A model generated the notes under the pieces. That model ran no database searches. It saw only the letters and a list, made by a program, of their open reading frames with translations, and was not told the origin of the DNA. Both the position numbers and the translations under genes were made by a program. From IMG/VR virus record IMGVR_UViG_3300028610_002065, positions 1 through 64,000 of that record: a stretch of 64,000 bases of DNA. One strand, given 5' to 3'. The stretch comes from a virus (taxonomy: Duplodnaviria > Caudoviricetes). Positions 1-64,000 of this stretch are shown here, in pieces (position 1 is the stretch's first letter; every line of letters starts with the position of its first letter).

Positions 1-424
1 AGTAAAATTCTTTGAATTTAATAAAACCCCAATTCTTGATATTATGCATAGTTGGGTTAAAATGATAAGAGATTATAGAACAGGAGCTACTGATTTTAGT
101 ATAGAAGATGGAGAAAGTGGTGAAGGATATACTAAGTCAACGTATGCTGGTTTATTATACTACTGGACTACAGCTCCAGACGGAGTAACAGTAGAGTATT
201 ACGCATGTTACGATGGAGTATTTCCATCTAAAGACCCACAAGACTTATATACAAGTGATGTAGAAACTGTTGGTAGACTTGATGTGGAAATTGAATTTAA
301 CGTCGATTATGCATGGCATGAACAATGGGTGCACGAAAAATGCCAAGGTTTTGCTAATGGTATATTTAAGGCAGCAAAGAAAACCGTTATAGATTATGGA
401 GACAAAGTTAAAGGAAGTGCATAA
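1..424 (+). CDS. Tail tube protein, T4 gp19-like (5' partial)
   Basis: Frame is open from position 2 (VKFFEFNKTPILDIMHSWVKMIRDYRTG). The F-x-E...W...D..TG and terminal EIEFNVDY pattern fits gp19-type tube proteins; tail/baseplate context. Confidence 0.65.
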   Translation, partial: VKFFEFNKTPILDIMHSWVKMIRDYRTGATDFSIEDGESGEGYTKSTYAGLLYYWTTAPDGVTVEYYACYDGVFPSKDPQDLYTSDVETVGRLDVEIEFNVDYAWHEQWVHEKCQGFANGIFKAAKKTVIDYGDKVKGSA

Positions 425-425
425 T

Positions 426-926
426 ATGAGAGAAAAAGATCTTAGAATACTTTCATTTTACTTAGTCCGTGAGTCTGATTTAAGCAAACCAGCTAAACTT
501 CAATTGCTTAATTATTTGAGAGATGCAAGCAATGCACAAGTTAAGCTGTTTATTGCTACTGGTGAAATAGGACAAATATCTGAAGCTGATGAATCAAAAT
601 TAGATGGAGCTATTTCAGAAGTTGCTCCTTTAGCAGCTGTAATTGCACAAGATTTAGTCTTTAATACAGCTCTTACTAAAGCAACACAAGTATATAGCTA
701 CTGGTTTGGACAGGCTGCTAAAGCATGTGCTGAAAAAGTTGGACCAGAGAAAAAGTTATGCAAGAAACGTTTCGTTCTTAGATCATATCATGAAAAGTTA
801 CGGGCGCTCAGAGCGGAAGCTCCCAAGTGTGCAGGTACTGATAAACCAGAAAAATGCCGAAAAAGATTTGTTGAGAAAATAAAACATATTGAAAGACAGA
901 TAACAAAAGTAAGAATTAAATATTAG
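426..926 (+). CDS. Putative virion protein, ESDLxKxAKLQL domain plus Cys-rich helical C-terminus
   Basis: N-terminus is paralogous to 938-1183; C-terminal Cys pattern is shared with 2634-3395. ATG at 426 follows the tube stop. Confidence 0.5.
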   Translation: MREKDLRILSFYLVRESDLSKPAKLQLLNYLRDASNAQVKLFIATGEIGQISEADESKLDGAISEVAPLAAVIAQDLVFNTALTKATQVYSYWFGQAAKACAEKVGPEKKLCKKRFVLRSYHEKLRALRAEAPKCAGTDKPEKCRKRFVEKIKHIERQITKVRIKY

Positions 927-937
927 GAGGTTTTACA

Positions 938-1183
938 ATGGACCAGTTAAGAGTAACAGCTGCCTATATAGTAAAAGAGTCAGATTTAACAAAAGCAGCT
1001 AAATTACAATTAATGAACTTCCTAGAAAATGAAGCTACTGATGCTCAAGTAATGGCTCTTATTCTAGATGGAAAAGTTCAAATATTAGATGAAATGGCAG
1101 AGGAAATTGTTTATGATAGATTTGATGCTGCTTTACTTGAGGGTAAAGTTAAAGAGATAATTGCATCTATGAAAAAAAAATAA
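938..1183 (+). CDS. Small putative virion protein (ESDLxKxAKLQL paralog)
   Basis: SD GGAGG upstream. LRVTAAYIVKESDLTKAAKLQLMNFL matches LRILSFYLVRESDLSKPAKLQLLNYL of the preceding ORF. Confidence 0.55.
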   Translation: MDQLRVTAAYIVKESDLTKAAKLQLMNFLENEATDAQVMALILDGKVQILDEMAEEIVYDRFDAALLEGKVKEIIASMKKK

Positions 1184-1210
1184 ATAGAACTGAAAGAAAG
1201 GAGATAGATC

Positions 1211-2002
1211 ATGACGTTCAAAAGTTTTAATATTAAGTATCCGGAGTATGAGGTTATCACACCTCAAACAAATTTGTCCTTCACTGTAAGGAGTTTGAAT
1301 GTTCAGGAAGAAGAAGCTTTAAAAGGAAGTCTTATAACACCTCAGAAAATTGCTGAGCATTTAAATAAATGTATTTTTGATTCAACGATCAAGAAACCAA
1401 AAACTATTAATACGTTAGATGAATTTCATAAAAATTTAACTTTAAAAGATCGAGATGCATTACTATATGGTCTCTATCATATCACATATGAAGATATTAG
1501 AAATTATGAAATAAAATGCACTTCATGTAACCATCAATTTCCAGTTACAGTTAAAGCATCTGAAACTTTCAACTTTAAACCCTACGAAGGAAAAAATGTT
1601 ATCAGGGAAAGAATTAGAGTTGCATTGCCTGCATCTCCAGGTGTGTTTGCATTAATAAAACAACCAACATTATTTGATGAGATTTCAAATATGAGAAGTT
1701 TAATGTCTAGACCTGGAAGCACACTTGAATTAATTACTGAAACTTTGATCATCGACTCTTTTGAGCAAGATATTGAAGAAAAAGCAGAAGCTGTTGTATA
1801 TAAAGAACGAATTGATGTTGTTGATGCTTATTTATCATTACCAGCAAAAGACAAAAGAAAAATATATGAACAATATACTGAATCATTTGGTAAGTATGGC
1901 ATTGAATTAAAAATGAAAAATTACTGTCCATCATGTGGGAATGAAGATATTTTTGATATTGATTTAGTCGAAAACTTTTTTCGCGCATTATATGCAGCCT
2001 GA
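1211..2002 (+). CDS. Baseplate hub assembly / tail assembly chaperone, T4 gp26-like
   Basis: YEVITP...FTVRSLNVQEE, LTLKDRDALLYGL, two CxxC pairs (CTSC, CPSC), ends ...ENFF; SD AAGGAG. Confidence 0.7.
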   Translation: MTFKSFNIKYPEYEVITPQTNLSFTVRSLNVQEEEALKGSLITPQKIAEHLNKCIFDSTIKKPKTINTLDEFHKNLTLKDRDALLYGLYHITYEDIRNYEIKCTSCNHQFPVTVKASETFNFKPYEGKNVIRERIRVALPASPGVFALIKQPTLFDEISNMRSLMSRPGSTLELITETLIIDSFEQDIEEKAEAVVYKERIDVVDAYLSLPAKDKRKIYEQYTESFGKYGIELKMKNYCPSCGNEDIFDIDLVENFFRALYAA

Positions 2003-2204
2003 TAGTATAGAGAAATACAGGAAATCTCTGGCTGCGGACGTTTTTACCTGCATGGAATTGAGTGGGCAATCGTTTAGCGATGTTGTTCAAATGCCTTTAC
2101 AAAAATTTTATGATTATATGAAATGGAAAACTAATTTAGAGGAAGAGAAACAAAGACGTATAGATGAGGAGACTAAAAAACACAGTGGCAAATCTTTTAG
2201 ATAG
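1992..2204 (+). CDS. gp51-like small hub assembly protein (possible frameshift extension of the gp26-like ORF)
   Basis: Helical SFSDVVQMP...FYDYMKWK.NLEEEK pattern like cyanophage gp51; overlaps the upstream ORF; no SD. Confidence 0.5.
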   Translation: MQPDSIEKYRKSLAADVFTCMELSGQSFSDVVQMPLQKFYDYMKWKTNLEEEKQRRIDEETKKHSGKSFR

Positions 2205-2637
2205 ATTCAATAAAACTGTTGTTGGTGCCGATGATAAAGATGCTGATTATCAGTCTAAAATTGTGTTGTCCGGTGATTTTAAAAGGGTGACAGATATTGA
2301 AGTTATTTTATCTTCATGGACTAACATCTTAGTAACTCCAAAGAGAACTTATCAGTACGATCCCGAATATGGTAGTAATTTATATAAACTCGTTTTTGAT
2401 CCTGCAGATGAATCAACGGAAGAAGCAATTATACAAGAAGTAATTGAAACCTTACGAATATATGATGCAAGAGCAACAATTCGAGAAGTGACTGTGACAT
2501 TTATACCCAGTAGAAAAGGATTCAATGTAATAATTGATGTTGATTACAAAGGAGATAATACACAACTTCAGGTTATAATTGATGAAAATGTATATTTTAA
2601 ATTTTTAGAAGTTCCAGAGTTTGAGGTTGCAACATGA
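2164..2637 (+). CDS. Baseplate wedge protein, gp25-like
   Basis: NILVTPKRTYQYDPEYGSNLYKLVFDP...YDARATI is the GPW/gp25 signature. Confidence 0.85.
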   Translation: MRRLKNTVANLLDRFNKTVVGADDKDADYQSKIVLSGDFKRVTDIEVILSSWTNILVTPKRTYQYDPEYGSNLYKLVFDPADESTEEAIIQEVIETLRIYDARATIREVTVTFIPSRKGFNVIIDVDYKGDNTQLQVIIDENVYFKFLEVPEFEVAT

Positions 2638-3395
2638 TAGATTATGATAGACAACTAATTACAGAGATTGGAAAAGAGATTCTCGCTGATGTTATTTTAG
2701 ATGATGAAAATCTTAAAGAAGGTCTTACATTCATTGAACATGTTAACTTATATTATGAAGTTGAAAATTTAGATTACGAAGGTGTTGTAACATTATTATT
2801 TGAGGATGTAACAGAATTTGAAAGTAAATTTGGAAAGTTTTTGAAGTATGGTTTTGCTGCGATTGCTGGAGCGGCATTGGGTTTAAAGGCAAAAGGTTTA
2901 AAAGCTGGAGTGTTAGCAGGGCCGCCTTTAGGTATGTTCAGTCTTTATATTTTTAGAAAGTTAAGAGACCCATGCGAGAGGCAATGTTTTAGAAAATTGC
3001 CGTTATCTACAAAGAGATCGATCTGCAAAGCTGAATGTCATGTTAACGCAGCAAGGAAAGTCGTTCAGGATTTAAGAACGGAACTTGCAAAATGTAGACA
3101 ATTTCTTAATCCGAGAAAATGTGAAAAGAAATTATATAAAGAATATGATAAATGGACTAAAAGGATGCAGAAAGCTCTTGTTAAGTTAAGAGCAATAAGA
3201 GTTGGTCAAGTTGAAAAGGTTAGAAAAACAAGAGGTAAAGAATTAGCAAAAAGAGCAAGAATGCTAGCTGCTGGAATACAATATGATGTTGGAAAAGATG
3301 AACTGATTAGAATCATTTCTGAAAATGAACAGCTACGAAAAACCCTTTCATTTGAAAAGCATTTAATTCTTTATAATGAGGCAATGAAATTATAA
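2634..3395 (+). CDS. Putative virion protein with Cys-rich helical domain
   Basis: Acidic N-terminus, Gly/Ala hydrophobic segment, C...C...KC-x8-C motif shared with 426-926. Confidence 0.45.
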   Translation: MIDYDRQLITEIGKEILADVILDDENLKEGLTFIEHVNLYYEVENLDYEGVVTLLFEDVTEFESKFGKFLKYGFAAIAGAALGLKAKGLKAGVLAGPPLGMFSLYIFRKLRDPCERQCFRKLPLSTKRSICKAECHVNAARKVVQDLRTELAKCRQFLNPRKCEKKLYKEYDKWTKRMQKALVKLRAIRVGQVEKVRKTRGKELAKRARMLAAGIQYDVGKDELIRIISENEQLRKTLSFEKHLILYNEAMKL

Positions 3396-4054
3396 TGTCA
3401 ATGCAAAAATATATCAGATTATATGAGTATGTGCATGAGTATCAAAACCTTCTGTACGACTTTTACGCTGATAGTATGGTGAGATTTCTTGTTACGTATT
3501 ACAATATAAACACTGAAGAAACTGTTTGGGAAGACACGGATGTGTTTGGTGGACCATATGAATGGACAGGAAATTTATCTGGTATAAAACGAAATAAAAT
3601 TTTAGTTTTTCCAGTTTATTTTACAGAAGAAATCACAACTGCATTTGATGGTGGGGAGGAAGGTTACAATAAAGACAATGAAACAACTTTTGTATTTCCA
3701 AGCACATATGGTTTTACTCCATTTCCACAAGATATAATAAAATTAGAGCAAGAATATTTAAGACCGACTAATGATGTATATCCAATATTCGTTGTTAAAG
3801 GAGTTGAGATTTCAGCCAATACAGATAAGAGATATTGGAAATTAAAAGTTGAAGTTTTTCAAAGCGAGACTTTACAGTCAGTTGATGATCAAGTAGTTGA
3901 TACTTTTGCTTATGTTGAATATGATAAGCAAATTCATACAATTGACGATGCTGAATTTATGGCAAGACTATTAGTAAAAGATGAGCATTTAAGGGAATCC
4001 CTTAATGGCGATCTGTTTGATTCCAGATCAGGTTTTTATTTTATACCAAGATAA
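3395..4054 (+). CDS. Putative neck/head-completion protein (gp14-like?)
   Basis: Beta-rich, VTYYNIN...GGPYE...YWKLKV; structural operon context only. Confidence 0.35.
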   Translation: MSMQKYIRLYEYVHEYQNLLYDFYADSMVRFLVTYYNINTEETVWEDTDVFGGPYEWTGNLSGIKRNKILVFPVYFTEEITTAFDGGEEGYNKDNETTFVFPSTYGFTPFPQDIIKLEQEYLRPTNDVYPIFVVKGVEISANTDKRYWKLKVEVFQSETLQSVDDQVVDTFAYVEYDKQIHTIDDAEFMARLLVKDEHLRESLNGDLFDSRSGFYFIPR

Positions 4055-4080
4055 CCAGCTACATGCTAAGGAGATAGAGG

Positions 4081-6573
4081 ATGGCAGAAGACACACTTTC
4101 TAGTCAAATATATTTATCTAGAGACACAACGAGAGTACAAATTAGCGACAGAGCTAAAGTATATTTAGAACTTCAAAATGTAGATCTTACGAAATCATCA
4201 TTTTTAAGTTTTATGATTGATACTTTATCTACTCTAACAAGCAACCTTTTATTTTATCAGTTATCGTCATATCGGGAATTCTTTTTAGTTAGAGCTCAAC
4301 TTCCAGAATCTATTTTAAATTTATCTTCGTTCCTTGGATATAATACGTTAGAAGCAACTCCTGCTGACGTTAATGTTCTTATGACAATTCCATTTGGTTT
4401 TGACGATCCAATTGCTCAATTTCAAATAAAAGAAGGATTTGAATTTCAAGCTGATGGCTCAATAACTTTTAGAACTACAGCCGAATTTTTTATTGAAGTA
4501 TTAAATAATGCAACTGCTACGGTTACAATGGTTGAAGATAATAGACGTTTTAATCTTCCTGTTTCTGAAGCACCTACAAACTTTTCTTTCGTTTTACCAC
4601 TAAAACAAATTAAAGAGGTTATACAAGAAACACAAATAGACTCTGACTTACAAGAATATCAATTTACAACAATTGATATTCCGATAACTGGTCAAGTTGC
4701 TGAATTAGAAGTTAGAATTAGAGAACCTGGCGGTGCTTCATTTACTACATGGACAGAGTTTAATAGTCTATTTTTAATGGACGAAACTGATAAAGGTTAT
4801 GTTTCGAGAAGAACAGATACAGGTCGTAGACTAAGCTTTGGTAATGGTTTGATTGGAATTCAACCGACGCCTGGCTCAACTGTTATTACAACTACGGCTG
4901 TAACCGAAGGAAGTGAAGGTAATGTTATTGCTGGAACAATAAGAACTGGAGCAAGAATTTATCTTACTACTTTAGGTGGAATTACTCAAATTGTTAATTA
5001 TGATGTTATTAATACTTCTCCTGCTTTTAATGGTGATGATGAAGAATCATTAGAAGAAATTAGAAGAAATGCAATAGCATCAATTAGATCATTAGAAAGA
5101 CTTGTGACTGAACAGGATTATAAAGATATTAATGTAATTGTTTCAGATGCTCCAATTGCACAAAACTCATTGCCCGTTTTAAAAAGATCAGATTTACAAG
5201 TTAATGAAATAGCTTTATTTAGCGGTATTCTATTTGGTTCTGCTACAGAAGAAGTTGATCAATTAGTTCCAATGAGAAATGCTGTATTTACAGAACCAGG
5301 CGGAACGACAACAATTCCAAGAGATACTATTATCACAATTGGTGATTTTGATTATAGGACTATTTTTGAACTACAACTAGTTCAACTAAACTCAATAGGA
5401 AATTATGAGTATATTATATTTGAAGTTGAGATCTTACCTGCTTTAGAAACTAGTTTTCCTATTGATTATAATATTTATTCTGATCTTCTTGAAGTTATTA
5501 GGAACGGAACAGAAGGAATATTTAAACTCCATTATAAATCAACAGAATCAGATTCAGATTTAACTTCATGTAAAATGGTAATTACATCTAGCGGTTCTAG
5601 TAAGGATATGACAACTGATTCAACTGCAGGATATTATATTTTTACGTTTGATCCATATACTGATATTCCTACTGGGGAACAAACATTTGAATTTACAATC
5701 TATGATCCAAGTAATAATCCAGTTGCAGTTTACTCAAATAAGGTTACGTTTAGAGATGATTTAAGAAACTTTATGAGATCAAATGCCAAGTGGGCAGATA
5801 GTACTGCTATAACGGTATATGATGTTCCTGTAATATTAGATTCGTATTATCAAGAGATTGATCAAAGAGCATTTGAGTCTCAGATAATGCAAACTTTAAT
5901 TAGTTCATTAGATTTATCTAATGCTAGAATGCTTACAGATTTTACAAATATCAAGTTTACAAATACACATGGTGAACTTCAAAATATGCTGTTGAATGAA
6001 CCGACAGTTTCCTCAGTTGTTAGTATCTTAGAAACTGAACCAACGTCATGTGATGTTGATGATAGGTTTATTATTATTGGAGATTGTAACCAACCTCCGG
6101 AAGCTACCCAAGATAATATTATTAGATGTGTTGATTCCACAGGTCCAGTATTTACGTATGAAGAAGCTGTTGCTGATTCAATTGTTTATATAGAAAATTT
6201 AGATGCTAAATATATATTCTCTGAAAGGGGTTGGATTCCGCTTCCAATTTATAATATTCCTATAACAATTGAAGTTGAGATATTTAGAGAGCAGACATAT
6301 AGTGGAACTCTTACAACAATAATACAAGATGTTCGAGAATCTTTATTTGAAAGTTTCAGGGATAGGTTCGGTACAAATGCGCAGTTCTATCGGTCTGAGA
6401 TTATTGATGTTGTGCAGGATGTTGATGGGGTAGATCATTGTAGATTAAGACAACCTGAAACAAGTATTTTCTTTAACTTTGAGTTAATAGATTTAACAGA
6501 AGAAGAACTTTTGAGATATGGTCCAGAGTATATATTCTTTAGAGAGGAAGACATTACAGTTAGGGTGATATAA
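4081..6573 (+). CDS. Baseplate wedge subunit, T4 gp6/BplJ-like
   Basis: RAQLPESILNLSSFLGY, LSFGNGLIGIQP, GDDEESLEEIRRNA, RLVTEQDY, C-terminal YRSEIIDVVQDVDGVDH. Confidence 0.85.
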   Translation: MAEDTLSSQIYLSRDTTRVQISDRAKVYLELQNVDLTKSSFLSFMIDTLSTLTSNLLFYQLSSYREFFLVRAQLPESILNLSSFLGYNTLEATPADVNVLMTIPFGFDDPIAQFQIKEGFEFQADGSITFRTTAEFFIEVLNNATATVTMVEDNRRFNLPVSEAPTNFSFVLPLKQIKEVIQETQIDSDLQEYQFTTIDIPITGQVAELEVRIREPGGASFTTWTEFNSLFLMDETDKGYVSRRTDTGRRLSFGNGLIGIQPTPGSTVITTTAVTEGSEGNVIAGTIRTGARIYLTTLGGITQIVNYDVINTSPAFNGDDEESLEEIRRNAIASIRSLERLVTEQDYKDINVIVSDAPIAQNSLPVLKRSDLQVNEIALFSGILFGSATEEVDQLVPMRNAVFTEPGGTTTIPRDTIITIGDFDYRTIFELQLVQLNSIGNYEYIIFEVEILPALETSFPIDYNIYSDLLEVIRNGTEGIFKLHYKSTESDSDLTSCKMVITSSGSSKDMTTDSTAGYYIFTFDPYTDIPTGEQTFEFTIYDPSNNPVAVYSNKVTFRDDLRNFMRSNAKWADSTAITVYDVPVILDSYYQEIDQRAFESQIMQTLISSLDLSNARMLTDFTNIKFTNTHGELQNMLLNEPTVSSVVSILETEPTSCDVDDRFIIIGDCNQPPEATQDNIIRCVDSTGPVFTYEEAVADSIVYIENLDAKYIFSERGWIPLPIYNIPITIEVEIFREQTYSGTLTTIIQDVRESLFESFRDRFGTNAQFYRSEIIDVVQDVDGVDHCRLRQPETSIFFNFELIDLTEEELLRYGPEYIFFREEDITVRVI

Positions 6574-6575
6574 AT

Positions 6576-7691
6576 ATGCAAGAACTTCTTAGTAAATTAA
6601 ACATGAATGAAGCAAGAGTTAAAAAACTTGTAGTTAATATCGTTTCGTCAAATTTGAGTTCGCTTGCAATCCCTTGTTTTTATCCTGAACTGAAAAAACA
6701 TCTTTATGAGTTTCTTAAATTTAGCGGTATAACTGAAAAAGATATAAAGGAATATACTAAAAGAAGGTGGAAAGGAAGAAAGGAATCTAAGTTCAGAGCA
6801 CAAAGTGATCCACTTGCTAATTTTTATGTTTTTCTTATTCAATATTTCTTAAGAAAAAGAGATAAGAATGCATATAAACATTTTATGATTTTTTATCTTA
6901 TTCGTCACTATGCAAATCTAATGAGAAAATATTTTAAATACTGTAATGATGAAACATTTAAATATGCATTAGAGATTTTAACTCGAACTCATCTTTTTGC
7001 TAGAGAAAAAACAATCCCAAGTGCTTTATTTTATATGTCAGATGAAATGATTAGACGTTATACTATAGCACTTCAGAAGGATGACCTCGATGGTATTTCC
7101 AAATTTATGCAAGAGAGTAGAAATAGAGTTGAGCAAAGTATTCGAAGTTTTGCATCAACGTATTATAAAACTGCTGAATCTGGAGCTGGTTTAAAAACTG
7201 AAGAAATTCCTGATGAAGACGATTCAGAAAATGCATATAAAACTGTAACTAAAGAAACAGGTACAAGATTAATTGATGATATGGTTAGAAAGATTACTGT
7301 ATATAGATATATTGATCATAAAGGATTAGAGGAAGCTAGAAGATTAGCAAAGGTTAATGCGTCTCTTGCAACACAAATTGTTGGAAAATTAAACGATACA
7401 AAATATGTTGACAACTTAAGAGTTGTTTTAAGATTATTTGTTAAAGATTTAAAGGATGCAAAATCTCTGTGTGGTAATGAATACTATTCATTAGTTCGAA
7501 AGTTAATGTCTGTAAAGAGAACAAGATCACAAATTTACTTTAAACAACAAATTGGTTTATTAATTGTTGATGTTCTAGAAAAGATAGGATATAAAGAAAA
7601 GTATAATAATCTCACTTCACAAACCCAATTCCTAATTAATTTATTTCTCGCCTATTATGTAACTATGATATTACGAAATTCTGTATGTTAA
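6576..7691 (+). CDS. Putative RNAP promoter-specificity (sigma-like) subunit, AR9 gp226 / phiKZ gp68-like
   Basis: All-helical. CNDETFKYALEILT..HLFARE...ISKFMQESRNRVEQSIRSFASTYY resembles the conserved core of the fifth nvRNAP subunit (recalled pattern, not a computed alignment). Confidence 0.5.
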   Translation: MQELLSKLNMNEARVKKLVVNIVSSNLSSLAIPCFYPELKKHLYEFLKFSGITEKDIKEYTKRRWKGRKESKFRAQSDPLANFYVFLIQYFLRKRDKNAYKHFMIFYLIRHYANLMRKYFKYCNDETFKYALEILTRTHLFAREKTIPSALFYMSDEMIRRYTIALQKDDLDGISKFMQESRNRVEQSIRSFASTYYKTAESGAGLKTEEIPDEDDSENAYKTVTKETGTRLIDDMVRKITVYRYIDHKGLEEARRLAKVNASLATQIVGKLNDTKYVDNLRVVLRLFVKDLKDAKSLCGNEYYSLVRKLMSVKRTRSQIYFKQQIGLLIVDVLEKIGYKEKYNNLTSQTQFLINLFLAYYVTMILRNSVC

Positions 7692-7699
7692 ATTCATTA

Positions 7700-8968
7700 T
7701 TAAGCTGGTTCAAGATATATTCCATCCGCTGCTTCCAGTTCAAGTGCGGCTGCTTCCTCTTGTTGTGTTGTTGAAACTCGTTGTTCAATTACAGTTGTAG
7801 TTGTTTCTACTCCCTGAGGTAATCTAATAGATGCTGCAAGTTGTCTTTCAAATCTTGAAGTTTGTCTAGACGTTAAAGCTTTTTCTTTTTGAAGAGATGC
7901 GTTGGCATCTGTTCTTGTGTTATTTGCATTATTCATATTAGCTCTGGTATGAACAGGTCTTCCATTAGTTAATTCTCGAATATATCTTCTTACAGTTGGT
8001 CTATTATCAGCTGCTGGATCTCCTTCCTCAAGTAACATTGATGCATGTAGAGATACAAAATCTATACGTACATCACACATACTCATCATTTGATTATAAG
8101 CTATTTGCTGTTGATCCCCACCTTTAATAACAGTTATGTTAGTTATAACTGCTGGGTCTAATTCATATAATCCTTTGACCCTGATCTTGTGATAAAATGG
8201 CCATCTATATGATGCTCCATTTAAAGTTCTTGGAACTGCAAGACATAGTAATGCACATAATGGACCAGCTATATATTGAAGAGTTGAAGTTTTATTTCCA
8301 GGATTGGGATTGTATAATCTAATAGTTGCAGAATATGATGGAGAGTATCCACTATTAGACCATATCTGTGGAAAGTCAATTCTATGCCCAGCAAGCATTT
8401 TATTAATTAGACCCATACCCCCGCCTAAAGTTCTTCCAATAGTACTAGTACTACCTTCAAGATTTTCTTTCATTTTCCTTAATCCGGCTGCTCCTTTTAT
8501 GGCCATCTCTCCAGCACCTCTCACTATAGAACCCATACCGCCTTCCATTCCTTCTGCAGCTTGTTGTGCAATTTGTCCATAAGAGGTAACAGCTTTAAGA
8601 GCATCAGCCTGACCGGACATTTGAATTATTTGGCTTAAGCCACCAGATGCAACATCAGTAAATTTTTGTAAGAATGTCTCTGTGTATTCATTAGTAAATG
8701 TATCAGTTGGAAAGTTATCTGCAATGAAAGCAAATTTTAAAGGTTTGCCAATATCCTCTACTGAAAAACCATGGTTGCTTAATATTCTTGTGTATTCATC
8801 CCATCCCCTTAATGTGTTAATAGTAAACAATGTAAGTCCTAAACTAAAATTTGGTTCACCAGGAGTAATCTCTAACACAGGCATGGAGTTTGCTATCATT
8901 TCATGATTTACATGTGCTGGCGGCGGAAGCCCAAAAACTCCCATATATGGTTTTAAAGATAATGACAT
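7700..8968 (-). CDS. Tail tube initiator/cap, gp48/gp54-like
   Basis: FPQIWSNSGYSPSYSATIRL...PFYHKIRVKGL...VITNITVIKGG...CDVRIDF; follows the tape measure gene. Confidence 0.65.
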   Translation of the reverse strand: MSLSLKPYMGVFGLPPPAHVNHEMIANSMPVLEITPGEPNFSLGLTLFTINTLRGWDEYTRILSNHGFSVEDIGKPLKFAFIADNFPTDTFTNEYTETFLQKFTDVASGGLSQIIQMSGQADALKAVTSYGQIAQQAAEGMEGGMGSIVRGAGEMAIKGAAGLRKMKENLEGSTSTIGRTLGGGMGLINKMLAGHRIDFPQIWSNSGYSPSYSATIRLYNPNPGNKTSTLQYIAGPLCALLCLAVPRTLNGASYRWPFYHKIRVKGLYELDPAVITNITVIKGGDQQQIAYNQMMSMCDVRIDFVSLHASMLLEEGDPAADNRPTVRRYIRELTNGRPVHTRANMNNANNTRTDANASLQKEKALTSRQTSRFERQLAASIRLPQGVETTTTVIEQRVSTTQQEEAAALELEAADGIYLEPA

Positions 8969-8980
8969 ATAATCCTCCTA

Positions 8981-11900
8981 TTAATTCAAAACACTATACG
9001 TTACATCATTTGCAGCGTTTGCTCCAGATCCCCAGAAATCTCTAACTATACCACCTCCACCTCCACCTCCACCAGAAGCAGTGTTGCTTGTATTATTAGT
9101 TATAGTATTGTTTAACATTGTTGTATTGCCAATTGCAACTTTATTTGACTTGTCAGCTGTTTCATCTAATTTATCAGACATTGTTTCGGCCATATTTTGA
9201 AGATGAGCTGCTGCTGCTTTTCTTTCAGATAACTCTTTTTGTACTGGGATGTTGAGAGTTTTTCCCGCTAAATCTACTTGTTTGATTTCTTGTGGCATCC
9301 CTCCTGCTCTAAGTTTTACCTTATACCACTTTCCATCAATTTGAGCTTTTACTAGTTTTCCTTCTTTGTTCCATTCTCCTGCGGTAGCTTTTAAAAGTTT
9401 AAGTGCATATTCTCCGCCTTCTTCTTGAAATTTTTCTATTTGCTCAGGTGTGAGACCTTTCTTTTTAATAAGACCAGCACCACCCGCTGTTTCGAATCCA
9501 CCTGGGATAGTCTTGGGTGCTTCAGGTTTCCAACCAGCTGCTCTCCTCTCTGCAAAAGTACCTTCATGAATCTCTTTTAAACCTTTTAAGAATTTTCCTA
9601 TGAATGGTAAGTCCTTTATTTTCTTAATAACTGAATTAATCCATTCTGTTACACCGCTAACAACTTTACCAAACATGTCTCCAATGAAACCAACAGCATT
9701 ACCAACCCATGTAAATGGTTTTGTAAATGTATCCCACATTAGCGTTACAGTTTTTCCGTACCAAGTACTTTTATATTCCTCTAGTTTTTCTTTAACTTTT
9801 TCCCAAGCATTTGCTACAGTATTTTTAATAATTCCATATCCCTTTTTCATTGCCCAAATAAACATTAGGGGTGGAAATACAATTTTTGGAGCCCAGAACT
9901 TAATCTGTGCCCAAACCTTTTTCCCAGTTGGGTGTTCAGTTAAATAGAATTTAACTAATTGAACCATTTCTCTTATGAACTTAAATGGAAATGAAACAAC
10001 TGCCCACCATGCTTTGGCATATCCTTTTATTGGTGCTGTAATAGCGCTGATAGCTTTGGATATTTTATGACCTCCAACGAATCCTAAGAGTGCTCCTGCT
10101 GCAGCTCCAATGGCACCACCAATTAATACTCCAATGGGTCCTCCAATTAAACCAATTGCTGCTCCGATGCCTCCCAATTTCATAGCACCAGATAATGCAC
10201 CAGCTGCTCCAGTCTCTTTTCCTCCTAAGAAACCTGCAATACCTCTAGTAATCCATCCCCCTACAAAACCTTCTGGAGATTCTCCTGCCCGTATTGCTGC
10301 AAGCATATCCCAAATACCCATTGCACCACCCACAACTCCACCCACTACAGCTCCACCTACTCCTGCTGCAACTTTTCCAGCGCCTAAAGCTACACGCCCA
10401 ACTAATCCCGCTCCTGTTTTAGCTGCTCCTTTAGCAGCAAATTTCGCAGCAGCTACCCCACCTGCTGTTTTTCCAACCGCTGCTGTTTTACCAGCAAACT
10501 TACCAAGACCTTTTGCTCCTTTTTTCAGTCCTTCTCCAGCAGTTTTTATGAATCCTTTTCCACCTGTTTTAAATAGTCCTCTTAATCCAAGAGCAGTTAA
10601 TAATGGAGATAAAATATTTCCAAGCAGATTTACGCCTACGTTAATAGCACTCTGAAACATATTGAAGCCAAACATGAGAAGTTTCCAACCCATACCACTA
10701 AGTCTTTTTAATCTTTTTGTCATTCGTCCTAAGAATGATAGTTGAGCTTCATTTGCTTTTCTGCTTTTTCTAACTTCTATATATGATTCTACTGCAGTTT
10801 TAGTTTGTTTCCATCCCTGTTTAGCTGTCTCTTTTGCTTTTCCAAATGTCATTCCTACATATTCAACCCAACTTGGAGACTTTGGTTTTTCTCTATCTTC
10901 TTGTAACTCTTTTAATTTTCTGATTGCTTTAATATCACCAAAAAAGTCTTTCGTTTTTTCTGTACCTGCTTCTGCTGCTTCTTTGCCTTTCATTACTAAT
11001 CCGGTTGCAGATACTTTTGCTGCTTCTCCTGCTTCTTTAGCTAAACCAAAAACAGATTTAAATCCACCTTCTTTTTTAAAGTTTTCTATTTCATCTTCTT
11101 CCAATCCCAAAAACCCAAGAAATCTATCATATATATCTTCTTTAATTCCTTCTCCTACTTTACCTTTTTTCTTACCGCCAGCTAAGAATCCTTTTACTTT
11201 TTGGAACATTGTATATCTATCCATTATAGGAGCTGTTGGTTCATAACCAGCAGCCACTGTTGCGGATACTCTTGTGTATTTAGCAATAGCATCTAGTTTT
11301 GGCATCATCATTGTATATGTAACACCAAGCATATTTGCTATTTTTAGAAAGACATTATCGGTTGCAGTTGCTCTCTTAACGTCTGATAAATATCCACCTC
11401 TAGCACCAAAGAGCCATTTAATAGGAGCACCAAGAACTGCTTTGAAACCTTCAGCGAATAATAACATTCCTCTAAAGGCGGGATTCTCAAGAAGGGTTCG
11501 TTGCCATGCAATTCTTAATCTTGATGTAGTACCAATGAAAGCTACCTTCAATTCTAGAAGAGCCTTTAACATTCTATCTTGCCATGCTCGTTCACTTGCA
11601 CTACCACCCTTCTTAAACTCTTTTACAAATGTTTTAAAGAAAGTTTTTTGCTGTTCTTGAGTTGTTTCAACAATTTGTTTTACTAACGAATCAACAGGGG
11701 CAATTACTTCTGCTGCATGAACTTGAACAACACCACCTTTTTTAACGTACCCTCCTGTCTGTAATTGCGGAGGTTTAGCTTGTAACTCTTTTTTCAGACT
11801 TGCAACTTCAGATGATAATGCTCCAAGTTCTCTTTCCTTTCCTGATACTTTTTCGCTGACTGATTTTTTTCCTCTGAATATATTAGATATCGAACTACCT

Positions 11901-12448
11901 GCACCACGCAAACCTGCAAGCATTGCTGCGCCAACACCTTGTCTTATCTTAGATATGGCTCCACGGAATACATCTGTTTCCATAAACTTGGCAGCGAAAT
12001 ATCCAAAAATAGGAGTAGCTCTAGAAAGAGCCATCGCAATAGTATTGGTTTTGTTAATATGTATATCTTGTCCAATAGCTTTACCATATTGTGATATAGC
12101 ATCTGCACTAGCTTGAGCAGTTGATATTGAGATGTTTTTCATTCCGATTGACATCTGCTTTATTGTACTACCTAGATTGTTGACTATTTTTCCATAACCT
12201 GAGGCAACATCAGCACTAATTTCATCTCTTGCATATTGTAGCTCTTTTCTTAAATCTTGTTGTTGCTGAATAATCGAACCGACTTCACTTCCAACTTGTC
12301 TTCTTTTCTTTGTTTCTTCTTGAAGTAAACTATTAACCTGTTTGTGAAGACTATTGATTCTTCTTGCTCTATCACTAGCAACCCGTTGAGAACTGCTAGC
12401 AAGAAGATCTGTTGCGGGTTTAAGTCGTTCTGGATCTTTATCTGGCAT
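8981..12448 (-). CDS. Tape measure protein
   Basis: 1155 aa, helical, Gly/Ala/Lys-rich, with GGAIGAAAGALLG hydrophobic repeats. Confidence 0.75.
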   Translation of the reverse strand: MPDKDPERLKPATDLLASSSQRVASDRARRINSLHKQVNSLLQEETKKRRQVGSEVGSIIQQQQDLRKELQYARDEISADVASGYGKIVNNLGSTIKQMSIGMKNISISTAQASADAISQYGKAIGQDIHINKTNTIAMALSRATPIFGYFAAKFMETDVFRGAISKIRQGVGAAMLAGLRGAGSSISNIFRGKKSVSEKVSGKERELGALSSEVASLKKELQAKPPQLQTGGYVKKGGVVQVHAAEVIAPVDSLVKQIVETTQEQQKTFFKTFVKEFKKGGSASERAWQDRMLKALLELKVAFIGTTSRLRIAWQRTLLENPAFRGMLLFAEGFKAVLGAPIKWLFGARGGYLSDVKRATATDNVFLKIANMLGVTYTMMMPKLDAIAKYTRVSATVAAGYEPTAPIMDRYTMFQKVKGFLAGGKKKGKVGEGIKEDIYDRFLGFLGLEEDEIENFKKEGGFKSVFGLAKEAGEAAKVSATGLVMKGKEAAEAGTEKTKDFFGDIKAIRKLKELQEDREKPKSPSWVEYVGMTFGKAKETAKQGWKQTKTAVESYIEVRKSRKANEAQLSFLGRMTKRLKRLSGMGWKLLMFGFNMFQSAINVGVNLLGNILSPLLTALGLRGLFKTGGKGFIKTAGEGLKKGAKGLGKFAGKTAAVGKTAGGVAAAKFAAKGAAKTGAGLVGRVALGAGKVAAGVGGAVVGGVVGGAMGIWDMLAAIRAGESPEGFVGGWITRGIAGFLGGKETGAAGALSGAMKLGGIGAAIGLIGGPIGVLIGGAIGAAAGALLGFVGGHKISKAISAITAPIKGYAKAWWAVVSFPFKFIREMVQLVKFYLTEHPTGKKVWAQIKFWAPKIVFPPLMFIWAMKKGYGIIKNTVANAWEKVKEKLEEYKSTWYGKTVTLMWDTFTKPFTWVGNAVGFIGDMFGKVVSGVTEWINSVIKKIKDLPFIGKFLKGLKEIHEGTFAERRAAGWKPEAPKTIPGGFETAGGAGLIKKKGLTPEQIEKFQEEGGEYALKLLKATAGEWNKEGKLVKAQIDGKWYKVKLRAGGMPQEIKQVDLAGKTLNIPVQKELSERKAAAAHLQNMAETMSDKLDETADKSNKVAIGNTTMLNNTITNNTSNTASGGGGGGGGIVRDFWGSGANAANDVTYSVLN

Positions 12449-12459
12449 TTATAAATCTC

Positions 12460-13347
12460 CTAAATTCTTCCAATTGCCTTTAGTGCTTTATTTCCATACC
12501 TCATATCCTCAGAAGCTATACAAATAACTTCAGATGGATATATGAGTTCTTGAATACAAATAGTAGTTAAATTTCTCATTGAAAATGCGTCATTGTAAGC
12601 ATGATACATTGGAGCAATTATATGTTTATATTTTCCTCTAGATTGAAAAAATTTATCTATACTTGTTGTAAATATTTTTATAAGGACCATATAGTCAGTT
12701 AACATATTGCTGAATTTATCTTCATTTATAGTACTAAGAGGTCTTAGCTCTTTATTTAGTAAAGCGTTATATTTCATAATACTACTATTAGAAAAAACTT
12801 TTGAATTCTCAATTTCCAGAAAAATAAATCTTACTATTTTTTCAGCTGTCTTATCAGGTATTTCATTTATGCTAAAAATTCTTTGCCATAGATGTTTGTA
12901 ATAGCTTATTAATTCAGTTTTAAACATAGTTAAAAACAAAGCTTTTTTCTCATTAGCAAACATATGCATAAGTTCATGGATAGTCAGTTTTCCTAAGAAA
13001 TTATTTCCAACAAATGAAAATACATTCGCATTATTACTCATTAAAATATAAACTTTTCCATGACCTTTATCATAGAACCCAAGTATAGATTGGCCGCTTA
13101 CTGGAGCAAAGATTTTCCATGCAACAAATCCTCCAAAACCTCTGGTTAAGAAGCATGGGATTATCTTCCTTTTTTCAAGCAAGTTTTCAAATTTTGAGTA
13201 AGCTGCTTTTGTTCTTCCACATTTATCAATTGCTTTTAAGTATTGAGTATTCAGAAGGTTGGAACCGAATAGTGGATTCCCATCTATTTTAGCGACTGGT
13301 CGTAAACCTACAGGAGGAACAAATACTTCAGTTAACTGGTCGTTCAT
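12460..13347 (-). CDS. HExxH zincin-like metallopeptidase, probably virion-associated
   Basis: LTIHELMHMF motif and downstream QELIYPSE; lies between TerL and the tape measure gene. Confidence 0.5.
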   Translation of the reverse strand: MNDQLTEVFVPPVGLRPVAKIDGNPLFGSNLLNTQYLKAIDKCGRTKAAYSKFENLLEKRKIIPCFLTRGFGGFVAWKIFAPVSGQSILGFYDKGHGKVYILMSNNANVFSFVGNNFLGKLTIHELMHMFANEKKALFLTMFKTELISYYKHLWQRIFSINEIPDKTAEKIVRFIFLEIENSKVFSNSSIMKYNALLNKELRPLSTINEDKFSNMLTDYMVLIKIFTTSIDKFFQSRGKYKHIIAPMYHAYNDAFSMRNLTTICIQELIYPSEVICIASEDMRYGNKALKAIGRI

Positions 13348-13355
13348 AACATCTC

Positions 13356-15038
13356 CTATTTTTTATTATATAAACTCAGAACATCTACAAATCCAGCATG
13401 ATCTTGAATATTCTCTTTAATTGATGCCATAATTGATTCATTAGTTAAGTCGCCTGGCCCGTCCATATTTTTAGAAAGAATATCTGCCATTTCCATTTGA
13501 ACAGATGAAAACTCTGCTGTTCCAACTAACATTGGTGGGTCATATTTTCTTACATACATAACACATGAAGTTGCTAATGCTAAGTCGTCTCGACATCCAA
13601 TATCAGCTTCAACTTTACCATTTGGTTTTGTTACTAAACCTGTTAACTCTAAAGCTAATCTTTCTGATTTAATAACTTCAGGGAACTGTGTTACATATGA
13701 ATACAAGGCATCAATCATTAATGGTCTTGTTTTTGTATTGGTCGATAGACCAGGCAACCAAGTCTTTTCTCCTCTTCTTTCTTTGTAAATCATTGTAGCA
13801 AATTCACTATGATATAATTGTTCAACAACTTGGTTTCCATATGAGTTTGATTCTATTACAACTAAACCTGGATATTGAGTAGCTAATACTTTCACAACCT
13901 TAACGAAATCAAGGACTTTGCATTTGCCTTGATATTCAGCTACTTGCTCCATTGTTTCATAGTCCCAAACTGTAATTGCTGATTTATCGTTACCATGTTC
14001 TGGAGCTGTATCGACACCCATTATATAATATCTGCCTGGTAAATTGTTTGCGAATTTCCAAATTTCTCCATTATAAATTCTTAATTTTTCAATTGGTTCT
14101 CTTGCAGAATTTTGAACTTTTTCAACTGTTTCAGGTTCAAAGAATGATCCTTCTGCCGGTAAGAATTTTAGCTCTAATTCCTGAGCAATTTTTCTCATAT
14201 CATTATCAAATAGCAGACATTGAGTTTTATACCAATCTGGATCGTTGGCTAACTCTTCAATTTGTTTCCAGTGAATAACGAATGGTTCAAAAATATCATC
14301 TCTAGATACTGCTCTTTGGTATCTTTCAAAATACCATTTACCAACACCAATGGTTTTATTTGGAGTTGATAGAACAACAGTTCCATATGGGACTTTTGCT
14401 TTTTTAGCATGCATCTGATTAGTTGATAAAGTAGGAACCATTGAAGTCCATGCTGTATCAACATGATGAATAAATGCTGCCTCATCAATAACGAGAAATG
14501 TAATCGCCTTACCACGAAGCGTTTTCTCAGGAGCATTTGGATTAACAGGTGTAGCATATACCTTACTACCGTTTGTAAGAATAAATGATTGTTCTGTCCT
14601 TTTTGCAAATCCTCTACCAAGAGGTCCTTTTGGCGGCTTCATCCATTCTGGCAGTTTTTCAATCATTCCCCTTATTGCTCTAGCAAAGTCTGTTGCTTCT
14701 TTTCCATCTTTAGAAATAATACCAACAACTGCATTATCAAAGAAAATCGTTAACCAGGCAGAGTATGCTTGAATAATTGTTGAAATACCAATTTGTCTGC
14801 TCTTCAATACCAGGACGTATCTTCTTTCCTCAACAAGTTCAATCAATTCAATCTGTTTCTTATAAGGTTGTAAAAATACATCTTTCCCTGGTATTTCAAT
14901 CAGAATATATTTCTTACAAAAATATTCAAACGTATTTTTGCATCTGAGATATTCAGTTATAAACTCATTGGCTATAACGCCAACATCGTCTGGTATAACT
15001 TGAATCTCTTCTTCATGACTTACTGCTAATTGTTGCAT
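13356..15038 (-). CDS. terL: Terminase large subunit (T4 gp17-like)
   Basis: LKSRQIGIST (Walker A), LVIDEAAF (Walker B), STPN, nuclease GVDTA and DDLALA. Confidence 0.95.
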   Translation of the reverse strand: MQQLAVSHEEEIQVIPDDVGVIANEFITEYLRCKNTFEYFCKKYILIEIPGKDVFLQPYKKQIELIELVEERRYVLVLKSRQIGISTIIQAYSAWLTIFFDNAVVGIISKDGKEATDFARAIRGMIEKLPEWMKPPKGPLGRGFAKRTEQSFILTNGSKVYATPVNPNAPEKTLRGKAITFLVIDEAAFIHHVDTAWTSMVPTLSTNQMHAKKAKVPYGTVVLSTPNKTIGVGKWYFERYQRAVSRDDIFEPFVIHWKQIEELANDPDWYKTQCLLFDNDMRKIAQELELKFLPAEGSFFEPETVEKVQNSAREPIEKLRIYNGEIWKFANNLPGRYYIMGVDTAPEHGNDKSAITVWDYETMEQVAEYQGKCKVLDFVKVVKVLATQYPGLVVIESNSYGNQVVEQLYHSEFATMIYKERRGEKTWLPGLSTNTKTRPLMIDALYSYVTQFPEVIKSERLALELTGLVTKPNGKVEADIGCRDDLALATSCVMYVRKYDPPMLVGTAEFSSVQMEMADILSKNMDGPGDLTNESIMASIKENIQDHAGFVDVLSLYNKK

Positions 15039-15046
15039 AATATACC

Positions 15047-15060
15047 TTTAGTATTTGTTC
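15047..15060 (-). promoter_or_regulatory. Candidate late promoter GAACAAATACTAAA
   Basis: Shares GAACAAA-N3-TAAA with 16767-16780; both lie just upstream of late genes. Confidence 0.4.
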
Positions 15061-16752
15061 TTAAGATCTATTAGTAGCAAGGAACTCATTTCTACGTTCT
15101 AATCGGTTTATTTCTTTAAGACGAAGATTCACTTCTACTCTTGAACAACCAGGCTGACTTATACCAAGTAGAGCATTTTCGCATTTTTCATTTTGAGCAT
15201 CAAGAGCTCTTATTGTTTTCATATTTTCTCTAATTTCGACTCTGACTTCTTGGGATACTTCTTGAAATGGTTTTACTGGTGTTTGTGTTGTTTGTGTTAC
15301 CACTTCCACACTGGTTTTAGCTGCTTCCTTCGCTGTTTCAATTACACTATCTACTGTTGCTCCATAAGTTAGATCAGCAATTTTTTGAGCATTTCTTTCT
15401 GTTGCAGCTTTTTCAGGTAGTACAGATGCATCTGCTTTTGGTTTAGCTACATCACCTGCACGTTTGTTTGTTCTCATAAGTTTAACTTGGGCGGTTGTCT
15501 GCCAATTGTTTTGTCTTCTAAACCATATGTCTGTACTCCATAATATGTACTTCCCTTCTAAATCTGCATACTCAATAGTTTTTGGTTTAAATTTTACACA
15601 TTCTCCAACTTTAATGAGATTTAAAACTGGTAGGTTTCTTTCAAGATCAATTGTTAAAGTTGATAAATCAGCTGTTCTTCTAGAAATTCTTGAGTTAAAA
15701 ATAGTTTCATTTTTTTCATCCCCAGTATCTTGAATAAAATATCTTGTTCTTAATGCTGCAGAATCCACATCAATATTTTTATTCTTATATATGAGACTAT
15801 ATTTTCCAGCTATATCTTTTAAATCTTGAGTAATTGTTTGTGATAGTGTATCTTTTGGTTTAATTATATGATTAATAGTTGACCCTATTTTAGCAAATTT
15901 TGCATTACCGGCATAATCTGTATCAACTGTAGCATATGTATAGAAAGTGTTATCCTTCGAAACTTCATCTAATATTAAATCCCATATATTAATATCCATA
16001 TCAGTTGCTATTTGATAAATTATAAAAGCTGGATTCTTTTGCATTTTAGCTGTCAAGTTTTTTATTTGTAATGTTTTGTCATATTGACAAAAGACTGCTG
16101 GTACTCCATCAAAAAGACCAAATCTTTGATCTAGAAAACCGTCAAATGGATTTATAGCTGCTGAGTTATATTCCTTTATTACTTTATAGAAAGTTGTTGG
16201 CGGAATACAAACTTGATCAATTGTATTCGAGTTTTGACCGTCTGAATCAAATTCTACTTTTGAAGCTCCTGCTGCTGAAGCAAGTGTGTTTATCATAGAG
16301 TTTAAATTGGTACCTAAGAAAACATCATTTACAACGGAGTTCATTATTTTATATGAATCTCTTACAACTGTATTAACTGTATAATATCCCCTTTCTTTTT
16401 GTTTATTTTCACCCGTAGATATCTGATCTTTTTCATTTAACTGAAACTTTCCTTTTGTAAACATTAGATCTAGATCTATTCTTTCTCCTGGATACTGTTC
16501 TTCTCTTAATAAAGTTATTGCTAGTTTTATTGACGACCCACCGTACAACTGTTGAAGTATAATATCATTTGGATCTAATTCAAAAACTATGTCTACTGAT
16601 TGGTATGCTGTTGTAAGGGATGAAATGAAACGAACCACGATTATATCTTGGGTGTAATCTAAATCATCAATGGTTATTTTCAAATCATAAGATCGAGTTG
16701 GGACAAATGTTCGGCCACCCTTATCTACATTTGGTGTTAGTTTTTCTGGCAT
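15061..16752 (-). CDS. Baseplate hub protein, gp27/gpD-like, with C-terminal extension
   Basis: IKVGECVKF...LEGKYILWSTDIWF...TAQVKLMR hub C-terminal motif; adjacent to TerL and tail genes. Confidence 0.6.
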   Translation of the reverse strand: MPEKLTPNVDKGGRTFVPTRSYDLKITIDDLDYTQDIIVVRFISSLTTAYQSVDIVFELDPNDIILQQLYGGSSIKLAITLLREEQYPGERIDLDLMFTKGKFQLNEKDQISTGENKQKERGYYTVNTVVRDSYKIMNSVVNDVFLGTNLNSMINTLASAAGASKVEFDSDGQNSNTIDQVCIPPTTFYKVIKEYNSAAINPFDGFLDQRFGLFDGVPAVFCQYDKTLQIKNLTAKMQKNPAFIIYQIATDMDINIWDLILDEVSKDNTFYTYATVDTDYAGNAKFAKIGSTINHIIKPKDTLSQTITQDLKDIAGKYSLIYKNKNIDVDSAALRTRYFIQDTGDEKNETIFNSRISRRTADLSTLTIDLERNLPVLNLIKVGECVKFKPKTIEYADLEGKYILWSTDIWFRRQNNWQTTAQVKLMRTNKRAGDVAKPKADASVLPEKAATERNAQKIADLTYGATVDSVIETAKEAAKTSVEVVTQTTQTPVKPFQEVSQEVRVEIRENMKTIRALDAQNEKCENALLGISQPGCSRVEVNLRLKEINRLERRNEFLATNRS

Positions 16753-16766
16753 ATTTTAGATCCTCT

Positions 16767-16780
16767 TTTATATTTTGTTC
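16767..16780 (-). promoter_or_regulatory. Candidate late promoter GAACAAAATATAAA
   Basis: Sits between a terminator and the SD of the first late gene; matches 15047-15060. Confidence 0.4.
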
Positions 16781-16781
16781 C

Positions 16782-16824
16782 AAAAAAATGAGCGGGTTTG
16801 AAAGGAGCTGAAAGCACCCGCCCA
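16782..16824 (-). terminator. Intrinsic terminator
   Basis: TGGGCGGGT...ACCCGCTCA stem followed by 7 T on the - strand, right after the 16837 ORF. Confidence 0.7.
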
Positions 16825-16836
16825 TTTAGAACCAGG

Positions 16837-17763
16837 TCAATTAGAACTTAACTGGCTCAAGACCTGGTGCATTCTAGTTGGGATTACAAGAACGCTTTCT
16901 GCAATATTTTCAAGCATCTTCTTTACATTCAGATTCTGCTCAAAACTTGTATATCTAACGATGGCTAAAAAGACTTGCCATGCTGTTGGAGATCGACCTT
17001 GCTCTACCATATCATCGAGCATATCAGATATTTGTTCTCTTCTTCTTTTTCCGAATGATTCAATAACTTCAAGTAATGCCATCATATCATCTTCACTGAC
17101 TTGTTTTTGAAAGCTTCCATTGACCATTTCGATAATATCTTCATCAAAAACTTCCATATATGTGTTGACGGCTGAAGAAAGACTTGTGGTTGATGTTTCA
17201 ATATGGACTTGGCGAATCTCACCTAAAGTAAATGCAAATGTCATAACTCCTCGTTCGTTTAAATTTGTACCGATACCGAACGCTAATGATGCTGCTCTGG
17301 TTCCGTTATAGCTGTTATTGACAATCATAATAGGAAAAACATCGGCGATGTCTGGAATACTGTGACTGCTTTGAATGGCTATCTCATTTCTCATTCGGGC
17401 ATAGTTGGAGTCAAACATTGCAGTTTCTCTGACAATGGGAACACCAACCTCACCAATTGAAGTTCGGATTCTGTCCATCAATGCTCCATTGCCCACAAAC
17501 TTATACATGTGAGAAACATACCCACAGTATTCATATCCTAAGGAGTCAGGACCTTTTGTGAAGATTCCAAGTAGAGGAACACTTATAGAATCTGTTTGAT
17601 GCTCTGGTACTAAATCTCTACTATCATCACCGCCGTATGTTATCTGTGGTAATAATTGTCTATATATAACTTCACAGTATTGATCTATATAGGAATAGAG
17701 TCCTTTATAATACTTAGTAACGTCTAAACCCATTTCTAATGCTCGTTCACTAAAAGGTGTCAT
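16837..17763 (-). CDS. DUF932-like phage protein
   Basis: IMIVNNSYNGTRAA and terminal TAWQVFLAIVRY resemble DUF932-type proteins. Confidence 0.35.
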   Translation of the reverse strand: MTPFSERALEMGLDVTKYYKGLYSYIDQYCEVIYRQLLPQITYGGDDSRDLVPEHQTDSISVPLLGIFTKGPDSLGYEYCGYVSHMYKFVGNGALMDRIRTSIGEVGVPIVRETAMFDSNYARMRNEIAIQSSHSIPDIADVFPIMIVNNSYNGTRAASLAFGIGTNLNERGVMTFAFTLGEIRQVHIETSTTSLSSAVNTYMEVFDEDIIEMVNGSFQKQVSEDDMMALLEVIESFGKRRREQISDMLDDMVEQGRSPTAWQVFLAIVRYTSFEQNLNVKKMLENIAESVLVIPTRMHQVLSQLSSN

Positions 17764-18161
17764 TATGCACCATCCTTTACAATTTTATTTATTGCTCCTT
17801 TCAGTCTCCATCTCATTCCTTCTTGAAATACTTTCATTCGTCCATCAAAAATATGTTCCACTAATATTCTAGTTAATATATTTATGAGTTCTTTTGTGGA
17901 AACGTTTCCTGTTTTACCGGACGAACGATTTTTAGCAACATGAACACCATCTCTACGATCAACGAAAATAACAAAGTTGGCTCTATGCATACGTTCTGTA
18001 AGAGTTGGATGTTTGATTCGAATTACTCTTGCTCCTGTTCCACCTCCTCCTCCACTTGGAGAACATCCATCTATTGATATTTTCGAATGAAACTTCTTTT
18101 TCATCATTGAGTCAAATACTCTCGGATCGATTAAATCTAATTCTCCTGCTATTGGTGCCAT
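17763..18161 (-). CDS. Small protein with a DnaB C-terminal-like motif
   Basis: RANFVIFVDR...VAKNRSSGKTG; no P-loop. Confidence 0.3.
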   Translation of the reverse strand: MAPIAGELDLIDPRVFDSMMKKKFHSKISIDGCSPSGGGGGTGARVIRIKHPTLTERMHRANFVIFVDRRDGVHVAKNRSSGKTGNVSTKELINILTRILVEHIFDGRMKVFQEGMRWRLKGAINKIVKDGA

Positions 18162-18163
18162 GG

Positions 18164-18766
18164 TTATCTCCTCGTTGCGAAAAATCTAAGATATAGTTGT
18201 CTTCCATCAAAGTCATAATTTTCGCTGTCAATTTTGACTTTAAATCTTCCTTCAAGTTCCCAGAAATATTCTGCTCTACTAGGAGTCCAAATTGAAGCGT
18301 GTGGGCACGATGGTTCATTTAAGAGCTCGGTTGTCAATAGAATATTATTGGCTTCAAAGTTTCCATCTAAGGGAATTTCATCTAAAATCATTCTTGCTAG
18401 TATTTCATAGTTAGGGACAATCACATCAACAGTTCCTCCACGTTCAGTTACTGTTGATACGAGATAGATGAAATATAGAACTTTTGTAAATGAAACGTGC
18501 TCGAGAAATCGGTAGATGCAAACCCGATCAAATGGAATAATAGTATTTTCCATAAATTCAAATGCATCACATTTGACATTATATAATTCAGTCGCTTGTC
18601 CTCGATCAATTTTCTTAACCCATCCAGATGCTGCATCCTCTACATGTGCAGGTTCATTATTTAAATAAAACATGGTATCAACATTTACAATAAAAGATGG
18701 ATGTTTACGATCAACTGGTAGAATTTTTCCACTTGCGATATTTAATATTATTTCTGACATAATCAC
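18164..18766 (-). CDS. Class I SAM-dependent methyltransferase-like protein
   Basis: ILNIASGK, NVD, CDAFEF, RFLEHV, GGTVDVIVPN, HASIWT. Confidence 0.75.
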   Translation of the reverse strand: MIMSEIILNIASGKILPVDRKHPSFIVNVDTMFYLNNEPAHVEDAASGWVKKIDRGQATELYNVKCDAFEFMENTIIPFDRVCIYRFLEHVSFTKVLYFIYLVSTVTERGGTVDVIVPNYEILARMILDEIPLDGNFEANNILLTTELLNEPSCPHASIWTPSRAEYFWELEGRFKVKIDSENYDFDGRQLYLRFFATRR

Positions 18767-18767
18767 C

Positions 18768-19025
18768 TCACTTTATTTTTTCTGTTCCGACTATTGTTGT
18801 ATCATCCTTTAATAGAAGCTCGAGAAAGTCTTTAGCTAATAGATTTTTATCTTCTCCTCCTACAGTGATTCTGTGTTCATTTTTATCATATGATGAAATA
18901 AATCTAATTCCGATTTCATGTTTTCTAATATCCCATATCTTTAGAACTTTTTCAGGTCTAATGATAAAATTTTCTGACATCTCTGGATAATGAATTGCTC
19001 TGTAATCGTGTCTTATAATAATCAT
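18768..19025 (-). CDS. Hypothetical protein
   Basis: Coupled in operon; no recognisable motif. Confidence 0.5.
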   Translation of the reverse strand: MIIIRHDYRAIHYPEMSENFIIRPEKVLKIWDIRKHEIGIRFISSYDKNEHRITVGGEDKNLLAKDFLELLLKDDTTIVGTEKIK

Positions 19026-19750
19026 TATACATACTCCGTTGTTATAGATTTTGTGAATGGTTCAATGTAAAATTTGAAGTATCTTTGTTTATCAATATCA
19101 TCTGGGTCCATAATCTTGATAGTTGATTGCGTGACCTCAAGTTGTCCATAACTTTTCAAATAGATATTATATCCATTTGTAGTTGGTATTGCAAAAAGAT
19201 ATGGATCATTTGATTTTAAGAAGGTATCTTTTATTTTTTGAAGATTAATAAATATTCGGCTCTTATTTGCAAAGTTAATTTTACATATTTTTTCAAACAT
19301 TTTGTCCATATGTGGATAACGAAATGCTACTCCCTTTATAGTGATCTTATTATTACTATCATATGCTATATAAGTTTTTCTATCAATTGAAATAATAAAA
19401 GTCAAGTATCTTCTTCTTAAGTCAATGGGGACATGTTGAATGTCTGTTATCCTTAACATTTTAGTTGTGATGATACCATCATATTGCCTGAGGACAATTT
19501 CATCTTCTTCGATTCGATTCTGTAAAATATATTCATCAATTATTGAAGCTGTTGTAGTTCGAAGAGTTGAAGTTAACCTAGGATTGTCTCTCATTCGTTT
19601 TCCAATTTCAATATTTCTTTCTATTTTGTTTTCTCTATCTATTCCTGTCAAGTCCATCCCAAGTTTTTTCATGATGGTATAATGACATGCTTCAATGTCA
19701 TATAGATATGCTTCTTTTAAAATTAGTTTTACATTTGGATTTATTTGCAT
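19025..19750 (-). CDS. Putative split family-B DNA polymerase subunit (phiKZ/AR9-type)
   Basis: YLYDIEACHY (motif A-like), KIERNIEIGK, QNRI..DEIVLRQYDGII (motif C-like). Confidence 0.5.
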   Translation of the reverse strand: MQINPNVKLILKEAYLYDIEACHYTIMKKLGMDLTGIDRENKIERNIEIGKRMRDNPRLTSTLRTTTASIIDEYILQNRIEEDEIVLRQYDGIITTKMLRITDIQHVPIDLRRRYLTFIISIDRKTYIAYDSNNKITIKGVAFRYPHMDKMFEKICKINFANKSRIFINLQKIKDTFLKSNDPYLFAIPTTNGYNIYLKSYGQLEVTQSTIKIMDPDDIDKQRYFKFYIEPFTKSITTEYV

Positions 19751-19751
19751 G

Positions 19752-19980
19752 ATAAAAAGGGGCGGTGGGGATGACTGGCGCTCTCATTGAACGTTCGTGG
19801 CCTCCAGCCATCGGGCCTGTGTTTCCCACCGCCAAACTCCTTTAATATTAAATGAGTGGGGACTTTATATTTAAATGCCAACAGGGGCAAAACGTTGGGA
19901 ACTTGTGTTGGCTCCACCAGAGACAAATGTCCCATCCCCACCCAAATTTTTATATATAGGTGAAGGGCAATCACCACCTA
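19752..19980 (-). ncRNA. Cluster of GC-rich nested hairpins (putative structured RNAs)
   Basis: Inverted repeats 19761-19769/19825-19833, 19770-19778/19804-19812, 19854-19863/19934-19943, 19877-19883/19906-19912, 19957-19962/19975-19980. G-U pairs work only on the - strand. Confidence 0.5.
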
Positions 19981-20053
19981 CTGGGGAGTCTACGCAGAAA
20001 TTGATGCCTGGCACCCGTTTCGAATGTGTAAAAATAGCCCCTCACCTGGTACC

Positions 20054-20815
20054 CTATGCTAAGGTTTCGATGATCACATTATCAATCTGAAGATGATGAT
20101 TGATATCTGTAATCTCTAACTGTTTTTCCAGCAACCATGTCATGGCATCTTGAATTGTGGTCATATCTCCAACAGCTTTGGAGATTTGTTTATACCTTAG
20201 TTGTAATGCTTCACCATCAAGAGTTCCGCCAATCTTTGCAGCAATAGCTTCTGCGTCTGGAGCAGCTGGAATTTCGACTTCTTCATCTTTTTTCTTGATT
20301 CTGACAACGGCATATGGAATTGGAGCACCAGCAATATCCTGGCAGAATGTAGCGATCAAGCTAGTTCTGACTCCATAACATTTGATGAGTATTTCATCGC
20401 TATACTGATAACGAATCTGAAATCCATTGTTATAGATTTCCATAATGTCTGCAGGAAGATCAAGAACAGGATAGACGTCTGCATTCTCAAATACTCTGAG
20501 ATTACGTGGATCTTCTTCATCTTCGTCTTCTGTTGTTTTTGGTTCGCCAGTTTTGACGGCCATGATCAAAGTCTTGTCAGCATCAACTCCACGAATAGCA
20601 ACTTTAACTTCATTGATATTCTCAAACTTTTCAGATTCTCTTTCAAACCAGATTGACAGAGGCATGATGTTAATTGAAGGAACCGAAGGAGTTGCTTCCT
20701 CTTCCTCAGTTGCTGCTTCCTCCGTTTCATCTGGCAGATCAAGATCAGCTTCTTGGAACATTACAGGGCCAGTAGTTGGGTCGTCTTTTACCATTTGTGT
20801 TAAATTATCTTCCAT
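20054..20815 (-). CDS. Acidic hypothetical protein
   Basis: SD GGAG; long ORF with an acidic N-terminal linker. Confidence 0.6.
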   Translation of the reverse strand: MEDNLTQMVKDDPTTGPVMFQEADLDLPDETEEAATEEEEATPSVPSINIMPLSIWFERESEKFENINEVKVAIRGVDADKTLIMAVKTGEPKTTEDEDEEDPRNLRVFENADVYPVLDLPADIMEIYNNGFQIRYQYSDEILIKCYGVRTSLIATFCQDIAGAPIPYAVVRIKKKDEEVEIPAAPDAEAIAAKIGGTLDGEALQLRYKQISKAVGDMTTIQDAMTWLLEKQLEITDINHHLQIDNVIIETLA

Positions 20816-20839
20816 GTCTTTCTAATTCTCCTTTGATGT

Positions 20840-21205
20840 CTAGTCATATTTCCACTTCTTTGCATCCTCTTTGGGATTTTCTCTCCACTTACTGGCGTTA
20901 AGTTCTGTATATGTTTCAAGTGCAGCTCCTGCTAGAGCCATGATTTTAATAACCTCTTCGTACGCCTTTACGGGTGCGGCTGCTTTTGGTGTAGATGAGT
21001 TTCGCTCGCTACATGATTCCAGCCACGGTGGTAACTCGGTGTCCCATTTTTCTGTATATGCCTGAATAGCTTTATCAACATATTGCTTTAGAAATATCAG
21101 AAAACTTGGGAATGATAACTCTGAAAGATTTTTATAATCTCCAAATGCTGATTTTTCATAGTCTCTTTCTTTGAGATAGATTTGAATAACATCGTTTAAT
21201 CTCAT
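20840..21205 (-). CDS. All-alpha NTP pyrophosphohydrolase (MazG-like) family protein
   Basis: C-terminal EEVIKIMALAGAALE resembles the EL.qvAA.A.A.iE motif. Confidence 0.4.
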   Translation of the reverse strand: MRLNDVIQIYLKERDYEKSAFGDYKNLSELSFPSFLIFLKQYVDKAIQAYTEKWDTELPPWLESCSERNSSTPKAAAPVKAYEEVIKIMALAGAALETYTELNASKWRENPKEDAKKWKYD

Positions 21206-21939
21206 ACTAATAACCTCTCGATATAGTCCCTATTTTTAATCAATTTGTTCTTATGATCTGGCATATATTCTAGTACTAGATCACCTTCCCATTTGTATCT
21301 GTATTTTAGATCTCTAACAAATCCAACCAAATTGAATATACCGTCAGGATGATTAATTGGAAGATGTTTTCCTATCTTCCTATCCTTCGATTGATTTGAT
21401 AGATGTATTACTGAGGTGTATTTCAAGAGAGTTGTCATGATCATATAATTCATCCATATTTCTTCAATATGACTTGTATCAATAACCATATGTACAACCG
21501 GAGGATATTTAATACACCATTCCATAATATCCAAAGGACTTCTTATCATTTTTTTATTCTTATATGGGAATGTTTCGAGACAAAGAATTAAACCTTGCAT
21601 TTCCCATCTATGCATAAATTGATATACAAAATGATCAATTCCTTTATTTGGATGAATAACGTATTTAAAACATCCAAATTCATTAAAGCAAAATTCAATC
21701 AAATTATTTATATCTTTTGGATTTTTCCTTAAAGTATCTAGTGGGAGATGAACTACTTTAACGTGGGTATGAGTTTTGCTTATAGTTTTTGAAATGTCTT
21801 CTTTCATTCCCATAAACAAATCATATTTATATATTGCTAATTGAATCTTTTGTGGAATATTATCCAGTGCATATCTATTATCTTCTCCAAAACCATATGA
21901 GATTGAAACATCAATGACTGGATTACCGTTTGTATCCAT
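21202..21939 (-). CDS. Xylose isomerase-like TIM barrel (AP endonuclease 2 family)
   Basis: VHLP, VIHP, LCLET, IDTSH, IHLSN, HLP, LVLEY metal-binding motifs. Confidence 0.75.
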   Translation of the reverse strand: MDTNGNPVIDVSISYGFGEDNRYALDNIPQKIQLAIYKYDLFMGMKEDISKTISKTHTHVKVVHLPLDTLRKNPKDINNLIEFCFNEFGCFKYVIHPNKGIDHFVYQFMHRWEMQGLILCLETFPYKNKKMIRSPLDIMEWCIKYPPVVHMVIDTSHIEEIWMNYMIMTTLLKYTSVIHLSNQSKDRKIGKHLPINHPDGIFNLVGFVRDLKYRYKWEGDLVLEYMPDHKNKLIKNRDYIERLLV

Positions 21940-22829
21940 TATAAGTATCTCCTTCCATTAAACCCCCCCGGTATTCCTTTCCAGTTAATTGCAATAGCCT
22001 CGGATGTATGAATAGATTCTTCATGAGTACATTTGACAATCCAATCATGTAGTTCATTTTTATCATCTAAGACTTTAGAAATTTTTCGAATTGCATCCTC
22101 AACAAACATTGGATTTTGTGCTGCAACTCTAGCAATCTCTTGTTCATCAACCCTTTTAATGACTGGATAGGGGAGTGTGATTAATTCGTTTTCGACAGCT
22201 TCAATAATATCTTCTAACCAAACGTAATTATTTTCCGTTACTTCGACAACGATTTCCGCAAACGATCTTTGATTATGTGGAAACCCATCGAGATCATGTT
22301 CAGATAGATCGCTGCATAGTTCTGCTGAACAAGGACAATAAGATGCATACTGAATTGTAACTCCTTGAAAGAATTTGAAAAAGTCATACTTTATTCCATC
22401 TGAGAGGTCACTGAAGTCCTCTCGATGATTCAGTTGTCCTTCAAACTTACACTTATAATAGATGGGAAATTCATTTTTTGATAAAATTGATTTTCGCTTT
22501 ATCGGCATACGAAATTCAAATTTCATGTATGTAGAATCCGTTTCAAGATTTTTCTGTAATTTTGCAAGTATCTGTTTGATTAATTTATGCTTTAGTGGTA
22601 AGTCAAGATATGGTTTTAGAGTTAACAACAATCTCGACATTGAGATCCCTTTTATCTTTTCATTTAAGCTGGTTCTCATTGACACATTTGCATTGAGTTG
22701 ATGAAAACCTCCATACTTAGATTCTAAACTAAAAGGAACCTCAACATTTTCGACTCCAACCTGCATAATGGGGATTTGGATATCGGGAACTGAACATTGA
22801 ATATCAGGTAAACTCTCTAGCGTCATCAT
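21939..22829 (-). CDS. folE2: GTP cyclohydrolase IB (FolE2)
   Basis: LPDIQ, VGVENV, KGISMSR, CPCS, HNQRS, KRVDE, NPMFVEDAIR, ESIH. Confidence 0.95.
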   Translation of the reverse strand: MMTLESLPDIQCSVPDIQIPIMQVGVENVEVPFSLESKYGGFHQLNANVSMRTSLNEKIKGISMSRLLLTLKPYLDLPLKHKLIKQILAKLQKNLETDSTYMKFEFRMPIKRKSILSKNEFPIYYKCKFEGQLNHREDFSDLSDGIKYDFFKFFQGVTIQYASYCPCSAELCSDLSEHDLDGFPHNQRSFAEIVVEVTENNYVWLEDIIEAVENELITLPYPVIKRVDEQEIARVAAQNPMFVEDAIRKISKVLDDKNELHDWIVKCTHEESIHTSEAIAINWKGIPGGFNGRRYL

Positions 22830-23089
22830 TTATTTTTTCCCCCTAATACTAATTCCTTCGGGTCAAATAGAATTAGTTCTGTCGGCATACCACCCGAAGG
22901 TTCATCTTTTTCATCTTTTAGATTTTCCTCTGTTTTTCTTAAATGTGAAAGTGGACTAAGCGGATCACCCTTAGTTATACCCAATTTTCTTTTTTTTCTT
23001 TTAATAGAATGATCACGAAGAGTATCATTATAGAAATAGTCCATAGTAGAGGAAGTAGATGTTGAAGTTTCCCAACTAAAAGAACTCAT
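22826..23089 (-). CDS. Hypothetical protein
   Basis: ATGA overlaps with both neighbours. Confidence 0.45.
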   Translation of the reverse strand: MSSFSWETSTSTSSTMDYFYNDTLRDHSIKRKKRKLGITKGDPLSPLSHLRKTEENLKDEKDEPSGGMPTELILFDPKELVLGGKNK

Positions 23090-26085
23090 TTGTGATTAAC
23101 CCCTATAACAGTTAGATAAGAGTTTAACAATTTTACTGATTCAGGTACCGTATTTAAATCTTTTGAATCTTCAATTAAATTTGATTCAATGAAGTTTCGT
23201 ATATAGCTATTCTTTAAATCAATACAATCGGATTTGGTTGTCAAAAATTCAAATAGATTATGTGGAGCATCATGCCCAATTAGACATGCTGTTTCCATTT
23301 CGCCACATCTTTGACCGCCTTTGTTCTTCCGACCTCCGAGGGGTTGTAGAGTTCGTCTTGCATATGCTCCGATACCTCTGGCTGCTAATTTCTCTTCAGC
23401 AATATGAACCATTCTAAAGAAATAGATATATCCGACTGCAATTTCATTTTCTAATTTAACTTGAGATAAAGGATCAAAAAGCTCTGTTGTAAATGTTGCA
23501 CCTGTGTAATCCATTGCTTTTTGTAGATCCTCTAATTTACAAGACTCGAACGGAGATTGAATAATTGTAAAGTCTTCTATAAACTCTTTGGTTATAATTT
23601 TTGGTAATGACTTTTCTAATTGGTCATAATACCATCCACCATCTGTCTTGTCAATAATTTTTATGAAATTTAAAAAGTATTTTTTAACTTCATCCTGATT
23701 GACTACCAGTTTTAGCATGTTGGTTTTCAATGCTTGAAGCGCAAATGCTAGATGCATTTCGTAGAGTTGACCAAAGTTCATTCGGGAAATGATACCTAAT
23801 GGATTTATACAAATGTCAAGATGTCTTCCATCGGGAAGCTGTGGCATTTTTTCATGAGGAACAATTCGAGAAATTACTCCTTTATTCCCATGCCTATTTG
23901 CAATCTTATCACCAACCTTAACTTTTCTAAAATGAACTCCAGCTATTTCTATTCTTACTCCATTAATTCTTTCACGTTTGCTTTTGTATTTACCGACAAA
24001 CGAAAATTTATCAAGACCTCTATCTTTGATAAACTTTGCTGCCTTATCTTTTGATAAATGCCTTTTCATCACTTTTTGTAAATCATTTTCTACATCTGAT
24101 TGTTCTTGTAATTTTTTCTCTATCCATTCTTTATATTCCGGTACCTCTTCATTCCATTCGTTTGCATATATGTTAACTTCGGATATGATGAAGGTTTTTC
24201 TAGCAATCAATTCAATTGGTTCTGAAAATACTGAATAGAACTCATCTGAATTTAACTTCTTTAAAATTGCATATGGATTGCCTGCGTTAACAACGTCCAA
24301 TACTTCTGGAAGTGGATCATATATGTCACCTTTTAATGAAAGTAGAACTTTATCCGGAGTTAATGAAAAGGATAAATCTTTGAAATGAACTGATGTTAGA
24401 CTATCATCATTTACTAATCTGTCAGATATTACAATTCCATCTTCATAATTGTTGCCATAATAGATCATAACACCAGTTAATAAATTTCGACCGATGTTGA
24501 TTTTGCCATCTTTACAGAAGTTGCTTTCAGCTAAAACATCTCCTGTTTTAAATTTGTCTCCAGGTTTTACATAGATATTCATAAAGTCAAGATGCTCAAC
24601 ATAAATTTTTCGATAACTAATATCAAAGATATCTGGTTCGCCATCTGTATATGCAACAATAATATAGTTTCGGTCTATAAAAATGACTTCGCCATCTTTC
24701 TTTGCTTGTTTAACAAATTGGGTATGTTGAGTAAACAACCCTTCACAACCTGAACTAATAAGCGGAACATCAAACTCTTTTAACATAATGGCCTGACGCA
24801 TCTGTGATGATGCCATTTGTAATCTTGTCTGATCATCATGTTTTAAAAATGGAGTCATAGATACCGGAATAGAAATGGGTTGCTTCTCTGTAATCTCATC
24901 TGTGAACTTTAAATTTTCATCCAGAAAAACATTCGGAACAAGATTTTGTAATACTCCACAATTATCTCTATCAGGTGTATCAACTGGACAAATACGACCA
25001 AACATAGTTGGAGAGATGTCTCTTAAATGTTTTGGAATATTTTCTCTTTTGAATCCACCTGGTCCTAATAGGCTAGATCTGGAAAGTTTTGTTAATTCTT
25101 CAATTGGATTAATAGAAAAATCAAACTGAACAATATCAGATACATTACACTCTGATAAAATTTGAGTTGAATTGATATTGAACTTTGGTTGTCTAGCTGT
25201 CCTATTTGAGAAGCATAAATCAAAAATGATCTTAGAGATTTTTGATACAACCATATATTCAAAACATCTTATCCTTTTATTAGTAAAAATAGTGTCGTCA
25301 ATGGTTCTAATTTTTAAAGTTTCAATCAGTTCATCTAAAATCGAATTGGTTTCCAAAAACCTTGCTGTTAAAACATCAACTTTTGGGATAAGATCGAGAG
25401 CGTATAGAATATCTTCACCTTTTGACTTTTGATTGAAACGAGAATACGTTCGTCCTATTTCAACAATGAAATCATCTTGTGTATGTCCTATTGATTCATC
25501 ATAATATGCTTTCAAATCTGCTCTTAGTGTTTCATATAGAAATCCTCTTGGATCTCTTAGATCAATCGTTTCATCAAGAAAGAAATCTTCATGAACTTTT
25601 TCTTTTCCATGGAACCCAAATAGAAGTAATGATAAGGGCACTTTTCTTCCCATAAAACTAACTTGAAGTCGAGGTATCTCTTTTTCTAAAGTCACAACTA
25701 TTGTAGCGACATTAGTTCGGAGTTTAATACTTTCACCTCTCGTTACGACAGGTATATCAAACAATTGAAATAAAGGAATCTTTTTTCTGCCGTTTATGAA
25801 TATATAATTTTCATCTATTAACTTTGGAATGTATATAGACAAGTCAATATTTGACTGCCCTTTTTGGAGTTTTATTGACAAGGTTTGTTTGAGAGTTCTT
25901 GACAATTCCCCCGATGAAAATCTCGACTCCTTTAAGTCGACTTCAAGGATTTGAAAACCAATCTCTTCGACTGGTTGTACAATTTCTCTTACCAACGGTA
26001 AAATCTTTTCATAGTCTCTTTTTCGGATTGTGAAGATATTGTTTTCTTCACTCTGAATTTTGAATGTTGGGTTTATTATTTTCAA
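23086..26085 (-). CDS. rpoB: Multisubunit RNA polymerase beta subunit, copy 1 (unsplit)
   Basis: FGRICPVDTPD, QMRQA, NYEDGIVIS, GDKIANRHGNKGVIS, NPLGIISRMNFGQ, GGQRCGEME. Confidence 0.95.
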   Translation of the reverse strand: MKIINPTFKIQSEENNIFTIRKRDYEKILPLVREIVQPVEEIGFQILEVDLKESRFSSGELSRTLKQTLSIKLQKGQSNIDLSIYIPKLIDENYIFINGRKKIPLFQLFDIPVVTRGESIKLRTNVATIVVTLEKEIPRLQVSFMGRKVPLSLLLFGFHGKEKVHEDFFLDETIDLRDPRGFLYETLRADLKAYYDESIGHTQDDFIVEIGRTYSRFNQKSKGEDILYALDLIPKVDVLTARFLETNSILDELIETLKIRTIDDTIFTNKRIRCFEYMVVSKISKIIFDLCFSNRTARQPKFNINSTQILSECNVSDIVQFDFSINPIEELTKLSRSSLLGPGGFKRENIPKHLRDISPTMFGRICPVDTPDRDNCGVLQNLVPNVFLDENLKFTDEITEKQPISIPVSMTPFLKHDDQTRLQMASSQMRQAIMLKEFDVPLISSGCEGLFTQHTQFVKQAKKDGEVIFIDRNYIIVAYTDGEPDIFDISYRKIYVEHLDFMNIYVKPGDKFKTGDVLAESNFCKDGKINIGRNLLTGVMIYYGNNYEDGIVISDRLVNDDSLTSVHFKDLSFSLTPDKVLLSLKGDIYDPLPEVLDVVNAGNPYAILKKLNSDEFYSVFSEPIELIARKTFIISEVNIYANEWNEEVPEYKEWIEKKLQEQSDVENDLQKVMKRHLSKDKAAKFIKDRGLDKFSFVGKYKSKRERINGVRIEIAGVHFRKVKVGDKIANRHGNKGVISRIVPHEKMPQLPDGRHLDICINPLGIISRMNFGQLYEMHLAFALQALKTNMLKLVVNQDEVKKYFLNFIKIIDKTDGGWYYDQLEKSLPKIITKEFIEDFTIIQSPFESCKLEDLQKAMDYTGATFTTELFDPLSQVKLENEIAVGYIYFFRMVHIAEEKLAARGIGAYARRTLQPLGGRKNKGGQRCGEMETACLIGHDAPHNLFEFLTTKSDCIDLKNSYIRNFIESNLIEDSKDLNTVPESVKLLNSYLTVIGVNHK

Positions 26086-26266
26086 TATTGGTAGCCTCCA
26101 AGTAGTGATCTCTTATAAATTCAATTAGGTCTTTATCTTCCATATAGTACAGCTTATAATGCGGTATTGCATTTTCTATTAATTGCCCCAAGCGGAGATC
26201 TGGAAATGAACCCCAAATGGTTTTTAATTCATTCAGGACTTCTGGAATTCTTTTGGGATCTCTCAT
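26048..26266 (-). CDS. Small conserved phage protein (MRDPKRI family)
   Basis: MRDPKRIPEVLNELKTIW..FPDLRLGQLI. Confidence 0.6.
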   Translation of the reverse strand: MRDPKRIPEVLNELKTIWGSFPDLRLGQLIENAIPHYKLYYMEDKDLIEFIRDHYLEATNIENNKPNIQNSE

Positions 26267-26490
26267 TCTTTTGATTTCCTTTTAAACTTATAAAAGATTG
26301 AACCCATAACTCCCTCTTCAACTATAAATGATTTAACTTCATCTATAGTTTTTGCATCTTTGGGAAACACTTCAATAATACATTCCGCCATATTTGATAA
26401 ATCCTCAGTTTTACTTTGGATCCATTCATTGTTTAAATCACCAAGGAATATATTAGTGAGAATTTTAGTTTCTAGTTCCTCAGAAGTCAT
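26263..26490 (-). CDS. Hypothetical protein between the RNAP subunit genes
   Basis: Coupled ATGA overlaps. Confidence 0.5.
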   Translation of the reverse strand: MTSEELETKILTNIFLGDLNNEWIQSKTEDLSNMAECIIEVFPKDAKTIDEVKSFIVEEGVMGSIFYKFKRKSKE

Positions 26491-29147
26491 GTTATTCTTT
26501 CTCCCTTTAAGATTTTATCCATCACTCCGGAATATTTACCTTCGTATAATATTCCTTGAAGGATTGATCTTTTTGGATTTGAAAACGCCATAGCTAGAAT
26601 CCAACTCTCTTGGTTTGGAGCAGATTGGATGCTATAATAATCTGGAGTAATTTTATCTCGGTTCTTTAACAGTCTCCACTTCCAATGGTTTTTCCACATG
26701 AGTTGAGCGACAACACATTCAAAGTGAACGTGATATATATCTTTATCATAAACATCGAACAATTCAGCAACTATATCAATGTATGTTTTTCTTTTAAATT
26801 TGTGTAGCAGTTCGGAAATAGATGCAAGATCTCCAATAATATCTTCTTGTTTCATTGAAGCATTATCTTCTTCTCCCTTTATCATTGCTGAACCAGATGT
26901 ATGAAATGTTCTTAAAACTAACTGGGTTCCTCTCTCACCAAGAGTTTGTGCTGCAATAATTCCAACGAATCTGCTATTTAACTTTTTGTATAAATCACCA
27001 TAACATCGACAACATACTTTTGGACTTTTACAAAGAATTGGACTTCGAATCATTATTTCTTTTCCAATTATATCTTTGAAGTTATCTTTAGTGATTTTGT
27101 ATAAGGTTTTCTCATCTTCAGAAAGAGCGAATTTATTTATGAGCATTCTTGCTTTTCTTTCTGAAGTAACATCAACTGGTAATAAATCAGTTGTGCCACA
27201 ATCTTCTAATCCTTCATCAATTTGAAGATTGGCACATGTAAAAATTAATTTTCGTGAAAGATATCCTGAGGTGCCTGTGTTTAGTGCTATATCAAGTAAT
27301 CCTTTTCTACAACCGTATGTTGAATAGAAAAACTCCTCTTGATTCAATCCTTCTAATAATGAATTTTTGATCGGATGTGGTAATATATGTCCATCAAAAT
27401 TAGAGATGAATCCTCTTGAAAGAACTAACTGTCGAACTTGATCCCAGCTTCCTCTAGCTCCTGATTCAATCATATAAGAATAAGAGAAATTTTTTCTCAG
27501 CATATTTGTAACTTCTGGGTTGGATAAAGATAATAATTGTTTTCTAGTTCCATCTTCAGAAAATATTTTTTCTTTGAGTTCAGTGATTCCATCTATACTG
27601 CACTCATTTAAAGATAATGTGCATCCTGATAAAGTTGCATACTTAAACCCCATCTTCTTAATATTATCTAAAATAATTGCCACATCAGAATCCTTGTAAG
27701 CATCTTTAATTTCATTAAGAATTTCCAACAATTTCTTGTTGTCGATTGTTTCATTTACATCTGGATAATCATGTGGTAAATAATTATTAAACTCTTCTCT
27801 TCCCCAATCAAATGATGTTGCATAATATATTCCTAGAATCACATCCTGACTTGGAATTGTTGTTAAACTCTCATTTGCAGGACTATTTAGATTCTTTGTA
27901 ACAAATATTTTTTCTCTTATCTCCTCTTTAGCTTCTTCAGTAATTGGTATATATACTGCCATTTGATCCCCATCAAAGTCTGCATTAAATGGTGGACATA
28001 CTAAAGGATGAATCTTTATTACTTGATCTAATGTTACTTTAATATTAAAACCAAGCATCCCTAGTCTATGTAAAGATGGTTGCCTATTTAAGATGCAAAC
28101 TTCATCCTTTGTTAGATCTTCACAGACCTTAAATAATACGGGAGATTGACTATCAATGCATTCATCAACAAAATCTATTGCTTTATTTAGGAGTTTGAAT
28201 TTTCCTATTTCTATAATTCTTTTAGCAATAGGTAATTTGAAAATCTCAAGAACCATCAGATAAGGCAGTTTACATTGATCTAATCTAAGAGTTGGGTCTG
28301 GTGTAATAACAGCTCTACCGGAAAAATCAATTCTTTTTCCTAAAATGTTTCCTCTGATTAATCCTTCTTTTTTTGCCATTTTCTCAAGGATTCGATTATA
28401 TAGTTCACTTATATCATTTTGTAATTGTTTGAAATAAGTGTAGTAAAGATTTTTATCTATCTGGATATTTATGATCGTATCTTTCATTGTCTCTTTCTTA
28501 GTGAGTATTTGAATATAATATCTATTGATTTTATCCATAAGATCTTTACCACTACCAGAACTTTTTGAAGTCGGTCTTAAGTCAGGTGGCAATACAATAA
28601 TTTGGTTGATGATAAGACTGTCAAGATTGTCTTTAACTATTTGCCATTCTTTAATTCCTTCTGTAATCATATCAGCCGCCAAAGTTTCAACTAGAACATG
28701 AATGGCTTCAATTCGTTCCCATGTGTTAACTCCAGTTGGGATGCTTTCAGAATCAAGAGTTACAACCATCTCATTGTCAATTAAATATAGAATGCTCTTA
28801 TCATTTTTCATTAAATCATCAAGAGCACTCTTTAAACTACGACCACCTAGATCTACTAAGAGATCATAAAATATTGGATTGACAACCGGAAGGGGTAATA
28901 CAATTTTTGCGAATCTTTTTCTTCGCTCATCACTGTTTACAATATCAACTTTGCAATCATCGCATGTACCTCCGGATTTTGATACTCCATGATATATACC
29001 ACATTGGCATGTGTAATTTCTGACTGGCCCAAAGATTTGCTCTGAAAATAAACCTTTTGAGTGAAACTTCTTTTTTCCGAATGTTTTTAAAGAGGTTACT
29101 TCCTCTAATGGTTCACAAAATTTATGATAATCTAAAATCTTTGGCAT
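26487..29147 (-). CDS. rpoC: Multisubunit RNA polymerase beta' subunit (unsplit, compact)
   Basis: FSEQIFGP + Zn finger, LPPDLRP, GKRIDFSGRAV, LNRQPSLH, catalytic NADFDGDQM, SGYLSRKL, GERGTQLVLRTFHTSG. Confidence 0.97.
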   Translation of the reverse strand: MPKILDYHKFCEPLEEVTSLKTFGKKKFHSKGLFSEQIFGPVRNYTCQCGIYHGVSKSGGTCDDCKVDIVNSDERRKRFAKIVLPLPVVNPIFYDLLVDLGGRSLKSALDDLMKNDKSILYLIDNEMVVTLDSESIPTGVNTWERIEAIHVLVETLAADMITEGIKEWQIVKDNLDSLIINQIIVLPPDLRPTSKSSGSGKDLMDKINRYYIQILTKKETMKDTIINIQIDKNLYYTYFKQLQNDISELYNRILEKMAKKEGLIRGNILGKRIDFSGRAVITPDPTLRLDQCKLPYLMVLEIFKLPIAKRIIEIGKFKLLNKAIDFVDECIDSQSPVLFKVCEDLTKDEVCILNRQPSLHRLGMLGFNIKVTLDQVIKIHPLVCPPFNADFDGDQMAVYIPITEEAKEEIREKIFVTKNLNSPANESLTTIPSQDVILGIYYATSFDWGREEFNNYLPHDYPDVNETIDNKKLLEILNEIKDAYKDSDVAIILDNIKKMGFKYATLSGCTLSLNECSIDGITELKEKIFSEDGTRKQLLSLSNPEVTNMLRKNFSYSYMIESGARGSWDQVRQLVLSRGFISNFDGHILPHPIKNSLLEGLNQEEFFYSTYGCRKGLLDIALNTGTSGYLSRKLIFTCANLQIDEGLEDCGTTDLLPVDVTSERKARMLINKFALSEDEKTLYKITKDNFKDIIGKEIMIRSPILCKSPKVCCRCYGDLYKKLNSRFVGIIAAQTLGERGTQLVLRTFHTSGSAMIKGEEDNASMKQEDIIGDLASISELLHKFKRKTYIDIVAELFDVYDKDIYHVHFECVVAQLMWKNHWKWRLLKNRDKITPDYYSIQSAPNQESWILAMAFSNPKRSILQGILYEGKYSGVMDKILKGERIT

Positions 29148-29150
29148 AAG

Positions 29151-29384
29151 TTACTCCTCCGTTTTGAATGTTTCCATAAGAAATAAACCCATTGTAAAAA
29201 AGTGTTCCTTGACTTTTTTGGAAATCATTTTATCCAAGTCAGGCATCATCTCTTTTATAATGACTTGAACATCTTCAACTGCAAGATTAATCTCTCTTTC
29301 TTGAATAACTTTTTCAACTATCAGTTTGATATGATCTTCTAATGGTCTTATCTCATTTGCTTTTTTTAGTTTCTGACTTGACAT
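29151..29384 (-). CDS. Hypothetical helical protein
   Basis: SD AAGGTG; in operon. Confidence 0.5.
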   Translation of the reverse strand: MSSQKLKKANEIRPLEDHIKLIVEKVIQEREINLAVEDVQVIIKEMMPDLDKMISKKVKEHFFTMGLFLMETFKTEE

Positions 29385-29577
29385 GTGTATTCACCTTCTT
29401 TTTGAGTTTGTTGCCATAAATATCAAGAAGTTCATCAACGTTTTGACTTCCTTGTTCCATTATTGCAGCAATTATTTTCTTAGAACTTTTCCTTACTACT
29501 TGAGTAAGACTGTCAATTGTTTCAGCAAGAATACCTTTCATTATGTTACGTGTTTTGTCTAGATTTTCCTTTGCCAT
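29353..29577 (-). CDS. Hypothetical helical protein
   Basis: Start MAKENL at 29577 after SD GAGGTG. Confidence 0.5.
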   Translation of the reverse strand: MAKENLDKTRNIMKGILAETIDSLTQVVRKSSKKIIAAIMEQGSQNVDELLDIYGNKLKKKVNTHVKSETKKSK

Positions 29578-29578
29578 T

Positions 29579-29920
29579 TTACACCTCTTGTTTTCTATAT
29601 TGAATTTCATTCCATGGGGTAAAGTAGCAATTATTCAAGTTGAATTGACTTAAAATTGTTTCGAGTAATTGTTGTGCATAATGATTGAATGGCATTTTTC
29701 TTAGTTCATTTGGAATACAGAATTTACCACTGCTTGGTTGAGCATTTGGATGTTCTCCATTGATATGAACGTTATCTAGTTTGCCATCAATTATTGTAAG
29801 TTTATACCCTTTGATAAGATATTTACGTGGATACTTTATTATTCTGTAAACATCCCCGTTGTGAATGATTTTTTGTGGACTAATAAGGTTTTTAACTTCG
29901 ACTTTTTTAAGATCCATCAT
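29579..29920 (-). CDS. Minimal E2/UBC-like protein
   Basis: HPNAQPSSGKFC matches the UBC HPN(I/V)...G.(I)C active site; follows a ThiF gene. Confidence 0.55.
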   Translation of the reverse strand: MMDLKKVEVKNLISPQKIIHNGDVYRIIKYPRKYLIKGYKLTIIDGKLDNVHINGEHPNAQPSSGKFCIPNELRKMPFNHYAQQLLETILSQFNLNNCYFTPWNEIQYRKQEV

Positions 29921-30771
29921 GCTGCTCCTGTCTCTGGAATTAACTCAATTAAAATTTTATCATACTCTTTTGTACAAGACACAACATAATTTTTAAAGTT
30001 ACATGGTATTCTTGTTACAGAATCTAAATTTGTAATTAAATCATTTGCATTTTTTAAAAACCCCATCGGTATCACTGTTTGAGACATCGGCATAGATTTA
30101 CTACCGACTATAACATTTAGATCATGCTTTTTATTTAAAGCAAGAATTGGAATAATTTTATCGGGAAGGTTAACGAATTTTTCATCTCCAGTATCATTTT
30201 CATATAAAACATCATATCGGCAGTTGTCAATCTTTTTTACATAATCTAACTCATATTTCTGTACTGACTTTAAATTAATTAATGATTTAATTGTACCGCT
30301 ATGTAAAATCATTGAAACTGTCATAGATGCATACCGTAGATCATCGCTTGTAAGAGTTTCTATATATCTACCATATAGCTGTTCTCGATAATGAACATTT
30401 TTTCTACAGTCAACAATAAGATATCTTGATGAAATATATAATCTACCATCAATATATGAGCCTCTGTTGTATGTGCTATCTCGACAATCAAGAACTAAAT
30501 CTGTATTTGGCAAATATATATGATCTTTTGTTTCGTCAAATTTTATAGGAACTGTATCAACTTGAACGTTTGTAATTATATCTTTTAATGCATCGACTTT
30601 TAATAGAGCAACGTCGATTTGCCTATATATTGAATTAGATAGATTTTTTACTTCAACTATATCGTGGTCTACAATAACTAATTTCTCTAATCCTCCTAGA
30701 TTAGAAACGGCTTCAGCAACGAAACCGCCCAATGTACCAACTCCAATTATTGTGACAGTTCGATATACCAC
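29917..30771 (-). CDS. ThiF/MoeB (E1-like) family protein, copy 2
   Basis: IIGVGTLGG, VDHDIVEVKNL, KVDAL, DCRD. GTG start at 30771 after SD AAGGAG. Confidence 0.85.
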   Translation of the reverse strand: MVYRTVTIIGVGTLGGFVAEAVSNLGGLEKLVIVDHDIVEVKNLSNSIYRQIDVALLKVDALKDIITNVQVDTVPIKFDETKDHIYLPNTDLVLDCRDSTYNRGSYIDGRLYISSRYLIVDCRKNVHYREQLYGRYIETLTSDDLRYASMTVSMILHSGTIKSLINLKSVQKYELDYVKKIDNCRYDVLYENDTGDEKFVNLPDKIIPILALNKKHDLNVIVGSKSMPMSQTVIPMGFLKNANDLITNLDSVTRIPCNFKNYVVSCTKEYDKILIELIPETGAA

Positions 30772-30797
30772 GCTTATAGTTCTCCTTTCTTTATAGT

Positions 30798-30817
30798 GGG
30801 GGAGCGTGAACTCCCCC
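30798..30817. other. GC-rich intergenic hairpin
   Basis: GGGGGAG-cgtgaa-CTCCCCC; no clear U-tract. Confidence 0.5.
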
Positions 30818-30837
30818 CCTGGCTGGCCTAGCATAAA

Positions 30838-31413
30838 TTATGCTGCTTCTGCTGACGCCTCTACTTTTACACTAGAGGCACTTCGCTCCTTCAATAAAAG
30901 AGCTTCTTCTTGTCCTGCTGGGTTTGGCCGGTATTGTGATTTGTATTTATAAGTCTGATTGGCGATCTTTATCGGATAACTTAGAGGTAGCTGAAAAGCA
31001 TATTTGGAGACACACTTTCCGTTACCATCAGATACTAAGATATCTATGGATGGATCAACCAATAAAATCTCTGGAATTTTATCCTGAAATTCTGTATCAT
31101 TATCCAGAGTTTTGCATTTAATCTCTCGCCTGACGGTTTCAAGATCTCTCCCAACTGGATTGATTTTGCCGTCATTTTCTTTTCGCATGAGAGCTTTCAT
31201 TGCCCGACCGAAGGCTTTGTTCTTTCCCGCCTTCTTACAATAGACATCTTTAACTGAGCAGATCGAAACACCTCTTGCTTCAATCCGTCTCATTTCGCTG
31301 TTGATGAATAGGCATGTGGTGAATGCATTATTCAAGATCGGAGTGCTTCTATAATAAAAAGCAACTCTATCAACGCCATTTTGATCAAATATATTCTCGA
31401 TATTTTTATCCAT
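30838..31413 (-). CDS. Conserved phage protein (G.SICS.KD...G...A.GRA motif)
   Basis: RGVSICSVKDVYCKKAGKNKAFGRA; likely start at ATG 31413. Confidence 0.6.
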   Translation of the reverse strand: MDKNIENIFDQNGVDRVAFYYRSTPILNNAFTTCLFINSEMRRIEARGVSICSVKDVYCKKAGKNKAFGRAMKALMRKENDGKINPVGRDLETVRREIKCKTLDNDTEFQDKIPEILLVDPSIDILVSDGNGKCVSKYAFQLPLSYPIKIANQTYKYKSQYRPNPAGQEEALLLKERSASSVKVEASAEAA

Positions 31414-31429
31414 CGTCAAACCCCTTTGT

Positions 31430-31460
31430 TGGTGGGGGAGCCCCAATGGAGCTCCCACCA
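31430..31460. other. Intergenic hairpin after the Ubl gene
   Basis: TGGTGGG..GAGC / GCTC..CCCACCA inverted repeat. Confidence 0.5.
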
Positions 31461-31466
31461 TAGTTT

Positions 31467-31848
31467 CTATCCCTTACGACCGGCTGGTTTCAGGAATTCG
31501 AGACGGTCACCATTTTTCAGAACATAATTGGCATCCACCTCTTTACCATTGACGAGGCCAGTGGAAAGGCGATCCACATTCAGGACCTCTCTCAGGCCCG
31601 AACGGAGCGCTGGAGTTGCTCAGTACGGAGCTACCGGTAAAGTTAATACCTTGGAGGGGACCGGCGGCCTTTGCTTTAGGGGCCACAGACGTTCCGCCAT
31701 CCTGATGTGCGATAATAGCATCAACCACAGCATCTTTCGCCAGTTTACTCAGACCGGAGATGCCGAGTTGTTGGAATGCCATTTTCTTCAGACCTTTTGC
31801 TGTCATGCTATTCAGATCTTCACGTGAGTACACTTTTCTTCGTGCCAT
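31467..31848 (-). pseudogene. Ubiquitin-like (beta-grasp) protein with N-terminal HeH/Rho-N-like domain, broken by a +1 frame discontinuity
   Basis: Frame 1 runs MARRKVYSREDL...SAPFG. The +1 frame from 31595 reads LREVLNVDRLSTGLVNGKEVDANYVLKNGDRLEFLKPAGRKG*, stop ending at 31467. Confidence 0.75.
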
Positions 31849-31862
31849 GTTACTAATTCTCC

Positions 31863-32552
31863 TTATGATGATTTTACGATTCTTGTTTGTGCATTTGCAG
31901 ACAGTTGAAGAATATCAAAATATACCTCCGACTGTTGGTCGACCTGGCCCTTTACGATCGTTTTATAAAAGACCCAGCACATGATGGTAGCTACCCCAAG
32001 ATTTGTAAAATACAGTTGGGGTTCTGCTTGAGACAATTCTTCGCATGACATTTCTTCCGGTAACTGGTCTTCGGGATTGGCAATCTCAGGATGATATGCA
32101 CAAAGATCCGGTGTTAAATCAATTCCTCCCCTCCGGACATAAACCTGCACATTACCATCTGTTAATTCGTTCCCACCAGAAATAATTGTAACATCTCTCA
32201 ATTGCATGCTGTAATTAGATATAATATTTCTGGTTTTGTGGTTGTCAACACAGATGAAGACTATGTCTCCTTCTCTGATAACCTCCGCAACATTTGTTTC
32301 ATTAATATATGCTTGAAACGAGTCAACTGGAACTTCGGGAAACTTCAACATAATTTCTGTAGCTTTCACATCCGCTTTGTTCCCGAATTGGTTAAACTCT
32401 TGCCGTTCATAGTTTTTTACTTCATAGTCGTCGCCATCTACTAAAAGGAGTTCCGCATCATAGTCTCTGCTATAATTAAGAAAGCGACATAGGCGTTCAA
32501 TGAGAATACTGCCTACTCCACCTAGTCCTATAACTGTGATATTTAACTTCAC
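31863..32552 (-). CDS. ThiF/E1-like adenylyltransferase (PRTRC-type), copy 1
   Basis: VIGLGGVGS, LVDGD.YEVKN.ERQ, CVDNHKTR, SGGNE, SCEE (candidate catalytic Cys), PQL.FTN. Confidence 0.9.
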   Translation of the reverse strand: MKLNITVIGLGGVGSILIERLCRFLNYSRDYDAELLLVDGDDYEVKNYERQEFNQFGNKADVKATEIMLKFPEVPVDSFQAYINETNVAEVIREGDIVFICVDNHKTRNIISNYSMQLRDVTIISGGNELTDGNVQVYVRRGGIDLTPDLCAYHPEIANPEDQLPEEMSCEELSQAEPQLYFTNLGVATIMCWVFYKTIVKGQVDQQSEVYFDILQLSANAQTRIVKSS

Positions 32553-34334
32553 TTACCCACCTCCACTTCCGAATACTCTTCTCATCATTTTCCTTAAAGA
32601 GTTATTGTGCTTATCTTCAGGACTTTGTGTTAAGAGAGGAATCTGTGGCTTCTGTGGATCTGGGAGCGGCTGTTTTTCTAAGGTTGAATCTTCTTCAGCT
32701 GCTGCCAGTAGTTCACCCGAATCCTTTTTGACAATCTTTTCGGATTCTATAGAAGTGCTGAATGGACTACAGTTGTAACCATCCACCATGTATTCCCTAC
32801 ATTTAGGACAGGTTGCTACATCTCCTTCTGTTATAAATACGATCTTACATGATTTGCACTTATAAGACTGATTTGCTATAAGATTGCCCCCAGATTTGAC
32901 TTCGATTTCTTCGTCTGACGTCGTGCCTGCTTCTGTTTTTCTATATTCGTTGAAATCGAGTTCCTCTTCGCAAAAAGGACATGCATCTTCTCCTTTGTGG
33001 GTGAAGGTATTACCACATGTTGGACATACGAAATCATTCCCAATAACCGGATCCATAGGAGTTACATCAATTTTCTTCATATCAATTTCATCCGGTGCTG
33101 GCTTTCCACATCCAGGGCAAATTGTTGATAAACCCAGATTAAATTTCAGATCACACTTATCACAAATTATATTGATTGATGTTTGACCTTTTTCAAACAT
33201 ATGATCATAGTTATCATCCAATACAAAGTTGTTGGTTTGTTCATCTTCATCGGGTCCGTCAACTTCTTCCGTATACTGTTCGATGGCCCAGTCGATTTTT
33301 TCATCCCTAAATAAACAGTTCTCACAGGGATTAAGATCTTCATCTTGATCATGGGGAGGAAATTCTATCCCAGCTGTTTTGTGTGGGCCAACATTTTGTG
33401 GAGGAATATGTTTACCTTGAACAACAGTCGGTGGAAGATTCTGCCTTCTCCACGGCTGACGATGTGCCCAACCCCAGGCATCAGAGTCGTAATTGCCACC
33501 CCAACCTCGGTTGGCATATGCTCCATGACCATAAGCACGACCAAGACCAGCATAACTGTATGTTCCTTTTTCAACCACGTTCATCCATTTCTTATTGAAG
33601 CGTTTCTGGTGATCTGTTACTGTTACTGCATAGCGTTTATCATACTTTCGATGTGTGTATGAATACCGAGATGTTTGCTTCTCATCTTTGACGAGTTTTC
33701 CAGCCACATATTTATATACTGTCGTTGTCGCTTTTTGAACTTCCTCATCAATATCTTGGGTTAACTTTAGTTGTTCAACATAGTCGTTTGGATTAACGAT
33801 GATGCGATAACCATTGGCAACAATTGATGCTGAAATACTGATTTCTTCATCTCTCATGTTACCAAGGGTTATATGAAGTCCATCAAAAGCTTCTTCATCT
33901 TTATCATCAGTTCCGGAGTGAAATGCCGACATTCCACCATGACTATGAATGGTTCCAATCATGGTTAATCCATCTATCGTTATACCCCTATTGTAATCGC
34001 AAGCTCCACCGGTGACCTTCTGATGTGGGGGAATGATAGTATGGGTTTTCTTTTCTTCATTGTAGAACAGTAAAACAATTGCTTCAGCGTAATACTGATG
34101 ATATACTGCTCTGAAGAACTCAATAACCTTCGCAAACTTTGGACCAGGGATTTTTGAAATTCTCATCCTGGCAGAAGCAGCAACACTTTCTAATGTTGAA
34201 ATCTGATTGACTGGAGCAACACTATCCATGACTCCAATAGTTTTCTTCAAAAAGATTCCTTCTTTTGCTATAACATAATAAACATCATCATCGGGCATTT
34301 GAGTTTGCCCGTCATTTACTACTACCTGGAACAT
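32553..34334 (-). CDS. JAB/MPN metalloprotease with multiple C-terminal Zn ribbons
   Basis: EAIVLL, GTIHSHGGMSAFHSGTDDKDE (JAMM motif); seven CxxC motifs downstream. Confidence 0.9.
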   Translation of the reverse strand: MFQVVVNDGQTQMPDDDVYYVIAKEGIFLKKTIGVMDSVAPVNQISTLESVAASARMRISKIPGPKFAKVIEFFRAVYHQYYAEAIVLLFYNEEKKTHTIIPPHQKVTGGACDYNRGITIDGLTMIGTIHSHGGMSAFHSGTDDKDEEAFDGLHITLGNMRDEEISISASIVANGYRIIVNPNDYVEQLKLTQDIDEEVQKATTTVYKYVAGKLVKDEKQTSRYSYTHRKYDKRYAVTVTDHQKRFNKKWMNVVEKGTYSYAGLGRAYGHGAYANRGWGGNYDSDAWGWAHRQPWRRQNLPPTVVQGKHIPPQNVGPHKTAGIEFPPHDQDEDLNPCENCLFRDEKIDWAIEQYTEEVDGPDEDEQTNNFVLDDNYDHMFEKGQTSINIICDKCDLKFNLGLSTICPGCGKPAPDEIDMKKIDVTPMDPVIGNDFVCPTCGNTFTHKGEDACPFCEEELDFNEYRKTEAGTTSDEEIEVKSGGNLIANQSYKCKSCKIVFITEGDVATCPKCREYMVDGYNCSPFSTSIESEKIVKKDSGELLAAAEEDSTLEKQPLPDPQKPQIPLLTQSPEDKHNNSLRKMMRRVFGSGGG

Positions 34335-36942
34335 TGATAAACCTCCCTGGTTCGTTTATAAAGTGATAGTTTGATTTTTCACTGTAATGAAAAACACCAT
34401 GAAAATTTGGATACCCCGGCAACATTCCTAGATCATCGCCTTGACTTCGTCTAATTCTTGGATTAGGAATACATTCATAAATGTACTCCCTGGTAAATGT
34501 AGAATCCATTGGCCGTGTTTCTGGATAACCGCTATAATATTCCATATACTGAGCTCTAACCCCTCGATAATCCGGAAGATGGGTCACAAAATATCCCTCT
34601 GATGTTTTATAATTGGTTGTACCATTGATTAGATCTCCGGGTTGAGGTTTTATTTTGCTTAAATCAATTGGAGCATGTTTAAGGGTTGCCCATTTCTTTG
34701 CCCTCATAGTGACTCTGGTAAAATCTTTCATCATATCATCAAACCATATGGTCTGTCCATTTGAACAAAGAACTAATGGATCTTTTCCACCAGTGTCTAT
34801 TATAAAACCGACTATAATGTTTACACATTTTTTAGGAAAACCTGAATATCCAGATTCGTTAGCAATGATTTTAGTTCCAGCAGAAACTCGATTAAACACA
34901 TTGGTTATTTTTCTTATTTTACCAATATTACAAAGTCCTAAATAACCATAAATGTATCTGATCTTTGATAAATTTCCATCTTTATCAGAAAGGATGAAAT
35001 AAAGATCTTCACATGTCGACCTGCTCTCTCGTTCAACAATTGAGAACCCTGCAATCTCTTTAACCCTTAGAATATCATGTGGGTTTTTCCAGTCAGCTGT
35101 TACAACTTTATCTCCAACCCTAAACTCAAGGTCTAATAGAAAACCTGGAAGTTTGAATGTATCATTTTTGACTAGTTCAGATATCATTCCATGTCTTGGA
35201 CGACGAAGAGCGCAATTATTTTCATAAGCGAGAGCAGGTCCAGGAACTTCCCAAGCTAAAGTTTCTCGAGGTATTGCAGTTCCATCACTATTTGTGCTAA
35301 TAAAATACATCTTTTTCCCTATTCGAAATAATCCGGGTAAAGGTTTTACATTACTTTCACGAAATAATCTTATACCAGATGAACTAGTTACTCCCTTTGT
35401 GCTCATCGGAAGACGATGGGTCACTCCACGTAGAGCACGGAAAGTATTTACAAACTCATATTCTACTTTCATTGATCCACTACTAACTCGAACTCTTTTA
35501 TAGTTCACTTTTGAAGCACACACCATAGGAGATGACCCTCTTGCATCTCTAATTAAAATATACGGTTCATCCTCTTTTAATTCAATATTATAGACTGAAG
35601 GTTTTTCCATTTCGAATTTGGTAGCATTTATGTTTTCAGCTATATAATAGTCCCTACCAACTTTAAGTTCGGCTCTGCCATCTCGTCCCACTCTAATAAA
35701 ATCAACTGAACCATAATGTTCGCTACCGTCCTTATTAGTGAATATAAGGATATCTCCAGTTTTGACTTTGAGATTGTTATTTGGTAGAACCATTTCATTT
35801 GAATATCGGAGAGCTTTATTTGAGACAGCAATATAGTCTTTCACTTTCTTGGTAAGTTTCATCATAAACTTCTTACCATTCTTATCGACCATAACATATT
35901 TTAACTTACCACCATCTTGGAAACCTATAAATGAGTCGATGTATAATACGTCACCTCTTGAGTTAGTGAACGGATCTCCAATACTTAGAAAATATTCTCC
36001 TACATATATACCGTTTGCAATATCATAAAATAATGGGAATTTCTTTCTCGATCTCGATGTTGGGAGAGCTTCCATATCAGTTCTTCCTGGAGCAAAAATG
36101 ATTTCAGCTGCTCTTGAATAAGTCAATGATTTTTCTCCAATAACGTGAGCATCGTTTTTTACCTTTGTTAACCAGTGACCGATATTACCATTTATTTCTA
36201 TCCATTTGGCATCATAAATGAACAATGGATTTTGTGTTGTTAAGTACTCCCATCTAAGATAGTTCCCAAATTCAGATTCTTCTTTTCTATATGATTCATA
36301 GTTATAAGTATAGTCAGTATTGAAAACAGCTGACCAGAATACCATAATAACATTCTGAATTGTTTGGGTTAGAGAATGTGTCTCGAACTTATTTGCCTCG
36401 CCAAAGCAAACTCTTTGATTGCTAGAAATATTCAGAAGAGGAGCTTTAAGAAGATAATCTGACATCCCTCGCATTTCTTGAGTCCTTAAAAAGACCAGAC
36501 CATCTACAAGATGTGTATCGTGTTCAATAAGTAGAATGAATATAACATATGGAAATGCTAAACTAAATGTTCTAGATGAGCCGCCAGATGCATCAAAATT
36601 CTTATATCCAAACTTTTCTAACACGTTTTCTTGTTTGAGTTGACTAACTTCAGATTCAAATCCCTTATGAATTTTTATAGTTCTGAGGGCTGGAGGTTCT
36701 TCAATCAATACCACATGACCTTTGTTAGTTTGTTCAATATATCTGCAATTAGGAGGCAGAATTCCAATATCTGAATGTCCGGATAGTTTTTTCATATAAT
36801 CATTTGTGAAAAGAGTTCTTTTTACAATGATTGGTTTACCTTCATCCTTCATAGATCCAGCACCAGGTCCAGGAAATTCTGTTAATAGATATTGAGTATA
36901 CTTAGGGTTAATCCTGATCTCTTGAATCAAATCGCTTTTCAT
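34312..36942 (-). CDS. Prokaryotic E2 family D domain fused to a long C-terminal region
   Basis: EEPPALRTI, LAFPYVIF, KAPLLNISSNQRVCFG, FWSAVFNTDY. Confidence 0.8.
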   Translation of the reverse strand: MKSDLIQEIRINPKYTQYLLTEFPGPGAGSMKDEGKPIIVKRTLFTNDYMKKLSGHSDIGILPPNCRYIEQTNKGHVVLIEEPPALRTIKIHKGFESEVSQLKQENVLEKFGYKNFDASGGSSRTFSLAFPYVIFILLIEHDTHLVDGLVFLRTQEMRGMSDYLLKAPLLNISSNQRVCFGEANKFETHSLTQTIQNVIMVFWSAVFNTDYTYNYESYRKEESEFGNYLRWEYLTTQNPLFIYDAKWIEINGNIGHWLTKVKNDAHVIGEKSLTYSRAAEIIFAPGRTDMEALPTSRSRKKFPLFYDIANGIYVGEYFLSIGDPFTNSRGDVLYIDSFIGFQDGGKLKYVMVDKNGKKFMMKLTKKVKDYIAVSNKALRYSNEMVLPNNNLKVKTGDILIFTNKDGSEHYGSVDFIRVGRDGRAELKVGRDYYIAENINATKFEMEKPSVYNIELKEDEPYILIRDARGSSPMVCASKVNYKRVRVSSGSMKVEYEFVNTFRALRGVTHRLPMSTKGVTSSSGIRLFRESNVKPLPGLFRIGKKMYFISTNSDGTAIPRETLAWEVPGPALAYENNCALRRPRHGMISELVKNDTFKLPGFLLDLEFRVGDKVVTADWKNPHDILRVKEIAGFSIVERESRSTCEDLYFILSDKDGNLSKIRYIYGYLGLCNIGKIRKITNVFNRVSAGTKIIANESGYSGFPKKCVNIIVGFIIDTGGKDPLVLCSNGQTIWFDDMMKDFTRVTMRAKKWATLKHAPIDLSKIKPQPGDLINGTTNYKTSEGYFVTHLPDYRGVRAQYMEYYSGYPETRPMDSTFTREYIYECIPNPRIRRSQGDDLGMLPGYPNFHGVFHYSEKSNYHFINEPGRFINVPGSSK

Positions 36943-37338
36943 TTATTCACCTCGTAAATATTTTACCTTCTTCGCAAATTCAGTCATGATTTTAATTGAT
37001 CTGTGATCTTTAACCTCCCATACTCTTTGCCTTTTTGGAAGCAAAGCTTCATCGGGGTTTTTTGTGTCGATTTCCGTTAATGGAAGAGTTGAGAAAATTA
37101 TGAGATATGCTTCTTTTCCCTCTCTTTCTAAAGATATAAACCCGACTTCTTTTTTGTTTCTGCCTGGAACTTCCAGCGTTAATAATGTATTTGGACCTTC
37201 TGAAAAATAATCCAAAATTCTTTTATCGAAATGAAAGTTATCACTTTCTTCTTCAATAATTTTAGTTGCAATCATATGAAGTTGTTCAATCAAATTATCT
37301 GACGGAAGCTCAGTTATAATGTCCTCTAAGATTCCCAT
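36943..37338 (-). CDS. Hypothetical protein
   Basis: SD GGAG; in operon. Confidence 0.55.
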   Translation of the reverse strand: MGILEDIITELPSDNLIEQLHMIATKIIEEESDNFHFDKRILDYFSEGPNTLLTLEVPGRNKKEVGFISLEREGKEAYLIIFSTLPLTEIDTKNPDEALLPKRQRVWEVKDHRSIKIMTEFAKKVKYLRGE

Positions 37339-37349
37339 TTAATATCTCC

Positions 37350-37679
37350 TCATTGTGTTGGTTTTGCCCAGAATCTTCTACCTCTTCGAGTTTCTAAATA
37401 ATCAACCCTATCAAATGGGACTGATCTCCATCCAAGTTTCTCAAGATCATAAACATGCATAATCTTATTAACCTGAATCAACTTTAATATTTTTTCAATA
37501 TTAACTGATTTTGGATGATCCTCTTCTGGAATTTTTGTGAAGTCAAGAGTGCAACGCATGATTCTGTCCCGATTATCTTTTGTTACAAACTTTATTCTTA
37601 CATCTTTTTCATCATAAATCTTTTTCCAAAATTGAACTGCGCTGACTATAATGTCAGAATCAATATCTCCACTAGCCAT
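37350..37679 (-). CDS. WYL_2/DUF2693-like Sm/SH3-fold protein
   Basis: FVTKDNRDRIMRCTL...VYDLEKLGWRSVPFDRV. Confidence 0.75.
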   Translation of the reverse strand: MASGDIDSDIIVSAVQFWKKIYDEKDVRIKFVTKDNRDRIMRCTLDFTKIPEEDHPKSVNIEKILKLIQVNKIMHVYDLEKLGWRSVPFDRVDYLETRRGRRFWAKPTQ

Positions 37680-38721
37680 GAGTATATCCCTCCCGTTTAT
37701 CGAGATGTACTAAATCTTCTGGTCCTGTATCATTATCATTTATATACTTACTCATTAAATGACAAGTATGATTACATAACTTGCAGTACTCTTTTTTATC
37801 TCTTTTGATTGCAGCTTCTGCTATAAAATTTATACTACCAGCAGTCATAATCAAATTTTCAAGAGTTACTATTGATGGAGTATGGACTCCTCTGATTCTT
37901 AAGCAAAGTCTAATTGAACCATCTGCATCAATTGAGATATTATGGAGGTCTTTATCAATTTCACAATTCATGTTTGATGGGAGTTTATCCCACATAGCTG
38001 GTATGAGTAATTTTTTCATATGAACATCTAAACTATCATCCTTCATAATTTTTTTAAATTGATCTGCTAGTTGTGCTGTTTGATGTACCAGAAGATTAAA
38101 ATCTGTCATATTTGAAAAATCGTAATATGGAGTTTTCGCTATGTCAATAAAAGTGACATCTGCATTTATTTCATACTTACTTAGCTCTTTTAATAGATCA
38201 TAAAGATATATGTAGTTATGTTTCATTGCAGTTATCTCGGCAACTACATCATCTACATATGCCTTTAGGTTAATTAAATTTTCTAAACCATGAATACTTT
38301 TTCGAACTCTGTCCTCTCCAGATTCTTTTTCATCATGGAACACTGGATCGACTGAAGCGGTGAACCCTTTTATTCGACCATTAACTTTATCAAAAAGATT
38401 TTTAATTAATGGTCGAATCTCCTTTGTATTGTTGGAGATTATTGTATAGTGAATGTCTTCTCTATTACAATGATTGATAATCTCATAAAGGTCTTTTCTT
38501 AATAAGGGTTCTCCGCCGTAGAATATATGAAACATATCCGGATTATGTAGTTTTAATTTATTCAAACCTTTGATAATATATTTAGTTGACATTTCATTAT
38601 TGTGATAATGTTTCATATCCGGATATTCTTCGGGTTTGTTTGGATAGTTTTTCACGATTGCACAATAATCACATTTGAGATTACATCGTCTTGTCAACAA
38701 CCAGTTTGCTATTCTAATCAT
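37672..38721 (-). CDS. Radical SAM protein with C-terminal twitch/SPASM-like Cys cluster
   Basis: CNLKCDYC, GGEPLL, C...IDADGSIRLC...CKLCNHTC. Confidence 0.9.
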   Translation of the reverse strand: MIRIANWLLTRRCNLKCDYCAIVKNYPNKPEEYPDMKHYHNNEMSTKYIIKGLNKLKLHNPDMFHIFYGGEPLLRKDLYEIINHCNREDIHYTIISNNTKEIRPLIKNLFDKVNGRIKGFTASVDPVFHDEKESGEDRVRKSIHGLENLINLKAYVDDVVAEITAMKHNYIYLYDLLKELSKYEINADVTFIDIAKTPYYDFSNMTDFNLLVHQTAQLADQFKKIMKDDSLDVHMKKLLIPAMWDKLPSNMNCEIDKDLHNISIDADGSIRLCLRIRGVHTPSIVTLENLIMTAGSINFIAEAAIKRDKKEYCKLCNHTCHLMSKYINDNDTGPEDLVHLDKREGYTHG

Positions 38722-39101
38722 TAATCGCCTCCTATGAGCCTTATCTGTCCACCATTTTCTCTTATAATATCTTCTGCCTTTTCGAGCCGTTCATAATCCT
38801 TTCGTTCTAATACAACATAGGCTGCAAACTTTCCTTCATCAAGAATTGATATTGCTTCCTTAAATTCTTCTTTACCCATTCCCCAAAATTTTAATGGCAT
38901 TTTAGTTGCTTCTGTAATCCAATCAACATCTTTCTGCTGTGTGTATTTTATTAATTTTATTTTATCATCAAAGAGTCTGAAGTATTCTCCAGTTCTTAAA
39001 GTAAAATATTGATCGAAGCACTTTCGAAGGAATTTCTCATCAAATGCGATTACATACATGGTGGACGAACTGTTAGTTACGAAATCAGCTTTTATTTTCA
39101 T
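38721..39101 (-). CDS. MKIKxDFVTNSS family protein 1
   Basis: N-terminus MKIKADFVTNSSSTMY. Confidence 0.75.
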   Translation of the reverse strand: MKIKADFVTNSSSTMYVIAFDEKFLRKCFDQYFTLRTGEYFRLFDDKIKLIKYTQQKDVDWITEATKMPLKFWGMGKEEFKEAISILDEGKFAAYVVLERKDYERLEKAEDIIRENGGQIRLIGGD

Positions 39102-41290
39102 TGCATTGCTAAAACCTCATCTGCTTCAAGCTGATCCTCATGTCTATGTGAAATCAAATAAATTGATTTCCCGATTTTTAATTTATTCAAAACTTTTGAT
39201 ACCTGCATGATATTTTCATCATCCAAGCTATCGAATATTTCATCAAAAACTAGTATATTAATCTTCATATTTTGTATATTTGATTGAAGATCGCCGAGCG
39301 TTAATATTGTTGCTATATCAATAATTCTCGTTTGTCCACCTGATAATTGGACTCGAGAATTTGCTCTTGTAAATGTATCAAGCACATTAACAGAAATTTT
39401 ATCTCTGAACTCTCCTGCCTTTGTTGCTGCAAGAGTATCAAATGAAACTACATATCTTCCATTTGTAAGTTTATCTAAATACTCTGCTATCTTCTTATTC
39501 ATAAATGGAATTGCTTCATCAATTAACATTGATGGAATACCTGATGGAGAATATGCTTCTTTCCAGAACTCATATTCATCTTTCATTTTAAGCAAGACTG
39601 CTTTAGTATCAATGAGAGTTAGAATTTCTCCTTGTATCTGTACTTCTTTTCTTTTATACAAGTTCAGTTGTTCTTCATCGTATTCTCTTTTTGATTCTAT
39701 ATCAAATTGAACTCTGAATTTTTCTCTTTCTGAGTTAAGATTTGTAATAGATTCTTTGATTTGATCAATTTTTTCTTGCTGTTTATCTTGTACTCTTTTT
39801 TCCTCATATAATCGCTCTAACTGCAATTCAAGATTCAATTTATCATCTGCAAATCCAAGACTTAATGCCTTCTGTCCTGTCTGATATGATTGTTCGACTT
39901 TTCCCTCAGCATTCCTTAATCGAATCTCTAACTCTTTGGTTTTTCTTTTAAGTTCAAGATTGATTAATTCAATTTTATCTTTAATTTCATCCCTTTGACT
40001 ATTTATTTTATCACTCCGTTCAGCTAGATGCCTCCGAAGTTTTTGACTATTAATCTCTACCTTAGCAGCTGATTCATTTATGGATTGAATTGCATCATGA
40101 TGTTTTTCAATCTTTTTTGAAATCTCTTTAATTTTAACTTCTGTTAGTTCTGTATCACATGTTGGGCAAGTTGCTATGTCAGCATCAATAACATTTTTAT
40201 ATAATTCATCAGCTCGTTCACCATGAGATGAAGCATCGGCTTCTAACTTAATGATTAAATTATCAAGTTCATGTCTTTGCTCTTGATTGAAGTTTAGAAA
40301 CTCTTGCAACTGATCTCTCAAAGCTGTTTCTTGTTTTTGCAAGTCTTCTTTTACTTTATTTGTTTCTATTGTTATTTTGTTAATTTCTAATTGTGCTTTA
40401 TTTCTAAAGTCATGTATTTTTAGTTCTTTTTGATGACTTAAGTTTTGACATTGACTTTCTTGCTTATCAGTTAACTGATTCAGATCTGCTTCAATTTCAG
40501 CAATTCTTTTTATAACATCATTTGAATTTTCTGACTTTAAAATTAGCTCTTCGTTGAGTTTACTATCCCAGAGAGTTATTAATTCTAAGTTCTTTGATAT
40601 GCTAGTTTCTATCTCTTTGATTTTCTTTTCTTGCTCATTTTCAAATTCATTCTTTTGTTTAATCAGAATTTTAATTTGGGCATGCGCATCCCTAAGAAGA
40701 TTATTTTTCACTTCATCATCTATGTGAAGTTCAGATAAAACCTCAATAGTCTTTTTAAGTTTGTTACTCGCTTCTGAATGGTAAACTACATATTTGAGCA
40801 AGTTAAGAATTTGTCTGAAGATTTCTTTTTTGTCTGAATCTGTGAGATCTGTAAAGAAGTCTTTAACCTTTTGCCCAAACATCAAAGTGTTTGTAAATGT
40901 TTTTCTTGGAGTTAATATTCTTTCAATCTCAGGAAGAACTTCCTTATGACCTTTCTTTGTATCAACACCACCAACATTTAATATGACTGTATTTCCTAAC
41001 TTTGTATATTTGTGATATCTGGTTACTATATATTGTGTTGAGTCGATCATGAATTTTACCCATGTTTTACAATTACGACCAACGGTATTGTTGACTACAT
41101 CGTCTCCACGCATTCCACGACTTGTTATTCCATAGAGGGTAAAGAGAATAGCATCTAAAGCCATTGTCTTTCCGACTCCATTTGGACCTGTCACTAGTGT
41201 TAGAGTATCATTTATGAACTCCAATACTAATGGATCAATATAAGGTCCATAATTTTCCATTCCCACTTCTTGGAATTGTATATTTCTCAT
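39098..41290 (-). CDS. sbcC: SbcC/Rad50/gp46-like SMC ATPase
   Basis: GPNGVGKT, coiled coil with CPTC hook, LSGGQ, VFDE, ISH. Confidence 0.95.
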   Translation of the reverse strand: MRNIQFQEVGMENYGPYIDPLVLEFINDTLTLVTGPNGVGKTMALDAILFTLYGITSRGMRGDDVVNNTVGRNCKTWVKFMIDSTQYIVTRYHKYTKLGNTVILNVGGVDTKKGHKEVLPEIERILTPRKTFTNTLMFGQKVKDFFTDLTDSDKKEIFRQILNLLKYVVYHSEASNKLKKTIEVLSELHIDDEVKNNLLRDAHAQIKILIKQKNEFENEQEKKIKEIETSISKNLELITLWDSKLNEELILKSENSNDVIKRIAEIEADLNQLTDKQESQCQNLSHQKELKIHDFRNKAQLEINKITIETNKVKEDLQKQETALRDQLQEFLNFNQEQRHELDNLIIKLEADASSHGERADELYKNVIDADIATCPTCDTELTEVKIKEISKKIEKHHDAIQSINESAAKVEINSQKLRRHLAERSDKINSQRDEIKDKIELINLELKRKTKELEIRLRNAEGKVEQSYQTGQKALSLGFADDKLNLELQLERLYEEKRVQDKQQEKIDQIKESITNLNSEREKFRVQFDIESKREYDEEQLNLYKRKEVQIQGEILTLIDTKAVLLKMKDEYEFWKEAYSPSGIPSMLIDEAIPFMNKKIAEYLDKLTNGRYVVSFDTLAATKAGEFRDKISVNVLDTFTRANSRVQLSGGQTRIIDIATILTLGDLQSNIQNMKINILVFDEIFDSLDDENIMQVSKVLNKLKIGKSIYLISHRHEDQLEADEVLAMQ

Positions 41291-42312
41291 TATTTGTCCT
41301 CACATTCATGAATTATTTCCATAGCTATATGGAGATAATCATCTTGTTCACTTTGTGGAACTTTCTTGATATCCATATATTTTCTGTGAATATCTACGTC
41401 GCTCATCGAACTTGTGATTCCTCTGTCTGTGATGTCAACTTCAGTTTTATCAACAACCCTAATATCCATTTCGAGTGGACCCAAGTCGACCCTCTCTTTG
41501 AGTATGACCTTAACGTGTTGTCCGTCGGCTCGATATTTGTGTACATCCGCAAGAGCCTGCGCTCTATTGGACGAATCAATTTCGATTTCAATATGTCGCT
41601 TATAAGAGCTAATAGGAATAGAATCAACATCAAGCGTATCAGTGTCAACCACGAGAAAACGTTTGTCTTCATTTTTTTCACCCCAATCTAATTGAATCAA
41701 AGATCCAACATAATACAATTTGAAGTTATCTTGTATGATTTCTTGTGGTTTATGATAATGTCCCAATAAGACAAGTTCATATTTTCCAATCAAATCTCTG
41801 ACTGAAATATCAGAAATAATACTCATTCCAGAATTTAGAACTCCTTCAGATAATCCAAAATGTGAAATTAGTATTCGTCCTTTATTTGTTTTAACTTGAT
41901 TAACAACATCATGTGAATAAGGAATACAGAATAGTCCACCATCTTCCTGAGATTGGAATTGAGTCACCCAATCAACATTGTTGCATTTAGAAATAGCTCT
42001 TAATGATGATACTACATTTTGTCCTTTACCAGATAGATCATGATTACCATCTACTATGATAAATTGCAAATCTTCATATTTCTCAAAGAAATCAACCATT
42101 ATTTCTTGAGCGATTGAATGGACAATAGATTTGTTATGATATATATCTCCGCCAATTACAATAACATCAATATCATTATCACAACAATAATCTCCGACTT
42201 CGTTTAGAGCATTCTTTATACTATTCAATCGCTCAGGCAGTCCTGTTGTTTCTTCGCGTTTATCCTGACCATATCTGGATAAATGTATATCTGCTATAAA
42301 CGCGAACTTCAT
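41290..42312 (-). CDS. sbcD: SbcD/Mre11/gp47-like nuclease
   Basis: ADIH, GGDIYH, GNHD, SHF, GHYH, YVGS. Confidence 0.93.
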   Translation of the reverse strand: MKFAFIADIHLSRYGQDKREETTGLPERLNSIKNALNEVGDYCCDNDIDVIVIGGDIYHNKSIVHSIAQEIMVDFFEKYEDLQFIIVDGNHDLSGKGQNVVSSLRAISKCNNVDWVTQFQSQEDGGLFCIPYSHDVVNQVKTNKGRILISHFGLSEGVLNSGMSIISDISVRDLIGKYELVLLGHYHKPQEIIQDNFKLYYVGSLIQLDWGEKNEDKRFLVVDTDTLDVDSIPISSYKRHIEIEIDSSNRAQALADVHKYRADGQHVKVILKERVDLGPLEMDIRVVDKTEVDITDRGITSSMSDVDIHRKYMDIKKVPQSEQDDYLHIAMEIIHECEDK

Positions 42313-42536
42313 AGTTTTTCGTCCTCCCGTTCCTGAGTTTTTACTGGTTCGACTACTTTCTGAGCAGCTTCTTCATCCTGATTAATGATTTCAATCTGTT
42401 CACTATCTCCAGTTCCTTGTAATATAGTCCCAAGCAATGGTATAAATATTGCTGAGAGAATCATAATGATTGCAATCACAATCATTAATTCAATTAGAGT
42501 AAAACCAATTCTGTTATTAATTTTCTGTAGTATCAT
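42309..42536 (-). CDS. Type IV prepilin-like small protein
   Basis: NNRIG|FTLIELMIVIAIIMILSAIFIP class III signal peptide / N-methylation motif. Confidence 0.85.
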   Translation of the reverse strand: MILQKINNRIGFTLIELMIVIAIIMILSAIFIPLLGTILQGTGDSEQIEIINQDEEAAQKVVEPVKTQEREDEKL

Positions 42537-42957
42537 CTTCTGGTCCTTTCACTATAATGTTTGATAGCATTTCTGCTGATAAAAGTTGAATAAGTCTTTC
42601 AGATTGTGCTCCAATATTATGTATTTTACCATCTTCAGGTCCAGAATCATAGATCTCAAGATTAAAATCTTTATTGCCAAAAATTTGTTGAAGAGTGTGA
42701 AATACTGTACGACTACTAACTGGATCTTCCTCCCAGTCACACCATAATAGACCTTGTTCTTTGAGAGTTTCCAATCCATTATTTAGTGCATAAAGTGCTT
42801 TAACCCAATCGCCTTCTAGATGATCTAAAAGTTCACCGAAATCATATCTAAGATTGTCCGGAGTGATATGCTTTTTTTCTATTACAAAATCTTTGGGAAT
42901 GAATACAATATATGATGCGGAAGAACTGTTTGTGACGAAGTCTGTTTTGATTTTCAT
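42517..42957 (-). CDS. MKIKxDFVTNSS family protein 2
   Basis: MKIKTDFVTNSSSASY. Confidence 0.75.
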   Translation of the reverse strand: MKIKTDFVTNSSSASYIVFIPKDFVIEKKHITPDNLRYDFGELLDHLEGDWVKALYALNNGLETLKEQGLLWCDWEEDPVSSRTVFHTLQQIFGNKDFNLEIYDSGPEDGKIHNIGAQSERLIQLLSAEMLSNIIVKGPEDDTTEN

Positions 42958-43247
42958 TAGTAATTCGAACCTCCGAAGTGAATACAGTCTTGATCAACTT
43001 GTACTATATCGGTGAGGAACCATACCATATCAAAATTGTCCATAGATGTATTACCCTCAATCGAATGTTTTTTATCTTCAATTATCCATGGAGTTAAATA
43101 CAGTTTGCCTTTATAAGATTCTTCTACCATGGCAGCTAACTCAATATGATTAATTATCATATATATTTGCTTTTTAGTTAGACAAGATTTAGGGATAGAG
43201 AAGCTAGCTGATGAACTATTTGTTACAAAATCAATTTTTATTTTCAT
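42957..43247 (-). CDS. MKIKxDFVTNSS family protein 3
   Basis: MKIKIDFVTNSSSASF. Confidence 0.75.
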   Translation of the reverse strand: MKIKIDFVTNSSSASFSIPKSCLTKKQIYMIINHIELAAMVEESYKGKLYLTPWIIEDKKHSIEGNTSMDNFDMVWFLTDIVQVDQDCIHFGGSNY

Positions 43248-43425
43248 TTTCCTTACCTATTATATCGAGAGCTTTTTCTAACTTCTCTTTTAATTCTGGG
43301 CATCCGCCACCATTTCTAATAGCAAATGATTTTTTACACATAACTTTAACTGCACATAATTCGCATGGACTTTCATCACCCAGAAGTAACGTAATCATTT
43401 TTTCCCATTGTGTTTTATAGCTCAT
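43231..43425 (-). CDS. Small Cys-rich protein (PCxxCxVxxxC)
   Basis: SPCELCAVKVMC...GGCPEL. Confidence 0.55.
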   Translation of the reverse strand: MSYKTQWEKMITLLLGDESPCELCAVKVMCKKSFAIRNGGGCPELKEKLEKALDIIGKENENKN

Positions 43426-43431
43426 AATTTT

Positions 43432-43779
43432 TTACCTTAATGATCTATGGAATCTCCATATAAAATTTTTTGATTCGCCTCCATCTCTGAGGATATAATC
43501 ATATACAGCTCCAATAACAGTTCCTGCCTCATCTCCAAATACACAATTTATTTCTTCTCCTGGCAGAAATTCTATATCTTCCCTAGCCGCTGATTCAATT
43601 AAACGTAGTTTTGTATATCTAGGATCTTTTTCATACCAGTCATATTCTTTAACGAATTGTTCTAATAAGTAAATATTTTCTAAAGCAAAGTCTGCTAAAG
43701 TTAATTTTTCATCTGATGTGTTTTGTATCATATATGAGGTTGAACTGCTGTTTGTTACAAAATCAATTTTTATTTTCAT
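43432..43779 (-). CDS. MKIKxDFVTNSS family protein 4
   Basis: MKIKIDFVTNSSSTSY. Confidence 0.75.
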   Translation of the reverse strand: MKIKIDFVTNSSSTSYMIQNTSDEKLTLADFALENIYLLEQFVKEYDWYEKDPRYTKLRLIESAAREDIEFLPGEEINCVFGDEAGTVIGAVYDYILRDGGESKNFIWRFHRSLR

Positions 43780-44144
43780 TATCCGTCATGCCACGCTTCT
43801 TGAATGTGATGTGGTGTAGATGTTATACCAAGTGTTTCAACAATCTGTAGTCGAACTCTTGATTTAAAATCTCTTAATGTTTCATCATCCTGCATACTAG
43901 AATATGTAATTCCAACCATTGGTGAAGCATAATATTCTGGTTGTGCATAACTAAGATCAGATCCGTGAATTAATGAAGCAACGAGATCATATGCGCTTTC
44001 TTTCAACTCTTCAACTGTTATGTTTCGTCTTTCTGCAATAGTTTTTATATAGTCTTCTGGTATATTAGTCACATCCACATTAATACCAATGACTACAAAA
44101 GATGTTGTACTGCTATTGGTTACAAAGTCTGTTTTGATTTTCAT
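43779..44144 (-). CDS. MKIKxDFVTNSS family protein 5
   Basis: MKIKTDFVTNSSTTSF. Confidence 0.75.
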   Translation of the reverse strand: MKIKTDFVTNSSTTSFVVIGINVDVTNIPEDYIKTIAERRNITVEELKESAYDLVASLIHGSDLSYAQPEYYASPMVGITYSSMQDDETLRDFKSRVRLQIVETLGITSTPHHIQEAWHDG

Positions 44145-44517
44145 ATTGTTCCATTCTTGTTACAAATTCTTTTACTTCAATCAACTTAGTTGGAGATATT
44201 GTAGTTGCTCCTTCGCCATCAACATCAATAATTTTAAAGATTAGATTATCACTTTTTAAAAGTTCACGAATAAAAAGAAGTTCATATCCGTATGGCCCAA
44301 GCATAATTTCTTTACCATCTTTAAGAAGATTAATATCTTTTTTTATTTCATCTATCAATTTGTTTATCTCATCTGAAGATGGTTCTTCGTCATGAATATA
44401 ATCTTTATACTGTTCGGTTTTGATGATTTTATTTTTTTCGATTTTATAATTTGATGGAATAAAAACTATAAAAGAAGCAGATGAACTGTTTGTTACAAAG
44501 TCTGTTTTGATTTTCAT
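44113..44517 (-). CDS. MKIKxDFVTNSS family protein 6
   Basis: MKIKTDFVTNSSSASF. Confidence 0.75.
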   Translation of the reverse strand: MKIKTDFVTNSSSASFIVFIPSNYKIEKNKIIKTEQYKDYIHDEEPSSDEINKLIDEIKKDINLLKDGKEIMLGPYGYELLFIRELLKSDNLIFKIIDVDGEGATTISPTKLIEVKEFVTRMEQYENQNRLCNQ

Positions 44518-45920
44518 TTTCCCCCCAATATTTCCATTGCGACTTCACGATCAATGGGATTCAATTTACCATCTTTGAAAAATAGATATTGAATTGGCCA
44601 TTCTTTTTTATCATAAAATTTCTGGCGAGGGTAAAATGTTCGTGATATGTCTGGACATCCATAGTCTACCATATCAATTATAATTGGAGTTTTCTTTCCT
44701 TCTACTTCCCTTAGAATTCTTCCAGTTAATTGCTCAAGATTTCTAATTGGGGAAGTCATAATAACACAATCTTTCCAAGGAGCATCAATTCCATCTCTAA
44801 CTTTACCTGGTGTTGCAAATGTGACTTTAAAGTCTAGTTGTTCTAGTTTAGGACCTGTACCACAGAATAAACCTTTACTTTCATGTTTTGTCTCTTTAAA
44901 CAATTCATCAATTAATTTAATTCTTTCTGCTACACAGATCATATGACGATCCTTTTTTAAACGACCCAACAACCCCCTCATTGCTTCCCTGAAGGGTTTT
45001 GACTTCTTTATCATATTGAGATATCTGGAACGCTGAAACTCACCTCCCCAATGCACATACCTGTAGCTCCGGGGTGTATCAATTTGATAATCCAATAGGA
45101 CAACTGTTACTTTGCCATCCATTGTTCCTTCAAGATCATCGTCTGAAAATATATCTCCAAGATGAAAACGAATTATATCTCCATTTCCATCATACCTATC
45201 TGGAGTTGCACTTAAACCATATGTATATTTTGCTGGAATATGAATTGAACATTCTGATAATCTTGGAGCTCCGATTGATGTATGAACTTCATCTGCGACC
45301 AATACACCCACATCTGCATTATTTAAATGAGTTAAAAACTCTTCGGGTTTCCGCTTCAACAATGATCTGAATGTTTGGACCATGGCAATGATTATTGGTT
45401 TTTTAAAATCATCTTCAAATGTATTAGAAGTTAATCTTGCAATATCATCTATTTTCAGATCTGTAAATTGTAAGAATCGTTCTTCCCATTGCTTTGCTAA
45501 TGAATCTCGATGTACTAGAATCATTGACTTGCGTTTTCGTTTAGCAATCATATATATTGAAATGACTGTTTTACCAACGCCAGGTGATAACTTTAAAATT
45601 CCGTTGGGATATTTTAACAAGTATTTGATTGCTTTTTTCTGTGCATCACTTCTAGGAGTTATATTGTGATTGATCTCTATCGGAGCTCCTTCATGCTGAT
45701 GATTGACAACCTTATAATGAAATGTATATTGTTGAATCGGGAAGTATCTTGGAATTAAAAGATACTTCTCCGACTCAATATAAAATCTATTTATTATAAA
45801 GTTTGATTTATCATATGCAGTTGTCCGACGCTCTAAGAACTCCTTTATTTTAATGTAATATTCTTTATGCTGATCTTTCTTTGAAATTAGAAGACCAGAG
45901 CGTTGGATTATATTTAACAT
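44514..45920 (-). CDS. SF2 helicase, UvsW/ResIII-like
   Basis: SPGVGKT, VADEVH, GLSATP.R.DG, QLTGRILR. Confidence 0.92.
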   Translation of the reverse strand: MLNIIQRSGLLISKKDQHKEYYIKIKEFLERRTTAYDKSNFIINRFYIESEKYLLIPRYFPIQQYTFHYKVVNHQHEGAPIEINHNITPRSDAQKKAIKYLLKYPNGILKLSPGVGKTVISIYMIAKRKRKSMILVHRDSLAKQWEERFLQFTDLKIDDIARLTSNTFEDDFKKPIIIAMVQTFRSLLKRKPEEFLTHLNNADVGVLVADEVHTSIGAPRLSECSIHIPAKYTYGLSATPDRYDGNGDIIRFHLGDIFSDDDLEGTMDGKVTVVLLDYQIDTPRSYRYVHWGGEFQRSRYLNMIKKSKPFREAMRGLLGRLKKDRHMICVAERIKLIDELFKETKHESKGLFCGTGPKLEQLDFKVTFATPGKVRDGIDAPWKDCVIMTSPIRNLEQLTGRILREVEGKKTPIIIDMVDYGCPDISRTFYPRQKFYDKKEWPIQYLFFKDGKLNPIDREVAMEILGGK

Positions 45921-46346
45921 TTATTCCTCACTATAGCTGGCCCGGGATGTATCAGTTTCATAGATATCTACATAGTCAATACTAATACCAAGTAGATTTT
46001 TTAACTCCCAGCCGATACTATCGTATAATACTTTGGCCATATTTTCTGCTGTTGGTTCGAATGGAGTTTCAACAACCTTTAATTCTGGCAAGATTTCTTT
46101 CATCCTCTGAATTAATTCATAATCTACTTTATTGACCATTAAAGCATGATCAAACTTTTCTATGAACTCAAGGACTATTCTCTTTAAATCTCCAAAGTCA
46201 ATAATCATACCATTTGAATTTAGAGTTTTGCTTTTGACTCCAATTTCAACTATGTAATTATGTCCATGAAAGTTTTTACATGAGCCTTTGTGTTTACTTA
46301 ATCTATGTCCCATAGAGAATGTAAATTGTTTTGCTAATCTGTACAT
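45921..46346 (-). CDS. queD: 6-carboxytetrahydropterin synthase (QueD/PTPS)
   Basis: GHRL..HKGSCKNFHGHNY, IDFGDLK, FDHA, PTAENMA, ETDTS. Confidence 0.95.
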   Translation of the reverse strand: MYRLAKQFTFSMGHRLSKHKGSCKNFHGHNYIVEIGVKSKTLNSNGMIIDFGDLKRIVLEFIEKFDHALMVNKVDYELIQRMKEILPELKVVETPFEPTAENMAKVLYDSIGWELKNLLGISIDYVDIYETDTSRASYSEE

Positions 46347-46349
46347 TTA

Positions 46350-47645
46350 TTATCCTCCATACTGCTCTAATACAAAAGTAGTTAAATTTTCTCTTCTCTC
46401 AGTCAAATCAGTAACCTTCATCATTAATTGTGCAGTATCTGTATCAACTGTTAGAAGTTTTCTTATTCTATATTTATTTAATATCTCTGAAGCAAGTTTC
46501 TTATCTACTCCAGTTTCTTTCTCAATTATTTCTAATGATTGATCTATGTCATAATGTTTTTCTAGACACTTGCTTAAAACTGGTCTCATTATGTCAAGAG
46601 CTTTCATTTCACTAATTAAACTATTAGCATCATAAATTTCATTTGTCAACATTGATTCATTAACTTCCCTGAACCTATTGAAAGTATTGAGTAACATTTG
46701 ATCAATTGGCATAACTTTCACTTTTTGATTTTCATCCACAACTGTTGTTTCAAATGAAATAGTACCCTTTATTACAGTTTGTAACTTATTAACAAAGTCT
46801 TTGAATATCTTATCGCGGTTTCTTTCCCGCATAACTTGGAATACGATCTCGGTTTCTGTAACTGATAAATCAGAGAAACCAATCATATTTTCTGCTAATT
46901 CTTTACTAAATTTGTTCAAGAAAGATTCGAATCTTTTTCCGGGAGGCCATGATCGAAGTTTAACCTTATTGAGTCTGGCGTCTACTTCAATAATTCCTTC
47001 GACTTCTATTTTTGCCTTCCCTACAGTTAGTAACTCATCTAATACGTTTGAATCAGAAACGATCTGACAATCTGTGATTGGTGCAATTATTGGTTTTCGT
47101 TTTCTTATTCCCAATAACCACAAAAGTCTTTTGTGTAAGTCTGAAACTGTATAACATGGAATATAAGTTTTAAACCCAAAACCAATTCCCTGTGTATAGT
47201 CATTTCCTAATAAACAGATTGGATACATGGTTGGTAAAAACTGTGGCTCTTTATCATCTAACTCTGTGTCAATCCACGGAACATACTTAACATATTTGAA
47301 TGCTAGATCAATTGTTTCTTGAGGAATCCTACATTCAGTATATCTTGGAGCTGCTGCACCAATAGGTTCAACTCCAATTGTTGTTCCAAAACTACCTTGA
47401 CCAGTTAAGAACCCTTGTCTTACTAATTGCACAATGGTTCCATAACATTCTCCATGTGGATGATAATGACCGATAGTGTATGCATCAACCTGCCTTGACT
47501 TCACGAGTTTGTTTCTTGCAATTTTATATGCAGACAAAAGAACTCTTCTCTCTACTGGTTTCAATCCGTCTAATGCTAGCGGGAAGTTACGGTAGTTCGA
47601 ATAGAGCCCATAGTCTCTGTATAATTCGGGCAAGATTTTGTCCAT
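46350..47645 (-). CDS. Type IIA topoisomerase subunit A (GyrA/ParC-like, no CTD)
   Basis: DGLKPVERRVL, HYHPHGE, GQGSFG, AAPRYTE (catalytic Tyr). Confidence 0.93.
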   Translation of the reverse strand: MDKILPELYRDYGLYSNYRNFPLALDGLKPVERRVLLSAYKIARNKLVKSRQVDAYTIGHYHPHGECYGTIVQLVRQGFLTGQGSFGTTIGVEPIGAAAPRYTECRIPQETIDLAFKYVKYVPWIDTELDDKEPQFLPTMYPICLLGNDYTQGIGFGFKTYIPCYTVSDLHKRLLWLLGIRKRKPIIAPITDCQIVSDSNVLDELLTVGKAKIEVEGIIEVDARLNKVKLRSWPPGKRFESFLNKFSKELAENMIGFSDLSVTETEIVFQVMRERNRDKIFKDFVNKLQTVIKGTISFETTVVDENQKVKVMPIDQMLLNTFNRFREVNESMLTNEIYDANSLISEMKALDIMRPVLSKCLEKHYDIDQSLEIIEKETGVDKKLASEILNKYRIRKLLTVDTDTAQLMMKVTDLTERRENLTTFVLEQYGG

Positions 47646-48028
47646 GAACGTGCCTCCTCTAAAGGAAATACTGGATTCCCCAAACCTGAATCTGCTATCT
47701 CAAGATCTCCAGTCTGAAGATATACGATTGGGTCAAATAGTTTTCCTCCATAATTTGATGCAAATACTTTATGATGATCTGGGAGAAACATATATGAGTA
47801 ATCTGTCATTCTACTATCTGGCCATAACCAGGGCCACTTTGCCCCATCAGTTTTTATAACACCTTTTCTTTCCTTAATGAAATCAACAACTAATTCTTCA
47901 TATAAGGTCGGATTGTTACATATTAAAATATCTAATAAGATACCATTTACATAACCATCCGAAAAGATGCTTCCTATCCAGTTAGCTGCTATACCCGTTC
48001 CGATATAAAAATCCGCTTTAGTCATCAT
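47638..48028 (-). CDS. Conserved phage protein (ADFYIG...WIGS..DG)
   Basis: N-terminal motif common in phage hypotheticals; ORF extends to 47576, overlapping the topo A start. Confidence 0.55.
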
Positions 48029-48030
48029 TG

Positions 48031-48189
48031 TTACCTCTTCAATCTACAGGAATAGGGTCTTTTTCCTTTATGCGGTTTTAAAAGTTTTGGAATCTTTGAC
48101 TTACCCCAAATGCATTGAAATTCATTGTTATCATTGATTATTGCCTTTAGGCATGATGGGCAATCTGGAGTTAAGATTTTAGTTCTCAT
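48031..48189 (-). CDS. Unlisted 52-aa Cys4 microprotein
   Basis: MRTKILTPDCPSCLKAIINDNNEFQCIWG...YSCRLKR*; fills the gap between coupled ORFs. Confidence 0.55.
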   Translation of the reverse strand: MRTKILTPDCPSCLKAIINDNNEFQCIWGKSKIPKLLKPHKGKRPYSCRLKR

Positions 48190-48427
48190 ATTTCCTCTTT
48201 GCTTTCTCGATTCTCTTCATATACATTATCAATTTGTTGTCGCTGAGATCTCCTAAATAATTCAGTTCCATCTTCCTTAAGAGCCACCCATCTTTTATAA
48301 GATATTTGTGGGCTCTCATCTGTCTAAATAATGTTTTCCTGATTCTTGTTCGTTCAGTTCTGTGGTATTCCAGATGTTCAATTAGTTGATTGTTCATTTT
48401 CACCTCTTCTTCACAAACGTATGCCAT
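48179..48427 (-). CDS. Hypothetical basic protein
   Basis: In operon. Confidence 0.5.
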   Translation of the reverse strand: MAYVCEEEVKMNNQLIEHLEYHRTERTRIRKTLFRQMRAHKYLIKDGWLLRKMELNYLGDLSDNKLIMYMKRIEKAKRKYEN

Positions 48428-48689
48428 TTTTTACAAGCAATCCCACTTGAGAAGTTGTCAAATCATTTCTTATATAATGCTTCACCTTGTATTCCCCACG
48501 CCCAGTATGTTCTAATATTCCCAACCTTGTGAGTAATTGTCTGTAGTTATCAAGGGTAGATCCATAAGATCCTTTATGTTTTTCTGGCATGGGGCCTCTA
48601 TAAACATGATGAATAAGTTTTTGTCGGTATATTGTATCTCCAATCTTTTTACTGTTTATATATTCTTTTATCATTTGCCATACGTTCAT
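48411..48689 (-). CDS. Putative winged-helix protein
   Basis: TLDNYRQLLTRLGILEHTGRGEYKV; true start probably ATG 48689. Confidence 0.45.
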   Translation of the reverse strand: MNVWQMIKEYINSKKIGDTIYRQKLIHHVYRGPMPEKHKGSYGSTLDNYRQLLTRLGILEHTGRGEYKVKHYIRNDLTTSQVGLLVKNGIRL

Positions 48690-48865
48690 GGCTTTCTCCT
48701 CTTCTTCATATCGTAGCACCACTCTCGTTCATTTGATTTATCGGGCAAAGTCTGTGAAGTGTAAGTCATCTTTTCAGGATTCTTTGTACAACTATGACTC
48801 ACTCTGCTATACTTCCAATATCTACATTCGGGGCAGTTCTTTCTTTGTCGTTTTTGCTTTTTCAT
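48686..48865 (-). CDS. Unlisted 59-aa Cys4 microprotein
   Basis: MKKQKRQRKNCPECRYW...SCTKNP...WCYDMKKRRKP*; starts right after the MTase stop and ends in an ATGA overlap. Confidence 0.55.
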   Translation of the reverse strand: MKKQKRQRKNCPECRYWKYSRVSHSCTKNPEKMTYTSQTLPDKSNEREWCYDMKKRRKP

Positions 48866-50371
48866 TCAAAACCTCATTATATCTTCGGGAAGTTGATATT
48901 GAATTTGATTGTCAATTAGATTTTCAAATGTTAAAATTTGAACTCTATCAATAGAACCAAATCTTCCTTGCTCTTTTGCTTCTTTTATAATTCCTTTTGT
49001 TAAAGTATCTTCAAATGTAATATAGACTCCGATATCTCCAGTTCCTTTCATCACCTCTAAACAAAATGCTTTGAAATGATTTTTGTTTGCCGAAGATGTA
49101 ATTTGAACTATACCTTTTCTGGTTTCTTCTTGGTATGTAAATGAAAAACGACCATCAATTGAATTATCTGCTACCTGTTTTTCATTTCCAGTAACTTGAT
49201 CAAGATACCATTTTATTGTTATCTCCTCAAGAGCAAACTTACTATTTTTTTGCTTTCCGAATATATTTTGATCAACTAGTTCTCTTAGTTCTTTTGAAGA
49301 TTTTGGAATCCCCATAATATAATAATCTTTTTTTGTGATTAATTTTAATTTTTCAAATCTCTCTTTTGTTAATTGAATAGCTCTGTGATTTATATCTATA
49401 CACACGAATCTTCTTTTTAGTTTAATTGCAGATGCAGGAGTTGTACCACCACCATTGAAAAAATCGGCAACTAGATCATTTTCATTAGTTGAGGTTTGAA
49501 TTATTCTTTCTAGCAATCCTTCTGGTTTTTGCGTTGGATAACCGATTCTCTCTTTACCACTTCCAGGAACAGGATCAACATCAGTCCATATGTCAGTCAT
49601 AGCAAGACCACCTATATGATTTTGAAGGAAAACTTTAATTGACGGTTTTTTACCTCCTCTTGTTGGAAGTTTAGCATGACCTGCATTTAACAATCTTTGT
49701 AATTTTTCCTTACCGATAGAACTGGCTGTGTTCCAGTGATATGGTCCCATTCCGTCATTATCATCGTGTGGAAATCTCCATTTAACTTCATAATCTGTAA
49801 ATGGATTGATGGGTTTATTGAATTTATAATTCTTTGTTTTTGTATACCATAAAATTACATCATGATTTTTAGCTAAATACTTTGACCTTGCTTTACTACT
49901 AGCAGTATGTAAACATCTTTGCCATATTATCTCATTCCCGAAGTTACTAAATCCAAAAATTCTATCAAGAATAATTTTGATGTAATGACTTGTCGTTGGA
50001 TCACAGTGATGATATAAAGATCCAGTATCTTTTATCATCTTGTGTATATACCAATATATTATACCCATTATTGTAGTATATGCTCTTAAAGAATCGTTTG
50101 GTAATAAATTTTGAAAAGTTTTAAGAAAGTCATAAAATGAAGGATCATTGCTTTTGAAGTCTTCAAGAAGATCAAAGTATTTTATAGTTGACCAGGTATC
50201 TTTAAATGCTTCTTCAGTTATATTTGTTTCTGGGTCGAATAAAATATTATAATTTCTATTACTATTAAATGGAGGGTCATTATAGACAAGATCGATAAAC
50301 TTTCGTTTTCCTTCATAATACCATTTTTTTAGAATATCTAATGAGTCACCTAAAATTAATTGATTAACCAT
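48866..50371 (-). CDS. N6A/N4C DNA methyltransferase (beta class) with degenerate Mrr-like C-terminal domain
   Basis: YNDPPF (motif IV), YPTQKP, VADFFNGGGTT (motif I). Confidence 0.9.
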   Translation of the reverse strand: MVNQLILGDSLDILKKWYYEGKRKFIDLVYNDPPFNSNRNYNILFDPETNITEEAFKDTWSTIKYFDLLEDFKSNDPSFYDFLKTFQNLLPNDSLRAYTTIMGIIYWYIHKMIKDTGSLYHHCDPTTSHYIKIILDRIFGFSNFGNEIIWQRCLHTASSKARSKYLAKNHDVILWYTKTKNYKFNKPINPFTDYEVKWRFPHDDNDGMGPYHWNTASSIGKEKLQRLLNAGHAKLPTRGGKKPSIKVFLQNHIGGLAMTDIWTDVDPVPGSGKERIGYPTQKPEGLLERIIQTSTNENDLVADFFNGGGTTPASAIKLKRRFVCIDINHRAIQLTKERFEKLKLITKKDYYIMGIPKSSKELRELVDQNIFGKQKNSKFALEEITIKWYLDQVTGNEKQVADNSIDGRFSFTYQEETRKGIVQITSSANKNHFKAFCLEVMKGTGDIGVYITFEDTLTKGIIKEAKEQGRFGSIDRVQILTFENLIDNQIQYQLPEDIMRF

Positions 50372-50373
50372 TT

Positions 50374-50709
50374 TTAACCTCCTGCTTGTGACCTCAACTC
50401 CTCTAATTTTTCTAAATTAGTATCTGGGTCTTCTATAAAAAGTATTGCTGTGTCTGTGTTCACATCTTCATCTTTCATATTGACATTCCAACCAATTGTT
50501 TTAACAACCTTTATTACGATTGCAACATCTTCTTCCATTCCATCAACCCATTCATTTAAAGTCAAGATTTTGTTTTCAAGATTAACACTATATCTTGCAG
50601 ATGAGGTCATCCAAAAATTGTTGTGACCAATTGCTTTAAGAGCTCTGATAGTCCAATCTTGTTCATATTTATTTACTTTATAATCTGTTTTAAAATCTTC
50701 AATTTTCAT
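50374..50709 (-). CDS. Hypothetical protein
   Basis: In operon. Confidence 0.5.
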   Translation of the reverse strand: MKIEDFKTDYKVNKYEQDWTIRALKAIGHNNFWMTSSARYSVNLENKILTLNEWVDGMEEDVAIVIKVVKTIGWNVNMKDEDVNTDTAILFIEDPDTNLEKLEELRSQAGG

Positions 50710-52496
50710 TATGTCACTAATTTCCTTTTTTCAGTCGCACTAGAAAACAACTTCACAAGAGAATCAATGTTGTCACTATAAGCAACATTTATTAAATTTC
50801 GTGTGGGTTCATCTAATAAACATATTTTCAACTGTCCGGGATTCATTTCCCCGAGTCCCTTATAGCGCTGAATAGTTCGATCCTTTTCTCTTGCTTTCTC
50901 TAGTTCTTTTTCACTCCACAATGGTTTGAAGTTACGACCTTCATTGATTGCAAACAGTGGTGTCTGAGCGACAAAATAATGCCCGCTCTTAATAATATCA
51001 GGAAGTAATATTGCTATAACCATTGTAACCAAACAAGCAATATGCGATCCATCTGGGTCGGCATCTGTTGCGCATATGATTTTGGAATATCGAATGTTAG
51101 CCAAGTTAAACTCTGGCCCGATTCCTGTGCCGATTGCTCGAATTAGCTCGCCGACTTCTTTGTTCTCAAGTACACTTTTTTTAGTTGTAATATTCGGAAT
51201 ACTTTTTCCTTTCAGTGGCAAAATTGCATGTATCCGTGGATCTCTTGATTGAATAATTGAACCGCCTGCTGACTCTCCTTCGACTATATAGAGTTCACCC
51301 CCTCGAGTTGTACAGTCTCTCAATTTTGTGAACTTAGTTGCAGCACGCCTTGTCGATGTGCCATTTGTTTTGATCTTTTTTGAATCTAACTTTGCTCGAT
51401 ACTCTTGAAAGGTTTCCATCAATTCTATGAAATAATCTTCACGCTCTTGAAAATGATGATCAAGTTGAATTTTAAATGCTGATATAAACCGATCAAAATA
51501 TGTTTTTACATTTATAAGTTTGTCTTTTGTTTGAGCTGAGAATTTTGGTTCTATAAGACTGAGCATAAAATAAACTCTTAATCTATACAGAACATCATTT
51601 GGTTGAAATTTATATCCAAGCTTCTTAGCTTTTTGCATGAAGAAATCTTTTATCAAATCATAAAAGAAATTAACATGTGTTCCGCCATTATCAACTGGTA
51701 ATAAGTTAACAGAAGAAATGATTCTTGGACTTATTGGCCCTTCATTCTCATAGGCAAAGATAGCTGTAAATTTTTCGGGAATTTTCTGTGAAGATAAAAC
51801 TCTTGCTATAACTTTTTCTTTACTTGTTAAGCAATTCATAGAAAAATGTTCAGCTTCACTTAATTGAAATATTTCTTTCTTCCCATCAATTATCAAAACA
51901 AACTTAATATCATTTGGCATCTCAGCAGACGCCGTGGTTAGTCTTCTCCTTATCCTTTCTATGTCTGGAGATAATGTCTCAAAGTATTTCTTATCTGGTT
52001 TAAATTCAATTTTTGTTGAGAATGGCATTGCCAGTGTATCTTTTCCATTCTTTTCAACAACTGATTTCTTTAACTTTGCTTTAATAAATTCATATTTCGC
52101 ATGATGATCATTCCGATATACTTCAACTGTGTAGTATGTACTGAGAGCATTAACAGCTACCAGACCAACCCCATGAAGACCTGAACTGATCTGATAGGCT
52201 GTTTTTTTATCTTGAAATTTTGCTCCAGAAAATAGTTTGGATGAGACAATGATAGGGGTATCGTCCGAAAGTGGGATACCCCTACCATTATCTAAAACGG
52301 AGAAGACGTTAGTTTTTGTGTCAATAATGACAGCGACAATTTTTGCATACCCAGCGAGAGCTTCATCCAAAGCATTGTCAAGAGCTTCCTCTATCAAATG
52401 AACTGGATTGCTTGTTTCCCCAACATACATGCCAGGGTTTAATTGAATATGCTCAACTTCCTTCAAAACTCTAACGTCTTTGGCCGTATATACCAT
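50709..52496 (-). CDS. Type IIA topoisomerase subunit B (GyrB/ParE-like)
   Basis: EHIQLNPGMYVG, DNALDE, DNGRGIP, GLHGVG, VEGESA, PLKGK, TDADPDG, RYKGLGEM. Confidence 0.95.
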   Translation of the reverse strand: MVYTAKDVRVLKEVEHIQLNPGMYVGETSNPVHLIEEALDNALDEALAGYAKIVAVIIDTKTNVFSVLDNGRGIPLSDDTPIIVSSKLFSGAKFQDKKTAYQISSGLHGVGLVAVNALSTYYTVEVYRNDHHAKYEFIKAKLKKSVVEKNGKDTLAMPFSTKIEFKPDKKYFETLSPDIERIRRRLTTASAEMPNDIKFVLIIDGKKEIFQLSEAEHFSMNCLTSKEKVIARVLSSQKIPEKFTAIFAYENEGPISPRIISSVNLLPVDNGGTHVNFFYDLIKDFFMQKAKKLGYKFQPNDVLYRLRVYFMLSLIEPKFSAQTKDKLINVKTYFDRFISAFKIQLDHHFQEREDYFIELMETFQEYRAKLDSKKIKTNGTSTRRAATKFTKLRDCTTRGGELYIVEGESAGGSIIQSRDPRIHAILPLKGKSIPNITTKKSVLENKEVGELIRAIGTGIGPEFNLANIRYSKIICATDADPDGSHIACLVTMVIAILLPDIIKSGHYFVAQTPLFAINEGRNFKPLWSEKELEKAREKDRTIQRYKGLGEMNPGQLKICLLDEPTRNLINVAYSDNIDSLVKLFSSATEKRKLVT

Positions 52497-52507
52497 ATGC
52501 TCCTCCG

Positions 52508-53752
52508 TTAATCAATCCATACAACGGGTCCTGTTTTATTCAAAGACTTAGCTGAAGATCCTGGTCCTAAAATCCAGATGATCTTCTTTGGTAATGCTCG
52601 TCTTGGAATTGCATTAATATCTTCAGTATACCCGTCTGTGAAAGCAAGGCAAACATCACATCCCAATTCTCTTGCTCTTTCAAGACCTGGTCTGAGAGTT
52701 GTTCCTCCTCTTCCTTTAATATTGAATTGGATATCTCTTATTTTCTTGACTTGATACTCTTTCTCCACAACAGCATCACATTCAAGAACAGTTGTATAAC
52801 AATAGCGGTCTTTTTCAATAATGTTCTTCACTCCAGAAAGACCTTCTAATATTGCTGCATTAGACATACTACCTGAAGTGTCAATCAAGACTGCAATATC
52901 AAAAGTTCTATCTCTCATCTTTCCTGGAAATGGAGAGATTTTGGGAATAACTTTCCCTCCAAGTTTGAAGACATAGACTCGCTTTCGGTTGATTCTTGTT
53001 GGACTTCTTTTATATTTACTGTATCGAGTTCCTTTAATCCACTTTTGGATAATTTGATAATACGGAGCTTTTGGTGGAGAAAGCGCTCCTTGGATCAAGT
53101 CAGCAATATGAGATGGTAGAGTTCCTCTTTCTCTGTTGAAAGTTTTAACGGACTCTCTAATAATATCCTGAATGTGATGATCCAATTTTCTAGCTAAGGA
53201 ACTTAAATCAGAAACTCCTTTCATATTTGACCAACCTTCATGCCCTCCAATCATTGGCACCTCTACGTTTACAACCTTATTCCGTAGTAACCAATAGAAG
53301 TATTTTTCTGTCAATTCATTGTCAGGCATACCCCAGTTTCCGGGGAGTTGTGGAGGCCACGGTTTTCCGTCGATAATTACTGGTTCTAATAACTTCATTT
53401 GCTGATTAGCTGCGCAATCAGAAGCAACATTCCAGACTTTAATCTTCAATGCTTTTCTACTTCTTTCAGTTTCATTCGATAGTATTCTTATAAGTCTGGG
53501 TATGTGCTTATTCAATAGATGCATTCCTTCATGCTCGATAACTTTTGTGAGATTTTCATCATCAGTGCCGTTCATCAAGGTTGGTTCATAAGCGAGAGTT
53601 AATGTACCATCATTCTCTGCCATAACTCCCATTATTGAACCGAACCCTGTCATTGGTCGACGTCTGATTCTTGAAAACAAATAACCCCAATAGTTATACT
53701 TGAGCACGAATTTAGCAACCAGGTGTCTTAATCTTTCTCCCTGGTTTTTCAT
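52508..53752 (-). CDS. DUF2201-type HExxH metallopeptidase + vWA protein
   Basis: EHEGMHLL, WNVASDCAAN, IDTSGSM, GRGGT, FTDG. Confidence 0.88.
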   Translation of the reverse strand: MKNQGERLRHLVAKFVLKYNYWGYLFSRIRRRPMTGFGSIMGVMAENDGTLTLAYEPTLMNGTDDENLTKVIEHEGMHLLNKHIPRLIRILSNETERSRKALKIKVWNVASDCAANQQMKLLEPVIIDGKPWPPQLPGNWGMPDNELTEKYFYWLLRNKVVNVEVPMIGGHEGWSNMKGVSDLSSLARKLDHHIQDIIRESVKTFNRERGTLPSHIADLIQGALSPPKAPYYQIIQKWIKGTRYSKYKRSPTRINRKRVYVFKLGGKVIPKISPFPGKMRDRTFDIAVLIDTSGSMSNAAILEGLSGVKNIIEKDRYCYTTVLECDAVVEKEYQVKKIRDIQFNIKGRGGTTLRPGLERARELGCDVCLAFTDGYTEDINAIPRRALPKKIIWILGPGSSAKSLNKTGPVVWID

Positions 53753-55029
53753 TTAACTTTTCCCTCTCCGGCAGCGACAATGGGATCATAGAACTTCTTC
53801 TTATATGTGCGATCCTTATCCATCATTGCTAAATGAAGAGTTGTCATATACTTGAACTGGGGACTGAGTCTATCAAACCCATCAATCTGCGAGATAAATA
53901 ATGCCGCTGTATCAATTGGCATCATGAGCAAAAAGTCAAGACAATTCTGTAGTTTCCATGAATCTTTTTCAAATGGAGGCATAGATGTGCCCAGATATGT
54001 ACAGAAACCAACCATAAGTTCGCTGAGCTTTGAAGCGTCATTTTCTTTGACTAATTTCACAATCTTGTCCTTTACAGATTCGAAACTGTGAAACACATCC
54101 ATTGGACGGATATGCTTTTTATCTCTGGCGAACTCAAGGAAGATTTTGGTCATATTGACATTGAGAAGACCGGAACCCTTGAGTTCAATTTCATCAAAGT
54201 CAATACTTCCACGAGCTATTTCCATCTTCCATAAATGATCAGATAGTTTTTCATAGCTAGCTGGGTTGGCATATACTGCGCCGATTTTTTGGGATTCAAA
54301 GTCGTACAGATACTCAGGAAATGTTTGGATGAACTCAATAATGAGGGGATGGAAATCTTGCTTTATAGCATATGTGAGAAAATCGTGTGCATTGACTTCC
54401 ACATAGAGATGTAATTGCCTTCGAAGACCTGCTGCATCTTCTAGGTTGTCCATCGAATACTCTGAGTCATCCGGATTGTCAATTGAAAATACAAACCACC
54501 CTTTTGGGAAAGGGAGCGTGTGAACTGTATATTCATTCTGAATCTGCCACAGCAGTTGTTGGAGTTGATGGTCGCCACGTGAAAATTCATCAATCACGAA
54601 GATTCCATATGTTCCTTTGACCTTTGGAACAAAGTCAGAATAAAGCATTCTGAAATCACTAAACCCATGTTTATCTTCAACTGGGAAGGGAATAATGAAG
54701 TCATCCCTTGAAAGAACCGGAGATTTAATCATCATTAATTCAAACTCTTTCTGATTCTTTCCTTTGTTCTTTTCATTATAAGCGGCAAAAATCTCCTCTG
54801 TCAATTCTTTGGCAATCTGAAAACAGATTTGAGTTTTTCCTACGCCGGCTGGCCCAATGATATGGTAACATTGTTTGTCAACGTCTCTGCCTTTATTCCA
54901 GGCAATAATGGTATCTTTTATATCGTTTTTAAGTATCTCTTTAATCCCACCGATAGAAGTAACTGCAATATTCAGTCGCTCCTGGTACTTTAATTCCGCC
55001 TCTTGTTTCGCTGTATCATCATCTGGCAT
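53749..55029 (-). CDS. MoxR-like AAA+ ATPase
   Basis: GPAGVGKT, IDEFSR, DNP, LRRQ; adjacent vWA partner. Confidence 0.85.
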   Translation of the reverse strand: MPDDDTAKQEAELKYQERLNIAVTSIGGIKEILKNDIKDTIIAWNKGRDVDKQCYHIIGPAGVGKTQICFQIAKELTEEIFAAYNEKNKGKNQKEFELMMIKSPVLSRDDFIIPFPVEDKHGFSDFRMLYSDFVPKVKGTYGIFVIDEFSRGDHQLQQLLWQIQNEYTVHTLPFPKGWFVFSIDNPDDSEYSMDNLEDAAGLRRQLHLYVEVNAHDFLTYAIKQDFHPLIIEFIQTFPEYLYDFESQKIGAVYANPASYEKLSDHLWKMEIARGSIDFDEIELKGSGLLNVNMTKIFLEFARDKKHIRPMDVFHSFESVKDKIVKLVKENDASKLSELMVGFCTYLGTSMPPFEKDSWKLQNCLDFLLMMPIDTAALFISQIDGFDRLSPQFKYMTTLHLAMMDKDRTYKKKFYDPIVAAGEGKVK

Positions 55030-55050
55030 TGGGACTCTCCTTTCAATTGG

Positions 55051-56001
55051 TTAGAATTGTATATCATCAAAACTAAAAGTTTTTGCCTCTTCTGGTTTAT
55101 CTTCTGATGGAGCAGATTCTTTTGATTGCTCATCGCTTTCCATTGACATAACACCCTCTGGCGGTTTGGTTGGTTGTTCTTCACCATATCCAGAAACAGA
55201 TTCTTGCTTACGTTTTGACCAATCAAATTTTTCATTGAATTGACCAACTGTTTCTTTTGACAACTTGAGGATTTTAACTACAGCAGTTTTTACAATCTCT
55301 GGTCCTCGTTCTAATTCAAAAATGTTGACCATGTTTCCATATGAAGATTCTTCTTCACCTTTGGTAATCCTTGTAACAAATCTCTTGTTGTTGACAACTG
55401 ATTTTTCAAACTGTTTGCTTTGATCTGTAACTGGCTCAAATATTGGAGATAAATCTTCTTCATTGTAAAGATCGTTAAGGTAGTCAGAAACATTACTATA
55501 TCTCATTCCTTTTCCTCTAAGAAAGACAAAGACTGGTTTCTTCTCATCTGTCAGAATAGGGGAACCATTTGATTTACAATAGATTCCAGCAACGAGTATT
55601 TGTGCTCGACAAGAATTGCAAAAATCATTTGCTGCTCTTTCTGCTGAAGTTATGGGACATGGACGAGGACTTCCATCCTGAAGTTTTGTCGTTCCATGGA
55701 ATGTGCCTTCTTTATATGAGAAACATTCAGTGACTTCACCTTTTCCCTTTTGCGATTTGATCTTTGCGAGAATATCTTTTGTATGAGTAATTACAAGATT
55801 GACTTCATCTAAATTATACTCAACGCCACGAACCTGTAGTTTGCCAGACTTCTCTTTTATTCCAAGATGATTGTCTCGAGATTTTCCTGAGACATAAACG
55901 CTATGGAAAAATTCATCTTCTGGAGGAACTTGCTCTCCTCCCGTTCCACCTTGATAACCTGTTCCCGACAAATCTTCATAATCTTCAAAATTTTCAGCCA
56001 T
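55051..56001 (-). CDS. Putative single-stranded DNA-binding protein
   Basis: Beta-rich core, CxxC, acidic tail ending FSFDDIQF. Confidence 0.55.
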   Translation of the reverse strand: MAENFEDYEDLSGTGYQGGTGGEQVPPEDEFFHSVYVSGKSRDNHLGIKEKSGKLQVRGVEYNLDEVNLVITHTKDILAKIKSQKGKGEVTECFSYKEGTFHGTTKLQDGSPRPCPITSAERAANDFCNSCRAQILVAGIYCKSNGSPILTDEKKPVFVFLRGKGMRYSNVSDYLNDLYNEEDLSPIFEPVTDQSKQFEKSVVNNKRFVTRITKGEEESSYGNMVNIFELERGPEIVKTAVVKILKLSKETVGQFNEKFDWSKRKQESVSGYGEEQPTKPPEGVMSMESDEQSKESAPSEDKPEEAKTFSFDDIQF

Positions 56002-56018
56002 GTGTAAATGACCTCCTG

Positions 56019-56594
56019 TTATTTATTTGGGACTAAACACCAATTTTGTGCATTACGATCATCTGGTATTGATACCAGAGAAAACTCATGATTGAACCAG
56101 CATTTCATATACTGCTCCATAAGCTCACTTGAAATGAACTCGCATATCTTATTGTAATTTGGTAATTCAGTCAGCTCCGGATCTTCTATAGTAATCGGAT
56201 TAATCTTTCTAACTTTTGAATCAGTAATTTCTCCTGTGATGAGTTTCGGATGTGGGCAGTAAACGATTACTAGTTTACTTCCAACCATTCGATAAATCTC
56301 ATTCTGATAAAAATATGAATTTGTATCTAAATCAAAAGCGACATTTTTTCCTGTAAGTACTCTATTGATAGATGTATGTTGCCTACATAGAATACCATCA
56401 GGTTCCTTCTCTTTGCAGATTTCACAATCAGAATGATCTATTGAATAATTCATTCTAATTTCAAATGTCGGTTCTGCTGCTTTCGAGAAGTAACCCAAGA
56501 TTCTTTTTTTATTCAATAGAAACTTACCAATAGTAATTGGGTAAACATCGCATCCAAGTTTGTCAATAAACTTTTCAATTGAAATTTGCTTCAT
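56019..56594 (-). CDS. Hypothetical protein with CxxC...CxxH
   Basis: SD GAGGAG before ATG 56594; CEIC...CRQH. Confidence 0.55.
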   Translation of the reverse strand: MKQISIEKFIDKLGCDVYPITIGKFLLNKKRILGYFSKAAEPTFEIRMNYSIDHSDCEICKEKEPDGILCRQHTSINRVLTGKNVAFDLDTNSYFYQNEIYRMVGSKLVIVYCPHPKLITGEITDSKVRKINPITIEDPELTELPNYNKICEFISSELMEQYMKCWFNHEFSLVSIPDDRNAQNWCLVPNK

Positions 56595-56614
56595 GTGTAT
56601 CAACTCCTCTTTTT

Positions 56615-56680
56615 TAAAAATAAGAACAAAAACCGTGAGGGGCGAAACACTGGATGCCTCTGCCACATGCACACGGCTTG
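56615..56680 (-). terminator. Possible terminator/structured element
   Basis: GCCGTG...CACGGT stem followed by TTTTGTTCTTATTTTT. Confidence 0.35.
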
Positions 56681-56768
56681 GTTATATTCCATAAGAATAA
56701 AACCATTGCCGTAGTCACATGTGACAGAGCCTCGATTTTTACCTGTAGATTTGCTCGATATGAAATCA

Positions 56769-56930
56769 TTAATTTTCATCTTTAATCTCATATTTATCTC
56801 TGAGCTTTTTTGGTACCTTTATCCTACATAAGTTAGCAACTCGAATGAGCATTTCAGGAGTCGTATTTCTGAGAAATTCCTCGATCCTTCTCCTTAGCTT
56901 ACGCATCATTAATTCATTCTGCTCAGTCAT
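56769..56930 (-). CDS. Small hypothetical protein
   Basis: MTEQNELMM...; in operon (listed ORF 56769-56975). Confidence 0.45.
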   Translation of the reverse strand: MTEQNELMMRKLRRRIEEFLRNTTPEMLIRVANLCRIKVPKKLRDKYEIKDEN

Positions 56931-56940
56931 GAAAGTCTCC

Positions 56941-57903
56941 TCAAAGCACAAGGGAGAGATAGACAGGAGTTTCATCTTCTTGTATCATATCTCCCCCACC
57001 ACCTGAATCTGTTCGGAGAAGATTAGTTTTTAAAGACCCAGTTTGTCCCAACTCTTGTGAACTAATTTGAATGTCTTTCAATAAAGGAAGAATCTCAGTT
57101 TGAATATGGTCTGAAAATTCGCTTAATATTTTTTCGACTTCATCAGGATCAGCTTCCTTTGGGAATTTTGGCAGGACCAGCGCTGATGGACGAATTTTTC
57201 CTAACATTTTTAAACGAATCATCTCTGCTCCATAGCATCCACGAATCAGATATTTCCAATATGCTTCCCAATGTTGAGGAGATGGCATAATTTCAACACC
57301 AACCGGAACTCCAGCAAACATGATTATAGCACCAATCTGATTTTCGACTGGTTCGAAAGCTGCTGCAAAGTTTTCAAGAGATTTCTTGATTGATGGTTCA
57401 TCATAAAAGTCTCTGATGTGAGCTCGACTGGTACTTCCTGGGACAATACCCCTTAACCAGATGCTGATTCTATCCCATATTTTATCGTATTTTCTTCTCG
57501 ATCTGATGGTTGGATCAAGCAATGCCTTTCTCAATTCAATTGGCAGAATATCTTCATCATTATCACTTTCACGAAGAAGACCACCTTGACTTGATTCAAC
57601 ACAGCAGGCATTATCAAACTGGGACTGACTGCGGCTGGCAACAACACCAGAACCTGACATTGCATGATCTTGTGCACTTTTTCCACGAACCATATAGTTG
57701 GCCGGAACAATAGCTGGACGGGATTGATCCTTATTTTCAAATACCATTGTTCCATAACCTGCAGTTCGGGAGAAAGTTAAGTTTTCAGGATCAGCGATAT
57801 CTCCTCTCGAAGGACCAACAATTGGAACAACTGTCATTTCATCCTCTGATTGAATTGGACCAACCCCAAGATTTGAAAATCCTAACGTTTCAAAAATCGA
57901 CAT
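56941..57903 (-). CDS. ARPP-1/DUF6569-like protein
   Basis: AQDHAM, CVESSQGG, FEPVENQIGAII..AGVPVGVEI.PS..W. Confidence 0.6.
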   Translation of the reverse strand: MSIFETLGFSNLGVGPIQSEDEMTVVPIVGPSRGDIADPENLTFSRTAGYGTMVFENKDQSRPAIVPANYMVRGKSAQDHAMSGSGVVASRSQSQFDNACCVESSQGGLLRESDNDEDILPIELRKALLDPTIRSRRKYDKIWDRISIWLRGIVPGSTSRAHIRDFYDEPSIKKSLENFAAAFEPVENQIGAIIMFAGVPVGVEIMPSPQHWEAYWKYLIRGCYGAEMIRLKMLGKIRPSALVLPKFPKEADPDEVEKILSEFSDHIQTEILPLLKDIQISSQELGQTGSLKTNLLRTDSGGGGDMIQEDETPVYLSLVL

Positions 57904-57908
57904 CTGTT

Positions 57909-59489
57909 TTACCTCCCGATTAGGTTTTGAAATTTATTGACTAAAAGACCCTTCACAACATCTGTATTTTCGATCATTCGTGTGAAGATAAATTCAGTCT
58001 CCACATACCTGTAGTCGTTGAGCGGAATCGGTTTTACATCTGGAACGAGTGCTCTTGCTGTTCCCTGTCTTGCATCAGCAGAGAATACCGGATTGAAATG
58101 AATCAGGTTAAAGTCATGACCTGATTCTTTGAAATGTTTGTAGGTATGAGCAAACATACCTTTTATTGCATTTTCATATCCATCCGATAGAACAACAATA
58201 TTTTTCACTCCAGTTTTAACCGCCTTGGTTAATCCTGACCAAAGGTCTGTGTGATTCATTGGGATAATCATAGTGATCGGTTTATCAGTTGGAGTTGTAA
58301 CAACCTTACCACCGACACGAATGACCTCTTTGACATTAGACAAAATAGATAACAGACAGAGAGAAGTCAAAAGAGGGTGTAACTTTCTTTCATCACTTCC
58401 TTCCATAGATCGTGATGCGTCCACGATTACCACACACTCACCAATATCAAGTTTATCAGCTTTGGTGATTCTGTAGTCAATGGCGTCTGAGATTTCATTC
58501 ATATCCTCAGTATCAGTTTGAGATAGTTTGAAGTAGAGCAGTTTGAAGAGTTCATAAATATCATGATTTTTATAATTGATTTTTATCTTCTTTGCTCCTA
58601 CTTTCTTACGAGCTGCAATAGTTTGAATTTCTTCTCTTTCTGATACTTTTGACTTATCATGAACTTCAGATAACTCAATGGGAACTTTATATTGATTGCG
58701 AAAACCGACTACGGTTCTCAGGGGCATTCCCTTCATGTTCTTTTTGAAGTCCTCGACATTTCCTTCTTCGGCTGCTTTTCGCAGTCTCCAGTAGTATCCG
58801 ATTTTTGGAAAATAAGCTACAGCTTTTTCGGTTTTATATACTGGTTGTTTATTAAACAAATGCAAGAATATTGGAAATGCATCTGGACTATAGCGACCTA
58901 TCCATTTATCAAACAGCTTTTCATCGCCGTTCAATATTTTGTGTGTGGTCTGTGGGCCAAGAGCATGCCTTGTCAACTTACGAAGTTTGTTCTTGAAGTT
59001 TACAGCTAACCCATCCAGTTCTTTGTTATCTCGACTAAAGATGAACTCAAGAATTAACTTTCTTGTTCTTGCATTGTTCACTTTTGAAAATCCTTCACCT
59101 CCAGTCAACATCATTAGATTCTTGATAGCTCTAGCGAAACGATCTTGCGATACCTTATCAAGATTATATCTGAAGATGTCTTTCTCAAAGTCTTCTGGGA
59201 GTGCATCTGGAACTAAATCTTTGCCGGTTCCAGTCTGTGGGTTAGCTAATAACATGTGATTCATAGCTCCCTTTGAAAACCCTGTTCCGCCCAACAGCGT
59301 GACAAGACCAAACATCACTCTATCGAACTTGAATAGTTGTTGCCACATTTGCAGCACTTGTAAAAACTGCTCATCGGCACCTTCATAGAACGCACCTTTT
59401 GGTGCATACTGCATAATCCCTGAGTCAATTTGCACTGGCAATCTTCCTTCAGCCATGCGAACAGCATCTTGTAACTTCTTACGAGCCAT
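57909..59489 (-). CDS. Helical domain + vWA protein (divergent TROVE/Ro60-like)
   Basis: Helical N-terminus (GAFYE.., KVNNARTR), C-terminal MIDAS VDASRSM...SDGYEN; strong SD. Confidence 0.6.
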   Translation of the reverse strand: MARKKLQDAVRMAEGRLPVQIDSGIMQYAPKGAFYEGADEQFLQVLQMWQQLFKFDRVMFGLVTLLGGTGFSKGAMNHMLLANPQTGTGKDLVPDALPEDFEKDIFRYNLDKVSQDRFARAIKNLMMLTGGEGFSKVNNARTRKLILEFIFSRDNKELDGLAVNFKNKLRKLTRHALGPQTTHKILNGDEKLFDKWIGRYSPDAFPIFLHLFNKQPVYKTEKAVAYFPKIGYYWRLRKAAEEGNVEDFKKNMKGMPLRTVVGFRNQYKVPIELSEVHDKSKVSEREEIQTIAARKKVGAKKIKINYKNHDIYELFKLLYFKLSQTDTEDMNEISDAIDYRITKADKLDIGECVVIVDASRSMEGSDERKLHPLLTSLCLLSILSNVKEVIRVGGKVVTTPTDKPITMIIPMNHTDLWSGLTKAVKTGVKNIVVLSDGYENAIKGMFAHTYKHFKESGHDFNLIHFNPVFSADARQGTARALVPDVKPIPLNDYRYVETEFIFTRMIENTDVVKGLLVNKFQNLIGR

Positions 59490-59680
59490 CTCCTATCTCC
59501 TTTTTAACGTGGGATAATCATATTCAATTTTTTGGATGAAAAATAAATAGAACTTGCCTTCATAAATTGGCGCTCGGGGGAGTAAAACGTAGCGTCAAGA
59601 AACCCGAAAGTATCTGAATCTACGTTTAGTCCCCCTCGCATAAAATGGTGCCCTTAAAAAGAGTGAAAGATGTAAGGGTT

Positions 59681-59753
59681 TGGTTGATACACAAGAATCG
59701 AACTTGCGACAACCGGCGTGATAGGCCGGAGCTCTTCCAACTGAGCTAATATC
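59681..59753 (-). ncRNA. tRNA-Asp-like element (anticodon ATC, shortened acceptor stem)
   Basis: GCTC AGTTGGAA GAGC D arm; CCGGC CTATCAC GCCGG; GCAAG TTCGATT CTTGT; ends ACCA; acceptor only about 5 bp. Confidence 0.7.
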
Positions 59754-60271
59754 TGAACTTTCATCGAGTCTCTTTTAATGGGCATAAAATGAACCAGAAG
59801 TAATATATATAATGTGTAGCGTTCCCCTCGTTGGAGGAGAACAGTCGTACAGGTTTTGACACCTTGGAGACCGACTAAGGTCAATGCTGAAATTATACAA
59901 AGTCTTCTGGTCAAAATGGAGCCGGCACATGGATAAACATGTGTATCGTCCGGCATAAAATAAAAGGGGGCCATACATCCGATATGCAAGTCTTCTGCAC
60001 GCGGTGACCCCTAAGATGGTGGAAGCCGTGATCCTTCATGCCGCGGCGCAATCAGGTGACTCCCATAAAATGATGGGGCGCGATATCCAAAAGACCAGTC
60101 CTGCAATTAATTAGCAGCGATAAGGTTAGTGGCACGCCCCATAAAATAGAACTAGAAGTAGAGAATGACTTGTGGGTTATGTATTTAGCAGTACAATCCT
60201 GAAAAGTCAAAAAGTCTTCTAGTTGAAAAAGTCGGGAGTGATAAACGTAATGTGATAGACTTGCCAGTCTG

Positions 60272-60340
60272 TGGTAGGCAAGACGGGAATCGAACCCGCG
60301 TTCCATGGTCCCATATACCATTGCTGAAACCAACGTCAGC
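60272..60340 (-). ncRNA. tRNA-like element lacking a 5' acceptor strand (loop ATATGGG; His- or Pro-derived)
   Basis: GCTG...CAGC D arm; ATGGT/ACCAT; GCGGG TTCGATT CCCGT; CTTGCCT-ACCA; upstream TTTCAGA cannot pair with CTTGCCT. Confidence 0.6.
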
Positions 60341-60441
60341 GTTCTGAAATTACATCAAGTCTCCCGAGAAAATATAGAATAAAAATAAGTCTCTAATATA
60401 AAAATTTAAATTAAAGAACGTTAGAAATGTATCTTTCAATA

Positions 60442-60455
60442 ATTAATATATATAG
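60442..60455 (-). promoter_or_regulatory. Candidate early promoter CTATATATATTAAT
   Basis: AT-only intergenic head of the long - strand unit; CTATATATA also occurs at 19951-19959. Confidence 0.3.
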
Positions 60456-60475
60456 AAACTGAATTTTTAAAATGA

Positions 60476-60736
60476 TCATGTTGCATCAACTAAAACTGGA
60501 TTACGTTCGTTGTTGAGATCGAAGATTAGCTTCTTACCAGGGAAGCTATCTGCTGTGTTCTTGATAATTTGCTTGGTCGCACTTGGTAAAAAGTTGTTGT
60601 AATAATATAACTGGAGCCCACCCTTAAAATTGAATGCTACTCCGTCGGCTGTTTCTGAAACTTCAACCAATTCCTCTCTTGGAACTGTTATTTTAAAATT
60701 ACCCTTCTTAATTGTTATTTGAGTTTTTTCAGACAT
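60476..60736 (-). CDS. Hypothetical protein
   Basis: SD AAGGAG. Confidence 0.6.
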   Translation of the reverse strand: MSEKTQITIKKGNFKITVPREELVEVSETADGVAFNFKGGLQLYYYNNFLPSATKQIIKNTADSFPGKKLIFDLNNERNPVLVDAT

Positions 60737-61355
60737 TCAGTTCTCCTTCTCTTAATGCTAGTAAAATTGTTGTATTCAATCTTTTAGATTGTTCACAAAA
60801 CCACTCTATCATATCGTCTTTATTATATGTTCTTAAAAAATCAGCAATTAACTTAGGATATGATCTAGTATCTGACTGCTCTTCTATCTCTGAAATTATT
60901 TTATTTCCATTTTGTTCACAATAATTTTCGAAACGCAGTGAGTTTATTTCTGGTTTTAGATACTTCCAAACATTAGTTATGAACTCTTCGTTGTCATATT
61001 CCAAAAATTTGATCAGTTCTATTACATCTGAAGTGTCTTCTACATCTTCAATTTTTACAATTTGGGGAAATATAAAATCATATCTTTCTTTAATGTAACG
61101 TATAATTTCAAAACATAATTCTTTTAGATCTCTAAATTCATATTCTTTTCTTAATAGCGGAATGGTTGCATTGAAACTTTCTTGAAACTCTCCCGTTCGG
61201 ATACTATCAAGAATGGTTAGGAAATAATAACTCTTCAATGCAGCTTCTTCATATGGATAACCTGTTTGACTTTCAACTCTCAAGTCATCCATATCTTCTT
61301 CTGGCATATTTAATGAGTTTCCTAACAATGCTTGTAATGCTCTATCTTCGTACAT
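60729..61355 (-). CDS. Hypothetical acidic protein
   Basis: In operon after the RNAP beta-2 region. Confidence 0.6.
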   Translation of the reverse strand: MYEDRALQALLGNSLNMPEEDMDDLRVESQTGYPYEEAALKSYYFLTILDSIRTGEFQESFNATIPLLRKEYEFRDLKELCFEIIRYIKERYDFIFPQIVKIEDVEDTSDVIELIKFLEYDNEEFITNVWKYLKPEINSLRFENYCEQNGNKIISEIEEQSDTRSYPKLIADFLRTYNKDDMIEWFCEQSKRLNTTILLALREGELNV

Positions 61356-62050
61356 TATTTTTTGGCCCTCCGACTTGCAGTAAATTCTTTTTCCATTCTT
61401 CCGACTGCTCTTCCGACTGCTCTTTTCTGCTGTCTCTTGCGAAATCCTTCAAGGTTCTTTTCAGCTCGTTTAATCTTCTTTTTTGTAGGTCTGATTCTTT
61501 CATATTCTTTTGAGCCTTTTCTATATTTTGATAATTTCTCAATAGATCTTTTTCCATAAAGACCTTTGGTTATATTAGATAATTCTTTTTCCCTTCGGAG
61601 AACTTCATCTGAAGCGTGGCTTACTCCTTTTACTTTTCTTGATAGAGCTCGTTGTCTTATTCCCACTCCTTTTTTCTTACTTATTGTAAATTCATCAGCT
61701 TCATGCCTTTTTGTAATTGCTCCCAGTGTCTTTTCTTTAGGTTTTAAATGTTTCTTTTTAACAGCATGTATTGTTTTAGTACTTACATCTGTATGTGCCT
61801 GCATGGGATCTTTGATGTATTTGCTTGGCGGAAACCAAACCTGTTTAGAATATTTACCACTTGTTTTTCCACCAGCTTTCCTTATCTTTTGAGCAGTTCC
61901 TTTTTCAACTCCCTTTGTCCATTGACTTTGAGTTTTATGGAGCCGACCTTTCTTTATTCTTTTTAAATCACTTGCCTTTAATTTACCAGCAGCGAGCATC
62001 CTCTTCCATTTGGACTCATATAAGTAATCTAAATAATCATCAAGTAACAT
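61355..62050 (-). CDS. Very basic putative internal head protein
   Basis: Acidic leader MLLDDYLDYLYE followed by a Lys/Arg-rich body. Confidence 0.5.
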   Translation of the reverse strand: MLLDDYLDYLYESKWKRMLAAGKLKASDLKRIKKGRLHKTQSQWTKGVEKGTAQKIRKAGGKTSGKYSKQVWFPPSKYIKDPMQAHTDVSTKTIHAVKKKHLKPKEKTLGAITKRHEADEFTISKKKGVGIRQRALSRKVKGVSHASDEVLRREKELSNITKGLYGKRSIEKLSKYRKGSKEYERIRPTKKKIKRAEKNLEGFRKRQQKRAVGRAVGRMEKEFTASRRAKK

Positions 62051-62054
62051 TTTA

Positions 62055-64000
62055 TTATCTCTCCAACATTAATGAAACAAAATATGAATTTAATAAATCT
62101 CGACCTGGAGATACCTTTGGTTCTTTGTATTCAGCTTCTCCTTTTTGAATAATCTCTGCTAAAATTTCTTCTCTTGTTATATAATCATCTGATAATGGTC
62201 CCATAAACTCTGCTAATACATGAGGTGCATTATAAGAGATGAATGAATAGGTATCGAGTTCTCCTAATCTTTGACCACCCTCACGCCTTTTGCCAGAAGT
62301 AGGTTGTCCTGTTTTTCCAGTTACAGGTCCAGTACTTCTGCCATAAATTTTTTCTGCTCCAAGATGTTCAAGTTTTGAAATATACATGTAACCACAAGGA
62401 ACTTCTCTTAATGTTTTTGTATTGTATTCAGGCAACGTTAATCTATATCCTGATTTTAACCCCAATGATTTCAAAGCATTTTCGATATGTTTGTTATTTG
62501 GTGCTTGAAATGGTGGAATGATTATTGGATAAAATCCAGTTTTCTTAACTTGCTCAACTAACTTTTTAAATTGTATAGGTGGTAATCTATTCAGACCCGC
62601 TACTAATATGCCTGTATTTCGTCTGTTCGGTGAAGTATCAAGTTGAGAATATATCCTTTTGATTAAATCAATTATCTTCGTTTTAGTGGTCATTGTAACA
62701 ATCAGTCTACCCATTTCTTTTGAAATTAATCCTGTATATAACTCATACATTTGACTAATGTTCATTCTGTTTAGAACACCAATTGGATTTAATACTACTT
62801 CAATGATATCTCCATTTGGCATTCTCGGCATCATATTATCTGGTTCTACCAATGATATAATTCCTTTGTTTCCATAACGACCAGCAAGTTTATCACCAAC
62901 ACCAACTCTTAACTCCTGTTCAACTTTAAATTTAATTAAAACTCCTTTTATTGTTTCACCTTTAAAAGAGAACTTTTCTCTTGGAATTTTTCCGTGTCTT
63001 TTAGCTGTTCTATCAGCATGATCTTTTATTTTTGGAAATTTACTTGGTGCAACATTTGAGTAAACTTGAATATCAACTATTTTTCCACCTGGACTTTTCT
63101 TTACAAATTGACCGGCAAATAAATCAGTTGATTCATCCTCTTCGAAACCAATGATTTCTTCTACATCTCCCATTGTTTTTCTAAGCAGAGGTTGTCCTTT
63201 TTCAATGTACTGACCTATTTCTCCTATGAACATAATTCTATCATTTTCTGATACTAAAACTTCTTCTTCAATACCATGTAGAGATGTTAATTTATCTTGA
63301 TCAGACACACTTTGACTAATAACAATTCCATCTTCAAAATTATATCCTTTGTATGGCATCATTGCGACTAATAATGGACGACCCAATGAGATGGTACCAT
63401 CAGACATACAAGCACCTTCAGCAATAACTTTTCCTTTTTTAACTACATCTCCCGCTTTAACAATAGGAGTAAAAACACTAAGAGTATTTTTTCCAGATCC
63501 TGATTTTAAATGTGCTGGTGTAATATCAATTGCTTGACTTTTATTTCCACACTTTACATATATTGCATGTTCAGTTATTCTGGTAATCTTTCCATCACAC
63601 GGAGATTTCTTAACAAAACTATTTGATAACACTCCAGTTAATATTGATTCATAACCTGATTGAACTGGAGGACTTTGAGGATTCTTTAGTGGTAATGATT
63701 GTTTAGCTTGATTAGTTGCCATAATAACTCTAGCACCATCTGTGTTTTCAATGAATGGAATCATTGCAGATGTAGTTGATAACATTCCACTACCTTCATT
63801 GTTACTTATAACTTTTTCAGCAAATAATCCTCTTGAAGATGATACCATTGCATCGACTGTTAGTTGTTGAATCAGTCCAATGTTTTCACTCTCTGGTGTG
63901 TCAAGAGGATCTATATTACCAAAGTATGTTGGATGTAAATTTCTTGCTGCTTGAGAGATTGCTCTTTTATCAGGAATACCTCCAACCTTCTTTCCAACTG
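62055..64000 (-). CDS. rpoB: RNA polymerase beta subunit, copy 2 (5' partial)
   Basis: Frame is open to the window edge (RNLHPTYFGNIDPLDTPESENIGL upstream of the listed Met); NFEDGIVIS, GDKLAGRYGNKG, GGQRLGELD. Confidence 0.95.
   Translation of the reverse strand, partial: VGKKVGGIPDKRAISQAARNLHPTYFGNIDPLDTPESENIGLIQQLTVDAMVSSSRGLFAEKVISNNEGSGMLSTTSAMIPFIENTDGARVIMATNQAKQSLPLKNPQSPPVQSGYESILTGVLSNSFVKKSPCDGKITRITEHAIYVKCGNKSQAIDITPAHLKSGSGKNTLSVFTPIVKAGDVVKKGKVIAEGACMSDGTISLGRPLLVAMMPYKGYNFEDGIVISQSVSDQDKLTSLHGIEEEVLVSENDRIMFIGEIGQYIEKGQPLLRKTMGDVEEIIGFEEDESTDLFAGQFVKKSPGGKIVDIQVYSNVAPSKFPKIKDHADRTAKRHGKIPREKFSFKGETIKGVLIKFKVEQELRVGVGDKLAGRYGNKGIISLVEPDNMMPRMPNGDIIEVVLNPIGVLNRMNISQMYELYTGLISKEMGRLIVTMTTKTKIIDLIKRIYSQLDTSPNRRNTGILVAGLNRLPPIQFKKLVEQVKKTGFYPIIIPPFQAPNNKHIENALKSLGLKSGYRLTLPEYNTKTLREVPCGYMYISKLEHLGAEKIYGRSTGPVTGKTGQPTSGKRREGGQRLGELDTYSFISYNAPHVLAEFMGPLSDDYITREEILAEIIQKGEAEYKEPKVSPGRDLLNSYFVSLMLER

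Follow-up and report, generated by a model that had tools for sequence, protein, structure and literature searches.

A stretch of phage DNA with two strongly divergent genes for the beta subunit of a multisubunit RNA polymerase (RNAP) raises the question of whether a single phage can encode two such enzymes with unsplit subunits and, if so, how these enzymes relate to the virion and non-virion polymerases of phiKZ and AR9. The stretch analysed here (the window; 64,000 nucleotides) belongs to a jumbo phage that has not been cultured and that falls in the mReC clade, the multisubunit-RNAP-encoding Caudovirales described earlier (Weinheimer & Aylward 2020, Nat Commun, PMC7481178). One and a half polymerase sets are visible within it (Table 1), and the remainder of the two-set picture was drawn from orthologous loci in relatives.

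Two whole-subunit polymerase sets in one phage genome

In set 1, which lies on the minus strand, the beta' gene (beta'-1) is upstream of the beta gene (beta-1), opposite to bacterial rpoBC and in line with the original prediction. The TTG start of beta-1 lines up with the N-termini of its relatives, and its orthologs (58-89% identity) occur on at least 80 IMG/VR contigs. The alignment of beta'-1 with bacterial beta' begins at the zinc finger and ends at RTFHTSG (aa 754), with NADFDGD at aa 388, and only 132 residues are left after the RTFHTSG start of the trigger loop. A bacterial beta' C-terminal HMM found nothing significant in the six frames of the window. The two small ORFs between beta'-1 and beta-1 were considered as missing C-terminal pieces of beta' or as omega-like subunits and ruled out: they are not conserved, with no homologs in four relatives and no significant Pfam match, and in one relative beta'-1 and beta-1 overlap by 4 nt (the gap between them ranges from -17 to 1013 nt in 58 loci).

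Table 1. Features of the window, with positions counted from its first nucleotide.
Feature	Position	Strand	Remarks
beta-1, set-1 beta subunit, 999 aa	23086..26085	-	Pfam Rpb2 domains 3/6/7
Small ORF between beta'-1 and beta-1, 72 aa	26048-26266	-	not conserved
Small ORF between beta'-1 and beta-1, 75 aa	26263-26490	-	not conserved
beta'-1, set-1 beta' subunit, 886 aa, one polypeptide	26487..29147	-	Pfam Rpb1 domains 1-5
SF2 (ResIII/SNF2-like) helicase	44514..45920	-	Pfam ResIII/DEAD; BLASTP to AR9 gp156, E 5e-17
Promoter-like motif, exact copy of CTATATATATTAA, context TTTCTATATATATTAATTATTG	60443..60455	-	sole exact copy in window
Conserved acidic protein, ~200 aa, pI 4.4	60729..61355	-	all-helical; directly after beta-2 in most relatives
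Very basic ORF, 231 aa, pI 10.6, 30% K+R	61355..62050	-	between beta-2 and acidic protein
beta-2, C-terminal 647 aa of set-2 beta	62055..64000, past window edge	-	Pfam Rpb2 domains 3/6/7 (62055-63998)

Set 2 is cut by the window edge. In relatives, the orthologs of beta-2 have 1355-1393 aa (about 1360) and the gene directly upstream encodes a beta' of about 1000 aa (beta'-2) with NADFDGD intact; this is the second beta' that had been predicted to lie outside the window, and in the window's own phage it would, going by these relatives, occupy about 66135-69150, with a small ORF of about 155 aa upstream. Both betas keep GxNxED, GDKxxxRxGNKG, NPxGxxxRMN and GGQRxGE, the motifs of beta-2 being intact with RYGNKG instead of RHGNKG, and the two divergent motif strings quoted earlier were located at aa 355 of beta-1 and aa 19 of the beta-2 fragment. 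Beta'-1 likewise retains NADFDGD, as do nearly all of the relatives' beta'-2 ORFs; those that lack it are pieces of insert-interrupted genes.

That the two sets belong to one genome is clearest in a complete relative (G003; 277,131 bp, terminal repeats, CheckV 100%), which has exactly two beta and two beta' genes, arranged as two beta'-then-beta pairs with about 33 kb between them. The same arrangement is seen in another three large contigs, and no fewer than 12 independent contigs have both sets. The genes of the phage thus specify two multisubunit RNAPs of bacterial type, both with a complete catalytic core and each a whole-subunit beta'-then-beta operon (beta' and beta of 886 and 999 aa in set 1 and of about 1004 and 1360 aa in set 2), as expected of the two-RNAP phage with unsplit genes that had been proposed. 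Both sets are placed in replication-gene strand blocks, not among structural genes.

A chimeric contig, a captured host rpoB or an inactive relic would fit the unusual copy number, and phmmer gave beta-1 251-259 bits against bacterial RpoB and 232-290 bits against beta-2. This reading is already refuted, and we assign it a negligible probability. The two-pair arrangement recurs in a complete, terminally repetitive genome and in 12 or more independent contigs, beta-2 is whole, and dozens of orthologs with 46-89% identity keep all the catalytic motifs. Nor is beta-2 placed with host rpoB: in the beta tree, set 1 (SH-aLRT 100%), set 2 (100%) and 32 bacteria from many phyla (99%) each formed a group, set 1 joined set 2 (98%), and bacteria were monophyletic again in the beta' tree, the cellular sequences of both trees being bacterial. 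A pattern scan of species genomes returned ordinary rpoB only, with 28-39% identity in the best segments.

Judged by their sequences, sets 1 and 2 are paralogs with intact catalytic motifs, outside the bacterial clade. With bacterial rpoBC they share the domain set, the catalytic motifs and 28-34% identity in the conserved core, and they differ from it in the beta'-then-beta order of both sets, in a beta'-1 whose C-terminal module is undetectable by sequence, in a beta'-2 without zinc finger and in the N-terminal extension of beta-2 (about 350 aa). The alpha N-terminal domain and sigma70 regions 2 and 4 were not found with Pfam models in the complete relative and three near-complete genomes; the same sigma models also missed the annotated sigma factor of Cobetia phage Carin-5, so that a divergent sigma-like factor may still be encoded.

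An mReC phage with kinship to AR9 and phiKZ

Phages with unsplit beta and beta' are already in print as the mReC clade, for which whole subunits, NADxDGD included, were reported along with a polymerase that branches apart from cellular clades; phiKZ-type enzymes were kept out of the trees of that paper because of their long branches (PMC7481178). The clade was delimited by beta and beta' of at least 800 aa each, with NADxDGD in beta' and clustering apart from cellular homologs. Beta-1 and beta'-1, at 999 and 886 aa, are longer than this, and both sets lie outside bacteria that are monophyletic at 99%. Three relatives are named in the Supplementary Datasets of the mReC paper, namely 3300001782 WOR52_10000459 (277,131 bp, our complete relative), 3300014204 Ga0172381_10000022 and 3300002242 KVWGV2_10145934; they correspond to our loci L023/G003, L004 and L026, and the subunit lengths agree with that dataset (1365/1002 aa and 1007/904 aa). 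The supplementary table lists "_a" and "_b" polymerase sets for some contigs, and searching the main text by keyword turned up no passage on a genome with two polymerases (PMC7481178). The mReC lineage is widespread, and at least 269 contigs are related.

Gene sharing suggests that the mReC clade is related to the AR9/phiKZ group. About 35 AR9 ORFs have BLASTP homologs, among them portal, sheath, terminase, primase, SbcC and the SF2 helicase, and both halves of the split PolB of AR9 match one 1087-aa ORF of the complete relative. In phiKZ-group phages, such an SF2 helicase co-occurs with polymerase subunits (Iyer et al. 2021, PMC7824862). The "T4-like tail" of the original prediction proved too specific, as AR9/phiKZ homologs exist for the portal, the sheath, the terminase and the ORFs of the baseplate region. 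We found no close phage in GenBank, the best phage-borne matches being about 26% identical, and a single-protein scan of species genomes returned no close relative; chimallin and PhuZ regions gave no match by BLASTP of phiKZ ORFs of at least 100 aa against the complete relative and the window. Cobetia phage Carin-5 and Yersinia phage YerA41 also have the beta'-then-beta order and a whole beta (with a whole beta' in Carin-5). Unlike the phage studied here, they carry one set only, at about 26% identity, in genomes of about 150 kb, and they fall on the other side of the beta tree, with a fused beta-beta' phage group; Carin-5 also has an annotated sigma-like gene upstream.

Like this phage, phiKZ and AR9 have two paralogous beta/beta' enzymes each, no detected alpha, omega or sigma70, and portal, sheath, terminase, PolB, helicase and primase in common with it (Sokolova et al. 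2020, PMC7598289; Lavysh et al. 2017, PMC5312081). The differences are that beta and beta' come in 4-5 pieces there and as single polypeptides here, that the genes are scattered there and form adjacent operon pairs here, and that no homolog of gp68/gp226 (in a search of low sensitivity) and, by BLASTP, no chimallin or PhuZ was found here.

Possible counterparts of the virion and non-virion enzymes

The question of which set corresponds to which enzyme was approached with clade HMMs, run against phiKZ, AR9, Staphylococcus phage DC4 and phiR1-37, with AR9 gene identities confirmed from annotation. In all four phages, the N-terminal virion beta' subunit (beta'N) scored 107-157 bits with set 2 versus 14-26 with set 1, and the large virion beta subunit 74-176 versus 0-87. 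PHROG preferences were reciprocal: beta'-2 favours phrog_2986 (phiKZ gp180, AR9 gp145; 140-161 bits versus 72-89), while the best phiKZ-type family of beta'-1 is the non-virion beta'N family phrog_2987 (phiKZ gp55, AR9 gp270; 117 bits versus 80 for the virion family). Beta-2 matches the virion-type beta PHROGs 3148, 14872 and 3233, and AR9 gp105, the non-virion beta N-terminal subunit, matches set 1 only. The small virion subunit AR9 gp125 (phrog_2926) retrieves the C-terminal 170-195 aa of beta'-2 and no beta'-1. Set 2 groups with the four virion sequences in the beta'N tree (99% SH-aLRT), and an insertion after the clamp helices is common to both. In profile comparisons of the beta N-terminal region, the virion group scored 133.7 with set 2 versus 46.4 with set 1, and the non-virion group 68.4 with set 1 and 70.4 with set 2.

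These results suggest that set 2 specifically resembles the phiKZ/AR9 virion polymerase and, more weakly, that set 1 resembles the non-virion enzyme, so that the original suggestion of a virion-enzyme counterpart is backed by homology to the virion subunits themselves. There is moderate support for regarding set 2 as an unfragmented ortholog of the virion polymerase; set 1 would correspond, less securely, to the non-virion polymerase. Other comparisons speak against this reading. Non-virion beta'N scores were mixed between the two sets, and the first 350 aa of beta-2 showed no significant similarity to the virion beta N-terminal extension (hhalign score 16). Zinc-finger loss unites set 2 with the virion group, but it is homoplastic, since the AR9 and DC4 non-virion beta' have lost it as well. 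A jackhmmer search from AR9 gp226, the fifth non-virion subunit, retrieved homologs in DC4 and phiR1-37 only and missed even phiKZ gp68; the window ORF at 6576-7691, considered as a sigma substitute of the gp226/gp68 type, had no PHROG match and was rejected as a homolog of AR9 gp052 and phiKZ 25245-26546.

The trees, all of them quick searches with SH-aLRT support only, leave room for a different history, in which the polymerases were duplicated within the mReC lineage and separately in phiKZ-like phages. Convergence, shared retention or uneven rates would then account for the likeness between set 2 and the virion polymerase, and the two enzymes might divide the programme, for example into middle and late, with neither packaged. 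Independent duplication is what the beta trees would suggest: the larger one joins set 1 to set 2 (98%), and the core tree groups the phiKZ-like virion and non-virion sequences with each other (93%), not the virion sequences with set 2, a conflict that long-branch attraction may have caused. AU tests on beta'N reject neither a clade of virion and non-virion sequences (p 0.115) nor a clade of sets 1 and 2 (p 0.061); they do not settle the order of duplication, and independent duplications are not rejected. Both sets also lie in motif-driven replication blocks, and convergent acquisition of multisubunit polymerases by large phages has been deemed plausible (Weinheimer et al. 2025, PMC11835377). 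We nevertheless regard this history as unlikely, if deserving of serious attention. Virion beta'N is five to eight times nearer to set 2 than to set 1 in bits in four phages, the reciprocal preferences come from independently built PHROG models, and set 2 shares with the virion enzyme both the insertion and a gp125-like C-terminal module with a matching split boundary. In the N-terminal region of beta, virion and non-virion sequences have little similarity to one another (score 29), but both match the sets of this clade. On balance we lean, by a little, towards a virion/non-virion duplication older than the split between mReC and phiKZ/AR9, with the mReC phages keeping both enzymes in the original two-gene form.

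The promoter-like motif, possible packaging and proposed gene fission

A conserved motif of the clade, CTATATATATTAAT, resembles AR9 early promoters. It was derived from the complete relative only, the window's own intergenic gaps being too few for promoter discovery. That genome has 12 exact copies of CTATATATATTAA on the minus strand and one on the plus strand, where 0.02 per strand and 0.05 for all 13 were expected, and loci L001-L035 hold 33 motif copies, all on the gene strand and many about 0.9 kb downstream of beta-2. The copies are intergenic, strand-specific and conserved clade-wide, and they have the core ATATATATTA in common with the AR9 early-promoter consensus AAATATATATTAT (PMC5312081), a conserved AT-rich element being a further likeness to the phiKZ/AR9 systems. 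In character, CTATATATATTAA corresponds to the AT-rich motif upstream of early operons in those systems; it is a putative promoter.

The genes show that this mReC jumbo phage has two whole-subunit RNAPs; on the whole, we find it reasonably probable that set 2 is the counterpart of the virion enzyme and, less securely, set 1 that of the non-virion enzyme. By analogy only, one enzyme, probably set 2, would enter with the virion and initiate transcription at the CTATATATATTAAT elements, which stand in front of the replication and polymerase blocks of the minus strand. The structural genes would then be transcribed by the other enzyme, and the programme would run without host polymerase, alpha or sigma70.

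In at least three relatives (L001, L014, L023) a CTATATATATTAAT element is found 2-4 kb upstream of the set-2 operon, a difference from AR9, where the virion polymerase genes are late and the AT-rich promoters early (PMC5312081). Set 2 as a late, packaged enzyme fits poorly with this position behind an early-like element. Set 2 might instead be homologous to the virion enzyme and unpackaged here, packaging being a later innovation of phiKZ-like phages, with host polymerase or another factor starting the infection and both phage enzymes made after entry. Its place among DNA-metabolism genes behind an AT-rich element, with no structural neighbours, would fit, as would the fate of the "internal-protein-like" gene beside beta-2. 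This neighbour is indeed very basic (pI 10.6), but it has no counterpart in 35 related loci and no PHROG or Pfam match; it is an insert specific to the window's phage, and we have dropped it as evidence for a virion enzyme. We think an unpackaged set 2 distinctly unlikely, as the complete relatives encode no detectable sigma70 or alpha homolog to redirect host polymerase and, in every two-polymerase phage studied, the promoters of the virion polymerase are marked by an AT-rich motif that is easily recognised bioinformatically (PMC7598289).

The conserved neighbour of beta-2 is the acidic protein, which in relatives starts within a few nucleotides of the beta-2 stop and directly follows beta-2 in 30 (phmmer) or 31 (jackhmmer) of 35 related loci. 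Its AlphaFold2 model (pLDDT 87) consists entirely of helices. It belongs to no PHROG or Pfam family, has no match in the PDB at E 0.001 or better (Foldseek) and no jackhmmer homolog in phiKZ-like phages, and a wide structural alignment gave Z scores of 7.3 or less, the noise level for helical bundles. It is a candidate accessory factor of set 2.

If set 2 is the counterpart of the virion polymerase, the single beta'-2 would cover three phiKZ/AR9 proteins (N-terminal, middle and small C-terminal), and beta-2 the large beta piece together with a small C-terminal piece. The window and most relatives have undivided beta and beta' subunits. In 7 of 35 loci, however, beta'-2 occurs naturally in two parts that are separated at profile position 778/779, where the middle virion piece gives way to the small C-terminal one; other loci have a split beta-2 or inserts. 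The suggestion that the unsplit genes represent a state before the split is plausible, given that the bacterial outgroup is unsplit, while the polarity of the change is not proven.

New here are the link of set 2 with the virion polymerase, a promoter-like motif, the polymorphic splits of beta'-2 and the approximately 35 AR9 homologs; the first three had no mention in the literature searched. They bear on a problem that a 2026 review still describes as unsolved (PMC13282480), namely whether jumbo phages came by their virion and non-virion polymerases through a duplication or through two acquisitions; the multisubunit polymerases of large phages have also been treated as possibly convergent (2025 phylogenomics, PMC11835377). 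As of 2020, no virion polymerase had been purified (PMC7598289), and the later reviews searched mention none. With one pair allied to the virion enzyme, the mReC clade would provide an outgroup that breaks long branches in polymerase phylogenies, as well as a concrete fission series to test, and set 2 would be a two-gene version of an enzyme that has been resistant to study as five fragments, for which the promoter-like motif makes an in vitro test straightforward. If our reading is correct, the five-piece virion polymerase of phiKZ-like phages would be the product of stepwise gene fission, one step of which, the break of beta' at 778/779, would still be polymorphic within the mReC clade, and biochemistry and structural biology would gain from the clade a virion polymerase that is unsplit by nature, together with the CTATATATATTAAT promoter that belongs to it.

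Two polymerase sets in one phage lineage

An important aspect of the original prediction, that two divergent RNA polymerase beta subunits occur in one phage, is borne out by relatives of the window, and the second beta' that had been expected outside it was found in these relatives as well. No close phage relative was found in GenBank; in IMG/VR, beta-2 has orthologs at 35 loci (38-68% identity) and beta-1 at at least 80 (58-89% identity). At nearly all of the 35, a beta' of ~1000 aa with NADFDGD lies directly upstream of a ~1360-aa beta-2; we refer to this pair as set 2 and to beta'-1 and beta-1 as set 1. A whole-record search of G003, a complete relative with terminal repeats (277,131 bp), returned two genes for beta, two for beta' and no more, arranged as two beta'-then-beta pairs ~33 kb apart, and three more contigs of 248-269 kb have the same layout. 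Given that both sets occur together in at least 12 contigs and in a complete genome, the arrangement is real and the window contig is not chimeric; nor is beta-2 a host rpoB, split or inactive.

The polymerase genes of the window all lie on the minus strand (see table), and the two peptide strings cited for the betas are both present in its sequence. Beta-1 and beta-2 keep the catalytic-side motifs GxNxED, GDKxxxRxGNKG, NPxGxxxRMN and GGQRxGE, and beta'-1 retains NADFDGD. Alignment of beta'-1 with solved bacterial beta' chains spans the zinc finger to the start of the trigger loop (RTFHTSG, aa 754), beyond which just 132 residues follow; sequence searches across the window detected no bacterial-type beta' C-terminal module. 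The two small ORFs between beta'-1 and beta-1 are not conserved in relatives, where the spacing ranges from overlap to ~1 kb.

Features of the window discussed in the text
Feature	Position	Strand	Remarks
AR9 gp052 homolog, 371 aa	6576-7691	+	End of baseplate operon; BLASTP E 1.5e-9
Intergenic gap	16753-16836	-	GC-rich hairpin, then AT-rich stretch
FolE2-type GTP cyclohydrolase I	21939-22829	-	Pfam E 9e-63
Beta-1, 999 aa	23086-26085	-	Pfam Rpb2 domains 3, 6 and 7
Beta'-1, 886 aa	26487-29147	-	Pfam Rpb1 domains 1-5
Ubiquitin-like conjugation module	29579-36942	-	Directly upstream of beta'-1
ThiF/E1 protein	29917-30834	-	Ubiquitin-like module
JAB protein with several zinc ribbons	32553-34334	-	Ubiquitin-like module
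Large Prok-E2_D protein	34312-36942	-	Ubiquitin-like module
SF2 helicase	44514-45920		Matched by AR9 gp156
HNH-type protein	52508-53752		AR9 homolog
AAA ATPase	53749-55029		AR9 homolog
ARPP-1 domain protein	56941-57903	-	Pfam E 3e-22
Intergenic gap	59490-59653	-	GC-rich hairpin, then AT-rich stretch
CTATATATATTAA	60443-60455		Only exact copy in window
Acidic, all-helical ~200-aa protein	60729-61355		
Basic ORF	61355-62050		
Beta-2, C-terminal 647 aa	62055-63998	-	Pfam; gene continues past window edge

The neighbourhoods of the two sets are partly conserved. Relatives lack any counterpart of the very basic ORF beside beta-2, which was taken earlier as a hint of the virion enzyme and loses that role. 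The adjacent acidic protein (AlphaFold2 model, pLDDT 87) is found at most of the 35 loci, its start in relatives lying only a few nt from where beta-2 stops, and searches for a family, fold or phiKZ-like homolog of it returned none; a 153-167-aa ORF directly upstream of beta'-2 is also conserved, and both are candidate accessory subunits. The ubiquitin-like module, which also includes a conserved 113-aa ORF, keeps its position in four relatives. The FolE2-type gene, immediately downstream of beta-1 and likewise kept in relatives, may point to 7-deazaguanine-type DNA modification. Among unknown genes downstream of set 2 lies the ARPP-1 gene, followed by genes for a zinc-ribbon protein, the AAA ATPase and the HNH-type protein.

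Affinities of the two sets

The phiKZ/AR9-type phages have two RNA polymerases, virion and non-virion, in each of which beta and beta' are split. We built HMMs for the four subunits, each from 22-31 orthologs, and ran them against six-frame ORFs from phiKZ, AR9, Staphylococcus phage DC4 and phiR1-37, with AR9 gene identities confirmed from its annotation. Virion beta'N (phiKZ gp180, AR9 gp145 and counterparts) scored 107-157 bits with set 2 and 14-26 bits with set 1, and the virion large beta (phiKZ gp178, AR9 gp189) 74-176 and 0-87 bits, respectively. AR9 gp105, the non-virion beta N-terminal subunit, was matched by set 1 (62 bits) and not by set 2, and non-virion beta'N and beta C gave mixed results with both. 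The independently built PHROG models, checked with phiKZ, AR9 and phiR1-37 proteins, repeat this pattern reciprocally and so point in the same direction: beta'-2 scores 140-161 bits with phrog_2986 (virion beta'N) vs 72-89 with phrog_2987 (non-virion), and beta'-1 80 vs 117. When the N-terminal regions of beta were compared as profiles, the scores were 133.7 for set 2 vs virion, 46.4 for set 1 vs virion and only 29 for virion vs non-virion.

Further evidence comes from beta'. In the beta'N tree (all our trees being quick searches), set 2 groups with the four virion sequences (99% SH-aLRT), and the alignment reveals an insertion after the clamp helices common to both. The zinc finger is missing in set 2 and the virion group, a weak character because AR9 and DC4 non-virion beta' have lost it too. 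With jackhmmer, AR9 gp125, the small virion polymerase subunit (phrog_2926), matches the final 170-195 aa of beta'-2 proteins and retrieved no beta'-1, and its phiR1-37 homolog is matched directly by the set-2 HMM (62 bits). Taken at the sequence level, set 2 is probably orthologous to the virion enzyme; the corresponding link of set 1 to the non-virion enzyme is held with less confidence.

Other groupings have to be weighed. In the beta catalytic-core tree, phiKZ-like virion sequences pair with non-virion ones (93%) rather than with set 2, and for beta'N the AU test rejects neither virion plus non-virion (p 0.115) nor set 1 plus set 2 (p 0.061) as one clade. The first 350 aa of beta-2 do not significantly resemble the virion beta extension. 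A search for gp226/gp68 homologs, too insensitive to link AR9 gp226 with phiKZ gp68, returned none; the 371-aa protein at the end of the baseplate operon, considered as a candidate, is instead a homolog of AR9 gp052, with further matches to conserved ORFs in phiR1-37, DC4 and phiKZ (25245-26546).

As to a bacterial origin, the beta tree (61 sequences, 699 columns) places 32 bacterial sequences from many phyla in one clade (99%), supports set 1 and set 2 at 100% each and joins them (98% SH-aLRT). In the beta' tree, too, the bacteria are monophyletic (99%) and each set has 100% support, with only 64% at the node joining the two. A pattern scan of species genomes found ordinary rpoB only (28-39% identity in best segments). 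Judged by these comparisons, neither set consists of host genes. Fused beta-beta' polymerases, single ORFs of ~2000-2150 aa (up to 3249 aa) matching both subunits, occur in at least 45 viral contigs (L036-L080), and Salmonella phage Arash and Vibrio phage D69 have a 1525-1545-aa beta plus beta'N fusion with a beta'C-like ORF encoded separately; the beta tree places these with YerA41 and Carin-5, apart from the window's sets.

Gene fission, a promoter-like motif and shared genes

At seven of the 35 loci, beta'-2 is encoded by two genes (~780 aa and 220-238 aa) cut at profile position 778/779; the pieces directly adjoin in two of the seven and are separated by an extra ORF in the others. In the phiKZ-type virion enzyme the middle piece extends to position ~767-771 and the one of gp125 type spans ~779-1003, so these boundaries coincide with the cut. 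Set-2 genes are independently interrupted elsewhere too: beta-2 in L016 (profile position 463) and in L027/L028 (863/868), and beta'-2 in L008, where a 356-aa ORF is inserted directly after NADFDGD, with the same break in L034.

The 13-mer CTATATATATTAA has 12 exact copies on the minus strand of G003 and one on the plus strand (0.02 expected per strand). They are intergenic, typically 40-55 nt upstream of a ribosome-binding site, and head the minus-strand blocks with replication genes and both polymerase sets; the plus-strand blocks with sheath, baseplate and portal genes essentially lack them. Loci L001-L035 hold 33 copies, every one on the gene strand; many follow beta-2 at a distance of ~0.9 kb, and three loci have one 2-4 kb upstream of beta'-2. 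The core ATATATATTA is common to CTATATATATTAA and the AR9 early-promoter consensus AAATATATATTAT (PMC5312081), and in every two-polymerase phage studied, promoters of the virion polymerase have a bioinformatically obvious AT-rich motif as their hallmark (PMC7598289). However, AR9 virion polymerase genes are late, while set 2 here follows the early-like motif by 2-4 kb, which makes the AR9 timing model harder to carry over directly. Separately, the 11-mer ACAACTACAAC and shifted versions reach 31 copies in G003, suggesting a repetitive coding or tandem element, and two of the window's few true intergenic gaps, each with a hairpin and AT-rich stretch before the next gene, look like a terminator followed by a restart.

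Kinship with AR9 extends across the genome: ~35 AR9 ORFs have BLASTP homologs in G003 or the window, including portal (gp128, E 7e-40), tail sheath, large terminase, primase, SbcC, ribonucleotide reductase and the SF2 helicase, so that the "T4-like tail" of the original prediction was too specific a label. AR9 gp132 and gp152 both match a single 1087-aa family-B DNA polymerase ORF (G003:195437-198700; loci L371/L372), a second gene divided in AR9 but intact in this relative. Pfam models found no alpha N-terminal domain or sigma70 r2/r4 in four large relatives; the same models miss the annotated Carin-5 sigma factor, so these relatives may still encode a divergent one.

Relation to published work

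The window's lineage is the mReC clade of multisubunit-RNAP-encoding phages (Weinheimer & Aylward 2020, PMC7481178), whose Supplementary Datasets include the G003 contig and two other relatives, mark contigs with two sets by the suffixes "_a" and "_b", and list sets of 1362/1005 aa and 1007/904 aa for SMTZ23_10000109. The phage class, and two sets visible in a published table, are thus already known; keywords located no discussion of two polymerases per genome in the main text, and phiKZ-type enzymes were left out of that study's trees. Reviews published between 2020 and 2026 still describe it as unknown how the virion and non-virion enzymes originated, and a 2025 paper suggested convergent acquisition. 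None of the following turned up in the literature searched: the specific virion-polymerase link, the polymorphic fission at a matching boundary, the promoter-like motif and the gene core in common with AR9. Jointly, they open the origin of the phiKZ-type enzymes to testing.

What the first reader, a model, noticed from the sequence alone, without database searches (positions are those of the whole stretch)
59561..60367. Array of Y-RNA-like modules with a shared covarying scaffold directly upstream of a TROVE/Ro60-like gene
Seen in sequence (- strand): about 8 modules, each closed by a terminal stem and mostly separated by AUUUU(AUG). Five share the scaffold [outer stem]-AG(GG in one)-ACUN-[~8-nt arm]-UUCAG-[variable cargo]-[arm']-~5-nt pyrimidine-rich gap ending in A-CUY[outer stem']. 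M1: CGGGAG ACTT GATGTAAT TTCAG...ATTACGTT TATCA CTCCCG (60233-60366). M2: AACTAGAAG ACTT TTTGACTT TTCAG...AAGTCATT CTCTA CTTCTAGTT (60150-60224). M6: GACCAGAAG ACTT TGTATAAT TTCAG...ATTATATA TATTA CTTCTGGTT (59792-59912). M7: ...AAAAGAG ACTC GATGAAAG TTCAG...CTTACATC TTTCA CTCTTTT (59648-59784). M8: GAGGGGG ACTA AACGTAGA TTCAG...CTACGTT TTA CTCCCCC (59575-59638). Arms differ in sequence but keep pairing; M2 and M6 show a U-A/C-G swap; G-U pairs favour - strand RNA. Established: Ro60/TROVE proteins bind Y RNAs with a conserved terminal stem, a variable (sometimes tRNA-like) domain and a U-rich 3' tail, often encoded next to ro60. Inference: a polycistronic precursor is cut at U-rich linkers into several adaptor RNAs for the neighbouring TROVE-vWA/ARPP-1 module. 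The internal loop is not the canonical Y RNA bulged-C motif, so this may be a new RNA class.
Basis: partly seen in the sequence, partly recalled or inferred. Interest (0 to 1): 0.92.

Follow-up and report, generated by a model that had tools for sequence, protein, structure and literature searches.

The report
Phage Ro60-like protein with RNA array
A large uncultured phage encodes five small RNAs built on one shared, covarying "handle" (two of them display tRNA look-alikes) just upstream of a very diverged structural cousin of the RNA-surveillance ring protein Ro60 and its constant partner ARPP-1. This looks like an undescribed, widespread branch of the known Ro60/Y-RNA particles.

Summary
On the minus strand of 59575-60366 lie eight stem-closed units. 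Five share the scaffold [outer stem]-ACUN-[8-bp arm]-UUCAG-[cargo]-[arm']-~5 nt-[outer stem'].

- **RNA model.** A covariance model built from 15 short modules, including M2 and M8 of this window, finds exactly these five in the 64 kb.
- **Related loci.** It also finds about 35 more modules, all upstream of the orthologous gene in nine related phage contigs. Pairing is 95-97%, and 12/14 to 15/17 pairs show compensatory changes.
- **Protein.** The downstream 526-aa protein has no Pfam hit but folds (pLDDT 90.8) like Ro60: Z 18.2 over 415 residues, TROVE ring plus vWA with an intact MIDAS site.
- **Partner gene.** An ARPP-1 gene follows it in 76/80 viral and 51/66 cellular loci.
- **Breadth.** The same RNA scaffold recurs upstream of homologs only 22-27% identical, in phages, Planctomycetes and Myxococcota.
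- **Cargo.** Cargoes are hairpins or tRNA mimics, including a circularly permuted tRNA-His-like domain and A34 anticodons.

It is not YrlA or a metazoan Y RNA: there is no Rfam hit and no CGAA motif. I read it as a new variant of the Ro60/Y-RNA kind. RNA-protein binding, transcription and processing are untested. The scan had already found this system on at least 8 other genomes.

The parts
60442..60455 (-). Conserved box CTATATATATTAAT about 75 nt upstream of M1; candidate promoter of the RNA array
   Evidence: It occurs once in the window. The same box lies 45-60 nt upstream of the first module in L001, L002, L003, L005 (twice), L007 and L143. The function is inferred.
60233..60366 (-). M1: scaffold module whose cargo is a circularly permuted tRNA-His-like domain. 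Order: D arm, anticodon arm with loop AUAUGGG (anticodon AUG), T arm, acceptor 3' strand plus ACCA, loop, acceptor 5' strand.
   Evidence: R1 41.1 bits, E 9e-7. Rfam matches only the T arm plus ACCA, as a tmRNA-like hit. After rotation and removal of the junction, ARAGORN calls tRNA-His(atg) at default settings.
60150..60224 (-). M2: scaffold module with a 27-nt hairpin cargo; 9-bp outer stem AACUAGAAG/CUUCUAGUU
   Evidence: R1 47.2 bits.
60074..60141 (-). M3: hairpin RNA without the scaffold, closed by GGGGCG.../...CGCCCC-A-UCA and followed by UUUU
   Evidence: Fold -26.6 kcal/mol. Orthologous GGGG...CCCC-ACCA hairpins occur in the L001 and L006 spacers.
60017..60064 (-). M4a: minihelix-like hairpin GGGAGUC...GGCUUCC-ACCA (G3-U70 wobble, A73, CCA)
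Evidence: Read from the sequence and the fold.
59967..60011 (-). M4b: hairpin GGGGUCA...UGGCCCC followed by CUUUU
59917..59954 (-). M5: short hairpin GCCGG...CCGGC-U-CCA followed by UUUU; sequence conserved in L001 and L006
59792..59912 (-). M6: scaffold module with a 73-nt structured cargo; outer stem GACCAGAAG/CUUCUGGUU
   Evidence: R1 45.8 bits, E 8.4e-8, not in the training set.
59648..59784 (-). M7: scaffold module (core 59658-59775) carrying a tRNA-Asp-like domain in normal order. It has anticodon AUC (A34), a 5-bp acceptor stem and an encoded CCA. An extra outer stem UGCCC/GGGCA-CCA encloses it.
   Evidence: ARAGORN finds tRNA-Asp(atc) at 59682-59755. Rfam tRNA 45.4 bits with two acceptor pairs missing. 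R1 32.1 bits. Anticodon loop CUAUCAC.
59575..59638 (-). M8: scaffold module with a 20-nt UUCG-type hairpin cargo; its ortholog with the same flanks is in L006
   Evidence: R1 49.3 bits, E 1.4e-8.
57909..59489 (-). Ro60-like protein (526 aa): helical TROVE-like ring domain plus a C-terminal vWA domain with MIDAS residues D357, S359, S361
   Evidence: No Pfam, PHROG or NCBIfam hit. 325 homologs. AF2 model pLDDT 90.8. Foldseek top 11 hits are all Ro60/Rsr/TROVE. VIA-align Z 18.2, 415 residues aligned to 1yvp_B. MIDAS columns are invariant.
56941..57903 (-). ARPP-1 protein (320 aa), starting 6 nt after the Ro60-like gene
   Evidence: Pfam PF20208, 79.6 bits against a cut-off of 27. A homolog lies directly downstream of the Ro60-like gene in 76/80 viral loci and 51/66 cellular loci.

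Best explanation
The five scaffold modules are Y-RNA-like partner RNAs of the neighbouring Ro60-like protein, which probably acts together with ARPP-1.

Each RNA pairs its 5' and 3' ends into a two-helix handle. The handle is an outer stem of free sequence, an internal loop with invariant ACU on the 5' strand, an 8-9-bp arm with a conserved G-C/U-A step, and an apical UNCAG junction. I propose that this handle is the docking site for the ring protein. The variable cargo on top is a display domain: a simple hairpin, or a tRNA mimic in normal or circularly permuted order. It would recruit, or act as a decoy for, a tRNA-recognising factor.

The array is probably transcribed from the conserved box upstream of M1 and cut in the U-rich linkers.

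Shown here: the scaffold, its covariation, its constant position upstream of this gene family, the Ro60 fold, and the coupling with ARPP-1. Inferred: RNA-protein binding, processing, and the role of the cargo.
For: 1. **Real structured RNA family.** Pairing is 96.7% on a sequence-only MAFFT alignment, with 15/17 pairs compensatory, against 37-48% paired when partners are slid. On 40 modules it is 94.9%, with 12/14 pairs compensatory.
2. **Position and strand.** All 62 R1 hits in 80 viral loci are on the gene's strand, and all those with E below 0.01 lie within about 1.3 kb upstream of it. All 57 R2 hits in distant loci are likewise on that strand. A regex-plus-pairing scan gives 121 plus-strand hits against 7 minus-strand hits in viral loci, and 29 against 3 in cellular loci.
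3. **Reverse search.** Searching IMG/VR from the RNA motif gave 66 stretches. True scaffolds occur only in contigs that carry the gene, including a new one, L143. The one exception is L109.
4. **Ro60 fold.** The protein has the Ro60 fold over its full length. ESM Atlas neighbours include TROVE clusters.
5. **Conservation on the 5' strand.** Conserved bases sit mostly on the 5' strand: ACU, G-U in the arm, and CAG. Ro60 is reported to contact mainly the 5' strand of Y RNA (PMC4201824).
6. **Y-RNA-like cargo.** tRNA-like cargo is a hallmark of bacterial Y RNAs. One module in L152 matches the T, acceptor and D parts of Rfam YrlA at 35 bits.
7. **Precedent.** Thermus phage phiLo Ro60 binds two Y-like RNAs encoded just upstream of its gene (PMC12135203).
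Against: - There is no binding, expression or processing data.
- The known Ro60-binding motifs are absent, and no Rfam Y_RNA or YrlA match exists in the window.
- ARPP-1 co-occurs as tightly as the Ro60-like protein, so it could be the RNA's direct partner.
- Several cargoes in related loci are near-canonical tRNAs with CCA (67 bits in L003, 61 in L152). A role in tRNA production is therefore not excluded.
- One scaffold (L109) lies in a 28-kb provirus fragment without the gene.
- The regex scan imposes ACU and CAG, so their invariance is partly by construction.
Confidence: 0.7

Rival explanations
1. The handle is a maturation or stabilisation cassette for phage tRNAs and tRNA-like RNAs. Flanking stems would guide an endonuclease (host RNase III, E or P, or ARPP-1), and the released cargo would be the functional product. 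The Ro60-like protein would act only as a quality-control chaperone, or be unrelated.
For: - Several cargoes are good tRNAs with an encoded CCA.
- The G of UUCAG is the first acceptor nucleotide in M7 and in the L003 tRNA.
- U-rich linkers resemble RNase E sites (my own knowledge).
- The arrays sit inside tRNA gene clusters in L012, L151 and L152.
Against: - Many cargoes are 14-30-nt hairpins, or permuted or acceptor-less tRNA domains that cannot become tRNAs, yet they keep the same handle.
- A34 anticodons AUC, AUG, AUA and ACA would misread if used in translation.
- The handle, not the cargo, is what is conserved next to the gene across phages and bacteria.
Confidence: 0.13
2. The scaffold RNA is the ligand or substrate of ARPP-1 rather than of the Ro60-like ring. 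For example, ARPP-1 might act on a ribose in the conserved ACU or CAG loops, with the ring protein serving only as a vWA-type chaperone.
For: - ARPP-1 follows the gene in 76/80 and 51/66 loci.
- ARPP is predicted to be an enzyme acting on sugar moieties, and it has been seen next to vWA genes (PMC9503650).
Against: - ARPP also occurs in contexts without this RNA or gene (HIRAN, WYL, deacetylase; PMC9503650).
- The TROVE fold is a known RNA binder, whereas ARPP has no known RNA-binding activity.
Confidence: 0.12
3. The units are cis-acting elements (attenuators, terminators or leader structures) that control expression of the Ro60-like operon, not stable trans-acting RNAs.
For: - They share the gene's strand and lie upstream of it.
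- U tracts follow most units.
- A conserved hairpin-like element lies between the last module and the start codon.
Against: - Up to eight tandem units span as much as 2.5 kb.
- Cargoes include tRNA-like domains.
- No intrinsic-terminator-like site was found.
- Copy number varies freely between close relatives.
Confidence: 0.04

Closest known systems
Bacterial Ro60 (Rsr) with YrlA/YrlB Y RNAs (Salmonella rsr-yrlBA-rtcBA, M. smegmatis, mycobacteriophages; Chen et al. 2014, PMC4201824; Rfam RF02553)
   Same: - A ring protein with the TROVE+vWA fold.
- Small RNAs encoded just upstream on the same strand.
- 5' and 3' ends paired into a stem that carries conserved bases mainly on the 5' strand.
- A variable upper domain that mimics tRNA, sometimes circularly permuted with the acceptor closed by a loop.
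- More than one RNA per locus.
   Different: - The protein is about 10% identical to Ro60 and misses Pfam TROVE.
- The handle has ACUN and UNCAG loops instead of GNCGAAN0-1G.
- There is no YrlA model hit in the window.
- Arrays hold up to 5-8 modules.
- Cargo varies from plain hairpins to full tRNAs, and the tRNA domain joins the handle at different points.
- The constant partner gene is ARPP-1, not RtcB/RtcA.
Thermus phage phiLo Ro60 with Yrl1 and Yrl2 (PDB 9KOP, 9L5Y; PMC12135203)
   Same: A phage-encoded Ro60 with Y-like RNAs immediately upstream of the gene. It is among the top structural matches (Z 14.5-15.3).
   Different: - phiLo Ro60 is a recognisable TROVE protein.
- Its RNAs carry the CGAA motif.
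- It has two RNAs, not an array.
- ARPP-1 is not reported beside the phiLo gene.
Metazoan Ro60 with Y RNAs (Xenopus Ro-Y3, PDB 1YVP; Rfam RF00019)
   Same: Best structural match (Z 18.2 over 415 residues). The RNA has a terminal stem, a U-rich 3' end and a variable loop.
   Different: No bulged GGUCCGA helix, no RF00019 hit, and bacterial or phage transcription rather than Pol III.
tRNA gene clusters of large phages
   Same: Tandem tRNA-like genes on one strand, separated by short AU-rich spacers.
   Different: Most units are not tRNAs. The conserved part is an external two-helix handle, and the tRNA-like domains have short acceptors, permuted order or A34 anticodons.

Membership tests
Ro60/Rsr (TROVE + vWA) proteins | Match to Pfam TROVE (PF05731) | tested here: not met
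   No Pfam family at E<=0.01 for the protein. None of 75 aligned homologs hit TROVE. No NCBIfam or PHROG hit.
Ro60/Rsr (TROVE + vWA) proteins | Helical-repeat ring domain followed by a vWA domain, superposable on solved Ro60 | tested here: met
   AF2 model pLDDT 90.8, pTM 0.88. Foldseek ranks 1-11 are all Ro60/Rsr/TROVE, best E 5e-7. VIA-align Z 18.2, rmsd 4.0 A, 415 residues, model 19-500 on chain 28-529 of 1yvp_B. The ten best rows are all Ro60; vWA-only hits start at Z 11.5.
Ro60/Rsr (TROVE + vWA) proteins | MIDAS motif (DxSxS ... D) in the vWA domain | tested here: met
   D357, S359, S361, D436, G437 and N440 are invariant in 75 sequences.
Ro60/Rsr (TROVE + vWA) proteins | Binds Y RNA on the outer surface and misfolded RNA in the central hole | not testable with these tools
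   Needs EMSA, CLIP or a structure of the complex.
YrlA (Rfam RF02553) | Covariance-model score at or above the gathering score (69 bits) | tested here: not met
   No YrlA hit at E<=10 in window 58500-61500. In related loci there are only sub-threshold hits of 25-35 bits, covering the T, acceptor and D parts of the cargo but not the stem.
YrlA (Rfam RF02553) | GNCGAAN0-1G motif near the 5' end (PMC4201824) | tested here: not met
   No GNCGAAN0-1G, and not even CGAA, on the RNA strand of 59561-60475.
YrlA (Rfam RF02553) | 5'/3' terminal stem enclosing a tRNA-like domain | tested here: met
   The stems covary. M7 holds a tRNA-like domain. M1 holds a permuted tRNA-His-like domain. M2, M6 and M8 carry other cargo.
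YrlA (Rfam RF02553) | Encoded within 4 kb of a Ro60 ortholog | tested here: met
   The array ends 85 nt upstream of the Ro60-like gene. The same arrangement holds in related loci.
Metazoan Y RNA (Rfam RF00019) | Model match and the conserved bulged helix with GGUCCGA | tested here: not met
   No RF00019 hit at E<=10. No GGUCCGA in the array.
ARPP-1 (Pfam PF20208) | HMM score above the curated cut-off | tested here: met
   79.6 bits against a cut-off of 27, E 3.3e-22, for 56941-57903. Bacterial neighbours score 102-132 bits.
Canonical tRNA genes (cargo of M7 and M1) | Full cloverleaf with a 7-bp acceptor stem and a usable anticodon | tested here: not met
   M7 passes the Rfam tRNA score (45.4 bits against 29) but has only 5 acceptor pairs and anticodon AUC with A34. 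M1 is not found in its native order and is called tRNA-His(atg) only after rotation.

The most novel reading that the evidence does not exclude
The array is a programmable set of tRNA decoys or adaptors. Each handle docks on the Ro60-like/ARPP-1 complex. Each cargo imitates a particular tRNA: here His and Asp with A34 in place of the G34/queuosine position, and elsewhere Tyr, Cys, Gln, Lys, Ile, Ser and Arg. The system would capture or neutralise host tRNA-targeting defence enzymes (anticodon nucleases, tRNA-modifying enzymes), or bring damaged tRNAs to the complex. Cargo swapping and circular permutation would be the evolutionary way to retarget it.
Probability: 0.2. Interest if true: 0.9.

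Novelty: new variant of a known kind. Interest (0 to 1): 0.78.

Why it matters
Ro60/Y-RNA particles are known from animals, some bacteria and a few phages, but what they do in microbes is still poorly understood. This locus shows four things.

- **A second Ro60-like family.** It is large, unannotated, and called "hypothetical protein" in every source that names it.
- **Its own covarying RNA handle.** No Rfam family matched it at any locus searched here.
- **A constant enzyme-like partner, ARPP-1.** Until now ARPP-1 has been discussed only in ADP-ribose conflict systems.
- **Modular cargo.** The cargo includes tRNA mimics joined to the handle in several permutations.

The module occurs in jumbo phages, other phages and bacterial chromosomes (Planctomycetes, Myxococcota, Bacteroidota). 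This gives many natural variants for testing how a Ro60-type ring reads its RNA and what the tRNA-like domains recruit. The handle-plus-swappable-cargo design is also a natural RNA display scaffold.

Tried and rejected
- **Rfam (4227 families).** Searched on the window region and on 17 related loci. Apart from scattered below-threshold matches to unrelated families (read as chance), only tRNA, tmRNA-like and sub-threshold YrlA hits to cargo appeared, and nothing matched the handle.
- **Close DNA relatives among deposited phages.** None found, only a 56-nt tRNA-like match. A protein search of 50,697 phage records gave one uncultured 462-kb phage at 22.6% identity.
- **Single-sequence AF2.** Useless, pLDDT 39. 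The run with the 75-sequence alignment solved it.
- **PDB sequence profile search.** Only weak vWA-type hits.
- **Linker CAUUUUAUG as a general phage promoter.** Rejected: it is not enriched elsewhere in the window, with 40 matches against 43 expected at one mismatch. The AUG and CAU parts instead pair as the ends of terminal stems.
- **Sigma-70 promoters and intrinsic terminators inside the array.** None above chance.
- **Bulge-helix-bulge splicing motif, kink-turn or known ribozyme cores for the handle.** Considered from memory and rejected, because loop sizes and sequences do not fit. There was no tool test beyond Rfam.
- **First IMG/VR scan with the single protein.** Found nothing. The alignment-based scan worked.
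- **Whole genome.** None is held for this window.
- **Neighbouring genes 55051-56672 and 60476-62050.** No family or PDB match.
- **Naive rotation of the M1 cargo.** With the junction kept, ARAGORN did not call it at default settings.

Full report
**Observation.**
Read on the minus strand, 59575-60366 holds eight units closed by terminal stems. Five of them (M1 60233-60366, M2 60150-60224, M6 59792-59912, M7 59648-59784, M8 59575-59638) share one plan. An outer stem of 5-9 bp ends in R-G. It is followed by ACUN, an 8-nt arm, UUCAG, a variable cargo of 20-92 nt, the complementary arm, 3-5 nt (UAUCA-like), and the second strand of the outer stem.

The pattern GACUN-N8-UUCAG occurs six times in the 64-kb window. 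Five of these lie here, against 0.66 expected. M3, M4 (two hairpins) and M5 are hairpins without this plan. Seven of the eight units are followed by a U4-5 tract. The recurring CAUUUUAUG is not enriched elsewhere in the window. Its CAU and AUG parts pair as the ends of neighbouring terminal stems. The array has 45% G+C in a 34.5% window.

**Is it a real RNA family?**
The downstream protein has 325 homologs in a 1.8-billion-protein library. A scan of IMG/VR with their alignment returned 80 loci. In the nine closest loci (51-61% identity) the same motif sits upstream of the gene.

- **Model R1.** I built it from a MAFFT alignment of 15 short modules (13 from related contigs plus M2 and M8 of this window). 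It finds exactly the five window modules, three of them not in the training set, and nothing else in 64 kb. It finds 40 modules in the window plus eight non-duplicate close loci.
- **Covariation, sequence-only alignment.** 96.7% of cells pair and 15 of 17 pairs show changes on both sides. Sliding the partners by 1-3 columns gives 37-48%.
- **Covariation, 40-module alignment.** 94.9% of cells pair and 12 of 14 pairs show changes on both sides. This alignment was fitted to the model.
- **What varies.** Outer stems are free in sequence but always complementary.

**Link to the gene.**
- All 62 R1 hits in the 80 viral loci are on the gene's strand, and all those with E below 0.01 lie within about 1.3 kb upstream of it.
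- Weak R1 hits in loci whose protein is only 21-25% identical turned out to be the same plan with other letters, for example AAGAAG-AACUU-GUUGUGAA-UACAG ... AUUACAAC-UAAAC-UUCUU.
- A second model that included these gave 57 hits at E<=0.05 in distant loci, all on the gene's strand.
- A regex-plus-pairing scan gave 121 plus-strand against 7 minus-strand hits in viral loci.
- The same scan gave 29 against 3 in 66 cellular loci, from Rhodopirellula, Stieleria, Novipirellula, Thalassoglobus, Polyangiales, Saprospiraceae and an archaeal MAG. In these high-G+C genomes the stems are entirely different in sequence.
- Beyond the ACU and CAG that the regex imposes, a G-U step at fixed distance from the apical junction is kept in all three groups.
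- Searching IMG/VR from the RNA side gave 66 stretches. Only those from contigs that carry the gene contain a true scaffold, including a new locus, L143, with both genes. The one orphan copy lies in a 28%-complete provirus fragment.

**The protein.**
The 526-aa product of 57909-59489 has no Pfam, PHROG or NCBIfam match. Every source that names a homolog calls it a hypothetical protein.

- The C-terminal third is a vWA domain with an invariant MIDAS motif.
- With the 75-sequence alignment, AlphaFold2 gives pLDDT 90.8.
- Foldseek ranks 1-11 are all Ro60, Rsr or TROVE structures over the full length.
- VIA-align gives Z 18.2 with 415 aligned residues to Xenopus Ro60 bound to Y RNA. The ten best rows are all Ro60, and vWA-only hits start at Z 11.5.
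- ESM Atlas neighbours include TROVE clusters.

So it is Ro60-like by fold but outside the Pfam family.

**The partner.**
The next gene, 56941-57903, is ARPP-1 (79.6 bits). A homolog follows the Ro60-like gene in 76 of 80 viral and 51 of 66 cellular loci. ARPP has been predicted to be an enzyme acting on sugar moieties, and it has been seen near vWA genes in ADP-ribose conflict systems (PMC9503650). I found no mention there of TROVE or of an RNA.

**The cargo.**
- **M7** holds a tRNA-Asp-like domain in normal order, with a 5-bp acceptor, an encoded CCA and anticodon AUC.
- **M1** holds D arm, anticodon arm (AUG), T arm, acceptor 3' strand plus ACCA, a loop, and then the acceptor 5' strand. Rotated, and with the junction removed, ARAGORN calls it tRNA-His(atg).
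- **Related loci** carry tRNA-like cargo with anticodons AUA, AUG, ACA, ACG, UAU, UUG, UCG, UGA, GAU and UUU. The domain joins the handle at different points: T-acceptor-D-anticodon in L022, and anticodon-T-acceptor-D in L152.
- **The L152 module** matches the T, acceptor and D parts of Rfam YrlA at 35 bits, below the 69-bit cut-off.
- **Other cargoes** are plain hairpins of 14-30 nt.

**Comparison with the known.**
Bacterial Y RNAs (YrlA) are encoded next to rsr, pair their ends into a stem with a GNCGAAN0-1G motif, and carry a permuted tRNA-like domain (PMC4201824). Thermus phage phiLo Ro60 binds two Y-like RNAs with a CGAA motif encoded upstream of its gene (PMC12135203). TROVE proteins have been noted in a few jumbo phages (PMC7824862).

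This locus works like those systems but fails their membership tests. It has no TROVE HMM hit, no YrlA or Y_RNA model hit, and no CGAA. Literature searches found no description of this handle or of a Ro60-like/ARPP-1/RNA trio.

**Mechanism.**
Most likely (0.7), the handle docks on the Ro60-like ring, perhaps together with ARPP-1, and the cargo is displayed.

The array probably has its own promoter. The box CTATATATATTAAT at 60442-60455 is unique in the window but conserved at the same place in seven related contigs. No sigma-70-like promoter above chance and no intrinsic terminator lies inside the array. Cutting at the U-rich linkers is inferred.

The rivals are a tRNA maturation cassette (0.13), ARPP-1 as the true RNA partner (0.12) and cis-regulation (0.04).

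**Context.**
The window belongs to a jumbo-type phage. It carries two sets of multisubunit RNA polymerase genes, a terminase, a baseplate protein, gyrase/topoisomerase genes, an E1/E2/JAB set and a MoxR-type ATPase with a DUF2201 vWA-peptidase.

**Earlier notes of this scan.**
They describe the same trio on at least eight other genomes, with the same reading, and they describe the permuted tRNA and A34 features on this stretch. I reached and tested these points with my own calls.

**Limits.**
- There are no expression or binding data.
- E-values from my models are rough.
- The regex scan gives lower bounds.

Noticed in passing
window 59682-59755 and 60233-60366; L001:4682-4808, L006:4509-4634, L022:2663-2811, L018:4683-4811: Six tRNA-like cargoes have A34 where bacteria use G34: AUC (Asp), AUG (His, twice), AUA (Tyr, twice) and ACA (Cys). 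Asp, His and Tyr are queuosine-family tRNAs and targets of some anticodon nucleases. As real decoders these would misread, which points to decoys rather than tRNAs.
   Followed up: partly
window 60233-60366; L022:2663-2811; L152:3481-3624: The tRNA-like domain is joined to the handle at different points in different modules: at the acceptor ends (M7), between nt 9 and the D arm (M1), in the variable region (L022), and between the D and anticodon arms (L152). These are several independent circular permutations of one fold.
   Followed up: partly
window 59917-60141: The non-scaffold units are CCA-ended or near-CCA-ended minihelices. M4a is GGGAGUC...GGCUUCC-ACCA, with a G3-U70 wobble as in tRNA-Ala. 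M5 is GCCGG...CCGGC-U-CCA. M5 and GGGG...CCCC-ACCA hairpins are conserved in L001, L005 and L006.
   Followed up: partly
window 59495-59545 (minus strand); same place in L001, L002, L004-L007, L009, L143: A conserved element lies between the last module and the start codon, AAAAAAUUGGAUAUGA-N-AUCCCACGUUGGA-like, with a short palindrome (GGAUAU GA AUAUCC in L001). It could be an operator or a leader hairpin of the Ro60-like operon.
   Followed up: no
L160:2084-2671 and 6968-9301 (Stieleria chromosome): In Stieleria the trio is flanked by an endonuclease V gene (an inosine-specific nuclease family) upstream and a HIT-PLD-helicase fusion downstream, with a transposase nearby. This is a defence-island-like setting.
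   Followed up: no
L151:340-3511 (Thalassoglobus neptunius contig); L152; L012: More than 20 tRNA or tRNA-like genes are packed in the 3.5 kb upstream of the Ro60-like gene. L012 also has a tmRNA gene and a weak YrlA-like hit 3.8 kb upstream.
   Followed up: no
L109:8288-8350 (minus strand): A single well-formed scaffold module (R1 42 bits) lies in a 28-kb provirus fragment that has no Ro60-like gene. It is the only orphan copy found.
   Followed up: partly
window 29917-36942: A ThiF (E1)-like gene, a protein with a prokaryotic E2 domain and a JAB-plus-zinc-ribbon protein lie in a row. This is a ubiquitin-like conjugation set in the phage.
   Followed up: no
window 52508-55029: An AAA+ ATPase (phrog_1297) is followed by a DUF2201_N metallopeptidase plus DUF2201 vWA-like protein. 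This is the MoxR-vWA-peptidase pair described for some jumbo phages (PMC7824862). It lies four genes downstream of the Ro60-like gene and is syntenic in all nine close loci.
   Followed up: no
window 23086-29147 and 62055-63998: There are two separate sets of multisubunit RNA polymerase beta/beta' genes (a 999-aa beta-like, an 886-aa beta'-like and a 597-aa split beta-like), typical of phages with both virion and non-virion polymerases.
   Followed up: no
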